Part shown: positions 1 to 64,000 of the stretch, piece by piece
How positions within the stretch are numbered: position 1 is the first letter of the stretch
How the letters are laid out: each line of letters starts with the position of its first letter
Origin: Pristiophorus japonicus
Taxonomy: Eukaryota
Assembly (NCBI RefSeq): GCF_044704955.1
Contig: NC_091997.1
Location: 85,498,001-85,562,000, forward strand
Direction: 5' to 3'
DNA length: 64,000 nucleotides
Position numbers and translations under genes: made by a program
Notes under the pieces: model-generated
What the model was told of the DNA's origin: nothing
The model's input: only the letters and a program-made list of their open reading frames with translations
Database searches by the model: none

Positions 1-75
1 TAACCACACAGCCGATTTTAGTATCACCTGCAAACTTCTTAATCATACCCCCTATATTAAAGTCTAGATCACTGA

Positions 76-280
76 TGTTATGTATGTAATAACTCAATAG
101 ACTGAATACTGTAAACTAACACAGGTACAAACCTGGCTCTGCTTTATTAAGGCCCAAAGTGATTACATTACATGATGGCTTGCCTTTTATACCTGAGCCG
201 CAGACATGTGTGTACAGCCCAATGACCTCCGACAGTGGCACCACCTGGTGGCTAGTAACCCCAAGCATACATACATGACA
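76..280 (-). repeat. 3' LTR of Gypsy element
   Basis: TG..CA ends, adjacent PPT, roughly 90% identical by eye to 8537-8741. Confidence 0.93.
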
Positions 281-366
281 ATATTCCCCTTTAAAATATT
301 AGTAACAGTCTTTTTACAAATTGAGATGGTCCACTGCTTTCTGCTCCCGGGTTATATAGAAACTTT

Positions 367-1723
367 GGGCCCAAGTTTCCACACGAAAAAAAACGGGCGC
401 CCCTCCGAGCTGGGCGCCTGTTTTTCGCGCCTAAAACGGCGCCTAAAAAAAAACTCGCGATTCTCGAGCGCTTTGCAGCTCCTTGTCTGCCTGGCGTGGT
501 GCCCAGGGGGGCGGAGCCTACACTCGCGCCAATTTTGTAAGTGGGAGGGGGCGGGTACTATTCGCGCACGCGCAGTGTGAAAAAAACATTGGCACTCGCC
601 CATTTTTGTAGTTCTTTGTAGCTGTTTAGTTTTTGAACATTTTTTTATAAAAGTACATTGCCATCAGCACATCAGCACTGAGGCTTCTTGTAGCAGTGAG
701 AAGGATGCAGGAAGCCTTAGAAAGTTGAGCCAGCCGTTTCCCGACGACCTCCCCCTTTTGCCGTCGGGAAATGGCTCCTCAATTTTTGAGGCTTCCTGCA
801 GCCTTCTCTCTTCCCCCCCACCGCGTTCGGTCGGCTCCCTCCCTCCCCCCCCCACCGCGTTCGGTCGGCTCCCTCCCTTCCCCCCCCCACCGCGTTCGGT
901 CGGCTCCCTCCCTCGCGTTCGGTCGGCTCCCTCCCTTCCCCCCCCCAACCGCGTTCGGTCGGCTCCCTTCCCTCCCCTCCCCCCCCGCCCCCGCGTTCGG
1001 TCGGCTCTCTCCCTCCCACGTTCGGTCGGCTCCCTTCCCTCCACCCCCCCACCCCGCGTTCGGTCGGCTCCCTTCCCTCCCCCCCGCGTTCGGTCGGCTC
1101 TCCCCCCCCCCCCGCGTTCAGCCGGCTCCCCCCCACCGCGTTCAGCCGGCTCCCTCCCCCCCCAGCGTTCGGTCGGCTCCCTGCACCCCTCCCTCCCGCC
1201 CGCGTTCGTTAACGGCTGTCTCGTTTTGTGACGCTTGCTGCAGCATTCTTCCTGGCTGAAGCACTTTCACACAGGTAGGAAGATGGTTTATTTAATCTTT
1301 TCTTTGCTTATAAATGTTTATTCAGGTTGGATTTATTTGTATAATAATTGTATAAGTATAAATAAGGATTTATTGTAGAATTTAATGAGTTCCCCTCCCC
1401 CCCCACCTCGTTCTGGACGCCTGATTTGTAACCTGCGCCTGATTTTTTAATGTGTAGAACAGGTTTTTTCAGTTCGACAAAAATCTTCACTTGCTCCATT
1501 CTACTTTAGTTTGGAGTACATTTTCACTGTGGAAACTTTCAAATCAGGGCTCAGTGGCCGGACACGCCCCCTTTTGAAGAAAAAATTCTGTTCCAAACTA
1601 GAACTGTTCTACCTGACTAGAACTGCAGAAAAAAAAATATGGAGAATTGTGATTTCTAAGATAGTCCGTTCTCCACCAGTTGCTCCTAAAAATCAGGCGC
1701 AAATCATGTGGAAACTTGGGTCC
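367..1723. mobile_element. Non-autonomous Harbinger derivative (MITE), copy 1, with internal GC-rich minisatellite
   Basis: TIRs GGGCCCAAGTTTCCACA / TGTGGAAACTTGGGTCC. Both subterminal regions match the element at 38136-42919. Flanks TTT/ATA form an imperfect 3-bp TSD. Confidence 0.88.
818..1205. repeat. Minisatellite (CCGCGTTCGGTCGGCTCCC + C-run), about 12-13 units
   Basis: Directly visible tandem units inside MITE copy 1. Confidence 0.9.
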
Positions 1724-4700
1724 ATAGAAACATAGAAAATAGGTGCAGGAGTAGGCCATTCGGCCCTTCAAGCCTGCACCACCATTCAACAAGATCATGG
1801 CTGATCATTCCCTCAGTACCCATTTCCTGCTTTCTCTCTGTACCCCTTGATCCCCTTAGCCGTAAGGGCCATATCTAACTCCCTCTTGAATATATCCAAT
1901 GAACTGGCATCAACAACTCTCTGCGGCAGGGAATTCCACAGGTTAACAACTCTCTGAGTGAAGAAGTTTCTCCTCATCTCAGTCCTAAATGGTCTACCCC
2001 TTATCCTAAGACTATGTCCCCTGGTTCTGGACTTCTCCAACATCAGGAACATTCTTCCTGCATCTAACTTGTCCAGTCCCATCAGAATCTTATGCGTTTC
2101 TATTAGATCCCCTCTCATCCTTCTAAACTCCAGTGAATAAAGGCCCAGTTGATCCAGTCTCTCCTCATATGACAGTCCAGCCATCCCTGGAATTAGTCTG
2201 GTGAACCTTCGCTGCACTCCCTCAATAACAAGAATGTCCTTCCTCAGATTAAGAGACCAAAACTGAACACAATATTCCAGGTGAGGCCTCACTAAGGCCC
2301 TGTACAACTGCAGTAAGACCTCCCTGCTCCTATACTTAAATCCCCTAGCTATGAAGGCCAACATACCATTTGCCTTCTTTACCGCCTGCTGTATCTGCAT
2401 GCCAATTTTCAATGACTGATGAACCATGACACCCAGGTCTCGTTGCACCTCCCCTTTTCCTAATCTGCCGCCATTCAGATAATATTCTGCCTTCGTGTTT
2501 TTGCCCCCAAAATGGATAACCTCACATTTATCCACATTCTACTGCATCCATCATGCATTTGCCCACTCACCTAACCTGGCCAAGTCACCCTGCAGCCTCT
2601 TAGCGTCCCCCTCACAGCTCACACTGCCACCCAGTTTAGTGTCATCTGCAAACTTGGAGATATTACACTCAATTCCTTCATCCAAATCGTTAATGTATAT
2701 TGTAAAGAGCTGGGGTCCCAGCACTGAGCCCTGCGGCACTCCACTAGTCACTGCCTGCCATTCTGAAAAGGACCCGTTTATCCCGACTCTCTGTTTCCTG
2801 TCTGCCAACCAGTTCTCTATCCATGTCAGTACATTACCCCCAATACCATGCGCTTTGATTTTGCACACCAATCTCTTGTGCGGGACCTTGTCAAAAGCCT
2901 TTTGAAAGTCCAAATACACCACATCCACTGGTTCTTCTTTGTCCACTCTGCTAGTTACATCCTCAAAAAATTCCAGAAGATTCGTCAAGCATGATTTCCC
3001 TTTCATAAATCCATATTGACTTGGACTGATCCTGTCACTGCTTTCCAAACGCGCTGCTATTTCATCCTTAATGATTGATTACAACATTTTCCCCACTACT
3101 GATGTCAGGCTAACCAGTCTATAATTACCCGTTTTCTCTCTCCCTCTTTTTTTAAAAAGTGGTGTTACATTAGCTACCTTCCAGTCCATATGAACTGATC
3201 CAGACTCGATAGACTCGATAGACTGTTGGAAAATGATCACCAATGCATCCACTATTTCTAGGGCCACTTCTTTAAGTACTCTGGGATGCAGACTATCAGG
3301 CCCTGGGGATTTATCAGCCTTCAAGCCCATCAATTTCCCTAACACAATTTCCTGCCTAATAAGGATATCCTTCAGTTCCTCCTTCTCACTGGACCCACTG
3401 TCCCCTAGTACATTCGGAAGGTTATTTGTATCTTCCTTCGTGAAGACAGAACCGAAGTATTTGTTCAATTGGTTTGCCATTTCTTTTTTCCCCATTATAA
3501 ATTCACCTGAATCCGACTGCAAGGGACCTACATTTGTCTTCACTAATCTTTTTCTCTTCACATATTTATAGAAGCTTTTGCAGTCAGTTTTTATGTTCCC
3601 TGCAAGCTTCCTCTCGTACTCTATTTTCCCCCTCTTAATTAAACCCTTAGTCCTCCTCTGTTGAATTCTGAATTTCTCCCAGTCCTCAGGTTTGTTACTT
3701 TTTCTAGCCAGTTTATATGCCTCTTCCTTGGTTTTAACACTATCTTTAATTTCCCTTGTTAGCCACGGTTGAGCCACCTTACCCATTTTATTTTTACTTC
3801 AGACAGGGATGTACAATTGCTGAAGTTCATCCATGTGATCTTTAAATGTTTGCCATTGCTTATCCACCTTCAACACTTTAAGTATCCTTTGCCAGTCTAT
3901 TCTAGCCAATTCACGCCTCATACCGTCGAAGTTACCTTTCCTTAAGTTCAGGACCCTAGTTTCCGAATTAACTGTGTCACTCTCCATCTTAATAAAGAAT
4001 TCTACCATATTATGGTCACTCTTCCCCAAGGGGCCTTGCACAACAAGATTGCTAATTAGTACCTTCTCATTACACATCACCCAGTCTAGGATGGGGCCAG
4101 CTCTCTAGTTTGTTCCTTGACATATTGGTCGAGAAAACCATCCATAACACACTCCAGGAAATCCTCCTCCACCGCATTGCTACCAGTTTGGTTAGCCCAA
4201 TCAATATGTAGATTAAAGTTGCCCATGATAACTGTTGTACCTTTATTGCACACATCCCTTATTTCTTGTTTGATGCTGTCCCCAACCTCACAACTACTGT
4301 TTGGTGGTCTGTACCCAACTCCCACTAGCGTTTTCTGCCCTTTGGTATTCCACAGCTCCACCCATACCGATTCCACCTCATCCAGGCTAATGTCCCTCCT
4401 TACTATTGCATTAATTTCCTCTTTAACCAGCAACGCCACTCGCCTCCTTTTCCTTTCTGCATATCCTTCCTAAATGTTTAATACCCCTGGATGTTGAGTT
4501 CCCAGCCTTGGTCACCCTGGAGCCATATCTCCGTGATGCCAATTACATCATATCCGTTAACTGCTATCTGCGCAGTTAATTCGTCCACCTTATTCCGAAT
4601 ACTCCTCGCATTGAGGCACAGAGCCTTCAGGCTTGTCTTTTTAACACACTTTGACCCTTTAGAATTTTGCTGTAATGTCGATCTTTTTGTTTTTTGCCTT

Positions 4701-5582
4701 GGGTTTCTCTGCCCTCCACTTTTACTATTCTCCTTTCTATATTTTGCTTCTGCCTCCATTTTATTTCCCTCTGTCTCCCTGCATAGGTTCCCATCCCCCT
4801 GCCATGTTAGTTTAACTCCTCCCCAACAGCACTAGCAAACACTCCCCCTAGGACATTGGTTCCAGTCCTGCCCAGGTACAAACCATCCGGTTTGTACTGA
4901 TCCCACCTCCCCCAGAACTGGTTCCAATGTCCCAGGAATTTGAATCCCTCCCTTTTGCACCACTCCTCAAGCCATGTATTCATCTGGGCTATCCTGCGAT
5001 TCCTACTCTGACTAGCACGTGGCACTGGTAGCAATCCTGAGATTACTACTTTTGAGGTCCTACTTTTTAATTTAGCTCCTAGCTCCCTAAATTCGTCTCG
5101 TAGGAACTCATCCCGTTTTTTACCTATATCGTTGGTACCTATGTGCACCACGACAACTGGCTGTTCACCCTCCCTTTTCAGAATGTCCTGCACCCGCTCC
5201 GAGACATCCTTGACCCTTGCACCAGTGAGGCAGCATACCATCCTGGAGTCTCGGTTGCGGCCGCAGAAACATCTATCTATTCCCCTTACAATTGAATCCC
5301 GTATCACTATAGCTCTCCCACTCTTTTTCCTGCCCTCCTGTGCAGCAGAGCCACCCATGGTGCCATGAACTTGGCTGCTGCTGCCCTCCCCTGGCGAGTC
5401 ACCCCCTCAACAGTACCCAAAGCGGTCTATCTGTTTTGCAGGGGAATGACCGCAGGGGACCCCTGCACTACCTTCCTTGCACTACTCTGCCTGTTGGTCA
5501 CCCATTTACTATCTGGCTGTGTACCCTTTACCTGCGGTGAAACAAACTCGCTAAACGTGCTATTCACGTCATTCTCAGCATC
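1724..5582 (-). mobile_element. CR1 LINE, 5'-truncated within ORF1 (SGNH esterase ORF1, APE endonuclease, RT; frameshifted)
   Basis: VHIGTND esterase motif, NARSIRNK/GITE/SDHN endonuclease motifs, [10 protein letters not shown] and FADD RT motifs, (CATAGAAA)n tail. Confidence 0.95.
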
Positions 5583-8536
5583 GTCTCAGTCTCAGTTCAA
5601 CTCCAGCCTTGGGCGAGCGTTCTGAGTCTCTTATGACTGGGGGCTGGGTAGCCGATCTCATGGGAGTGGCAATGACCACGTCAGGGATTGAAAGTCCAGA
5701 TACATTGATGACAGCGGAGTCCTCTGATGACTGAGGGTAGGTTGGTTGGTCACTGATTGTTTCTTCCTCAGACTGTTCCGGTTCATCCGTGTGCCACAGC
5801 TTTATCTGAGCAACATGTTTCCTGCATGTTTGCCCATTCTTGAGCTTGACGATAAACACTCTGTTACCCTCCTTGGTCGTAACAGTACCGGCGATCCACT
5901 TGGGACTTTGACCATAATTTAGTACATACACAGGATCTTTAACAGAAATGTCGTGTGACACAGCATCGTGATCATGATACCACTGCTGACTTTGACATCT
6001 GTATTCAACATGATTGTTCAAGTCAGGGTGGACAAGAGGGAGCTTGGTCTTGAGACCTCTGTTCATCAATAGTTCAGCAGGGGGGACCCCGGTAAGCGTC
6101 TGGGGTCTTGGCCTATAACTAAGCAATATGCATGAGAAGCGAATCTGCAGTGAACCTTAAGTTACACATTTCATCTTCTGCTTGATGGTTTGGACAGCAC
6201 GCTCTGCTTGACCATTAGATGCAGGTTTAAATGGTGCTGACCTCACATGTTTGATACCATTGAATTTCATGAACTCTTGAAACTCCAGACTAGTGAAGCA
6301 AGGTCCGTTGTCGCTTCCAACGATGTCGGGCAGACTATGAGTGGCAAACATGACACGAAGGATCTCAATGGTAGCTGTGGATGTATTGGATGACATGATT
6401 ATGCACTCTATCCATTTGAATATGCATCCACCATAACTAAAAACATCTTTCCCAGGAAGGGACCTGCAAAGTCGATGTGGATCCTGGACCATGGTTTAGA
6501 TGGCTACGACCACAGACTCAGCAGCGATTCCACTGGTGCTTTACTTAGCTGCATGCAAGTGTTGCACTGATGCACACATGATTCCAGATCAGAGTCAATT
6601 CCAAGCCACCATACATGAGACCTGACAATACTGGGATGAGTGCTATGTAGATCATGCACAAATTTCTCTCTGCCTTTCTTAGGCATAACAATACGATTAC
6701 CCCACAGTAACAATCTGACTGAATGGATAGTTCGTCTTTGCGACGATTGTAAGGTTTGGTCTCATCACCCATTTGCTTGAGTATAGCAGACCAATCACCA
6801 CTAAGGACACAAAGTTTCACAACCGATAATATCGGGTCCTGGCTGGTCCCGGTCTTAACTTGTTGAGCCATAACAGGGGTTCCTTCACTTTCAGAAGCAT
6901 CCATAACTAACAGTAGGTCTGCAGGTTGTGGCATCTCCACCTCTGGTGTGGGCAGCGGCAGATGGCTCAGTGCATCAGTATAATTCTCAGTGCCAGGTCT
7001 ATGGCGAATGACATTGGCAGATAATGTCAGCGCCCACCACTGGATGCGGGATGATGCATTGGTATTTATACCTTTGTTTTCCAAAAACAATGAAATGAGT
7101 GACTTGTGATCTGTTTCCAGTTCAAACCGAAGACCAAACAGGTACTGATGCATCTTTTTAACCCCACACACAGGCTAATGCTTCTTTCGACCATTTGGAT
7201 TTGCACCTTGGCTCCCGTGAAATTGCCAATGCCTGGTTCAAACAACGAGGGGAACTTGCTCAGCACTTGAGCACATGGAGTATCATCCTCCGACGACAAC
7301 GCTTTGATATCGTTCCAATTCCATTTGATTTTTTTCTAGCCAATTCCTGCCGAGTAGCGTTGGACCACTGCCTGGAACAATCCATAATGGTAGATCATGA
7401 ACTACACCATCATACGACACCTTGACTACTGCACTGCCAATCACTGTTATGAGTTCTTTAGTGGACGTACAAAACTTGGCATTGACTGGACTCAGCTTAG
7501 GCCTCACAGCCTTAATTTCCTTCCTTGTCGAACGTCCTCTGGCTCATTGTTGATTGACTTGCACCCGTGTCCAATTCCATTGGCACCGGCACACCGTTAA
7601 GTTTCACATTAATCATTATCGATTGGCTCTTTGTTCAGAACAAATACAGTCTATACACTTCCTCCTCTGGTATCTCGGATTGCTAAACTGGTCATCATCC
7701 TCTACGTGGTGTGTCGCAGCACGCTTGCTCAGTTGCGGATACATGCGCTGGAGATGCCCCAGTCTCGAACAGCCTTTACAAATCTACTGTTTAAACTGAC
7801 ACTGATGAGGCCGATAATTGCCCCCACAATGCCAACATGGTGAAATCGGATTCATTCCCGTTGGCGGATTTTGAGCAGCCACGGGTTTCGCATAGGCCCT
7901 GCCATATGCAGCTCTGCCAAACGACAATACAATCTTGTTTATAGTACTTGCCGAGTTCCGATTTTTCGATGATATCTGCTTTAAGTTTTTGTCCGCCGTC
8001 ATGCATGCCGAGGCAATCGTGCTGGCCTTGCTCAAATCCAGCGTCTCCACCGCCAGTAGCTTACGCAGGATCACCTCGTGGTTGATGCCGATTACAAAGA
8101 AGTCCCGCAACATGTCTCCCTACGTGTTTTCGAACTTACATGGTCCAGCTAGACGTCTTAGGTCTGCAACGAATTCCGACATATCCTGGCCTTCAGAACG
8201 AATGTACTTGTAGAATCGATATTGTGAGATGATGATGCCTTCTTCTGGTTTGAGATGGTCACGTACCAGCGCACACAATTCCTCATAGGCCTTGTCCGTT
8301 GGACTTGCAGGCAAGAGAAGATTCTTTATGAGTCCATAGATTTTCGGACCGCAAACCGTGAGGAAGACCACCCTGTGCCTAACTGCGTCAGTGGGTTCCT
8401 CCATTTTGTTGGCCCCGAAGTACTGGTCCCGGCGAGCTACAAAATCTGCCCAGTCCTCTCCCTCCACGAATCTCTCCAGAATTCCAATTGTGCTCATTTT
8501 TGCATGAGAAGGTTCTTAAGTTACCTCGTTGCCAAA

Positions 8537-8741
8537 TGGTTTGTACGTAATAACTCGATAGACTGAATACTGTAAACCAACACAGTTACAAACCTGGCTC
8601 TGCTTTATTAGGACCCAAAGTGATTACATTACATGATGGCTTGCCTTTTATACCTGGGCCGCACACACGTGCATACAGCCCAATGGCCTCCGACAGTGGC
8701 GCCACCTGGTGGCTAATAACCCTAAGCATACATACATGACA
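8537..8741 (-). repeat. 5' LTR of Gypsy element
   Basis: TG..CA ends, followed on the - strand by the PBS and gag ATG. Confidence 0.93.
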
Positions 8742-9215
8742 ATTGATGTATACCAGAATAAGCAAGGGATCTAATAATGAGTCCTGCAGAATCCCACTGG
8801 AAACATCCTTCCAGTCAAAAAAACACCCATCAACCATTACCCTTTGCTTCCTGCCTCCCGGCCAATTTTGGATCCAACTTGCCACTTTGCCCTGGATACT
8901 ATGGGCTTTTACTTTTGTGACCAGTCTGCCATGTAGGACCTTATCAAAAGCTTTGCTAAAATCCATATACACATCATACCCTTTTCCTTCATTGACCCTT
9001 CTGGTTACCTCCTTGAAAAATTCAATTAAGTTAGTCAGACACGACCTTCCCTTAACAAATCTGTACTGACTGTCCTTGATTAATCTGTGTCTTTCTAAGT
9101 ACAGATTTATCCTGTCCTTGAGGATTTTTTCCAATAATTTTCCCACCACTGAGATTAGGCTGCTTGGCCTGTAATTACTCGGTCTATCCATTTCTCCCTT
9201 GACTGATGAACAAGG
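8742..9215 (-). mobile_element. Older CR1 RT fragment, the Gypsy target (continues at 1-75)
   Basis: NYRPxSL, YMDFSKAFD and YIN motifs. The sequence rejoins 1-75 across the Gypsy TSD. Confidence 0.85.
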
Positions 9216-9408
9216 TCAGAGAATGTGGAGTCAGGGGACAAGTAAAAGAATGGATAGCTAGTTGGCTTCAAGTCAGAAAGCAGAGAGTAGGGGTAAAGGA
9301 AGCTATTCACAGTGACAGAAGGTGGGTAGTGGTGTTCCACAAGGATCAGTGCTGAGACCACTGTTGTTCACAATTTATATTAACAATTCAGAGAAACATA
9401 GAAACATT

Positions 9409-10540
9409 GGCCCCAAGTTTCCACATGATTTGCTCCTGATTTTTAGGAGCAACTGGTGGAGAACGGAGTATCTTAGAAATCGCAATTCTCCACATTTAAG
9501 TTTTCTGCAGTTTTAGTCAGGTAGAACAGTTTCACTTTGGAACAGAATTTTTTTTTCAAAAGTCCGGCCACTGACGCCTGATTTGAAAGTTTCCACAGTG
9601 AAAACGTACTCCAAACAACTTAGAATGGAGCAAGTGAAGATTTTTGTAGGACTGAAAAAACCTTGTCTACACATTTAAAAATCCGGAACGAGGTGGGGGT
9701 GGGGGGGGGAAGGGATGTCATTACATTCTACAATAAATCCTTAGTTATACTTATACAAATATTATACAAATAATTCCAACCTGAATAAAAATTTATAAGC
9801 AAAGAAAAGATTAAATAAACCACGTTCCTATCTGTGTGAAAGTGCTTCAGGCAGGCCTTTCAGGCAGGGAGAAGGCTGCAGGAAGCCTCACAAGTTGAGG
9901 CAGCCGTTCCCGACGGCAGTGGGGGGGGGGAGGCAGTAAGGGCCCGACCGACGGCAGCAGCCGTTCCCGACGGCAGCGGGGGGAAGGCAGTGAGGGCCCG
10001 ACCGACGGCAGCGGGGGGGAGGCAGTGAGAAGGCTGCAGGAAGCCTCAGAAGTTGAGGCAGCCATTCCTGACGGCGGGGGGGGGGGAGACCCCCCTGCCG
10101 TTGGTCGGGCCCGTCGGGAAACGGCTGCCTCAACTTCTGAAGCTTCCTGCAGCCTTCTCACTGCTGCAAGAAGCCTCAGTGCTGATCATGGAAGGGCAAT
10201 GTGGTTTTATTAAAAAATGTTAAAAATTGAACAGCTACAAAGAACTACAAAAATGGCCGAGTGCCAATGTTTCCTTCACACTGCGCGTGCGCGAACGCTC
10301 CAAAGCGCACGCGCAGGGTTGCCGGCACGAAAAAAACTCATTTAAATGGTACCCGCCCCCTCCTACTTACAGAATCGGCACGAGTGGTAGGCTCCGCGCC
10401 CTGGGCGCTGCGCCAAGCACACATCGAGCTGCAAAGCGCTTGAGAATAGCGCGTTTTTTTTCAGGCGCCGTTTTCGGCGCGAAAAACGGGCGCCCAGCTC
10501 GGAGGGGCGCCTGTTTTGCCGCGTGTGGAAACTTGGGGCC
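9409..10540. mobile_element. Harbinger MITE copy 2, opposite orientation to copy 1
   Basis: TIRs GGCCCCAAGTTTCCACA / TGTGGAAACTTGGGGCC with a perfect 3-bp TSD ATT. Confidence 0.92.
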
Positions 10541-13500
10541 ATTGAAACATAGAAAATAGATGCAGGAGTAGGCCATTCGGCCACTCTAGCCTGCACCGCC
10601 ATTCAATGAGTTCATGGCTGAACATGCAACTTCAGTACCCCATTCCTGCTTTCTCGCCATACCCCTTGATCCCCCTAGTAGTAAGGACTTCATCTAACTC
10701 CTTTTTGAATATATTTAGTGAATTGGCCCCAACAACTTTCTGTGGTAGAGAATTCCACAGGTTCACCACTCTCTGGGTGAAGAAGTTTCTCCTCATCTCG
10801 GTCCTAAATGGCTTACCCCTTATCCTGAGACTGTGTCCCCTGGTTCTGGACTTCCCCAACATTGGGAACATTCTTCCTGCATCTAACCTGTCTAATCCCG
10901 TCAGAATTTTAAATGTTTCTATGAGGTCCCCTCTCATTCTTCTGAACTCCAGTGAATACAAACCCAGTTGATCCAGTCTTTCTTGATAGGTCAGTCCCGC
11001 CATCCCGGGAATCAATCTGGTGAACCTTCGCTGCACTCCCTCAATAGCAAGAATGTCCTTCCTCAGGTTAGGAGACCAAAACTGTACACAATACTCCAGG
11101 TGTGGCCTCACCAAGGCCCTGTACAACTGTAGCAACACCTCCCTGCCCCTGTACTCAAATCCCCTTGCTATGAAGGCCAACATGCCATTTACTTTCTTAA
11201 CCGCCTGCTGTACCTGCATGCCAACCTTAAATGACTGATGTACCATGACACCCAGGTCTCGTTGCACCTCCCCTTTTCCTAATCTGTCACCATTCAGATA
11301 ATAGTCTGTCTCTCTGTTTTTACCACCAAAGTGGATAACCTCACATTTATCCACATTATACTTCATCTGCCATGCATTTGCCCACTCACCTAAGCTATCC
11401 AAGTCGCTCTGCAGCCTCATAACATCCTCCTCGCAGCTCACACTGCCACCCAACTTAGTGTCATCCGCAAATTTGGAGATACTACATTTAATCTCCTCGT
11501 CTAAATCATTAATGTACAGTGTAAACAGCTGGGGCCCCAGCACAGAACCTTGCGGTACCCCACTAGTCACCGCCTGCCATTCTGAAAAGTCCCCATTTAC
11601 TCCTACTCTTTGCTTCCTGTCTGACAACCAGTTCTCAATCCATGTCAGCACACTACCCCCAATCCCATGTTTGCACATTAATCTCTTGTGTGGGACCTTG
11701 TCGAAAGCCTTCTGAAAGTCCAAATATACCACATCAACTGGTTCTCCCTTGTCCACTCTACTGGAAACATCCTCAAAAAATTCCAGAAGATTTGTCAAGC
11801 ATGATTTCACTTTCACAAATCCATGCTGACTTGGACCTATCATGTCACCTCTTTCCAAATGCACTGCTATGACATCCTTAATAATTGATTCCATCATTTT
11901 ACCCACTACCGATGTCAGGCTGTTTTCTCTCTCCCTCCTCTTTTAAAAAGTGGGGTTACATTGGCTACCCTCCACTCCATAGGAACTAATCTAGAGTCAA
12001 TGGAATGTTGGAAAATGACTGTCAATGCATCCGCTATTTCCAAGGCCACCTCCTTAAGTACTCTGGGATGCAGTCCATCAGGCCCTGGGGATTTATCGGC
12101 CTTCAATCCCATCAATTTCCCCAACACAATTTCCCGACTAAGAAGGATTTCCCTCAGTTCCTCCTCCTTACTAGACCCTCCGACCCCTTTTATATCCGGA
12201 AGGTTGTTTGTGTCCTCCTTAGTGAATACCGAACCAAAGTACTTGTTCAATTGGTCCGCCATTTCTTTGTTCCCCGTTATGACTTCCCCTGATTCTGACT
12301 GCAGGGGACCTACGTTTATCTTTACTAACCTTTTTCTCTTTACATATCGATAGAAATTTTTGCAATCCGTCTTAATGTTCCCTGCAAGCTTCTTCTCGTA
12401 CTCCATTTTCCCTGCCCTAATCAAACCCTTTGTCCTCTTCTGCTGAGTTCTAAATTTCTCCCAGTCCCCGGGTTCGCTGTTATTTCTGGCCAATTTGTAT
12501 GCCACTTCCTTGACTTTAATACTATCCCTGATTTCCCTTGATAGCCACGGTTGAGCCACCTTCCCTTTTTTATTTTTACGCCAGACAGGAATGTACAATT
12601 GTTGTAGTTCATCCATGCAGTCGCTAAATGTCTGCCATTGCCCATCCACAGTCAACCCCTTAAGTATCATTCGCCAATCTATCCTAGCCAAGTCACGCCT
12701 CATACCTTCAAAGTTAGCCTTCTTTAAGTTCTGGACCATGGTCTCTGAATTAACTGTTTCATCCTAATGCAGAATTCCACCATATTATGGTCACTCTTCC
12801 CCAAGGGGCCTTGCACAATGAGATTGCTAATTAATCCTCTCTCATTACATAACACCCAGTCTAAGAAGGCCTCCCCCCTAGTTGGTTTCTCGACATATTG
12901 GTCTAGAAAACCATCCCTTATGCACTCCAGGAAATCCTCCACCACCGTATTGCTTCCAGTTTGGTTAGCCCAATCTATGTGCATATTAAAGTCACCCATT
13001 ATAACTGCTGCACCTTTATTGCATGCATCCCTAATTTCCTGTTTGATGCCCTCCCCAACATCACTACTACTGTTTGGAGGTCTGTACACAACTCCCACTA
13101 ACGTTTTTTGCCCTTTGGTGTTCTGCAGCTCTACCCATATAGATTCCACATCATCCAAGCTAATGTCCTTCCTAACTATTGCATTAATCTCCTCCTTAAC
13201 CAGCAATGCTACCCCACCTCCTTTTCCTTTTATTCTATCCTTCCTGAATGTTGAATACCCCTGGATGTTGAGTTCCCAGCCCTGATCATCCTGGAGCCAT
13301 ATCTCTGTAATCCCAATCACATCATATTTGTTAACATCTATTTGCACAGATAATTCATCCACCTTATTACGGATACTCCTTGCATTAAGACACAAAGCCT
13401 TCAGGCTTGTTTTTTTTAACACCCTTTGTCCTTTTAGAATTTTGCTGTACAGTGGCCCTTTTTGTTCTTTGCCTTGGGTTTCTCTGCCCTCCACTTTTCC

Positions 13501-14358
13501 CCATCTCCTTTCTGTCTTTTGCTTTTTTCTCCTTTTTGTTTCCCTCTGTCTCCCTGCATTGGTTCCCATCCCCCTGCCATATTAGTTTAACTCCTCCCCA
13601 ACAGCACTCGCAAACACTCCCCCTAGGACATTGTTTCCGGTCCTGCCCAGGTGCAGACTGTCCAGTTTGTACTGGTCCCACCTCCCCCAGAACCGGTTCC
13701 AATGCCCCAGGAATTTGAATCCCTCCCTGCTGCACCACTGCTCAAGCCACATATTCATCTGCGCTATCCTGCGATTCCTTCTCTGACTAGCATGTGGCAC
13801 TGGTAGCAATCCCGAGATTACTACTTTTGAGGTCCTACTTTTTACTTTAGCTCCTAGCTCCTTAAATTTGTTTCGTAGGACCTCATCCCTTTTTTTACCT
13901 ATGTCGTTGGTACCAATGTGCACCACGACAACTGGCTGATCTCCCTCCCTTTTTAGAATGTCCTGCACCCGCTCCGAGACATCCTTGACCCTTGCACCAG
14001 GGAGGCAACATACCATCCTGGAGTCTCGGTTGCGGCCGCAGAAACACCTATCTATTCCCCTTACAATTGAATCCCCTATCACTATCGCTCTCCCACTCTT
14101 TTTCCTGCCCTCCTGTGTAACAGAGGCAGCCACGGTGCCATGAACTTGGCTGCTGCTGCCCTCCCCTGATGAGTCATCCCCCCCAACAATACCCAAAGCA
14201 GTGTATCTGTTTTGCAGGGGGATGACCACAGGGGACCCCTGCACTACCTTCCTTGCACTGCTCTTCCTGCTGGTCTTCCATTCCCTATCTGGCTGTGGAC
14301 CCTTTCCCTGCGGTACGACCAACTCGCTACACGTGCTACTCACGTCATTCTCAGCATC
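10541..14358 (-). mobile_element. CR1 LINE, 5'-truncated within ORF1 (SGNH esterase, endonuclease, RT)
   Basis: GDSIVRG/VHIGTND/DSLHL motifs and a 424-aa RT ORF (10632-11906). TSD TCAGA (9388-92 / 14357-61) lies in an older + strand CR1. Confidence 0.95.
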
Positions 14359-14537
14359 AGACTTTGGAAGCAAAAGCACAATTTCTAAATTTGAGGATGA
14401 CACCAAATTGGGGGCGATTGTCAATACTGAGGAGGACTGCAACAAATTACAGGAGGACATTACAGGAGGACATTAATAAATTTGCAGAATGGGCATATAA
14501 TTGACAAATGAAGTTCAACATACATAAATGTGAGGTA

Positions 14538-14845
14538 CAGGTTGAACCTCTCTTATCCGAGACTCCCTTACCCGGCACCACCCCTCATCCGGGTCCATCC
14601 CTGGCCGGTGGGTGGCGCATGCATAGAATGCGACCGTCAAAATCCAACTCACCAATATAATCTTCCTCCTCCTCGTCGCCCTGCTGAAATTCCTGCAGCC
14701 ACAGTCCTCGGGCCGGCCACTCCTCCCCACAGCGCTCCCTCCAGGGGGTCAGGCTGACTTTTCGAGGCCCGCTGGGGCCTGCCGACTCTTAAGGGTTGGC
14801 TAGGCCGCCAACTCTTCAAGGCCCGCCGGGGCCCGCCGACTCTTG
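14538..14845 (+). mobile_element. Truncated Tc1/mariner (pogo/Tigger-like) non-autonomous element
   Basis: Begins TA|CAGGTTGAACCTCTCTTATCC inside a CR1. No second TIR seen. Confidence 0.45.
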
Positions 14846-14849
14846 TAAA

Positions 14850-15418
14850 GTAGGGATATTATGCTAAACCTGTATCGAACCTTAGTTAGACCACACTTAT
14901 AGTTCTGCTCACCATATTATAAAAAGGATATATGCACTGGAGAGGGTACAGAGAATATTTAGAAGGATGATACCAGAAATGCGAGGGTATACATATCAGG
15001 AACGGTTGACCAGGCTGGGTCTCTTTTCTCTTGAAAAGAGAAGGCTGAGGGGGTGATCTAATCGAGGTCTTTAAAATTATGAAAAGTTTAGATAGAGTGG
15101 GTACAGAGAGAATGTTTCCACTTGTGGGGAAGAGCATAACTAGAGGCCATCAATATAAGATAGGCACCAAGAAATCCAATAGTGAATTCAGAAGCAACTT
15201 CTTTACCCAGAGAGTGTTGAGAATGTGGAACTCGCTACCACAGGGAGTGGTTGAAGCGAATGGTATAGATGCATTTAAGGGGAGGCTAGATACGCACATC
15301 AGGGAGAAGTGAATAGGTGAGGAAAGATAAAAGGAGGCTCGAGTAGAGCATAAACGTCGGCATGGACTGGTTGGACCGAATGGCCTGTTTCTGTGTTGTA
15401 TATCCTATGTAATCCTAT
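14850..15418 (+). mobile_element. CR1 3' fragment
   Basis: FFTQRVLRMWNSLP RT C-terminus and CR1 3'UTR. Confidence 0.85.
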
Positions 15419-15506
15419 GAAAGGCACGATTGATGAAAAGCAGAGGAGTTCTCCCCGGTCTCCTGGCCAATATGTATCTCTCAACTAACATGACTAAAAC
15501 AGATTA

Positions 15507-17006
15507 GGGGGAAAATTCAGTTGGTTAGTGCCTCCTGTTAGTGCCTGCAGAGGGCAGTAACGGGGCGCTGATGCAGTCATGATGGGGCAAGGTGAATCCA
15601 GTGACTCATGGCAAATCTGGACCCCCCCGTTGCATCGCCGGTACGGGATACCACCAGGAACTTCAATGTCAGGCAGATTGTGATGTCAGTGAGCGTGCTG
15701 GGCGCCTGATCTGCAAAGTTCATTCTGGCCACTTACCTTTGCACTTCACCCAGACAGCGACAGAGAGCGGAGGCGCACAGCTGCAGGATGCCGGCTCCGG
15801 GGATGTTATTTAAAGGCATCCACATTAATCACTCTCTGCTGTCAGGGCAGGTTAGTTTTAGTGGTTTCTTGTCAGTTTCAGCTAGTGGATCAGTTTGCAT
15901 GAGTAATTGCAAGGTTCTTTTTTATCAGCAGTCTTCTGGCAAGTCCAATGTGGCCACAGTTATTGTTCAAATATTTAAACTGCTACACTTGACAACATTC
16001 ATGAGGGCCATAGTGGCATGCCACCCCGCCCTCCAGGATCTACGGCGGAGGCGGAGCATAGGCAGCCAGAAATACGGGAACATGTGCGCAAAGGGATGAG
16101 GAGGGACTTCAGGGGTCTCACCGGGAGGCCTTACCGTCCAAGGGTACACCTCTCCTACCTTCAATTAGGCGAGGAGCAATGCATTAGACGGCTCCACATC
16201 ACCATGGTGATGGACACAGAATTCTGCCACCTCCTCCAAACAGACCTCCAGCCTCACACCAGGATGACTGAAACCCCAGACCCCTTTGCTCACCACATGC
16301 CCATCATACCATCTCTATGTCATGACATATCACAGCGTCCTCCTGGGTGCAAAGATGAAATGAGAGAGACCACAAAATATTGCAAACTCCATTCATAAAT
16401 TTATGCATAACCATATCACCCATATCACATTTATTCTATTAACTAATGATCCTTGTACATGCCATAGTTGAGTAGCTGTCATTGCGTGCAAGGCATGAGA
16501 TGTGGGTGTGAGTGTTGGTAGATAGAGATTGTTGATGGGTGAGTGCTGGGTGTGTGGTGATTTGCACAGTGTAGTACAGAAGATGGTATGTAGCATTTGC
16601 TGGAGCATTCAATCACCCTGACCACCCAACTGAGGTGGATCGGCCATGAGCACACCTGCTTCGGTCTTCCGGCTCCTTCTCCTTGTTCTGCTGCTGCTTG
16701 CTGAGGCAGCTGCACAGCCAGCAATGCTGAGAATGAAGTGCTGCAGTATCAATGAACCTCCCCTTTACATATTAGGAAAAGCCTGTGGCAATGATGAGTT
16801 GAAATTAGACTGCATCCGATATTGGTCCACCTTTTAAGTGTAAAACCACTGAGCTCATCTTTTAAAATATTATTTAGCACCACAATCATTTCTTTGAGTA
16901 GTGAGCATTAATTTTGCGTACAGTCTAAAGCATTAGCGCCAGGTGCTAAATCTCAAACTTTTCTAAAGTTACTGCCCATTCCTGGGCTGTAATGAATATC
17001 TAGCCC
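15507..17006 (+). mobile_element. Degenerate Harbinger-derived element inserted in a SINE
   Basis: Imperfect TIRs GGGGGAAAATTCA / TGAATATCTAGCCC. RPYRPRVHLSYLQLGEEQCIRRL is homologous to the transposase N-terminus at about 39080. It splits a SINE (15420-15506 / 17007-17181). Confidence 0.7.
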
Positions 17007-17280
17007 AATTTTAGTCATCATCTCATTGCTGTTTGTGGGATCTTGCTGTGCATAAATTGGTTGTCACGTTTCCTACATTACAACAGTGACAACACCTCAA
17101 AACTATTTAATTGGATGTAAAGCACTTTAGGACGTCCTAAGGATGTGAAAGGCGCTTTATAAATGCAAGTACTTTCTTTCTGTTCCTGGGCCTTCTTTTA
17201 AACTGAGTTGCTTGCTAGGTCACTTCAGCATTAAGAGTCAACAGTATGTGTGCGTCCGGACACCTGTCCAGATCAGGCAG

Positions 17281-17713
17281 GGGCATGGCCAAGTGGGCCA
17301 TCAGCCGGTCCAGGCAGCAGGCGGTCGAGGGGGTCATTCAGCCCAACTGTCTTTCTCTCTTCCGCGGTTACATCCGAGCCAGGGTGTCCCTGGAGATGGA
17401 GCACGCGGTGTCCACCGGTACGCTCACAGCCTTCCGCGAGAGGTGGGCACCGGAGGGACTGGAGTGCATTATTACCCCCGGCAACTAAATTTTAACTTAA
17501 TTAATATTGTTTAATGTTTAATTCGTTTAATTGCCGGTTTTAATGTCCCCCACCTTTTAGCCAGGGGGCACTTGTAAAATTTGTGTTTTTTAGTGCCCTA
17601 AAAAAAACAGCAAGAAAAAAACAAAAAAAAGGGCACTTTGGAGTGTTCCCCCCCCCCCTCTTTTAATCAGAGGGCACTTGATTTAATGTTTATTTTTGTT
17701 TTCAACAAAAAAA
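17281..17713 (+). mobile_element. L1/Tx1-clade LINE 3' fragment with poly(A)
   Basis: AKWAISRSRQ...FRERWAP ORF2 C-terminus, T-rich 3'UTR, A-tail and GCAGG flanking repeat. Confidence 0.65.
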
Positions 17714-18021
17714 AGCAGGTGCCTTTCCCTCAAGGTCATCAGTGAACCAGTTGATTTTTTACTTGCTTTCCCTCCCAGCCACCAGCTACAATTTACTACA
17801 TGTAACAAATTACATTTCACAGCTTGCCCTGGTGCAATTTGAACTCACAATCTTGGAGTTGGTAGGCTAGTACCAAAAGTCACTTCCCTACCATAAATAT
17901 CAAACATATCATAAACAAATAGGGTCAGGTCACCGACCTGAAACGTTAACCCTATGTTTCTCTCTCCACAGACTCTGCCTGATCTGCTCAGTGTTTACAA
18001 CATTTTCTGTTTTCATTTTAT

Positions 18022-18362
18022 AAAAAAGAAAGGCTTGCATTTATGTAACGCAAGCACCCACAAACAGCAATATTATAATGACCAGATAATCTGTTTCATT
18101 GATAGTGGCCAATATTGATAAATATTGGCCTGGACATCGGGGAGAACTTTCCTACTCTTCTTCGAAAAAGTATCATGGGATCTAACCTGAGAAGGGCCTT
18201 AGTTTAATGTCTCATCTGAAAGACGGAACCTCCAACAGTGCAGTGCTCCCTCAGTACTGCACTGGGAGTGTTAGCCTAGAGTATGTGCTCAACTCTCTGG
18301 AGTGGGACCAACAACATTCTGACTCAGAGGTGAGAGTATTATCCACTGAGCCATGGCTCAGC
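18022..18362 (-). mobile_element. SacSINE1/Deu-type SINE
   Basis: Reverse complement of the SINE core seen at 18718-19085. Confidence 0.75.
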
Positions 18363-18529
18363 AAAGAGAAGCCAGTAATTGCCAACCCCTGGTCATGCGC
18401 TTGAGGTTCCTCATAATCAGGCGCCCTTCGCTTTTAATATTGTTTAAATTTCCATATATTCAATCTAAGGGAAATTGTTGCTGAGGGATACATTGACTGA
18501 ATGTCTCTTTCATCCTCTTGTTTTTACAG

Positions 18530-18688
18530 CAAACCAGTCGAAGACACTGAATGAAGAGGCATGCAGTCTTATATCCACAGTGAAATATGTTGTGATTGTG
18601 TCAGGAACCCTGACCATAGTCATCCTTTGGCTTCTGAGATTTCTAAAGGTTCGACTGTGCAAGGAGAGATAGACGGGCATCTGATGGG
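18530..18688 (+). CDS. Terminal TM exon of a second type-I membrane receptor (NQSKTLNEEACSLISTVKYVVIVSGTLTIVILWLLRFLKVRLCKER*)
   Basis: Strong acceptor catcctcttgtttttacAG, phase 1. Stalk with NQS sequon and Cys, then a hydrophobic segment with Lys. TAG at 18670-72, then donor G|GTGAGT. Candidate 3'UTR acceptor atccacAG at 19331-32. Confidence 0.6.
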
Positions 18689-18717
18689 GTGAGTTTCATT
18701 GTGTTTGTCTCTCTTGA

Positions 18718-19085
18718 CTGTCAGCCTTGGTTCAGTCAATAGCACTCTCGCACTGCAGTGCAGTACTGAGGGAGTCAAGTCAGAGATGTCATCTTTCTGA
18801 TGAGACATTAACTTGAGGCCCCGTCTGCTCTCTCAGGTGGGAGTAAAAGATCCCACGGCACTATTTTGAAGAAGAGCAGGGGAGTTCAAGCAACTTTATC
18901 AAAAACAGATTATCTGGTCATTAAAACATTGCTGTTTGTGGGACCTTGCTATGCGCAAATTGGCTGCCGGGTTTCCTACATTACAATAGTGGCTACAATT
19001 CAGAAGTACTTTATTGACTGTAAAGCACTTTGGGATGCCGTGAGGTCATGAAAGGTGTTATATAAATGCAAGTTGCCCTTTCTTT
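18718..19085 (+). mobile_element. SacSINE1/Deu-type SINE
   Basis: Core GAGGCCCCGTCTGC...AAAAGATCCC...GAAGAGCAGGGGAG...TATAAATGCAAG, shared by several copies in the window. Confidence 0.8.
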
Positions 19086-19989
19086 AAGAGGAAAACCAGC
19101 TCTATGGTGTGTCAAAGGTTTATTGTTGCCTCATTTAAATATTGGAGTAATGCAAAGAAAGAGATAGAAATATCTGAAAGAGCTGCACTCCCTTGCTCTT
19201 TCCTTATAGCCCTGCAAATTTTTCCTTTTCAAGTATATATCCAATTCCCTTTTGACTTTTCTATTGAATCTGCTGGAAAACAAACTAGTAAATGTCAGTA
19301 ACTTATCTCATTCTGTGTTTATATATCCACAGGTCATTCTCAATCACAACTCAGCAGTTCAGTGTTACACCCATTCATAACTGGCCCTTCATCATTTCTG
19401 TTGCAGTGTTAATTAGAAAGAAGCTGTGTTAATGACTGTTTGTGTGATTCAGAGGAACACTGAAGAACTTGCACTTCACATGGACACCATTAATGAAAAA
19501 GAGATTACATAAGATTTTACTCGCACGGAAAGCGGCTTTACAGTTTTCTAAGTATTGCTGTCTATTTACAAGGCACACAACAGGGATTGGCCATTTTAGC
19601 TCTGTTCACCACTGGGGCACTGTTTGCTGGAGACCCGACTCCGGAGGTGGTCCAAGTCACTAAAGCCCCATTGGATATAATGTTTATTTATTGCAAGCTC
19701 TGGAGGAAGCAGCTCAGGGGGACAGTACAAACTTCCTGGCTCACACAGGGCTTTGGCCCACATTGCTACACCTCAGTGCTGGCACTAAATGGGGAGCTTG
19801 TCGACAGCACTAAGTGTAGAGGCTCTCCTCTGACACGATACAGGAGAAAGGTGATCACTCCACCACTTCTGACCACACTCACTCTCTCTCTCTTTCCCTC
19901 CCTACCTCCTTCTCTCCCTTTTGTAACTGTTCTTGTCCTTATTTTAACAATGATACCACAGTAAAAGAAAGAAAGCACTTGCATTGATA

Positions 19990-20490
19990 TAGTGCCTTTA
20001 ACAACCTTCTGTGGTAGAGAATCCCATAGGTTCATCACTCTCTGAGTGATGAAATTTCTCCACATCTCGGTCCTAAATTTCCTACCCCGTATCCTAAGAC
20101 TGTGACCCCTTGTTCTAGTCTGCCCAACCAGGGGAAACATCCTCCCCACATCCAGTCTATCCAACCTTGTCAGAATTTTATACGTTTCAATGCGATCCCC
20201 TCTCATTCTTTTACACTGTAGTGAATACAGGCCTAGTCAACCCAATCTCTCCTCATACTACAGTCCTGCCATCCCAGGAATCAGCCTGGTGAACCTTCGC
20301 TGCACTGCCTCTATGGCAAGTATATCCTTTCTTAGGTAAGGAAACCAAAACTGCACACCATACTCCAGGTGCTGTATACAGGCCCTGTATAACTACAGTA
20401 AGACATCCTTGCTCCTGTACTCAAATCGTCTTGCAATGAAGGCCAACATACCATTAGCCTTCCTAACTGCTTGCTGCACTTGCATGTTTC
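19990..20490 (-). mobile_element. CR1 RT 3' fragment
   Basis: RGDRIETYKIL...FITQRVMNLWDSLP. Confidence 0.85.
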
Positions 20491-20741
20491 AGTGTGACTC
20501 ATTGGGTTAAGGCCTTTTGGAAACTTTGATGTGATAAGGCACAATATAAATTCAAATATTGTTAGTAAAGGCCTTCCTTTCTTCCTCTTGCTACCTTTAG
20601 GCTTTTATAGCCCAGGCATTGCATTATTCTATCACTACTTCCTGATGTACTTAGGCTTTCCTTCTACTTTTTCAATCTAGACCTTTCAGCACAGTTCTCA
20701 ATAAAATAAAATAAACATTCTCCCAAAGCCTTGCATTCTGG

Positions 20742-21710
20742 CACCTCCCCACACACCCCTCCTCACCCCACACACCCCAACCCCACCCAACCCCACACAC
20801 CCCACAACCCACCTCTCCCTGCCCCACACATCCTTCCCCACCCCACCCCAACACCCCACCCCACAAACCCCTCCCACCCCAACACCCCACCCCACACACC
20901 CCTCCCCACCCCAAACACCCCACCCCACACATCCCACCCCATCCCACACACCCCACACCACCCCAGCCCACACACCCCTCTCCACCCAACACCCCACCCC
21001 AAACACCCCACCCCAAACACACTTCTCCACCCTACCCCTTCTATGTTTCAATAGATATTTTCAATGTTTCTATAGATATTCTATGTTTCTATAGATATGG
21101 CCCTCACGGCTAAGGGGATCAAGGGGTATGGAGAGAAAGTAGGAAAGGGGTACTGAGGGAATGATCAGCCATGATCTTATTGAGTGGTGGTGCAGCCTCG
21201 AAGGGCCGAATGGCCTAATCCTGCACCTATTTTCTATGTTTTCTATGTTTCCACCCCACCCCAACACCCCGCCCCACACACCCCGCCCTACCCCACACAC
21301 CCTACCCCTCCCCACCCCACACACCCCACCCCACACATCCCTCCCCACCCAACACACCCCAACCCACCACACACCCTAACCCCACCCAACCCACACACCC
21401 CACCCACCCACCCCACCCCACACAGCCTTTTCTGCCTCACCCCACACACAACCCGCCCCACCCCAAACACCCACCTCCACACCCCACCCCGCTCCACCCC
21501 ACCCCACACACTTTGCCCCAGCCCACACACCTCGCCCCACGCTATACACCTCACCCCAACCCACACACCTCACCCCATGCACCCTGCTCCACCCCAACCC
21601 ACACACCTCGCCCCACCCCACACACACTGCTTTACTCCACCCCACCCCACCCTACACATACACCCCACCCCACATTCCCTGCCCCACACACCTCACCCCA
21701 CCCCAGCCAC
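20742..21710. repeat. C/A-rich low-complexity repeat (CCCCACA-like) with embedded CR1 3' tail (about 21098-21250)
   Basis: Directly visible; (TTCTATGT)n tails are present. Confidence 0.9.
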
Positions 21711-22371
21711 GGTAAGCTGGTGGTGGAGGGAGTGAATGTTCAAGGTGGTGGCTGGGGTGCTGATCAAGTGGGCTGCTTTGTCCTGGATGGTATCAAGCTT
21801 TTTGAGTGTTGTTGGAGCTGCACTTGTCGAGGCAAGTGGAGAGTATTCCATCACACTCCTGACTTGTGCCTTGTAGATGATCTAAAGGCTTTGTGGAGTC
21901 AGGAGCAAAAAGCCAAATGAATGCTCAGGGAGCTGAAACCTGAAGTCCTTTTGATTCCAACTCATTAGTGAATGTGACCAACGAAACGAGTTAATCCTCA
22001 TTTCATTAATAAACACCTCAGTGTTCTTTGCCATTAAACATTATGGCCCCATCATTGCTCATGAACTACTTTGACTGAAAAACAAAAGGCAGCTAAACAT
22101 CTTTAAATCGATTCACTGCCTCTGTGCTCTTGACAGTTGCAATTCTCACTCCGAGTATTTCCCTGGTGCTGACAGTTCATTGCTGTTCAAACATCTGCTA
22201 GGACACATATGTCACTAAGCAAGTACAATGAGAGGTTATTCAACTGGGAAGGCTGATGTCTTGCTTGTTCCAGTACGGCATATTGGAGTGACCCTGTTTT
22301 CTCTTGTCACTAACAAAGAGCCCTCAGGCAGTGTGATAGCTGAGGTCTGTAGACAGCATAATGGTGCAGGT

Positions 22372-22692
22372 TGCAGCTGTGGCTTAGTGGTAGCACTCTC
22401 GCCTCTGAGTCAGCAGAGCATGGGTTCAAGCCACGCTCCAGAGACCTAGAGACCGAGACAAAATCTAGGCTGACACTCTGGTGCTGAGGTAGCGCAGTCT
22501 TTTGGTTGAGACATTGAACCGAGGCCCTCTCAGGTGGACTTAAAAGATCCCACAGCACTAGTTTGAAGAGGAGCAGGGGAGCTCCCCACCCCCCCAATGT
22601 CCTGGCCAATATTTATATCTCGACCAACATCAGCTAACGGATGATCTGGTCATTATCACATTGCTGTTTGTAGGAGCTTGCTGTTTGTAAAT
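22372..22692 (+). mobile_element. SacSINE1/Deu-type SINE with tRNA-like head
   Basis: TGGCTTAGTGG and GGTTCAAGCC A/B-box-like motifs followed by the SINE core. Confidence 0.75.
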
Positions 22693-23961
22693 CAGAGTTC
22701 GACAGTGATCACTGTAGTATTAATATTTATCACCACTCAATATACAAGGTAGCAGAGATAGGAAATTATATTTTAAATTATGTTTAGGTTGGGGTAGACT
22801 TACAATTATAATGGACAAATCGACCTGTTGATTGTATCTAAAATTGCAGTTATATATTCTACCAGATGATGGTGCTATTGCTTCCCTCCCTTTCCCCAGT
22901 CATATCACTTTCCAGGTCTGTGTTATTTATCCAGTAACTGCATCACTCAAGAAATAATATCCAATTATGTTTGTGAATAAATAACCATCTTCTTGCTGAT
23001 ATTAAATGGAATATTAGTTACAATGAAATTAAACAACAACAAGATAAAATGGCTGTAAGTTTCCCTACATTACATTATAGAGAATAAGGCAGATGAGCTG
23101 AGAGCACAGATAGACACTTGGGAGTATGATATTATTACTGAGACATGGCTGAAAGAAGGGAAACTATGGCAGCTCAACATTCCTGTTTACAGGGTTTTCA
23201 GACGGGATAGAGAGGGGGATAAAAAAGGAGGGGGGTTGCAGTATTGACTAAAGAAACACCCAGAGGGCGATGGGGGTCTGGAATACACTACCTGAAAGGG
23301 TGATAGAAGGCATGTGCACTTGAAGTGTGGTAACCAATAGGGCTACGGACCAAAAGCTGGAAAATGGGATTAGGCTTGGTAGCTCTTTGTCGGCCGGCAC
23401 GGACACAATGGAGCAAAATGGCCTCCTTCCGTACTGTAAATTTCTATGATTACAGCAGTGACGACTTTTTGAAAAGTATTTCATTGGATGTGAAGCGCTT
23501 TGCAACATCCTGAGGATGTGAAAGGTGCGATATAAATGCAAGTTTTTTCTTTGTAATCCTGTAAATTGTTCATAGTCCGTGGCTACGTGCATTTCATCCT
23601 CATGATGCAGATTCCAATGTTTACCCCCACACCTTCAGATCACCCGCACGGTTTAATCCACATACTGAATCTCAGCTGCACTCTGACAGGATGGGTGTAC
23701 CTGAGGAGGAGAGGGCAAGTGAAGGTTAGCGCCCAACATCGAAGTAACACAGCGGGCAGTTGGGCAAGTATGGAATAGGTCAGCTGGGTTGTAGGATCAT
23801 CCACTAAGCTCCCTTCCAAAGGGAAAAGGGCCTTGTTGGGGGAGTCTAGGAACTCAGAAAGGGGACAGGGGCCAATTGCCCACACCCATACCTTCAGTAT
23901 GGGTGACAGATGGGCCCAGCACACTCCTTGGAATGTACTTGTTACTGCGAAAACTCGATTC

Positions 23962-24225
23962 ACATTACACCATTGGCAGCCGTGCCTTCAGCTGCTTGGG
24001 CCCTAAGCTCTGGAATTCCCTCCCTAAACTCTCCGCCTCTCTATCTCTTTCTCATCCATTAAAATGCTCTTTAAAACCTACCTCTTTGACCAATGTTTTG
24101 GTCACCTGTCCTAATATCTCCTTATGTGGCCCGGTGTCAAATTTTGTTTGCTAACGCGGCCTGTGAAGTGCCTTAGGACGTTTTACGTGGTTGAAGACGC
24201 TATAGAAATGCAAGTTGTTGTTGTT
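23962..24225 (+). mobile_element. L2 LINE 3' end
   Basis: IGSRAFSCLGPKLWNSLP followed by a (TTG)n tail. Confidence 0.75.
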
Positions 24226-24699
24226 ATATCCCTGTGTAACTCCGCGCGTGTGTGACAGGCACAGTTGTCTTCATAGGTCAGTGCGGCCTACCCTAGTCTG
24301 CCACTGACCATGTGCTTCTGCACACCTCAGGATATTTCCAGTCAAACCTCCTTGGAGCCTAAGAGCAAGAGGCCTCCATCTGATATGCCCCGTCTCACAG
24401 ACTCCATCAGTGGGCAAGCAGGACTAAGGGGCAGTTGACCCATCGCGGACGTGCAAAGCTTGTCTAACGACGGTCCGGGTTTTAATACCAGTGGGTTGAA
24501 ATGTCCCGCTCTCCGGGCAGCCGTGGCGACTGAAGGTAGGTGGGTGGGGGTGAGGAAAAGCGCATGTCAGATCATAACAGCTTGCTGCGTAAAAAAATAT
24601 TCTTCGAATTTCCTCTCTGGTTCACTTACCAATTATCTTAAATCTGTGTTCTCTGGATACCAAACCTCCTGCTAGTGAAAACAGTTTCTCCTTATTTAA

Positions 24700-25016
24700 A
24701 GACTTTAAACCGAGGCCTAGTATGCCCTCCCACTTGGATGTAAAAGATCCCGTGGCACTATTTCGAAGAAGAGCAGGGGAGTTATCCCGGTGGCCTGGCC
24801 AATATTTATCCTCAATCAACATAACAAAAAGAGATTATCTGGTCATTATCACATTGCTGTTTATGGGAGTTGCTTGTGCGCAAATTGACTGCCGCATTTC
24901 CCATATTACAACAGTGACTACATTCTAAAAAATACTTCATTGGCTGTAACGCACTTTGGGATGTCGGTTGATCATGAAAGGCGCTATATAAATGCAAGTC
25001 TTACTTTCTTTCTTTA
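24700..25016 (+). mobile_element. SacSINE1/Deu-type SINE
   Basis: Shared core and TCTT tail. Confidence 0.8.
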
Positions 25017-25019
25017 TTT

Positions 25020-26080
25020 ATGTTCAACCTCTGTCACCTCCAGTCCAGATCCAAGGTCGTCCCATTCTCTGTAATTGAATTACAGTATGCAGACGATGCT
25101 TGCGTCTGCACATACTCGGAGGCCGAACTCCAAGCCATCGTCAACACCTTCACCTAAGCATATGGGAGCATGGGCCTTACACTAAACATCCGTAAGACAA
25201 AGATCCTCTACCAACTTGCCTCCGCCACTCAGTACTGGCCCCGATCATCAAAATCCATGATGAGGCCTTGGACAACGTGGACCATTTTCCAGAACTCGGG
25301 AGCCTATGTTAACAAGAGCCGACATCAATGATGAAGTCCAACACCGCCTCCAGTGCGCCAGTGCAGCTTTCAGTCACCTGAGGAAGAGCGTGTTTGAAGA
25401 CCAGGACCTCAACCCGGGTACCAAGCTCATGGTCTACAGAGCAGTAGTGATACCCGCCCTCCTATATGCTTCAGAGACATCAACTATGTGCATCAGGCAC
25501 CTCAAAGCACTGGCGAAGTACCACCAACGTTGCCTCCGCAAGATCCTGCAAATCCATTGGCAGGATAGGAGCAGCAACATCAGTGTTCTTGCTTAGGCCA
25601 ACATCCCCAGCATCAAAGCATTGACCACGCTTGATCAGCTCTGTTGGATGGGCACATCGTCCTCATGCCCAATACGAGACTCCCAAAACAAGTGCTCTAC
25701 TCAGAACTCCAACACAGCAAGTGGGCCCCAGGTGGGCAGAGGAAATGCTTCCAGGACACCCTCAAAGCCTCCTTGAAAAAGTACAATATCCTTATCGACA
25801 CCTGGGAATCCCTGGCCCAAGACTGCACAAAGCGGAGGAGAAGCATCCGGGTAGGAGCCGGACACCTCGAGTCTCTTCGCCGGGACAAGCTGAAGCCAAG
25901 CATAAACAATGGAAAGAGCACACGACAACCCAGGCACCCCACCCACCCGTTCCACCAACCACCATCTGTCCCACCGATGACAGAGACTGTAGGTCCCGCG
26001 TTGGACCCATCCTGAGAACTCATTTTTCGTGTAGAAGCAAGTCATCCTCAACTCTGAGAGATTGCCTAAGAAGAAGAAGA
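25020..26080 (+). mobile_element. RTE-clade LINE 3' fragment
   Basis: LQYADDA, TKLMVYRAVVIPALLYASET and RLPKQVLYSEL motifs; (GAA)n tail. Confidence 0.85.
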
Positions 26081-26134
26081 TTTACTCTATCTGAACCCCA
26101 CATAATTTTGAACCCCTCTATTAAATCTCCCTTT

Positions 26135-28589
26135 AAACATAAGAAACATAAGAAATATAAGAAATAGGAGCAGGAGTAGGCCACCTGGCCCCTTGAGCCT
26201 GCTCCGCCATTCAATAAGATCATGGCTGATCTGATCATGGACTCAGCTCCACTTCCCTGCCCACTCCCCATAACCCTTTATTCCATTATCGCTCAAAAAT
26301 TTGTCTATCTCCACCTTAAATATATTCAATGAACCAGACTCTACAGCACTCTGAGGCAGCGAATTCCACAGATTTACAACCCTCTGAGAGAAGAAATTCC
26401 TCCTCGTCTCTGATTTAAATGGGTGGCCCCTTATTCTGAGACGACGACCCCTAATTTTAGTTTCCCCTATGAGTGGAAATATCCTTTCTTCATCCACCTT
26501 GTCGAGCCCCTTCATTATCTTATATGTTTCGATAAGATCACCTCTCATTCTTCTGAACTCCAATGTGTATAGGCCAAACTTACTCAATCTATCTCCATAA
26601 GTCAACCCTCTCATCTCCAGAATCAACCGAGTGAACCTTCTCTGAACAGCCTCCAATGCAAGTATACCCTTCCTTAAATACAGAGACCAAAACTATACGT
26701 AGTACTCTAGGTGCAGCCTCACGAATACCCTGTACAGTTGTAGCAGGACTTATCTGCTTTTATACTCTATCCCCCTTGCAATAAAGGTCAACATTCCATT
26801 TGCCTTCCTGATTACTTGCTGTACTTGTATACTGACATTTTGTGTTTCATGCACAAGGACCCCAAGGCCCCTCTGTACTACAGCACTTTGCAATTTTTCT
26901 CCATTTAAATAATAATTTGCTTTTCTATTTTTTCTGCCAAAGTGGATAACCTCACATTTTCCCACATTATACTCCATCTGCCAAATTTTAGCCCACTCAC
27001 TTAGCCTGTCTATATCCTTTTGCAGATTTTTTGTGTCCTCTTCACAATTTGCTTTCCCACCCATCTTTGTATCATCAGCAAGCTTGACTACATTACACTC
27101 AGTTCCTTCATCCAAGTCATTAATATAGATTGTAAATAGTTGAGGCCCCAGCACAAATCCCACGGCACCCCACTAGTTACTGTTTGCCAACCGGAAAATG
27201 ACCCATTTATCCTGACTCGCTGTTTTCTATTAGTTAGCCAATCCTCTATCCATGCTAATATATTATCCCTAACCCCATGAACTTTTATCTTGTGCAGTAA
27301 TCTTATATGTGGCACCTTATCGAATGCCTTCTGGAAATCCAAATACACCACATCCACTGGTTCCCCCCTTATGAGAATATAAGAACGTAAGAAATAGGAG
27401 CAGGAGTAGGCCATATGGCCCCTCGAGCCTGCTCCGCCATTCAATAAGATCATGGACTCAGCTTTACTTCCCTGCCCGCTCCCCATAACCCCTTATTCCC
27501 TTATCGTTTAAGAAACTGTCTATTTCTGTCTTAAATTTCTTCAATGTCCTAGCTTCCACAGCTCTCTGAGGCAGCGAATTCCACAGATTTACAGCCCTCT
27601 GAGAGAAGAAATTTCTCCTCAACTCTGTTTTAAATGGGCGGCCCCTTATTCTAAGATTATGCCCCCTAGTTCTAGTCTCCCCCATCAGTGGAAACATCCT
27701 ATCTGCATCCACCTTGTCAAGCCCCCTCATAATCTTATACATTTCAATAAGATCACCTCTCATTCTTCTGAATTCCAATGAGTAGAGGACCAACCTACTC
27801 AACCTTTCCTCATGTCAACCCCCTCATCTCCCGAATCAACCTACTGAACCTTCTCTGAACTGCCTCCAAAGCAAGTACATCCTTTCGTAAATATGGAAAC
27901 CAAAACTGCACGCAGTATTCCAGGTGTGGCCTCACCAATACCCTGTATAGCTGTAGCAAGACTTCCCTGCTTTTATACTCCATCCCCTTTGCAATAAAGG
28001 CCAAGATTCCATTGGCTTTCCTGATCACTTGCTGTATGTGCATACTATCCTTTTGTGTTTCATGCACAAGTACCCCCAGGTCCTGCTGTACTGCAGCACT
28101 TTGCAATCTTTCTCCATTTAAATAATAACTTGCTCTTTGATTTTTTTTCTGCCAAAATGCATGACCTCACACTTTCCAACATTATACTCCATCTGCCAAA
28201 TTTTTGCCCACTCACTTAGCCTGTCTATGTAGTTTTGCAGATTTTTTGTATCCTCCACACACATTGCTTTTCCTCCCATCTTTGTATCGACAGCAAACTT
28301 GGCTACGTTACACTCAGCCCCTTCTTCCAAGTCGTTAATATAGATTGTAAATAGTTGGGGTCCCAGCACTGATCCATGCGGCACCCCACTAGTTACTGGT
28401 TGCCAACCAGAGAATGAACCATTTATCCTGACTCTCTGTTTTCTGTTAGTTAGCCAATCCTCTATCAATGCTAAAATATTACCCCCAACCCCGTGAACCT
28501 TTACCTTGTGCAGTAACCTTTTATGTGGCACCTTGTCAAATGCCTTCTGGAAGTCCAAATACACCACATCCACTGGTTCCCCCTTATCC
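26135..28589 (-). mobile_element. Two head-to-tail CR1 3' fragments (26135-27372 and 27373-28589)
   Basis: Each runs from [11 protein letters not shown] to a (CATAAGAA)n tail. Confidence 0.9.
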
Positions 28590-28926
28590 TGCTCTAAGGA
28601 AAACAACCCAAAACAACTTCTCTAGCCTCTCCATGTAACTCAAGTTCCTCATTTTAGGAAATCTCCCCTGCACCATGTCCAAAGCCGCTTCATACATTTA
28701 GTTCCAGTGTTATTAATGATGGTTCAGGGTTCATGAGGGAAGGGGTGGGGTACTGACACCATACAGCAGGGAGCTGGGTGGAGACTGGCCTTGTGCCCTG
28801 TGCTGCCTTTGTGCTGTTAAAACACGCTCGCTTTGTGGTCCAGATTGGATTAAAAGCTGCTTACAGCACCATCTGCTGGTGAATGTTTCCAACAAAGCAA
28901 AAGCAGCTAAAGGAGGGAACCGAGTA

Positions 28927-29677
28927 CAACAACAACAACAAACTTGTATTTTTATAGCGCCTTTAACGTAGTGAAACTTCCCAAGGCGCTTCACTGGAGT
29001 ATTATGAGATAAAAAAAATTGACACCGAGGCACAAATGGAGAAAATTAGGGCAGGTGACCAAAAGCTTGGTCAAAGAGGTAGGTTTTAAGGAGCATCTTA
29101 AAGGAGGAAAGAGAGGCGGAGAGGTTTAGGCAGGGAAATCCAGAACTTAGAGCCCAGGCAACAGAAGGCACAGTCACTAATGGTTGAGCGATTATAATCA
29201 AGGATGCTCAAGAGGGAAGGTTTAGAGGAGCGCAGATATTTCAAGGGGTTTGGAGCTGAAGGAGATTACAGAGTTAGGGAGGGGCGAGGCCATGGAGGGA
29301 TTTGAAAACAAGGAAGAGAATTTTGAAAGTGAGGCGTTGCTTAACCGGGAGCCAATGTAGGTCAGCGAGCACAGGGGGTGATGGGAGAACGGGACTTGGT
29401 GCGAGTTGGGACATGGGCTGCCAAGTTTTGAATGGCCTCAAGTTGACGTAGGGTAGATTGTGGGAGGCCAGCCAGGAGTGCGTTGGAGTAGTTAAGTCTG
29501 GAGGTTACAAAGATGAGGGTTTTAGCAACGGATGAGCTGAGGCAAGGGCGTAGACGGGTGATGCTACGGAGGTGGACAGAGGCAGTCTTAGTTATGCTGC
29601 GGATATGTGGTCGGAAGCTCATTTCAGGATCAAATATGAAACCAAGGTTGCGAACAGTGTAATTCAGCCTCAGACAG
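28927..29677 (-). mobile_element. L2 LINE 3' fragment
   Basis: FVTSRLNYSNALLAGLP motif; (CAA)n tail on the + strand. Confidence 0.8.
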
Positions 29678-31469
29678 CTAGGGGGAACAGAGCAAGAATA
29701 TGGAACTCACTCCCACAATGAATAATTGATAAAATAGCATAGATTCATTTAAGGGAAAGCTAGATAAACACATGGCGGTGGCCGTGGAAAGAGCTGAGAA
29801 GCATTTTCTGAGGAGTACAAATGTATTGTTTAAGACAGCGGAAGAATACGAGGGGATTCTACAGGAAACTTTGTCACCGCCCTGTACGCCACCATTTTGG
29901 AGTGGTAGGCAGTGCAGCCGTTGCACACGCTCACCTCTCCAATGCAAATGTGCAGATCGTGACGTCAATCGGCGCACAACTGCGATTTTGGACATCGTCA
30001 CAAGCCATAAAGCCCTTTCCTAATCATGCACAGAAGAACGTGTGTGCAACAGTTGTACAGAGAAGCTGTCAACGCTACTTAAAGGTACACACACATCTTT
30101 CAGGTAAATTTCGATTTGAGTTTTTGGACTGTTTTTTTATATTTTATTGGAATAGTGGCTTGATACAATACATTTAAAAAGCTGTTAAATTGTGCAGGGA
30201 CTGCAGGGAGTGAAGCCGGACGCTTTCAAGGCTTTGGATGTTAAAGCAAGGCCTCTGAGAACACCACTTGCTCCCAGTTCTGGACGCTCTAGTTGCAGTC
30301 CTCTTTGGGCTGCAACATCACATGGAGAGGAAGCAGAGGCAGCAAAGGGAACAAGCTGCTCGCAGAGGGAAGAGGAAGAAGAAGAGGAGGAAACAAAAAT
30401 GAGGCAATCCAGAGCCCCTTTCTGGCCATTTATCCATGATTGAATCATCTGCCTATGGTAGCAGGGACCAAAACCCCAATTCCCCTTTCACCATTTGTCC
30501 CACACCTTACCTTCTCTCTGTTATTGACCAAAGTTACACTTCTCTTTTTCCTATTGGCCACAATGCTGAAATAAAAGTCACCACAAAGCAAACTTTCCAA
30601 TTCAACTTTATTCAGGAGCTGGTGGCTGAGAATGTGAAATGAGCAAGTGCGATGTGAGGAGGGTAATGTATGAGAATACCAGCATCTTATATTCATTCAG
30701 CCCTGCCACTGGCTAAGGGCACAGATATGCCCTTGCCAAGAATGATCATCGCCATCTCCTCCAAGGGGGTGAGGTGAAGCTAGGAATGTGAGGTGTACCT
30801 TGTTTTTGGTAAACATTGCGATGCAGGCTCGAAGAGCCGAATGGCCTACTCCTGCACCTATTTTCTATGTTTCTATGACATTGCTGGTAGGTGAATGATG
30901 GGAGGTGGGGGTGTCATAGATTGAGCAATGTGAGAGGCTAGTGGTGCAGTTGGTAATATATGGCTTTTGGAGATGCATTTACTGACCTGGACCATTCGTC
31001 TGAGGTCATGAAACTTTTTAGGGCACTGGAGCTAGGCCCTGGGGGAAGAACTGCTGGCAGTGACTGCCTTGGCGATCTGGTCCCACAGCCTTCTTTCTGG
31101 AGGGCCTTTCCTGGTCCCCTTGGTTGGAGCATTTTTGCCATGTTATACGTGCCAAAGGCAGTTCAGCTTTAAAAGCTGAAGACTGCCTAGTTTGGAATGA
31201 TTGTTAATGTTTTTCTATAAGGCTATTGAGCTTTAAGGGCTAGAGGCTTTCTATTTTTAAATGATTTGTAATTTTTTGGTTCAGAAGGCAGTTCACCTTC
31301 AAGGGCTCGAGAATGCTTTCAAAAATTATAGCCTTGCTTTAGAAGAATGCAGCCACGCACTAGGGACGCTGCAGCGACAGGACATTGGGCCTCCTGATGA
31401 ACTAGGTTGTGCGCTGAAATCATTCAGAACAGCAGGTAACATGAAAATAACGTGTTGTCTGTGATTTTT

Positions 31470-32090
31470 AAATGATAAGGGGTTAATTATGATGAAGGAA
31501 GTTATGACAACCCTTTATAAGACATTGGTTCAGCCTCAACTGGGCTATTGTGTCCAATTCTGGCACCGCACTTTAAGAAGGATGTGAAGGCCTTAGAGAG
31601 GGTGCAGAAAAGATTTGCAAGAATGGTTCCAGGGGTGAGGGACTTCAGTTATGTGCATAGACTAGAGAAGCTGGGGTTGTTCTCCTTAGAGCATAGAAGG
31701 TTGGGAGGAGATTTGTTGGAGGCGTTCAAAATCATGAGGGGTTCAGACAGAGTAGATAGAGAGAAACGGTTCCCATTGGTGGAAGGATCGACAACCAGAG
31801 GACACAGATTTAAGGTGATTGGCGGAAGAACGAAAGGTGATACAAGAAAAAACTTTTTTATGCAACGAGTGGTTAGGATCTGGAATGCACTGTATAAAAG
31901 GGTGGTGGAGGCAGACTCAACTGTGGCTTTCAAAAGGGAATTAGATAAGTACCTGAAGGAACAATATTTGTAAGGCTATGGAGAAAGGGTGGGGGAGTGG
32001 GACTAGCTGAAGTGCTCTTGCAGAGAGCTGGCACGGGCCTTATGGGCCGTATGGTCTCCTTCTGTGCTTAACAATTCTGTGATTCTATGA
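31470..32090 (+). mobile_element. CR1 3' fragment
   Basis: ALERVQKRFARMVPG...FFMQRVVRIWNAL. Confidence 0.85.
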
Positions 32091-32490
32091 GAGCAAATCT
32101 CCCCCTGTGGTGCCACTGCAACGTTTTTGGGCCTTATTGAATTTCTTGGCCTCTAGCTGGTATTGCCCGCTGACGGTTTCAGTAAATAGAGCTTTCACTC
32201 CCATTCATTTATCGTACAGAATAAGTGCTTCATGTATGGTGAGAGGCTGAGGGTTATTTTAAGCTAACTCGCCGGGCCGGGGGTGGGAGGGGAGGGGAAA
32301 CTCCTTGGTGTAATGCCACATTTACACCCTGCCCAATATTACTCTACACTGACTTCAATGGAGGGTAAAATCGGGTGGGGTGTAAGATCAAGGTTGCACT
32401 CGATCCAGTTACTTTTCTGGTGGGTGGGTTAATGTAAAACCTCTCCCTATGTTTCAGTAAGTGTTTCACAATCTTTCCTGCACTGTGTGT

Positions 32491-32738
32491 TGTAAAGTCC
32501 TGTCCCCTCAGTACAGATTCACACGAGGCATGTAGTGAAGTCAAGGTCACTCTGGACCTGCACCTTTATTTCACAGCTCTGGAATGCTGCACTTGCCTGA
32601 GACCTGTCCTTATATACCTGTCTCTTGCAAGTGCACCCCTGGTGGTAAGGTATGCTGGTGGTTACAGGTCATATCTTATTACAGTCATGTATAGCATATT
32701 AGGATACAGTTATATATAATAATGTAAGATATATGACA
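32491..32738 (-). mobile_element. Solo LTR
   Basis: TG...CA ends, 5-bp TSD TGTGT/GGTGT, TATA and AATAAA on the - strand, layout similar to the Gypsy LTRs. Confidence 0.7.
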
Positions 32739-33010
32739 GGTGTTGTTCACTGTTCTAGTGGGCAGTGGAAAATGACACGACTGCCGAATGTGTTACTCAC
32801 TATCACTAAGGTGCACAGTGGCACGCTCATAGTGTACACATTAGAGCCTCGCACCTCCCCTGTCCCTTCTGAGGTTGGAGTGTTGTAGGAACAGCCCAAC
32901 CTCTATCTCCAGGCCCATTAATACAACGTCAGATCACACATTTCATCTCAGTTAGTCAAACAGGAAGATGCATTTCCCATGTACAGTTGCACTTCTCCTT
33001 TTCTCTACAG

Positions 33011-33131
33011 ATCAGAAAGTGATGGTGAAACAGCCACCCAGTTTTTGAAGAGCAGAAAACGAGCTAGGATTGTGAAATGGCCCTCAGTGCTTTGTTTGTG
33101 GGTATTTTCCTTCTGTTCCAACATGTTGCAG
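33011..33131 (+). CDS. IgSF receptor gene, 5'UTR + signal-peptide exon (ATG 33077; MALSALFVGIFLLFQHVA|G)
   Basis: Pyrimidine-rich acceptor ttctctacAG at 33009-10. In-frame upstream stop and gaaATGG Kozak context. Hydrophobic 18-aa leader. Phase-1 donor G|GTAAGG matches the phase-1 exon at 52408. Linkage across the 19-kb intron is inferred. Confidence 0.75.
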
Positions 33132-33221
33132 GTAAGGATCCATACTTGCAACTAATCTTCAACATGTTTCTTATCTGGAAATATCAGTTTCTATCTGTAC
33201 CTCAACAGAGAAGTATAAGAA

Positions 33222-36200
33222 TTTTTTATGTATTCGTTCCTGGGATGTGGGCGTCACTGGTAAGGCCGGCATTTATTGCCCATCCCTAATTGCCCTTGAG
33301 AAGGTGGTGGTGAGCCATCTTTTGAACCGCTGCAGTCCGTGTGGTGAAGGTACTCCCACACTGCTATTAGGGAAGGAGTTCCAGGATTTTGACCCAGCGA
33401 TGATGAAGGAACGGCGATATATTTCCAAGTCAGGCTGGTGTTTAACTTGGAGGAGAATTTGTAGTGATGGTGTTTCCATGCGCCTGCTACCCTTGTCCTT
33501 TTAGGTGGGTAAAGGTCGCGGGTTTGGGAGGTGCTGTCGATGAAGCCATGGCGAGTTGCTGTAGTGCATCTTGTCGATGGTACACACTGCAGCCACGGTG
33601 CGCCACTGGTGGAGGAAATGAATGTTTAAGGTGGTAGATGGGGTGTCGATCTAGCTGGCTGCTTTGTCCTGGATGGTGTCAAGCTTCTTGAGTGTTGTTG
33701 CAGCTGCACTCATCCAGGCAAGTGGAGAGTATTCCATCACATTCCTGACTTGTGCCTTGTAGATGGTGAAAAGGCTTTGGGGAGTCAGGAGATGGGACAC
33801 TCGCTGCAGAATACCCAGCCTCTGACCCGTTCTTGCAGCCACAGTATTTATATGGCTCGTCCAGTTCAGTTTCTGTTGAATGGTGACCCCCTGGATGTTA
33901 CTGGTGGGGGAATCGGTGATGATAATGTCGTTGACTGTCAAGGGGCAATGATTGACTCTCTGTTGTTGGAGATAGTCATTACCTGGCACTTGTGTGACGC
34001 GAACCTTATTTGCCACTTACCAGCCCAACCCTGAATGTTATCCAGGTCTTGCTGCATGCAGGCATGGACTCTTTCATTATCTGGGGAGTTGCGAATGGAA
34101 CTGAACACTGTGTAATCATCTGTGAACATCCTTACTTCTGACCTTATGATGGAGGGAAGGTCACTGATGAAGCAGCTGAAGCTCGTTTGGACTAAGACAC
34201 TGTCCTGAGAAACTCCTACAGCTATGTCCTGGGGCTGAGGTGATTGGTCTCCAACATCCACAGCTATCTTCCTTTGTACTAGGTATGGCTCCAGCCAGTG
34301 GAGAGTTTTCCCTCTGATTCCCATTGACTTCAATTTTACTAGGGCTCCTTGATGTCACATTCGGTCAAATGTTGCCTTGATGTCAAGGGCAGTTATTCTC
34401 ACAACACCTCTGGAAATCAGCTCTTTTGTCCATGTTTAGACCAAGGTTGTAATGAGGCCTGGAGTTGAGTAGTCCTGGTGGAACCAAAACTGAGCATTGG
34501 TGAGCAGGTTGTTAGTGAGTATGTGCTGCTTGGTGTCAATGACACCTTCCGTCACTTTGCTGATGATTAAGAGTATACTGATGGGGTGTTAATTGGTCGG
34601 ATTGGATTTGCCCTGCTTTTTGTGGACAGGACATACCTGTTTAGTTTTCCACATTGTCGGGTAGATGTCATTGTTGTCTCTCTCTCAGGCAGTCCCTCAG
34701 AGTCGAGAATTGCTTCCACACTAATATGAGTTCTCAGATGACTGATGAGTCTAATGTGGGACCTACAGTCTCTGTCACAGGTGGGGCAGAAGGTGGTTGA
34801 AGGGACCGGTGGGTGGGATGCTTGGGTTGTCGTGCTCCTTTCTCTGTTTGCACTTGAATTCCACGTGCTCCCGGCGAAGAGACTCGAGGTGTTCGGTGCC
34901 TTCCCGGATACTACTCCTCCACTTTGAGCGGTCTTGGGTCAGGGATTCCCAGGTGTTGGTGGGGATGTTGCACTTTTTCAAGGAGGCTTTGAGGGTGTCC
35001 TTGTAACGTTTCCTCTGCCCACCTGGGACTCATGTGCCATGTTGGAGCTCCGAGTAGAGCACTTGTTTTGAGAGTCTAATATCGGGCAAGCGGACGATGT
35101 GGCCTGTCCATCAGAGCTGATCGAGCATGGTCAATGCTTCGATGCTGGGGATGTTGACCTGAGCAAGAACACTGACATTGGTGTGCCTATCCTACCAATG
35201 GATTTTCAGGATCTTGCAGAGGCAGCACTTGTGGTACTTCTCCAGTGCTTTGAGGTGCCTGCTGTACATGGTCCATATCTCTGAAGCATATAGAAGGGCG
35301 GGTAGCACTACTGCTCTGTAGACCATGAATTTGGTGCTGGGTTTGAGGTCCTGGTCTTCAAACACTCTCTTCCTCAGGCGACCGAAGGCTGCACTAGCAC
35401 ACTGAAGGCGTTGGACTTCGTCATCGACATCTGCCCTTGTTGACAGTATTGTAGTTGTACTGGGACAGCTTGGCTAGAGGCGCAGCTAGTTCTTGAGCGC
35501 ATGTCTTCAGCACAACAGCCGGGATGTTGTCAGGTCCCAAAGCCTTTGCTGTATCCAGTGTGCTTAGCCATTTCTTGATATCATGTGGAGTGAATCGATT
35601 TGGCTGAAGACTGGCTTCTGTGATGGTGGGGACCTCTGGAGGAGCCCGATATGGATCATGCACTCAGCATTTCTGGCTGAAGATGGTTGCAAACTCTTCT
35701 GCCTTGTCTTTTGCACTCGCATGCTGGGCTCCACCATCATTGGGGATGGGGATATTCATGAAGCCTCCTCCGCCTGTTATTTTTTAAATTTTCCACCACC
35801 ATTCATGACTGGATATTGCAGGACTGGAGAGCTTTGATCTGATCCGTTGATTGTGGGATCGCTTAGCTCTGTTTATAGCATGCTGCTTTCACTATGTTGC
35901 AGCTTCCCCAGATTGGCATCTCATTTTTAGGTACGCCTGGTGCTGCTCCTGGCAAGCTCTTGTGCACTCCTCATTGAACCAGGGTTGGTCCCCTGGCTTG
36001 ATGATAATGGTAGAGTGAGGGATATACTGAGCCATGAGGTTACAGATTGTGGTGGAATACGATTCTGCTGCTGCTGATAGCTTACAGTGCCTCATGGATA
36101 CCCAGTTTTGAGCTGCTAGATCTGCTCTGAATCTATTCCATTTAACACGGTGGTAGTGTCTCACAACGCGGTAGAGGATATCTTCTGTGTGAAGATCAGT

Positions 36201-37070
36201 CCTTGTCTCCACAAGGACTGTGTGATGGTCGCTGCTGCCAATGCTGTCGTGGACAGATGCATCTGCGACAGGTAAATTGATGAGGATGAGGTCAAGTAGG
36301 TTTTTCCCTTGTGTTGGTTCTCTCACCACCTGCCACAGGCCCAGTCTGGCAGCTATGTCCTTCAGAACTCAGCCAGCTCGTAGTGTTGCTACCAAGCCAC
36401 TCTTGGTGATGGACATTGAAGTCCCCCACCCAGAGTACATTCTGTGCCCTTGCTACCCTCAGTGCTTCTTCCAAGTGGTGTTCAACATGGAGGAGTACTG
36501 ATTCATCAGCTGACAGAGGGCAGTAGGTGGTAATCTGCAGGAGGTTTCATTGATCATGTTTGACCTGAAGCCATGAGACTTCATGGAGTCAATATTGAGG
36601 ACTCCCAGGGCCACTCCCTCCCGACTGTATACCACTGTGTTGCCACCTCTGGTGGGTCTGTCCTGCAGGTGGGACAGGAAATACCCAGGGGTGGTGATGG
36701 AGGAATCTGGGATATTGCCTGAAAGGTATGATTCTGTGAGTATAACTATATCAGACTGTTGCTTGACTAGTCTGTGGGACAGCTCTCCCAATTTTGGCAT
36801 GTTCCCAGATGTTTGCGAGGAGGACTTTGCAGGGTTGACTGGGCTGGGTGTGCCGTTGTCGTGTCCGTAGCCGGTGCTGAGGTCGATGCTGGACCTCAGT
36901 CTGTCCGTGTTTATTTTTCTGATTGTTTTCTTTCGTGGTTTGGTACAACTGAGTGGCTTGCTGGGCCATTTCAGAGGGCAGTTAAGAGTCAACCACATTG
37001 CTGTGGTCTGGAGTCAGGTATAAGTTAGACCAGGTAGGAAGGCAGATTTCCTTCCCTAAAGGACATTAGG
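33222..37070 (-). mobile_element. Degenerate CR1-group LINE (distinct family) interrupted by RTE
   Basis: DIVILTESYL, VGDFNVHH, REPTQGKNLLDL, GPDNIP, FTDD and YKAQVRNVMEYS motifs. Confidence 0.8.
34676..35445 (-). mobile_element. RTE-clade LINE fragment
   Basis: Reverse complement homologous to about 25310-26070. Confidence 0.8.
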
Positions 37071-38956
37071 AAGATATAAATCAATGCTATTATTGTGTGG
37101 ATGTTTTATGTGCTTGCATCATAGTCCTTGCTGGGTCATTTTAACACGGTTTAATCATGAGCGGTCAGTTTATAATTGGCACTGGGAGAGTGAGGAGAAA
37201 GGTAAGGAGAAAATTCTTTACCAAGAGGGTTGTTTTGCCACAGGCAGTGGTTGACGCAGAGACATTTTCATCTTTTGAAGGAAAACTGGAAAACATTTGA
37301 AGCAGAGGAAGATTTGGGGCTGTGGGGAGAGCGAGGCAATGGATTTGCTCTGGCAAAGAGCCAGCACTGGCACGATGGGCCCAATTGCCTCCTTCTGTGC
37401 TGCAAACGTCTTTGGTTCAACTCCTGTCTTAAAACAGTGCAGGGATGAAGTACGAGAACAGTGCTGATCCTAATTTCCCTTACTGCAGGATCATATCTCA
37501 CTCTAACAATGAAATAGTGGAAGATTTAGAAGAGTTAGAAGGATTTGCTGATGGGCTTTAATGGAGAGAGGGGGTGGGAAGTCCGTGCAGAGCATAAATG
37601 CGGCATGGAGCAGTTGGGCTGAATGGCCTATTTCTGTGCCGTACATTCCATGTAATTCTGTGTAAGATTTTATGCTCAGGCTCGATCATTGGGAACTCGA
37701 AAGTAACAATTATATTTGATGACTCAGCCAAGCCTCACACCATTAAAGGCTGGAGACCACATTGGGCAGGGCCCACGACACCACTCGGACCAGGGCTCGA
37801 AATCAGCACCACTGGCAAAATGGAGCAGCTCAGAGCTTTCTGTACATTACAGACCGTCCATTCCGCGATTGTTCTGTTAGGAAATGGAAACCGACACTGT
37901 GTAAAGGGGGATTTGTAACCATACTCTGCAATTTGTTTTTAAACAGACTCTGTGTAATATGGGCGGTCTGCCGACAGATTCTGTTCCTCAAATGATAAGT
38001 GACGTCTGCCCCTAACCTCAGTCCAAACACGGCTGATGTCTGAGTTACAACCGAGTCTGACTGGGAGATGTGGTTTGGTGTTTATTCGAGCTCTGGCGTA
38101 ATAGTGATCTATAGTACAGACACACCTGGGTCAGTGGGGCCAAGTTTCAGTTGAGTTTCTCCTGTTTTTTTTTTTAGAGCAACTGGTTTAGAATGGAGTA
38201 TCTTAGAAATTTGAATTCTCGGCATTTAGTTTGCTCCAGTTCTAGTCAGTTAGAACAGTTTTAATTTGGAACAGAATTTTTTTTTCAAAAGGGGGTGTGT
38301 CTGGCCACTTATGCCTGTTTTCAAAGTTTAGGCAGTGAAAACTTACTACAAACTAACTGAGAATGGAGTAAGTGAAGATTTTTGTACGTTCGAAAAAACC
38401 TTGTCTACATTTTAGAAAATCAGGCGTAGGTTACAAATTAGGCGTCGGGAACGGCGGGGGGTGGGGGAGGGGTGGAGAGGGGGGGGAAGAGAAGTCATTA
38501 AATTCTACAATCAATCCTTAGTTATACTTATACAAATATTATATAAATAAATTCAACCTGAATAAAAATTTATAAGCAAAGAAAAGATTAAATAATCCAT
38601 GTTCCGACCTGTGTGAAACAGCAGCAACCTTCAGGCAGGCCTTTCATGTTGGAGACAGGCAGGGGTGGTGTCAGTGTCTCGACGGCAGCCCCCACAGCAG
38701 CAACAAGCAGCCTTCGAGCTGAGCCGTGGTGCTTCAGGCAGGCCTTCATTCCGTTAGTGGCTGGCCGGCAGCCGAGGAAGCAACACGCACGCAGCTTTCG
38801 AAGGGGGTTGAGGCCATTCGGCCACGCGATAGGGGCGGCGTCAGTGGCTCGACGGCAGCCGAAGATACAGCAGCAGCTTTCGAGCTGTGAGGGGACTGAG
38901 GCCATTTGGCCAGGGAGAGGCAGCCACATAGACAGTTTTATACTTAAATTTGCATA

Positions 38957-40158
38957 ATGGGTGCTGCATTGTCAACACCACGTATTATGCAATGGTTCGC
39001 CATCAATTCACTGCATAGGAGAGAATTCATTAGAGCTCACTGCACCAGGAATGTCGTAGCCCGTAGGCTGATGGGCAGGAGACCTTACCCACGTCGACAA
39101 TATCGAGCCAGGCGCTCGTACCTGGACATGAGCGAGGCTGAGTGTGTGAAAAGGCTGCGTTCACTGAGATCTGTGATATGGTGAGAGCAGATTTGCAGTC
39201 CAAAAGCAGAATGCCAACTGCCCTGTCTGTTGCAGCGAAGGTAACAGCTGCACTTTCTTTCTATGCCTCGGGATCGTTTCAGGCTACAACTGGAGATGTG
39301 TGTGCCATCTCTCAATGTGCAATACATGCCTGCATTTACCAGGTCACAGCTGCACTGTATGTGCGAAGGAATGACTTCATCAATTTCCCAATGACCGCAC
39401 AAGCGATCCATGAGAGGACTGCGGGCTTCTTCAGGATTGCCGGCTTCCCAAAGGTACAGGGCTGCATTGATTGTACCCACATAGCCTTGTGAGCACCTGT
39501 GGAGGATCCTGAGCAGTACCGAAATAGGAAAGGTTTCCACTCCATCGATGTGCAGCTCGTGTGTGACGACAAGCAGCGCATCATGTCAGTCGATGCGAGA
39601 TTCCCTGGCAGCACCCACGATGCATTCATCCTACGCGACAGCGTTCTATCTGACATGTTTGAGCAGCAGCCAGAAGGGCAGAGCTGGCTACTGGGAGACA
39701 AAGGGTACGGCCTGACCACCTGGCTCATGACACCCCTACACGTGACACGGACAGAAGCTGACCGTCAATACAACATGGCGCACATTGCGACGCGCAGCAT
39801 CATTGAGAGGACCATTGGCATATTGAAACAGCGTTTCCGATGCCTGGACCATTCCGGAGGACAGTTGCTATACTCTCCTCAGATTGTCGGTCACTTCACT
39901 GTTGTGTGCTGCATGCTTCATAACTTAGCCATCATGAAGCATCAGGAGCTGGTAATGGAACCAGAAGACCTACGTGAGGGTCCAGTGCGTGATGATTGTC
40001 TTACGGAAGAGCAGGATGTGGATGATAACGACGATCAGGAAAGCATGCAAGTGCCTGATGCCAGAGCACGAGGTCGGAGGAGGTCCGTCCATCGTGCCCC
40101 TTTAACGATTGCTCGAGCCTTGCGCCAGCAACTCATCCGTGAACGCTTTAACTACTGA
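38957..40158 (+). pseudogene. Harbinger (HARBI1-like) DDE transposase; frameshift near 39162 and TGA at 39490
   Basis: GCIDCTHI, NRKGFHS, PGSTHDAFIL, LGDKGYG and IERTIGILKQRFRCL motifs. Confidence 0.93.
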
Positions 40159-40678
40159 TGCCTGAGGGCTCTGCGATCACTGTTGCGCATGGACATGTTT
40201 ATTCTTTGCAGTTGTTCCGACGTTGTGTTGTGTTAATGGAATATGAAACAGTTTTAATGAAAAAATATTTTATTGAAAAGTTAACGTCAGTCTAATAAAA
40301 TATTTGTTGCATCAAACTATACTTTTTAATATGACTCTTGAAGATCACTTAAAAACATTAAGGTCACTTATTAACTTGTAAAGTTACAAAAGTTACAAAA
40401 CAATCGCAATGTGAAAAATCTTACACTCTTAAGATCACTTAAACTTCAAGATCACTTTTTACGTGCAAAATTAAATAAGGTACAAAAAAATGTGAGAGCA
40501 TTTACACTATAAGATCACTTAAAAACCATAAGGTCACTTATAAATTGTAAAGTTACAAAACTTACAAAACAATTTCAATTTGAAAAACGCTACTACAGCT
40601 ACATCAAGAACAAGAACAAAAGCAGCAAAGAAAGGCTGCATCCATGTCTCATCCATATCTCAGTGAATGTTCACTTAC

Positions 40679-42378
40679 TCATAGGGGTGTTATTTGATTG
40701 ACCGGGCTGTGTGCCCTTATTGCAGCAGCTACCTCAACCAGGCCCTCCCTGATGGCCTGTGCCATCATTTGCAAGCCCTTCCTGACCGCCTATGCTGTCG
40801 ATTGCACTCCCTCGGACATTCCCTCCCTAAGTTCCCGTGCCATTACTGCTATTTCTCCTGTCAGGACCGACAACTCTTCACCCACTGCACTGACGCCACC
40901 GATGAGTGATCGGGTAAGCTCATTGGTCTCCATACCCAACGCCACAACCTGAGCCGCATCTGTTGCACGCTGCATCTCAGGAGAGCGTGTCTCCAATCTC
41001 CTTCTCCTCTGCCTGGGTCTGCCTCGTGGCACCACTACACTGGGAGGCGCGGGCACGGACAGTGGGAAGCTCGGTGTTGCAAGCGGCACCACTACACAGG
41101 GAGGCGCGGGCTGGGACTGTGGGACGCTCTGTGTTCCAGACGGCAGAACTAGAGGGAGAGACTCGGGCTGGAATGCTGGGACGCTCTGTGTTGCAGACGG
41201 CAGTACTAGAGAGAGAGGCTCGGGCTGGGATGGTGGGGCGGTCGGTGTTCCAGACGACAGCATTCGAGTGCGAGCCATGGGCTGGGATGTTGGACGAATG
41301 AGTATAAACTGCTCCATGATATCAGCAGCAGCACTGGGACCCGCAGCGTCGGAATCAAAATCATAGTAGATGGAGCCAGAACCTATGCGGGAGGGAGGCG
41401 CAGGCTCGGATGGTAGTGCACTGACTGCAGAATGCTGCATTTTACCAGCAGCACCACTGGGACCCGCAACATCGGAAGCAAAACCATTGAAGGTGGAACC
41501 AAGACCTATGCTAAGGGTTGAAACTCTGATGCCCCTTGATGGGGGCTCATAAACATTCATTTGGAAGCTCTCCCCTGCAGACATTTCAGTCATCGCCGCC
41601 ATCATCCAGTCTGGTTCGTCCGCATCTGGTTGTACTGGTTCTTGTTCTGTACCCTCAGGATCCTCAGGGTTGGCAGCAGCAGCAGCACCATCGTCATCAT
41701 CATCATCATCGATATCATCATCATGTTATGCAAAATATATCAGAACAGTCAAATGTTTAACAGCAAGAGAGGGGGCCGGATGGATGGCATGAGTACTCTC
41801 ACAAATAGCAGGTTAGGCAGCAGGTTGATTTAAAGGGCCACGATGCATTTTCAGGACTTACCCTCTTCCTCGTGTGCAGGCCCAGCTTGTGCTGTACTGA
41901 TTGCTTTTCTCCATGTACCACTCATCATAGCAGCTACCCTTTGTTCCAAGGGTGTCAGTGGATGCAGATTGGGCATGCCTCCTCCTGTCCGAGTTGCCTT
42001 CCTTTTGTTGTGGGCCAATTTCTTCTGCAAAGAGTAAAATATAATTTTTTACAGAGTGTGTCAGTCTGCAAGGTGGGACATACAGATAGCCAGGTTACAA
42101 TTACGATTAAATTAAAAATGGGAAATATTACTTACACTAACTACTTGACCAAGGTCATGCCATTTCTTTTTACACTGCCTTCCAGGTCTCATGGTATGCA
42201 CCACTGCGCAGTAATCTTCTGCAACTTGGTTCCACCGTTTCTTCATTTCTTTTGGTGCCACTTTTATGCGACCCCTATTGCTGGTATCTAGCTCCTGCCA
42301 TCTCTGCTCAATTACATTGACTAATATCTCTACTTCCTCATGCAAGAAATTCTTTGTTCTTGGTGGACGTTGATCCAT
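40679..42378 (-). pseudogene. Harbinger Myb/SANT-like (MSANTD) DNA-binding protein, 3 exons (42378-42136, 42024-41862, 41727-40679)
   Basis: NF..EE..LV...W..VA...R..RQCKKKWHDL and RTGGG motifs; GTAAGT donors. The exon-3 acceptor is mutated and there is a TAG at 40790. Confidence 0.88.
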
Positions 42379-43189
42379 TGCAAAGTTGAATTGGCACTCT
42401 TATTTCTCAAAACACACAGTCCTTAATTTGCAATCACCAATGCAGCAGCGGTTCTGCAAGTTTAGCAGTGAAAAGCTGAACTCACTGATTTCAGCAGGTG
42501 ATTTATTCAACAGTGCTGCTTAAAGCATTCCCTCACACACAAAAATATCACAAAAATTAAATCACAAGCCTTTCCAGGGGTCCAAGAGACAAATCTTCAC
42601 TTTTCCTCCAGTCCCTTTAAAAATGGCCGAGTGCCAATGTTTGTTTCACACTGCGTGTGTGTGCACGCTCCAACACGCATGCGCAGGGTTGCCGGCACGA
42701 CATTGGCTCATTTGAATTAGACCCGCCCCCCACTGCTTAGGGAATCGGCGCGAGTGTCTGGCTCCACCCCCCGCTGTGATGTGCGCGCCGCGCCAAGCTG
42801 AGTTAGAGCTCCAAGGAGCCGGAGAATCTCGCAGTTTTTTCCTGCGCACTTTTAGGCGTGAAGAACAGGCGTCCAGCTCGGGGCTGCGCCGTTTTCAGCG
42901 CGGTCCTAAACTTGGGGCCAGTGAGTGGAGAGTTTCTAGGTGCAGTCTGTCAGGGCCATTACAGGGGGGGGGTTGCGTGTGTCAGATGCTCAAGTTGCAA
43001 ACACAGATCCATAACAGCCGCTCCATGATACCCTCTGTTCAGGAATTTAACCCAACCAATCAGAGCTCTGCTAACTTCTCCATCGCAGCTTATCATCTTA
43101 ACTAGCAGAAAATGAGCCTCTGAACACAATGCAAACAGAAATTATCTTTCTGATAATCTAAATGTGCTGATCAGAAACCTGTTGATTAC

Positions 43190-43499
43190 AAGAAAAAAGA
43201 TTTGCATATACCTTCCACAACCTCAGGACATTCCAAAGCATTTTACAGCCAATTAAGTCCTTTTTTTGAAGTGTAGTCACTGCTGTCGGAAACGTTGCAG
43301 TTTACGCTGAGCAAGGTCCCTCAAACAGCAGTATGAGAATGAGCAGATAATCTGTTTTAGTAATGTTGGTTGGGTGATAAATATTCACCAGGGCAGCGGG
43401 GATAACTCCCCTGCTCTTCTTCAAAATAGTGTGATGGGACCTTTAATGTCCACCTGAGTGGGTAGACGGGGCCTCGGCTAAACAGCTCATTCAAAAGAC
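43190..43499 (-). mobile_element. SacSINE1/Deu-type SINE
   Basis: Reverse-complement SINE core. Confidence 0.7.
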
Positions 43500-44330
43500 T
43501 TTTTCGGGTTGGCAGGCTGTAACTACAAGAATCAGTGCTGGGGCCTCAGCTGTTTAATGACTTAGATGAAGGAGTTGAGTGTAACATATCCAAGTTTCCT
43601 GATGATACAAAGTTAGGTGGGAAAGTAAGCTGTGAGGAGGACGCAAAAAGGCTGCAGAGGGATATAGACAGGTTGACTGAGTGGACAAGAACATGGCAAA
43701 TGGAATAGAAGTGTGAAGTTAACCACTTTGGTAGGAAAAACAAAAATGCAGAATATCTTTTGAATGGTGAGAGACTGGGAAATGTTTGCACTCAGAGGAA
43801 CCTGGGGGTCCTTGTACATGAATCACAGAAGTTAACAGGCAGGTATAGCAAGCAACTAGGAAAGCAAATGGTATGTTAGCTTTTGTTACAAAGGGATTAG
43901 AATATAAAAGTAAACATAAGAACATAAGAACATAAGAGTTTAGGTGATCCAATTGAAAAATATAAATTTCTTAAGGGGCATGACAGGGCTAATGCTGGGA
44001 AATCGTTTCCCCAGGCTGGGGAATCTAGAACACGGGATCACAGTCACAGAATAAGAGGTACGCTATTTAGGACTCAGATAAGCAGACATTTCCTCAAAGG
44101 GGTGTGAATCTTGGAATTCTCTACCCCAGAGAGCTGTGGATGCTCAGTTGTTGCATATATTCAAGATAGTGGTCGATACATTTTTGGGAACAAAGGGAAT
44201 TAAGGGATATAGGAATACTGCGGGAAGGTGGGTTGAGGGAGAAAATTAGCCATGATCTTTCTGAATGGCGGAGCAGACTCAAGAGACCAAATGACCTACT
44301 TCAGCTTCTACTTTTTATGTTCTTATGTTT
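43500..44330 (+). mobile_element. Degenerate CR1 RT/3' fragments
   Basis: [12 protein letters not shown] and CR1 3'UTR. Confidence 0.8.
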
Positions 44331-45420
44331 GTATGTTATGCCGGTGGTGGAGGGAGTGTATATTTAACCTGGGGGATGGATGGGGTGTCAACAAGCGATG
44401 TCTTATCCTGGATGGTGTTGCGCTTCTTGAAAGTGGAGAGTATTCCATCACACTCCTGACTTGTGCCTTGTAGATGGTGGAGAGGTTTTGGGATTCAGGA
44501 GGTGAGACACTCGCCACAGAATATCCAGCCTCTGACCTGCTCTTGTAGTCACATCATTTATATATCTGGTTGAGTTTTGTTTCTGATGAATGATGACCTC
44601 CCCTGGATGTTGATGATGTGAGATTCAACTATGGTAATGCCATTGAATATCAATAGAGGTGGTTAGAATCTGTTTGGAGATGGTCATTGCCTGGCGCTTG
44701 TGTGGTGCAATTGTTACTTGCCACTTATCAGCTTAAGCCTAGACGTTGTACCGGTCTTGCTGCATGTGGGCACGGACTGTTACAATATCTGTGGAATTGA
44801 GAATGGAGCGGAACACTGTGAAATCATGAGTGAACAGCCCTCCATCTCATGATGGAGAGTAGGTCATTGATGAAGCAGCTGAAGATAGTTGGGCCAAGAA
44901 CACTGTCCTAGGAGGGTAAAGGACGGTTTTGAATTCAGTGCCTGGGGGGAGGTCAGTGAGGACAGGAGTGATTAGTGAGTAGGATGCCATGTGAGACAGA
45001 ATGTGGATAATGGGTTCCGACTGAGTCTGTTATCGGTGAAGTTCAGGAGGCTGATGAGGAAAGGATTGTAGATGTCCATGGCCATGGTGATGAAGCTTTG
45101 GAGGAGAGTTCCAGCGGCACTGAGGATGAGGTGGGAATGGAGGCAGGCACTGTTTGGAAGGAGGAGTCACAACATCTGGTGGTGGGCTGGCTGTTTGTTT
45201 CAAGTTCAGCTCAGGGTCAAATAGGGTCAGTATGTACTGGAACCTAACGGGATGGCTTTGGTTTTTCCATCTTTGAAGCTGGTAAAGTTCTGGTTTGTCC
45301 AGAACTTGATGTAGATAAGAAATCAGAAATGCAGAAATATTGATACATTCCAAGCAACCATGGAAATATTGATACCTTCCAATGACCCTCTGCAAATATT
45401 GATATATTCCAAGCAAACCC

Positions 45421-48400
45421 ATGAAACATAGAAACATAGAAAATAGGTGCAGGAGTAGGCCATTTGGCACTTCGAGCCTGCACCACCATTCGATAAGATC
45501 ATGGCTGATCATTCCCTCAGTACCCCTTTCCTGCTTTCTCTCCATACACCTTGATCCCTTTAGCCGTAAGGGCCATATCCAACTCCCTCTTGAATATATC
45601 CAACGAACCGGCATCAACAACTCTCTGCGGCAGGGATTTCCACGGGTTAACAACTCTCTGAGTGAAGAAGTTTCTCCTCATCTCAGTCCTAAATGGCCTA
45701 CTCCTTATCCGAAAACTGTGTTCCCTGGTTCTGGACTTCCCCAACATCAGGAACAATCTACCCGCATCTAACCTGTCCCGTCCCGTCAAATTCTTATATG
45801 TTTTTATGAGATCCCCACTCATCCTTCTAAACTCCAATGTATAAAGGCCCAGTTGATCCAGTCTCTCCTCATATGTCAGTCCGGCCATCCCGGGAATCAG
45901 TTTGGTGAACCTTCACTGCACTCCCTCAATAGTCCTTCCTCAGATTAGGAGACCAAAAGTGAACACAATAATCCAGGTAAGGCCTCACCAAGGCCCTGTA
46001 CAACTGCAGTAAGACCTCCCTGCTCCTATACTCAAATCCCCTAGCTATGAAGGCCAACATCCCATTTGCCTTCTTTACCGCCTGCTGCACCTGTATGCCA
46101 ACCTTCAATGACTGATGAACCATGACACCCAGGTCTCGTTGCACCTCCCCTTTTCCTAATCTGCCACCAGTCAGATAATATTCTGTCTTCGCGTTTTTGC
46201 CCCCAAAGTGGATAACCTCACATTATACTCCATCTGCCAAATTTCTGCCCACTCACTTAGCCTGTCTATGTCCTTTTGCAGATTTTGTGTGTCCTCCTCA
46301 CACATTGCTTTTCCTCCCATCTTTGTACCATCGGCAAACTTGGCTACGTTACACTCAGTCCCTTCTTCCAAGTCGTTAATATAGATTGTAAATAGTTGAG
46401 GTCCCAGCAATGATTCCTGCGGCACCCCACTCATTGCCAACCCGAGAATGAACCAGAGAGCCCTACTCTCTATTTTCTGTTATTAGCCAATCCTCTATCC
46501 ATGTTAATATATTACCACCAACCCAGTGAAATTTATCTTGTGCATTAACCTTTTATGTGGCACCTTGTCAAATGCCTTCTGGAAGTCCAAATATACCACA
46601 TCCACTGGTTCCCCTTTATCCACCCTGTTGGTTACATCCTCAAAGAATTCTAGCAAATTTGTCAAACATGATTTCCCCTTCATAAATCCATGCTGACTCT
46701 GCCTGATCGAATTTTGCTTTTCCAAATGTCCTGCTACTGCTTCTTTAAGAATGGACTCCAACATCTTCCCAACCACAGATGTTAGGCTAACTGGTCTAAA
46801 ATTTCCTGCTTTTTGTCTGCTTCCTTTTTTAAATAGGAGTGTTACATTTGCAGTTTTCCAATCTGGGACTTCCCCAGAATCTAGGGAATTTTAGTAAATT
46901 ACAACCAATGCATCCACAATCCCTGCTGCTACTTCTCTTAAAACCCTAGGATGCAAGTCATCATGTCCAGTGGATTTATCTGCCTTTAGTCCCATTATCT
47001 TACTGAGTACCATCTCCTTAGTGATTGTGATTGTGTTAGGTTCCTCCCCCCCCTAGCTCCTTGACTATCCACTGTTGGAATATTGTTAGTGTCCTCTACC
47101 GTAAAGACTGATACAAAATATTTGTTCAGAGTTTCTGCCATCTCCATGTTCCCCATTACTAATTCCCCGGTCTCATCCTCTAAGGGACCAACATTTACTC
47201 TAGCCACTCTTTTCCTTTTTATATACGTATAAAAACCCTTGCTATCTGTTTTTATATTTCGTGCTCGTTTACTTTCATAGTCTATCTTCCCTTTCTTAAT
47301 CATTTTTTAGTCATTCTTTTTTAGTCCTCCCAATCTTCTGTCCTCCCACTAGTTTTGGCCACATTTTAATTGGATACCGTCCTTTATTTCTTTAGTTAGC
47401 CACGGATGGCTCTCTTTTCTCTTACACCCTTTCCTCCTCACTGGAATATATTTTTCTTGAGAGTTGTGAAATATTTCCTTAAATGTACACCACTGTTCAT
47501 CAACCGTCCTACACTTTAATCTGTTTTCCCAGTCTACTTTAGCCAACTCTGCTCTCATACCTTCATAGTCTCCTTTATTTTAGCTTAGTACGCTGGTTAG
47601 AGATCCAATTTTCTCACCCTCCATCTGAATTTGAAATTCAATCAATCTATGATCACTCATTCCAAGGGGATCCTTTACTTGGAGATTGTTTATCAATCCT
47701 GTCTCATTACACAGGACCAGATCTAAGATAGCCTGCCCCCTGGTTGGTTCCGTTACATACTGTTTAAGGAACCCGTTCCTTATGCACGCGATGAACTGTT
47801 CCTCAAGGCTACCCTGACCAATTTGATTTGTCCAATCAACATGGAGGTTAAAATCACCCATGATTAGTGCTATTCCCTTTTTACAAGCCCCCACAATTTC
47901 CTGATTTATGCTCCGACCAACAGAGTTGCTGCTGTTAGGGGCCTATAGACTATGCCCACCAGTGACTTTTTCCCCTTATTATTCCTTATCTCCACCCAAA
48001 CTGTTTCAACATCCTGATCATTTGAGCCAATATTGTTTCTCACTATTGCAGTGATTCCATCCTTTATCAACACCTCCTTTTCCTTTCTGTCTGTCCCTCC
48101 GGATTGTCATTTACCTCTGAATATTTAATTCCCAGTCCTGGTTACCTTGCAACCAGGTCTCTGTAATAGCTATCAGATCATACCCATTTGTCTCAATTTG
48201 TGCCTTCAACTCATCTATTTTGTTAGAAATGCTACGTGCATTTAGACAAAGTGCATTTAAATTTGTTTTTTTTACCCTTTTTTCCTGCTTGTTTCCTCTT
48301 TCCTTCATACTTACTTTTTTTTATCTTTGCTTTCTAATTTCAGCTTTTCTTCTCTCCCTACTGAATCTATTTTCAGGTTCCCATCTCCCTGCCAAGCTAG

Positions 48401-49687
48401 TTTAAACCCTTCCCAACAACACTAGCAAACCACCCCGCCAGGATATTGGTCCCAGCTCTGTTGAGGTATAACCCGTCCGGCTTGTACAGATCCCACCTCC
48501 CCCAAAAGCGGTCCCAATGCCTCAGAAAACTAAAGCCCACCCACCTGCACCATCTCTCCAGCCATGTATTCATCTGCTCTATCCTTCTATTTCTATACTC
48601 ACTAGCTCATGGCACTGGGAGTAATCCGGAAATTACTACCTTTGAGGTCCTGCTTTTTAATCTCTTGCCTAGCTCCCTAAACTCTGCCTGCAGGACCTCA
48701 TCCCTCTTCCTACCTACGTCATTGGTACCAATGTGGACCACGACCTCTGGCTGTTCACCCTCTTCCCCCAGAATGACCTCCAGCCACTTTGTGACATCCT
48801 TGATCCTGACACCAGGGAGGCAAAACCATCCTGGAGTCACGTCTGCAGCTGCAGAAACGCCTGTCTTCTCCCCTGACTATCGAATCCCCTACCATTATAG
48901 CTCTTCCATTCTTCTTCCTCTCCCCCCCTGTGCAGCTGAGCCACCCGTGATGCCATGGACTTGGCTCAGGCTGCACTCCCCAGAGCCACCATCGCCCTCA
49001 CCGGTACTCAGAACAGGGTACTGGTTGGAAAGCGAGATGGACTCAGGAGACTCCTCCACTACCTGCCTAGACATCCTCTTCTGTCCAGGGGTCACCCACT
49101 CCCTATCTGCCTGCACACTCTTAAACTGTGGGGTGACCGCCTCTAGAAATGTGCTATCCACGTAGCTCTCAGTCTCGCGGATGCACCGCAGTGACTCCAG
49201 CTGCTGCTCAAGCTCCAAAACACGGAGCTCAAGTTGGTGCAGCTCAGCTAGAGACACCTCATGCACACGTGGTCATCCAGGCTGCGCAAAGCATCCAGGA
49301 TTTCCCACATGCCACAGGATGTGCAATCCACGGGACTACCCTGCCATGCCTCTAGTTACATTCGCAACTATCGAGTAGATGTAAACTCTAAACCTTAGCA
49401 AAACACAGCCAGCCGCTACTCAGCAAACAGCTGATTTAGTTCATTGGTTCTCCTTAGATAATAAAGATCACATATATTTAATTGTAGTTCCTAACTTATA
49501 ACAGTGCCCAAGGTTTCTTAAAGAAAAGAAAGAAAAGAAAAAGAAAAAATACTCACCAATCCACCAGCCAATCACTTACCTGCTTGGCTGTGACGTCACA
49601 CTTTGATTTTAATTGTTTTTTCTTTGTTCTTTTACCCTGCTGCAGCTGGCTGCTCCCGATCTGCCGCTGCTCCAAACTGCCCACCCT
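45421..49687 (-). mobile_element. Near full-length CR1 LINE (5'UTR, ORF1 coiled-coil + SGNH esterase, EN, RT), degenerate and apparently chimeric
   Basis: LELRVLELEQQLESLRCIRE, GDSIVRG, VHIGTND, NARSI, GDFN and YLDFQKAFD motifs; (CATAGAAA)n tail. Confidence 0.92.
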
Positions 49688-49699
49688 TTGTACTTCCTC

Positions 49700-50160
49700 G
49701 GCATATATTGCGACATTCCAATGATCCTCTGCAAATACTTAGATATGTCAAAGGGCCTCTGCAAATATTGATACAGCCCAATGACACTCTTGAAATATTG
49801 ATACTTTCAAGGAACCTCTGCAAATAATGATACATTCCATTGACTTTCTGCAAAAATTGATACATTCCAAAGGCTTTCTGCAAAAATTGATGCATTCCAA
49901 TAACCCTCTGCAAATATTGATAAATTCCAAGGGACCCCCTGAAAACATTGATACATTCCAAGGGACCCTCTGCAAATATTGATACATTCCAATGACCCTC
50001 TGCAATTATTGATACTTTCAAGGAAACTCTACAAATATTGATACATTCCAAGATACTGCAAATATTGATACATTCCAAGATACTGCAAATATTGATACAT
50101 TCCAAGGGACTCTGTGCAAATATTGATACGTTCCAAGATGCTGTAATTATTGATACACTT
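49700..50160. repeat. About 30-bp minisatellite (AAATATTGATACATTCCAA core); further units at 45330-45420
   Basis: Directly visible tandem units. Confidence 0.88.
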
Positions 50161-50499
50161 CTGTCATAACTTGGCACAAGTGCTTTGTGTAACAAGGTGG
50201 GGAGCACAAGTATGACCACTGATACACCATCAGTGCCCACACATTCCAGGTGGCTCAATAATTGTGCAACTATTCACTACTGCGGGCAAAGTGGGGGAAT
50301 TACCTCAACTCACTTCACATGCCAGCTTCTAAGGAATCACCGGGTGAGGGGGACCTTGTGTGGGGAGTCCCCGCTCGTGGTATCCCTCCTCTCCTCGATG
50401 ATGTTGGTCTTGTACAAAGGGTTATCTGAGGCTCCACCCTTTGGAAGTCAAGTTGGAAACTCCTATCAATCTGATGCACCTAGGGGTTTGCTACATAGG

Positions 50500-51045
50500 G
50501 TTACATAGGATGTACAGCACAGAAACAGGCCATTCGGCCCAACCAATCCATTCCAGTGTTTTTGCTCCACTCGAGCCTCCTCCCGTCTTTCCTCATCTAA
50601 AACTATCAGCATAACCTTCTATTCCCTTCTCCCTCATATGCCTGTCTAGCCTCCCCTTAAATTCATCTACATTATTCACTTCAACCACACCCTGCGGTAG
50701 CGAGTTCCACATTCTCACCACTCTCTGGGTAAAGGAGTTTCTTCTGAATTCCCGATTGGATTTCTTGGTGACTATCTTATATTGATGGCCTCTAGTTATG
50801 CTCTTCCCCACAAGTGGAAACATTGTCTCCGTATCCACTCTATCAAAATCGCTCATCATTTTAAAGACCTCTGTTAGGTCACCCCTCAGCCTTCTTTTTT
50901 CAAGATAAAAGAGACCCAGCCTTTTCATCCTTTCCTCATGTGTATACCCTCACATTTCTGGTATCATCCTTGTAAATCTTCTCTGAACCCTCTCCAGTGC
51001 TTCCATATCCTTTTTATAATATGGCGACCAGAACTGTACGCAGAA
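50500..51045 (-). mobile_element. CR1 3' fragment
   Basis: RRLRGDLTEVFK...FTQRVVRMWNSLP. Confidence 0.85.
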
Positions 51046-51606
51046 CAGGTGCAGCGCCTAAGACCCGAAACCCTCGGGACCGAGGCCATTCCGGATTCTG
51101 GGTTTTTCTGGACTTTCAATTTGCTTTCTGCCCAGGTTTGAGTATTTCCGGATTTCGGAACATCTGAAAGGAGGGAGGGGGGGGGGGCGCGGTGGTGGAT
51201 TCCCACCAAGAAGCTGTTCGGGCTGCCTGGCCCCGCTGCCAAGGATGTTGTCGGGCGGGGCTCTGCCGGAAGGTTGTTGTCGGGTGGTCCCCGCCGAGGA
51301 TGATGTCGGCAGGTAGGCCCCGCCCAGGAGGTCATCGTCAGGTGGGCCCCGCCGAGGAGATCATCATCGGGTGGGTTGGTGAGGAGACCTCGAGGTAAGG
51401 GCAGCGATGTTGAGGTGAGCGGGGCTGGGTGAGCTGTAGCGAGGCCCAAGGTTGGGCAGCAACGGGGCCCCGAGGTGGGCAGGGTCATCGAGTCCAAATT
51501 TCCAGAACATTTTACAGATTCTGGACGACCCTACCACCAATCGTCCTGGAGTCTGGATTCCGGAACATTCCGGATTCTGGACTCCGGATTCTCGATGCTG
51601 CACCTG
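51046..51606. mobile_element. Tc1/mariner-type MITE
   Basis: TIRs CAGGTGCAGC / GCTGCACCTG. Inserted at the TA of a CR1 sequence (CAG-TA-CTCTAAG), with the left TA mutated to AA. Confidence 0.75.
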
Positions 51607-52407
51607 TACTCTAAGGCCCTGGAATTGGTGGAAGCTAAGTTCTGCCCAAAGGACCGCTGAGATCCTGACGGTACTTTGGCCGGAAGTTTCATGGAAAAAT
51701 CTTGGAAAGTCCGCCCGGCGGCAAAAATGGGACTTACGCCCTGAATCTGGGCGGCAGCGGGAGGTAGTTCCCATTCTCGGCGGCAAATGCAATCCTCAGC
51801 TAAGTACGAGGGCGGAACTGATAAAATTAAACATTTTCACAAAATTAAAAAAACACTAGAAATCCTTCAGCGGACCCCATCCACCCGAATCCCTGCAAAA
51901 GAAATAAAGAAAAGAACTGCACTTACCTTTTATTGCAGGTCTTCATACTTACCGTTGAGGTTAGACCTGCCTTCACGCGGCGGGCTTGTCCCCTGCTGGA
52001 GCGGAGGACCGCCCGGACCAAACTGTCAGCATTTACAATCATTCTCTCTGAAACTGACCCGAACTTCAGGATGTTGCGCATCTAAACGCGGAAATCCTGA
52101 CGTTGCGGTCAGTCATTCAACACTCTGACACAGGCGACGCTGTGGATGCCCTACCACCGACCCCACCCCGTATTGCCGGCAATCAGTGAAATCAGTGCAG
52201 CTTTCCCACGCTAATTTTGCTGTTAAACACTCCATGAAATGTTAAGCCTTGTTAGATTAGGTGTAACTGGGGTTTTGACCAACAGTGTATTGACTGCAAA
52301 AAAAAAATCACGATTCCTTAATTTCCTGTGAGAGGCTTTGTTTCACGTTGACTGTTTAATGAGCTTTCCTGTCTCTATCTCTATCCCATTCTGCCCTTTC
52401 CCCGCAG

Positions 52408-52809
52408 GATCCACTTATCTCTTCTTCCGAGGACCAGGAGATGTCACCACTCTGCAATGCAACGTGCCCACCGGTGCTGGGAATAAAGTAACCTTGTGCA
52501 GCTCCAGTGATCCCGGGTCAGGAATGGGTGAAATAAAATGTCAGCACCCAAAGAACGAGAAGCCATGTGATGAAAATATCGGTCCTCAAGGGAGAAAAGG
52601 ATACAGTGAGCCAGAGTGTACGAAATGCAAATTAAATGACGACCAAACAGAGTCTCTGACATTCGCTGTGAAGATGATTAACTCGATGGTGTTTACCTGC
52701 ATGGCTCAGGATTGCACAGAAGGAGGGGCATTGGAGTGTCCGTCCTGGCTCACACTGTCACAGCCGGGATGTGAAAACCACGACTTGTTCTTTGTGATAA
52801 CCCAGGATG
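52408..52809 (+). CDS. IgSF receptor exon: atypical cysteine-rich Ig-like domain D1 (134 codons, 10 Cys)
   Basis: Acceptor ctttccccgcAG and donor G|GTAGGT give a symmetric phase 1-1 exon of 402 bp, fully open. GDVTTLQC and VFTCMA resemble the Ig B- and F-strand Cys motifs. Confidence 0.8.
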
Positions 52810-53460
52810 GTAGGTGCACTGGGGCAGTACCGCGGTAGGGATCGGGACAGTATCGGGGGCGGGGAGGGATCGGGACAGATATTCGGGAAGTATCGGGGGA
52901 GCGATCGGCAAGGTATTGCGAGAACATATAATGTAAGGTATTAGGTGAGACATTAGGGGAGATTTTTGGAGGCGTTGGGGAGATACTGGAGGAGGTTTTA
53001 GTGCGGATAGCTGTCATTGGGAAAATGTTAGAGCCTTTATTAAGATGAAATTACCGCGTATGCAGATAAAGAGTAAATAGTGAGAAGTAGCTAGCACGGG
53101 TTTCAAACTGTCCAGGAGGTAACAGACATGGTAAGTGGGGGAATGCAGTGGATGTAGTGTACATGACCTAGTGTATAAGACCTAGCTCTGCCAAGCCAGT
53201 GTGGCGGTTGGTGTGCAACCGCCAGCACACATTAAAACAATCGACGCACAGGAATCTTCCATCCTTCACAGTGTAGTTCGGACCTGCAATATTAGGTTCT
53301 TCATTGAAACACCCGTGAACTTTTTGACGTGGAAGCAAGTCATCCTCGATTGGAGGGACTGCCTATGATGATGAGTGTACATGGTCTTTAGGAAATTCTT
53401 TGATAAAGTCACACTAGAGATGATTATATTAACAAATATTATTTTCAATGTTGTTTATAG

Positions 53461-53928
53461 ATTCAGCTGATATATCTTCTATTGAAGAAAACTCCTTGTC
53501 GCTGACACTGTCAGAGGGAGAGAATGTGACTTTACCCTGCCAGTATGAGAATATAAAACTACTCGCCTTCACTCTGTTTTGGTTTAGATCTGGAAACGTC
53601 AATAAGTGTCTGCACTCTGTTTTCATTGACTCTCAGGGGCCATATTCTAACCCACTCTGTTGTGTGGATAGAGAGTCGTCACAAAGAATCTCTAACCAAA
53701 GCTCACACAATCCTTTGGTTAGCCGCCAGTCTCATAACCTTACTATTCACTCAGCGGGCCTGGTGGACACTGGGAGGTATCTCTGTGCTGTACACAGTCA
53801 GGATTCGGGGAAACATGTCTGGAAGATTGCAGCAAACATCTCCCTTGTGACAGAGCCCAGTGCAGAAACTTCAGACACTCCCACCTCAACATCTGGAATA
53901 TCTTTAGTGACCAGCAGCATAACTCATA
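53461..53928 (+). CDS. IgSF receptor exon: V-set Ig domain D2 plus S/T-rich stalk
   Basis: GENVTLPC...LFWFR...NLTIHSAGLVDTGRYLCAV contains the canonical C-W-C and DxGxYxC motifs. Acceptor ttgtttatAG (alternative CAG at 53464-66, same phase). Phase-1 donor A|GTAAGT. Confidence 0.92.
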
Positions 53929-54217
53929 GTAAGTGATACAATCCAGAATATGATGTGAACCATTTAATATCAATAATTCAATATAAATAATATAAATAAT
54001 TCTTTCAGGCAATGTCCCATATGTGAGATTCCAAATCAATTGTCTAGTTTTGTACCCATTAGACGTTGGTTCGATTTTCTTCCTTCGCAATTGCACTTTT
54101 CCAGATTGTAACCGGAAAAGTATGTTCCTCGGCCCAGGTAACCAGTGTGATCAGCTGTACATATAAGACGGCATTGTACAAACTGAACTTAATGTTGCTT
54201 CTCCTCTGCATTTCCAG

Positions 54218-54331
54218 ACCCTGCCACCGCTGTGAACGTAGCCATAGTGTGTCTGATTGTACTCATTTGCATTGTTGGGATAGTTTGCATTATTGGGGTC
54301 GTTTGCCGAAGGAAATGACAATCTGCCAAAG
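54218..54331 (+). CDS. IgSF receptor transmembrane exon (NPATAVNVAIVCLIVLICIVGIVCIIGVVCRRK*QSAK) with in-frame TGA at 54316-54318
   Basis: Acceptor ctgcatttccAG, phase 1. Uncharged hydrophobic stretch followed by RRK. Tandem phase-1 donors at 54332 (GTAAAG) and 54338 (GTAAGC). Confidence 0.88.
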
Positions 54332-54689
54332 GTAAAGGTAAGCAAGAGCGTTAAAATGTTTGATCTAAATCTATAAAATTGTAAGAGCAGACTCCTTACA
54401 TAGATTCTTACATTTATCTTTCCCATCTTACTGTTGTGAAGAATCCTCAGCACCAGGACCCAGGTAGGGCTGGGATTCGATCAGTTTTTGGGCAGACTTT
54501 CTGTATAATTTTGCTCATTTAATGGAACATTTACAGGTTACTTTTCTTTGCTAACTGTAGGGCCGGTGATGTGCAGCTGACACAAGTGGCTGAATGTAAG
54601 TGACTAGAATTGCTGGCCAGCTCTTCCGATCCTGGCCCTTTGAGAGTTGAAACTAAAAGCACACATGGTGTTCCCGCCTTTCTGTCCAG

Positions 54690-54876
54690 GTTTCCCGTAC
54701 TCTGTGGTTCCCAGGAAGGATCAGAGCGATGACAACGAGCCTGTTGCGTACTCGGTGACAAGAGTTCCAACGCCGTCGAGCCAGCCAAGGCCTGGTGAAG
54801 GAATGGAGAGCACTGGCCCAAACATTGACTCTACAGAGCATGTGTACTGTTTGATCAAAGAGTCAGTGGTCAAAGG
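54690..54876 (+). CDS. IgSF receptor cytoplasmic exon 1 (FPYSVV, VAYSVT, HVYCLI Tyr motifs)
   Basis: Acceptor ctttctgtccAG (phase 1) and donor GG|GTAAGC (phase 2). Frame is open. Confidence 0.85.
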
Positions 54877-55209
54877 GTAAGCAGAGTGACAGCTGTCACC
54901 CCTCGGCTACAGTCAACACTGACCACAACTTTGTTTTAGGATGGAGGGTTAGAAGATTGTTAATGTAATGAAGGTGAGGGGAGCCCATGCTAGCAAATGG
55001 GTTACTTTTCCACTTTGGCCACACAGTATCACTTGGAGCACTCCAGATTAGGCACAGCGTAAAACTCCCTCTGGACTGTCCCAACAATGTTCCTCAACTC
55101 CAAGGTCAGGAGAGAGGTCAGACATCTTCACTTCTCACACCTCCTGTACTATTTGAGTGGAAGGGCCAATTTAGAGGTAGTTTTGTACTGTGGCTCACAT
55201 GAGCTGCAA

Positions 55210-56225
55210 ACTGGATCGAGAGGACCAAACTCATCGCAGATCCCTGAAAGTAGCAGGCCAGGTGGATAAGGTGGTTAAAAAGGCATACAGAATGCTTGCC
55301 TTTATTGGCCGGGGCATAGACTATAAGAGCAGGGAGGTTATGCTTAAATTGTATAATACTTTGGTTAGGTCACAGCTGGAGTCCTGCGTGCAGTTCTGGT
55401 CGCCGTATTATAGGAAGAACATGATTGCATTAGAGAGGGTGCAGAGGAGATTTACTAGGATATTGCCTGGAATGGAGAATTTTAGCTATGAGGAGAGATT
55501 GGATAGGCTGGGTTTGTTCTCATTGGAACAAAGGAGGCTGACAGGAGACCGCATTGAGGTGTACAAAATTTTGAGGGGCCTGGATATAGTGGATAGCAAG
55601 GCCTATTTCCCTTGGTGGAGGTGTCTATTATGAGGGGGCATAGCTTTAAGGTGGTGGAAGGTTTAGAGGGGATTTGAGGGGAAGCATTCTTCACGCAGAG
55701 GGTTGTGGGGGTCTGGAGCTCACTGGCTGGAAGGGTGGTGGATGCAGAAACCCTCACCACATTTAAAAGTTGCTCGGATGGATACTTAAAATGCCGTAAC
55801 CTGCAGGGTTACGGAACTAGAGCTGTTCAGTGGGATTAGACTGGAAAACCTCTTGTTGGCTGGCGCAGATATGATGGTAAGTACTGCAGGGAATCGAATA
55901 CGGCTGGAGTGATCTCCTGGACTAGTTTTGATCACCAGGATGGGTCGGAGAGGAATTTTCCCAGATTTTTATTTCCCCAATTGACCTGGTTTTTGCCTCT
56001 CCCAGGAGATCACATGGCTCCGGTTGGGGTGGAGTGTAGAATGTCGCAGTTGTGTGGGGCGGACTGATTGGGCTGGGTGCTCTTTACCTTTCCGCCATTG
56101 TTCATTGTTCAAAGGTTTATATGTAACCTTCAGGGCTGCTGAACGAGGGCCGTGTGGCTCTTTGTCGGACACGATGGGTCGAAATAGCCTCCTTCTGCGC
56201 TGTAAATTTCTATGTTTCTATCTTT
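55210..56225 (+). mobile_element. CR1 3' fragment in receptor intron
   Basis: KKAYRMLAFIGRGI...CVQFWSP and (TTCTATGT)n tail. Confidence 0.85.
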
Positions 56226-56679
56226 CTAAGTGAAAGTGATAGTCAGTCAGAAACAGACAGAGAGACAGATAGATATTGAAAGAGGACTTTTATTACCAAT
56301 AGTCTGGACTTGATTTGAGAACAGATCCTAAAATATGAATGGGCCGTACTAATCTATTCCACCACCCAGGACAAAACATTTCCAGGTTTTGCATCCAATC
56401 TCACAACCGGACAGTTCTAAGTCAGGGTTCGATGGCCCGAAGCTGTGTAAAGCATTTTGCCCTCTGACCTGATAGTGCTCCTTTATCCCAACATCAGAAT
56501 AGCATCACTGTGCCAGTATGAAGTTATTTAAAAAATAAACTTCTCAGGACAATATTTTGGCTTACTTGACCATAATGATCAATTTTGTCCAAATATTTTA
56601 CTGAATGATTGGCGGTTTTAGGCAAGGAATTGGATTGAGACTGAAAACTCTTTGCAGAGAGGACTGCTTACATAGCAGA

Positions 56680-57132
56680 CTCAGAGAGATAAAGAGAGAG
56701 AGTGAGAGAGAGAGACAAGGAGTCAAGAACAGAGAGTGACAGAGAGAAAGATAAAGAGAGAGAGAGAGCAACACGGAGAGAGAAAGAGAGACAGACAGAA
56801 ATAGACAATGAGATGGGGATGCAGATGGGGATGAAATGACAGACGGAGAACAAGAAACAGAGACAGAGAGACAGACACAGAGAGACATGGAGGGAGACAG
56901 TGAGATAGACAGAGGGAGCGAGACAACGAGAGAGACGGAGACGGGNNNNNNNNNNNNNNNNNNNNNNNNNNNNNNNNNNNNNNNNNNNNNNNNNNNNNNN
57001 NNNNNNNNNNNNNNNNNNNNNNNNNNNNNNNNNNNNNNNNNNNNNNNNNNNNNNNNNNNNNNNNNNNNNNNNNNNNNNNNNNNGAGAAAGAGAGAGAGTC
57101 AGCGAGACAGGCAGAGAGAGACAGAGACAGGC

Positions 57133-57167
<35 letters not shown>

Positions 57168-57300
57168 AGGAGGCTGGCAGAGAGAGAGACAGGGAGAGAG
57201 ACCATGCGAGAGAGAGACAGATGGAGAGAAAGAGAAAGAAACAGAAAGAGAATCGGTGATGCAATCCGAGAGTCAGAGAGTGACAGACAGAATCAGGGAA
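56680..57300. repeat. GA-rich microsatellite containing an assembly gap (N 56946-57083)
   Basis: Directly visible. Confidence 0.95.
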
Positions 57301-57449
57301 AATGAATGAGGGAATTTCAGGCTGGGTTAGACTCAAATCCAGGCCAGTGGGGAGAAAGTGACTGAATGTAGTTTCCACTTACAGCCGTTTAATATTGTTT
57401 GAATCATATGTTACTCATTTTTCACACGTTTAATTTTCTGTTTTCCCAG

Positions 57450-57484
57450 TGATGACGGCAAAACTGAAATCCAGGCAGTAAAAT
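57450..57484 (+). CDS. IgSF receptor cytoplasmic micro-exon (GDDGKTEIQAVK)
   Basis: Acceptor ttctgttttcccAG and donor T|GTAAGT. The 35-bp phase 2-1 exon exactly bridges the flanking exon phases. Confidence 0.8.
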
Positions 57485-57573
57485 GTAAGTCATGGCAATC
57501 TTTCAGTATCTTTCATTATCTGTCCCCACATGGAAGTGAAACCCATCAAACGCAATCTCCTCTTAATTTCTAG

Positions 57574-57839
57574 GCAGAGACCGCACGGACCATATACCGC
57601 AGGTTGAAACCTCTTTAGCCATTGAATTCAAATCAGACGGCCAATCGCAGCCCAAAGAGGACAGTAAGGAGGATCCCTTTGCTCTGTCTAATGAGCAGAC
57701 TTATTCTTTGATAGGTTGCCCGGGGACAGGGAGCCCAGGAGACACAGAGACAAGGTCTCGGCTGGAGGAAGATGATCCACAACCTGGCCCGTTAGAGATG
57801 GAAGAAAATCCTATTTATGCTAAAATAGAGGAAGCCTGA
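57574..57839 (+). CDS. IgSF receptor last coding exon (QTYSLI, NPIYAKI motifs; TGA 57837-57839)
   Basis: Acceptor ctcttaatttctAG, phase 1. About 88 open codons ending EENPIYAKIEEA*. Confidence 0.82.
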
Positions 57840-58169
57840 ATGTGATTGAGTAATGGGAGAAAGGCAACGGATAACTTGGTTAAACTCATTGTGGTACTAG
57901 ATTTTAAAATATATATTTTACACTGGGTATTGAACACTTTCCCACTGCAGACCCCCAGGGTGGGGGAGAATTCGACATTGTTGCACTGGATTTCTGGATG
58001 GATCATGGGTGCAAAAGAGGTCCAATTTAGGAGGCCAACCCACCATGCCCGAGTAGTGTCGGAAACATGTTTGATGCCATATTGGTTTGGGCCTGTAGAG
58101 GAGTCCCTGATGTAGGCGTTAGGCTCCTTTGAATATGCTAATAAGGGGCCTACCACTTGTTCCAGGATC

Positions 58170-58340
58170 CAAACCGGCCATTATCACATTGCTGTTTGTG
58201 GGACCTTGCTGTGTGCAAATTAGCTGCTACTTTTCCTAAATTACAACAGTGACTAAACTTCAAAAAATACTGAATTCGCTGTAAAGTGCTTTGCGATCTC
58301 CAGAGGTCATGAAAGGCACTCGATAAATGCAAGTCTTTCA
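58170..58340 (+). mobile_element. SINE 3' half in the receptor's putative 3'UTR
   Basis: Shared SINE core. Confidence 0.7.
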
Positions 58341-58862
58341 ATTCATTCATTAATTTTGAGGGAAGGGAAACCACGCAGAATACAGGTGGACAACCGACGC
58401 TCGTTGAACACAAGTGCGTTTTCACAGATTGTAACATTGAAGCTGCTTGAAGCGCAGGATTGTGTGCCGAGAAATCTTCTCCCAATGTTTCACAAATGAT
58501 ATAAAGCCGCTGGTGGCAGCTCCTTGCCTTTCCCGGTTTGTTCTGAGTTTTTGTGGCGACCGACACAGAACACGGAGACAGACTCAATGTGAGTTTCCAC
58601 TCTCACCGACACCGGACGAGGGCGATGGGAACCCACGGTTGAAGAATATAACTGTAACACATTCGACGTGAAATTGGTCCTCGCCAGTTTCGACTTTGAT
58701 GGAAATGAAATTCGGGCTCGGTGTGAAACGTGCGCTCGATTCGCGATGAGCTTCACACTGCTGGCGAAGAGCAACTTCACCCCCTTGGACTCTGCTTAGA
58801 TAGAACAACGCATCGCTGGTGTGTAATACGCAAAATGGAACTTGTGTGATTGGAAGTCATTC

Positions 58863-58868
58863 AATAAA
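58863..58868 (+). terminator. Candidate polyadenylation signal of the IgSF receptor gene
   Basis: AATAAA about 1 kb downstream of the stop codon, in unique sequence. Confidence 0.5.
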
Positions 58869-58984
58869 CACTGTTTAAAAATTATAACTAAATGACGAGC
58901 TGTGTCATCTGTCCAGCAGGAATTTTATGGCTAACTAATTGAATGAATGAACTGATCTCAGTGAGGACACTGCATTTAGACTCA

Positions 58985-59230
58985 AGGGGAAGTGGGAGGA
59001 GGGAGGGGGAGTGGGGAGAGTGGGAGTGAGGAGGGTTTGAGGGGATTGGGAGGGAGGAGTGAGTGGGCAGTGGGGAGTGGGAGGGAAGGGGGAGTGGGAG
59101 GGAGAGTGGGGAGTGAAGAGGGTGTGAGGGAAGGGGCAGTGGAGAATGATAGGCTAGGGGGAATGGGAGGGTGGAGTGGGGGGAGTGGGAGTGAGGAGGG
59201 TGTGGGGGGAGTGGGTGGGAGGGGGAGTGG
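58985..59230. repeat. G-rich low-complexity tract
   Basis: GGGAGT-type repeats. Confidence 0.85.
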
Positions 59231-60334
59231 AAGCAAATTTATGAGGACGCTGAGGGAAGTTCATGATTGTGTAAGAGAAAGTTTGGTATAAATTGTCAGC
59301 CCCCAGCAGATCGCTAAAGAGTATTTTTAAAAGCATAAAACATTTCAATGTTGAAATGTTGAACAATACATGTCTATCAGTAAGATAAAAGGACTTTCAC
59401 GCGAGAGTCACCAATCCCACACTCCTTGAGGGCAGCCATGCTCAAACGGGTCAGGGGTTAGCTCTGTGACCCTCTGCTCAATTGTGTCTCCTTGAAGCAG
59501 AGCTCACTCTGACGGCAGGTTGGGGGGGAGGGGGTGGGAGGGGACAGAGTCAGTGAATTAACCCTCATAACCCTGGCATTTGCCTCATTGTCCAGCCCTT
59601 GGCTTCAGCACGATCTCTGAAACAATGGGTGCCATTTGCAATATGAGCACCACACGCAAGGACTGGTGTGTAGCAAATCCAAACGAACTCAGTACGGAAA
59701 TGGAAGGAAGCGTGTGATGATTGGAAATTTTAATTGATGGGAGCAAGTCTAAAAGGCTCAGCTATTTACAGCTTGTTAGTAGAAGCGGGTGTGAGCAGAA
59801 ATGCCAACCGCACTGTCGCATAAATCAAACGATGAACTCTTAAAAATCATGAGGTTTGCTATACAAATCATGAGTTGCTATTTTTTCCCTGACCCCTTGC
59901 TTACCTTTGATCCTAGACAGGAAGCGCAGTCCGTGACCTTTGCTCGCAGACAGGAAGCGCATTCAGCCGTCACTAACCGATTACTGACATAAGAAATAGG
60001 AGCAGGAGTGGGTGGATTGATGGCCCCGCTGTCTCGCTCTCCTTATCACCGTTACTCCTCCCGCAGCAAAATTTTTACTTCAGGCACCAGGAGGTGATTT
60101 CTGTTCCCACTGCAAATCCGAATAGTTGGCTGAAGAAGATTAAAAACAATCTCCCACCCATTGGATACCTGAAGTCCACCCAACTCAAATTCACGAGCGA
60201 GCATCAAAAGGGCCTCTAAAACTCCCACCGGGATTGGTTGGGAACCTTATTTCAAATCTGCAAGGCTATGGGAACAAATTGGATAGCTCTTTCAACCCAC
60301 GGGCACAGGCACGATGGGCTGAATGGACTCTTTC

Positions 60335-60690
60335 ACTGTCTTTCGGATGAGACGTGAAACTGAGGTCCCGTCTGCCCTCTCAGGTGGACGCGAAAGATCC
60401 CACTGCACTATTTCAAAGAAGAGCAGGGGAGTTCTCCCGATGTCCTAGCCAACACTTATTTCAATCAAAATAACTAAAGACAGAGGATCTGGTCATTATC
60501 ACATTGCTGTTTGTCAGACCTTGCTGCATGCAATTTGGCTGTCGTGTTCCGTACATTACAACAGTGACTACACTTAGAAATGGTACTTCGTTGGCTGCAG
60601 AGCGGTTTGAGATGCCCTGAGGTCAGGCAAGGCGAGCTATAAATACAAGTCTGTCTGTCTTTCTTTCTAGCTTTTTTCTTTTCTGTCTTC
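60335..60690 (+). mobile_element. SacSINE1/Deu-type SINE
   Basis: Shared core and TCT tail. Confidence 0.8.
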
Positions 60691-60958
60691 ATCCTACTCC
60701 GTAGACCATGTACAAGTTGCTCTATCTTAGAAATCCCCTATTTCAATCTCTCAACCATTGGTGGCCGTGCCTTCAACTGCCAAGGCACTAAGCTCTGGAG
60801 TTCTCTCCTGTGGCCGGGATTACACCACAGGAAAACTTTCTGTCTATTATTGCTCACTGACCCCCAAAGTAACCAAGGAACACACTTTGTTCCTGACCAA
60901 TTACATTCTGTTTCAAAACTGAAAATGCTGGAAATCTCAGCGGGTCAGAGAGAAACAG

Positions 60959-60995
60959 AGTTGACGTTTCGGGTCTGTGACCCTTCGTCAGAACT
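60959..60995 (-). ncRNA. Minimal type-I hammerhead ribozyme motif in a Penelope-like remnant (about 60910-61220)
   Basis: Minus strand reads AGUU-CUGACGA-A-GGGUC-ACA-GACCC-GAAA-CG-UC-AACU. It has an intact core, 5-bp stem II, 4-bp stem I and palindromic helix III. Confidence 0.75.
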
Positions 60996-61504
60996 GGAAA
61001 AGTTCGAGATGTAACAGATTCTTAAGGAAGTGCAGGTGGAGGGGAGGAAAGAACAAAAGGGAAGGTCTGTGATAGGGTGGAAGGCAGGAGAGATTAAGAG
61101 AGAAAAGGGACGATGGTCAAAAATGAGATGGTAATGGAACAAGTTAAGAAACAAAAGATGAGTCTAGATCGGGTGTGATTGGTGGAATCATCACCAGCTG
61201 CCATGGGAAAGAGAAAAAAAGTGGAGGATTTAAAAAAAGGTAACTATTTGTACTGCACTTTTTTTGACAGACATGCGACAAGCCCCGCCCTCTGTCAAGC
61301 TCTGCCCCCTCCCCCGCCCCCGAATCATTCCCTCCACGTGGTGCAAAGAAGCAGGACCTGAGGCCCGAGATTCCGCTGAGGTCCCGACTCTCCCTCCCCC
61401 GACTCTCCCTCCCCTATCCCCCCTGACGGCCTAGAACGGCGGCCGTGGGGGCTGAGAGTGGTGGCCGTGGGACCGAGAGCGGTGGCAGTGAGCAGAAAAG
61501 CAGC

Positions 61505-63189
61505 GGGCGCGAGAGAGACTGGGGAAGAGAGAGAGTCTGGGGGGCAAGGAAGATTGGGAGGGAGAGGCTGGGGGGAGAGCGCGAGAGAGGCTGGGGGGAG
61601 AGAGAGACATGAGCGAGAGAGAGAGGCTGGGGGAGAGAGAGAGAGGCTAGGGGAGAAAGAGAAGCTGGGGAAGAGAGGCTGGGAGAGAGAGAGTCTGGGG
61701 AGCGAGAGAGTCTGCAGAGAGAGAGAGAGGCTGGAGGGAGGGAGAGAGAGAGAGAGAGAGAGGCTGCAGTGAGAGAGAGGCTGGGGGGAGAGAGCGAGAG
61801 AGGCTGGGGGAGAGAGCGAGAGGGGCTGGGGGGGGGAGTGAGAGAGGCTGGGGAAGAGAGAGAGAGAGAGACACTGGGGGGGAGAGAGAGATGCTGGTGG
61901 AGAGAGAGAGGCTTGGGTGAGAGAGGCTGGGCGCGTGAGAGATCGAGAGGCTGGGGGAGAGTGAAAGAGGCTGGAGGAGAGAGAGAGAGGCTTGGGAGAG
62001 AGAGAGAGGCTGGGGGGGAGAGAGAGAGAGAGCGGCTGGGGGGAGAGAGAGAGGCTAGGAGAGAGAGAGAGGCTGGGGGAGAGAGAGAGAGAGAGAAGCT
62101 GGGGGAGAGAGATCCTGGGGAGAGAGAGAGAGTCTGCAGAGAGAGATAGAGAGAGAGGCTAGGTGAGAGAGACTGAGGCTGGGGGAGAGAGAGAGAGAGG
62201 CTGGGGGAGAGAGAGAGAGACAGAGGCTGGGGGAAAGAGAGTCTGGGGAGAGAGAGAGAGAGTCTGCAGAGAGAGAGAGAGGCTGGAGGGAGAGAGAGAG
62301 AGAGAGGCTGCGGTGAGAGAGAGGCTGGGGGGAGAGAGCGAGGGGCTGGGGGGGGAGAGCGAGAGAGGCTGGGGGGAGATAGCGAGAGAGGCTGGGGGAG
62401 AGAGCGAGAGAGGCTGGGGGAGAGAGAGAGAGGCTGCGGTGAGAGAGAGGCTGGGGGGAGAGAGCGAGAGGGGCTGCGGGGAGAGAGCGAGAGAGGCTGG
62501 GGGGAGAGAGCGAGAGAGGCTGGGGGGAGAGAGAGAGGGGGGCTGGGGAAGAGAGAGAGAGACGCTGGGGGGGAGAGAGAGATGTTGGGGGAGAGAAAGA
62601 GAGAGATGGGGGAGAGAGAGGCTGGGGAAGAGAGATAGAGGGGCTGGGAGAGAGTGTGAGAGGCTGGAGGAGAGAGAGAGAGGTTTGGGAGAGAGAGAGA
62701 GGCTGGGGGGGAGAGAGAGAGGCTTGGGAGAGAGAGAGAGGCTGGGGGAGAGTGAGAGAGGCTTGGGAGAGAGAGAGAGGCTGCGGGGGAGAGAAAGAGT
62801 CTGGGGGAGAGAGATAGAGGGGCTGGGGGAGAGAGAGAGGTTTGGGAGAGAGAGAGAGGCTGGGGGAGAGTGAGAGAGGCTTGGGAGAGAGAGAGAGGCT
62901 GCGGGGGAGAGAAAGAGTCTGGGGGAGAGAGATAGAGGGGCTGGGGGAGAGTGAGAGAGGCTGGAGGAGAGAGAGAGAGAGAGAGGCTTTGGAGAGAGAG
63001 AGAGGCTGGGAGAGAGTGAGAGAGGCTTGGGGTAGAGAGAGCGAGAGAGAGGCTGGGGGGGAGAGAGAGAGAGGCTGGGGGGGAGAGAGTGAGAGAGAGG
63101 CTGGGAGGAGAGAGAGAGAGAGGCTGGGGGGTGGGGGAGAGAGAGCGAGTTATTGGCTGGAGGGGGAGAGAGAGAGAGCGAGAGACTAG

Positions 63190-63228
<39 letters not shown>

Positions 63229-63830
63229 GAGGAGGAGAGAGAGGCTGGGTGGAGAGAGAGAGGCTGGGTGGACAGAGCGAGGCTGGGAGCGAGAGAGAGA
63301 GAGAGAGGCTGGGGGGGAGAGAGAGAGAGGCTGGGGGGGAGAGAGTGAGAGAGAGGCTGGGAGGAGAGAGAGAGAGAGGCTGGGGGGTGGGGGAGAGAGA
63401 GCGAGTTATTGGCTGGAGGGAGAGAGAGAGAGAGAGAGAGACTAGGAGGGAGAGAGAGAGAGAGAGAGAGAGACGAGGAGGAGAGAGAGGCTGGGTGGAG
63501 AGAGAGAGGCTGGGTGGACAGAGCGAGGCTGGGAGCGAGAGAGAGAGAGAGGCTGGGGGTAGGAGAGCGAGAGAGCGAGACTGGCGGGGGGGAGAGAGAG
63601 AGGCAAGGGGGGAGAGAGAGAGAGAGAGAGGCAGGGGGGAGAGAGAGAGAGAGACTAGGAGGGAGAGAGAGGCTGGTGGGGGGGACTGAGAGGCTGCGGG
63701 GGGGACAGAGAGAGAGAGGCTGAGGGCAGAGAGAGAGAGGCAGGGAGGATAGAGAGAGCGAGAGAGAGGCTGGGGGTGGGGAGAGACATGGGTGGGGGGG
63801 AGAGACATGGGTGGGGGTGGGGCGGATGGG
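61505..63830. repeat. Purine-rich (GAGAGAGGCTGGGGG)-type tandem array with higher-order duplications
   Basis: Directly visible. The overlapping ER-rich and SL-rich ORFs are artefacts of the repeat. Confidence 0.95.
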
Positions 63831-64000
63831 AGTAATGGGAGGGAACTCAGGCAAGACAGATCACATTCTTGCAACCACCTACAAGGGACATCGTTGCCGT
63901 GGATGATATCCAGAAGTCACTATTCATTTCATACCCAATAAACCTGTTAATTCTTACACAATGCCCCATCTATGGGGGGGTGGCGAGGCGGGGGAAGGAT

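What the first reader, a model, noticed from the sequence alone, without database searches (positions are those of the whole stretch)
33077..57839. Multi-exon Ig-superfamily receptor of inhibitory type hidden among TEs
Seen: seven exons (33077-33131, 52408-52809, 53461-53928, 54218-54331, 54690-54876, 57450-57484, 57574-57839) have canonical GT-AG sites and compatible phases. They total 1527 nt (509 codons including the stop): leader, Cys-rich Ig-like domain, V-set domain, S/T stalk, TM and a tail of about 165 aa with five Tyr motifs. Established: this layout is typical of inhibitory immune receptors (CD300/PIGR-like, NITR, skate MDIR, BTLA/PD-1). Inference: I cannot assign it to any of these, so it may be a chondrichthyan-specific family.
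Basis: partly seen in the sequence, partly recalled or inferred. Interest (0 to 1): 0.8.

Follow-up and report, generated by a model that had tools for sequence, protein, structure and literature searches.

The report
Stop-truncated copy of shark-only receptor gene

Summary
The exons are real, but the model is wrong in two places.

- **Exons 1-3.** Leader, Cys-rich domain and V-set domain with stalk match a public Pristiophorus japonicus protein (UniRef "uncharacterized protein isoform X3") at 100%.
- **Exon 4.** It carries an in-frame TGA at 54316-54318, straight after the membrane helix. Every relative has Arg, Lys or Asn there. The open frame ends after 341 residues.
- **Missed exons.** The corrected structure has nine exons and 1590 nt.
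- **Assembly gap.** It lies in a GA-repeat intron and hides no coding exon.
- **Public annotation.** It skips this copy's own membrane and tail exons and joins exons 1-3 to those of the next copy downstream.
- **RNA.** The contigs that lie here carry paralogues' letters, so expression of this copy is not shown.
- **Family.** It turned up only in sharks (13 species), always unnamed or misnamed, and I found no paper on it. Long-tailed members have five conserved tyrosine motifs ending in MEENPIY. Short-tailed members mostly have an Asp in the membrane helix.
- **Motifs.** No sawshark copy has a textbook ITIM.
- **Earlier notes.** First readers of this scan noted the stop and further copies downstream on the same piece.

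Most likely this is a young duplicate losing its tail.

The parts
33077..33131 (+). Exon 1: start codon and signal peptide, ending in phase 1 at a CAG|GTAAGG donor
   Evidence: Identical to residues 1-19 of P0041. The leader is conserved across the shark family. No read evidence for the 33131|52408 joint was obtainable.
52408..52809 (+). Exon 2: family-specific Cys-rich N-terminal domain. It has 10 Cys here; 9 are conserved in the family and Cys 102 of the exon peptide is private to this copy.
   Evidence: 100% to P0041 residues 20-152. It has no Pfam or PDB sequence match. Only shark proteins match it among 1.84 billion representatives. An RNA contig ends its match exactly at 52408.
53461..53928 (+). 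Exon 3: V-set Ig domain (5 invariant Cys) plus Ser/Thr stalk, with an alternative acceptor at 53467
   Evidence: Pfam V-set 34.1 bits against a cut-off of 26. 100% to P0041 residues 154-308. Fold Z 12-13.5 to V domains. RNA joints at 52809|53467 and 53928|54218.
54218..54337 (+). Exon 4: membrane helix without a charged residue, then RRK, then the premature stop.
   Evidence: Translation. 94% to paralogue membrane exons. Both donor forms occur in annotated paralogue isoforms, as ..SAKGSSAPG.. and ..SAKGKGSSAPG...
54316..54318 (+). In-frame TGA (codon 342). Relatives have Arg here, or Asn or Lys in two species.
   Evidence: No annotated protein contains this copy's exons 4-7 at 100%.
54442..54463 (+).
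   Evidence: It fits the paralogue proteins' ..KGSSAPGPR... It has AG and GT borders.
54561..54595 (+).
   Evidence: tblastn 100% over 13 residues. RNA joint 54595|54690, GT..AG.
54690..54876 (+). Exon 5: tail, tyrosine motifs 1-3 (FPYSVV, VAYSVT, HVYCLI)
   Evidence: 97% to paralogues. Motifs are conserved across shark orders. RNA joint 54876|57450.
56946..57083 (.). Assembly gap inside a GA-rich tandem repeat, within an intron
57450..57484 (+). Exon 6: 35-nt tail exon
   Evidence: 100% to paralogues. RNA joints on both sides.
57574..57839 (+). Exon 7: tail end with motifs 4 (QTYSLI) and 5 (MEENPIYAKI) and the normal stop. An in-frame alternative acceptor at 57715 removes 47 residues, including motif 4.
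   Evidence: 94-97% to paralogues. RNA joints 57484|57574 and 57484|57715. The short form occurs in annotated isoforms P0015, P0016 and P0041.

Best explanation
The window holds one copy of a multi-copy, shark-restricted receptor gene family.

**What a complete long-tailed member is**
- A type I surface protein with a signal peptide, a nine-cysteine N-terminal domain of unresolved fold (probably an Ig/FN3-like beta sandwich), a V-set Ig domain, an O-glycan-type Ser/Thr stalk, an uncharged membrane helix and a tail of about 190 residues.
- The tail carries five conserved tyrosines. The last lies in an invariant MEENPIY (NPxY) site.
- Sister genes have nearly the same outer part but a different membrane exon, usually with an Asp, and a short tail. 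The family is therefore built like paired receptors.
- Inferred mechanism: the outer domains bind an unknown ligand. Src-type kinases phosphorylate the tail tyrosines, which then recruit SH2 or PTB proteins. The short-tailed forms signal through a membrane partner.

**What this copy is**
- It has nine exons, not seven. In the reference sequence a single TGA replaces the Arg codon right after the stop-transfer RRK.
- From its own exons it can give only a 341-residue product that is anchored but has no tail. A transcript spliced like its paralogues would carry the stop about 300 nt before the last exon joint and should be degraded by nonsense-mediated decay (inferred).
- I read it as a young tandem duplicate that has just lost its tail, that is, a pseudogene in the making. 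Its first three exons are annotated as alternative 5' exons of the next copy downstream.
For: **Stop codon and structure**
- In-frame TGA after the membrane helix. Relatives have R, N or K at that place in all 10 aligned proteins.
- Corrected nine-exon structure from paralogue proteins and RNA joints.

**Annotation**
- P0041 equals the window's exons 1-3 at 100%. It then continues with another copy's membrane and tail residues (RQSVK, IEESMVK, RSWLEE).
- No annotated protein contains this copy's exons 4, 5 or 7 unchanged.

**RNA**
- At all 32 listed variant places, the only RNA contig differs from the window.
- All 9 amino-acid-changing differences turn the window's residue into one carried by an annotated paralogue.

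**Family range**
- The exon 2 domain matched 5 representative clusters among 1.84 billion proteins, all from sharks.
- The word and profile searches found 22 and 27 proteins in 13 shark species and nothing else.

**Paired build**
- Short-tailed members with a membrane Asp occur in Pristiophorus, Heptranchias, Heterodontus and Scyliorhinus torazame.
- Outer domains group by species with 100/100 support, with short- and long-tailed forms together.

**Age of the copy**
- The laid contigs differ from the window by about 0-2.5%, in introns as in exons. An otherwise intact tail is therefore what a recent stop would leave.
Against: - No read of this copy itself was seen. The TGA rests on the assembly alone. 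The RNA contigs that cover 54316 do so within about 25 letters of their ends, where differences are not listed.
- There is no second disabling change. All splice sites, the whole outer part and the tail frames are intact.
- Public annotation uses exons 1-3, which may reflect real transcripts.
- Tail-less or null variants can be kept by selection in paired receptor clusters.
- The signalling direction and the partners are inferred from motifs only.
Confidence: 0.62

Rival explanations
1. It is a working tail-less receptor. The stop is kept because a 341-residue surface protein with the family's outer part but no signalling tail acts as a decoy or dominant-negative partner within the paired receptor cluster.
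For: The stop falls exactly after the stop-transfer RRK, leaving a tidy anchored product. The outer-part exons are intact and used in annotation. The family already has short-tailed members.
Against: A transcript spliced like the paralogues would have the stop far upstream of the last exon joint, which makes it an expected target of nonsense-mediated decay (inference). No AATAAA or ATTAAA stands in the 350 nt after exon 4 as I read them. No contig with this copy's own letters was found in the one RNA run. The family's true short-tailed forms use a different, conserved membrane exon.
Confidence: 0.18
2. It is an intact long-tailed receptor. The TGA would then be an assembly error, a private allele of the sequenced animal, or read through during translation.
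For: All tail exons are open and keep the five tyrosine motifs. Everything else about the gene is intact.
Against: The TGA is in the sequence. The public annotation avoids these exons and borrows another copy's tail, which fits a stop in the public assembly too. Given about 0-2.5% divergence from its paralogues, open tail exons are expected even without selection. Nothing here points to readthrough or selenocysteine.
Confidence: 0.08
3. Exons 1-3 now serve as an alternative 5' module of the downstream paralogue. Transcripts start at 33077, skip this copy's own exons 4-7 and splice into the next copy's membrane and tail exons, giving a working chimeric long-tailed receptor (RefSeq-type isoform X3).
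For: P0041 has exactly this make-up.
Against: I could not see what evidence the annotation pipeline used, and such chains can arise from protein homology alone. The laid stretch could not show a joint leaving the window. The one joint seen at the exon 3 donor goes to 54218, within this copy or its homologue.
Confidence: 0.2

Closest known systems
Pristiophorus japonicus 'uncharacterized protein isoform X3' (UniRef100_UPI00398F1420, P0041) and its sawshark paralogues (for example P0032, P0046, P0021)
   Same: Residues 1-308 are identical to the window's exons 1-3. The paralogues share every exon at 94-100% for exons 2 and 4-7, and 77-93% for exon 3, whose stalk varies.
   Different: The annotated protein takes its membrane helix and tail from another copy. 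This copy's own exons 4-7 carry the TGA and private residues and are in no annotated protein.
Shark orthologues annotated as uncharacterized: XP_048473125.1 (Rhincodon typus), XP_067829442.1 (Heptranchias perlo), LOC121271932 (Carcharodon carcharias), LOC144480561 (Mustelus asterias)
   Same: Same domain order, nine-Cys first domain, five-Cys V domain and five tail tyrosines with the MEENPIY end.
   Different: They share 42-65% identity. They have no premature stop. Some have a textbook ITIM at the first tyrosine.
CD300 / pIgR / skate MDIR type V-domain receptors
   Same: Multigene immune-type receptors with V domains carrying extra cysteines, and with long-tailed and charged-membrane forms.
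   Different: The C-strand (Y)WCR signature given for CD300 (PMC3031540) is absent: FWFR here and FWIT in other sharks. No CD300 chain is among the 60 best PDB sequence matches, and pIgR matches only part of the domain at E 0.011. The first domain has no counterpart.
Paired receptor families in general (KIR, SIRP, PILR, Siglec-5/14, CEACAM1/3)
   Same: Near-identical outer parts on long-tailed and short-tailed, charged-membrane genes in one cluster. Outer parts are homogenised within each species.
   Different: The membrane residue is Asp rather than the usual Lys or Arg. The tail motifs are not textbook ITIMs in the sawshark. There is no sequence kinship.
Teleost NITR
   Same: Non-rearranging V-domain receptors in multigene clusters with inhibitory-like and activating-like forms.
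   Different: There is no J-like GxGTxL motif in the G strand (it reads GKHVWKIAANISL). No NITR appeared in any search. The first domain is different.

Membership tests
Shark nine-Cys / V-set receptor family (unnamed; RefSeq 'uncharacterized protein') | Conserved leader plus N-terminal domain with nine conserved cysteines | tested here: met
   Exon 1 is 83-100% identical to family leaders. Exon 2 matches at E 8e-82 to 1.5e-18 and only to family members. All nine Cys are present, plus one private Cys.
Shark nine-Cys / V-set receptor family (unnamed; RefSeq 'uncharacterized protein') | V-set domain with five invariant cysteines, followed by a TSTSGIS-type stalk | tested here: met
Shark nine-Cys / V-set receptor family (unnamed; RefSeq 'uncharacterized protein') | Translated long tail with five tyrosines ending in MEENPIY | tested here: not met
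   The exons and motifs are present, but the in-frame TGA at 54316 lies upstream of them. This copy is a disrupted member.
CD300 / pIgR / MDIR | [quoted passage not shown] | tested here: not met
   The sequence reads LFWFRSG and the family consensus is LFWITSG. No CD300 chain is in the PDB top 60.
NITR | V domain with a J-like GxGTxL motif (feature taken from my own knowledge) | tested here: not met
   The G strand reads GKHVWKIAANISLVTE.
ITIM-bearing inhibitory receptors | At least one (S/I/V/L)xYxx(I/V/L) motif in the cytoplasmic tail | tested here: not met
   A pattern scan found none in the tail of any sawshark copy. One is present at the first tyrosine in Carcharodon, S. torazame (P0020), Rhincodon, Stegostoma and Hemiscyllium, and by eye as LPYSVV in Heterodontus P0024, which the position filter missed. 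The window's motifs are FPYSVV, VAYSVT, HVYCLI, QTYSLI and PIYAKI.
ITSM / ITAM receptors | TxYxx(V/I), or YxxL/I-x6-12-YxxL/I | tested here: not met
   The pattern scan found none in any family tail.
Paired receptors | A sister gene with a near-identical outer part but a charged membrane helix and a short tail | tested here: met
   P0021 (sawshark) is 93-95% identical in exons 2-3, has ..LICIDGALCII.. and a short tail. It groups with this copy in the tree. Association with an adaptor is not testable here.
Pseudogene (unitary, non-processed) | A disabling change in an otherwise recognisable gene, with loss of expression | tested here: inconclusive
   One nonsense codon is present and there are no further lesions. 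No contig with this copy's letters was found in the single RNA run, but contigs drop rare variants.

The most novel reading that the evidence does not exclude
The family is an undescribed shark-only paired receptor system. Its nine-cysteine first domain would be a new ligand-binding module, and gene conversion would keep the outer parts of its long- and short-tailed genes alike. This copy's stop would then be a selected tail-less decoy allele rather than decay.
Probability: 0.12. Interest if true: 0.65.

Novelty: new variant of a known kind. Interest (0 to 1): 0.4.

Why it matters
**For this locus.** The result is a correction. The hidden gene is real but has nine exons. It is stop-truncated, partly merged with its neighbour in public annotation, and not shown to be expressed.

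**For comparative immunology.** The family behind it is the more useful result.
- It is a receptor family found in 13 shark species from seven orders and nowhere else in the databases searched.
- It has a first domain that no profile library, solved structure or AlphaFold run could place.
- It has a tail whose five tyrosines are conserved across shark orders.
- It has short-tailed sisters with an Asp in the membrane helix.
- Its outer parts are homogenised within each species.

This is the pattern of pathogen-driven paired receptors, seen here in a lineage where such systems are barely studied. It gives concrete proteins to test for ligands and adaptors.

Tried and rejected
**Sequence searches on the first domain**
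- Pfam and PDB sequence searches with exon 2 found nothing.
- The word search with exon 2 alone found nothing, but it is limited to proteins of 73-233 residues.
- A family profile of the first domain against PDB gave only weak Ig I-set E-F strand matches at E 0.07-0.7.
- hhalign of the first-domain profile against the family's own V-domain profile gave probability 0.2%.

**Structure**
- AlphaFold on the first domain, alone and within the whole protein, gave pLDDT 45 and about 24.
- A fold search with the poor model gave FN3/Ig-like sandwiches at Z 6.9 or lower, which is within noise.
- The V domain fold search gave only generic V domains and no family signal.

- The Atlas could not read the window's own peptide. 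With the whale shark homologue it listed only generic V-set clusters: JAML, VSIG4, BTLA, CD7-like and G6f-like.

**Other checks**
- tblastn of all family proteins against the window found no second copy and no short-tail membrane exon here.
- The promoter scan is a bacterial consensus and says nothing here.
- Four paper searches found no description of the family.

Window sequence went to the tools exon by exon, and whole-protein work used public database proteins.
- The gap was not filled.
- The 33131|52408 joint could not be tested, because read laying allows one call of 6 kb.
Full report
**What was checked first**

There is a TGA at 54316-54318, directly after the membrane helix. It is codon 342, so the open frame from the ATG gives 341 residues, not 508. 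The finding I was given does not mention this. A separate first-reader note on the same window does (s1-879285).

**The assembly gap**

The N run at 56946-57083 lies inside a GA-rich tandem repeat, between exon 5 (ends 54876) and exon 6 (starts 57450).
- In all ten aligned relatives, the residues of exon 5 are followed at once by those of exon 6 (..VKG-DDGKTEIQ..), so no coding exon is expected in the gap.
- An RNA contig joins 54876 to 57450 with GT..AG ends.
- First-reader notes give tail spans of 3203-3233 letters for three other copies, against 3150 here (unchecked). This fits a gap of roughly the stated size.

**How the searches were run**

I built, searched and folded no joined protein from the window. 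Whole-protein steps used public database proteins returned by the tools.

**What the domains are**

- Exon 3 is a V-set Ig domain. Pfam gives 34.1 bits against a cut-off of 26. The best PDB sequence matches are TCR V-alpha at E 3e-5. The AlphaFold model of that part has pLDDT 70-86 and aligns to V domains at Z 12-13.5 (Nav beta-4, TCR V-delta, nectin-1 D1, CD96) with no family-level signal.
- Exon 2 matches nothing in Pfam or PDB.
- Exons 4-7 have no significant Pfam match; exon 4 gave one chance-level hit at E 3.6.

**Relatives**

HMMER with exon 2 against 1.84 billion representative proteins gave five hits at E below 1e-18 and nothing else below 0.001. They come from Heptranchias perlo, Pristiophorus japonicus, Mustelus asterias and Rhincodon typus.

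Word and profile searches with family proteins brought 22 and 27 proteins. Besides the four species above, they come from:
- Carcharodon and Cetorhinus
- Scyliorhinus canicula and S. torazame
- Heterodontus
- Hemiscyllium and Stegostoma
- Chiloscyllium punctatum and C. plagiosum

All are named 'uncharacterized', or misnamed 'serine-rich adhesin for platelets-like' or 'GPI-anchored protein pfl2'. The weakest hit is at E 1e-112 and there is nothing below it. No ray, chimaera or bony fish protein appeared. The word search sees only proteins that share 5-residue words, so for the V domain and the tail this absence is weaker evidence than for exon 2.

**This copy in public annotation**

Among 49 family proteins fetched by then, P0041 (P. 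japonicus 'isoform X3', 482 aa) is 100% identical to the window's exon 1, exon 2 and exon 3 (residues 1-308).

From residue 309 on, P0041 carries another copy's residues: PAITVNV, RQSVK, IEESMVK and RSWLEE. The window has PATAVNV, *QSAK, IKESVVK and RSRLEE. No annotated protein holds the window's exons 4, 5 or 7 unchanged; the best matches are 94%, 97% and 97%. So the annotation skips this copy's membrane and tail exons and chains its first three exons to a neighbouring copy. First-reader notes place paralogous copies at about +23 to +31 kb, with further five-tyrosine tails at +96 kb and +216 kb, on the same piece.

**Corrected structure**

Paralogue proteins read ..RRKRQSAKGKGSSAPGPRAGDVQLTQVAECFPYSVV... 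The window encodes this in several pieces:
- exon 4 running to 54337;
- a 22-nt micro-exon at 54442-54463;
- a 35-nt micro-exon at 54561-54595;
- exon 5 starting at 54690.

All have AG and GT borders. The RNA run shows the joint 54595|54690 and no joint 54331|54690. The result is nine exons and 1590 nt.

**RNA evidence and its limit**

One public run (coded X1) holds 22% of the sampled words of 52300-57900. Its contigs are spliced, so it is RNA. Joints seen:
- 52809|53467
- 53928|54218
- 54595|54690
- 54876|57450
- 57484|57574
- 57484|57715, an in-frame alternative

However, at all 32 listed variant places the only contig differs from the window. Of the 15 differences inside exons, 6 are silent. 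All 9 that change a residue turn it into the residue of an annotated paralogue, some of the P0032 type and some of the P0046 type. The contigs therefore come from paralogues laid at 95-99% likeness. They confirm the family's splice pattern at homologous places, but not that this copy is transcribed.

Whether they read T at 54316 cannot be told, because that place lies within about 25 letters of the contig ends, where differences are not listed. One 570-letter contig ends its match exactly at 52408 and has 329 more letters upstream.

**The family**

- *Tail.* Alignment across shark orders shows five conserved tail tyrosines. The first is x(P/A)YSV(V/I/F), and it is lost in Heptranchias. The others are VAY(S/A)V(T/S), EHVYC(L/V)(I/L), xxYSxI and MEENPIY.
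- *Motif scan.* A pattern scan finds a textbook ITIM only at the first tyrosine, and only in Carcharodon, S. torazame P0020, Rhincodon, Stegostoma and Hemiscyllium; by eye Heterodontus P0024 also reads LPYSVV. There is none in any sawshark copy, and no ITSM or ITAM anywhere. The last motif is an NPxY site, which from general knowledge binds PTB domains or serves endocytosis.
- *Short-tailed members.* They use a different membrane exon, preceded by a Cys, with an Asp in the helix in four species. Examples are ..LICIDGALCIIRRK.. in the sawshark, with similar forms in Heptranchias, Heterodontus and S. torazame. Mustelus has Asn there and Hemiscyllium has His.
- *Tree.* A tree of the outer part (22 rows) groups all eight sawshark rows at 100/100. 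I left out P0001 for its duplicated module, P0053 as too short after the cut, and P0023-25 for lacking the first domain. In each species with both forms, the short- and long-tailed forms group together. Because the two membrane exons are each conserved across species, the outer parts must be homogenised within species. That is the paired-receptor pattern.

**The first domain**

- Nine cysteines are conserved across the family, and the window has a private tenth at residue 102 of the exon peptide.
- The V domain has five invariant cysteines. The sum of 14 suggests one disulfide between the two domains (inference).
- The fold is unresolved. AlphaFold gave pLDDT 45 alone, with seven strands, and about 24 in the whole protein.
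- The family profile against PDB found only Ig I-set domains (titin, LRIG1, CEA) at E 0.07-0.7 over the E-F strands.
- Profile against profile, it shows no likeness to the family's own V domain.
- The poor model aligns to FN3/Ig sandwiches at Z 6.9 or lower, which is within noise.
- The phase 1-1 exon and the ..TLQC.. and ..VFTC.. patterns fit an Ig-like sandwich, but this is not shown.

**Comparison with known families**

CD300-type V domains are defined by a (Y)WCR motif and a second disulfide (PMC3031540). The window reads FWFR and other sharks FWIT, so that feature is not met. No J-like motif of the NITR type is present. The Atlas look-alikes of the whale shark member are generic V-set clusters. 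Four paper searches found no description of the family.

**Reading**

The most economical account is a young tandem duplicate. It differs from its paralogues by about 0-2.5%, in introns as in exons. A single nonsense change, possibly CGA to TGA at a CpG (the paralogues' codon was not seen), cut off the tail. The intact tail exons do not argue for function, because so little time has passed. A transcript spliced like the paralogues would have the stop about 300 nt before the last joint and should be lost to nonsense-mediated decay. That would fit the missing contigs, but this is inference.

The alternatives are a kept tail-less decoy, a reference-only allele or assembly error, or real use of exons 1-3 as a 5' module of the next gene. 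They are not excluded and are scored in the rivals.

**Surroundings**

The 19-kb first intron holds a Harbinger-type DDE transposase remnant at 39499-40158. Upstream lie LINE reverse-transcriptase and esterase frames at 10632-14460 on the minus strand. 'Hidden among TEs' is therefore fair.

Noticed in passing
window 18530-18672 (+): Terminal exon after a good acceptor. It encodes a Cys, then a membrane helix with a Lys (..CSLISTVKYVVIVSGTLTIVILWLL..) and a short basic tail ending in a stop. No family protein matches it, so it is not this family's short-tail exon. A first-reader note covers it (s1-879292).
   Followed up: partly
window 57715 (acceptor inside exon 7): In-frame alternative acceptor that removes 47 residues, including the fourth tyrosine motif. 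It is seen as an RNA joint (57484|57715) and in annotated paralogue isoforms (P0015, P0016, P0041).
   Followed up: partly
window 53461/53467 and 54331/54337: Tandem alternative splice sites 6 nt apart, at the exon 3 acceptor and the exon 4 donor. Both forms occur in annotated paralogue isoforms, and the 53467 form occurs in an RNA contig.
   Followed up: partly
family proteins P0021, P0001, P0027, P0029 (not in the window): Short-tailed family members have a conserved membrane exon with an Asp in the helix and a Cys just outside it. This is unusual for a receptor chain, where Lys or Arg is the rule. Their outer parts group by species with the long-tailed genes.
   Followed up: partly
Heptranchias perlo P0001 (XP_067829355.1): The first domain plus V domain module is duplicated in tandem, giving four outer domains, and the membrane helix bears an Asp. 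The public name 'serine-rich adhesin for platelets-like' is a misnomer caused by the Ser/Thr stalk.
   Followed up: no
window 39499-40158 (+) and 10632-14460 (-): A DDE_Tnp_4 (Harbinger/PIF-type) transposase remnant lies in intron 1. LINE frames with reverse transcriptase and a GDSL-esterase domain lie upstream.
   Followed up: partly
window 62001-64000: Composition is strongly skewed: GC 0.615, GC skew 0.75 and AT skew 0.55. A 571-codon open frame on the minus strand has no Pfam match. This is probably a purine-rich simple repeat.
   Followed up: no
window 55105-56226: Very high summed contig depth in the RNA run (5,000-25,000, against 100-800 on the exons), with many contigs at 95-99% likeness. 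This looks like a transcribed, high-copy repeat inside the intron between exons 5 and 6.
   Followed up: no
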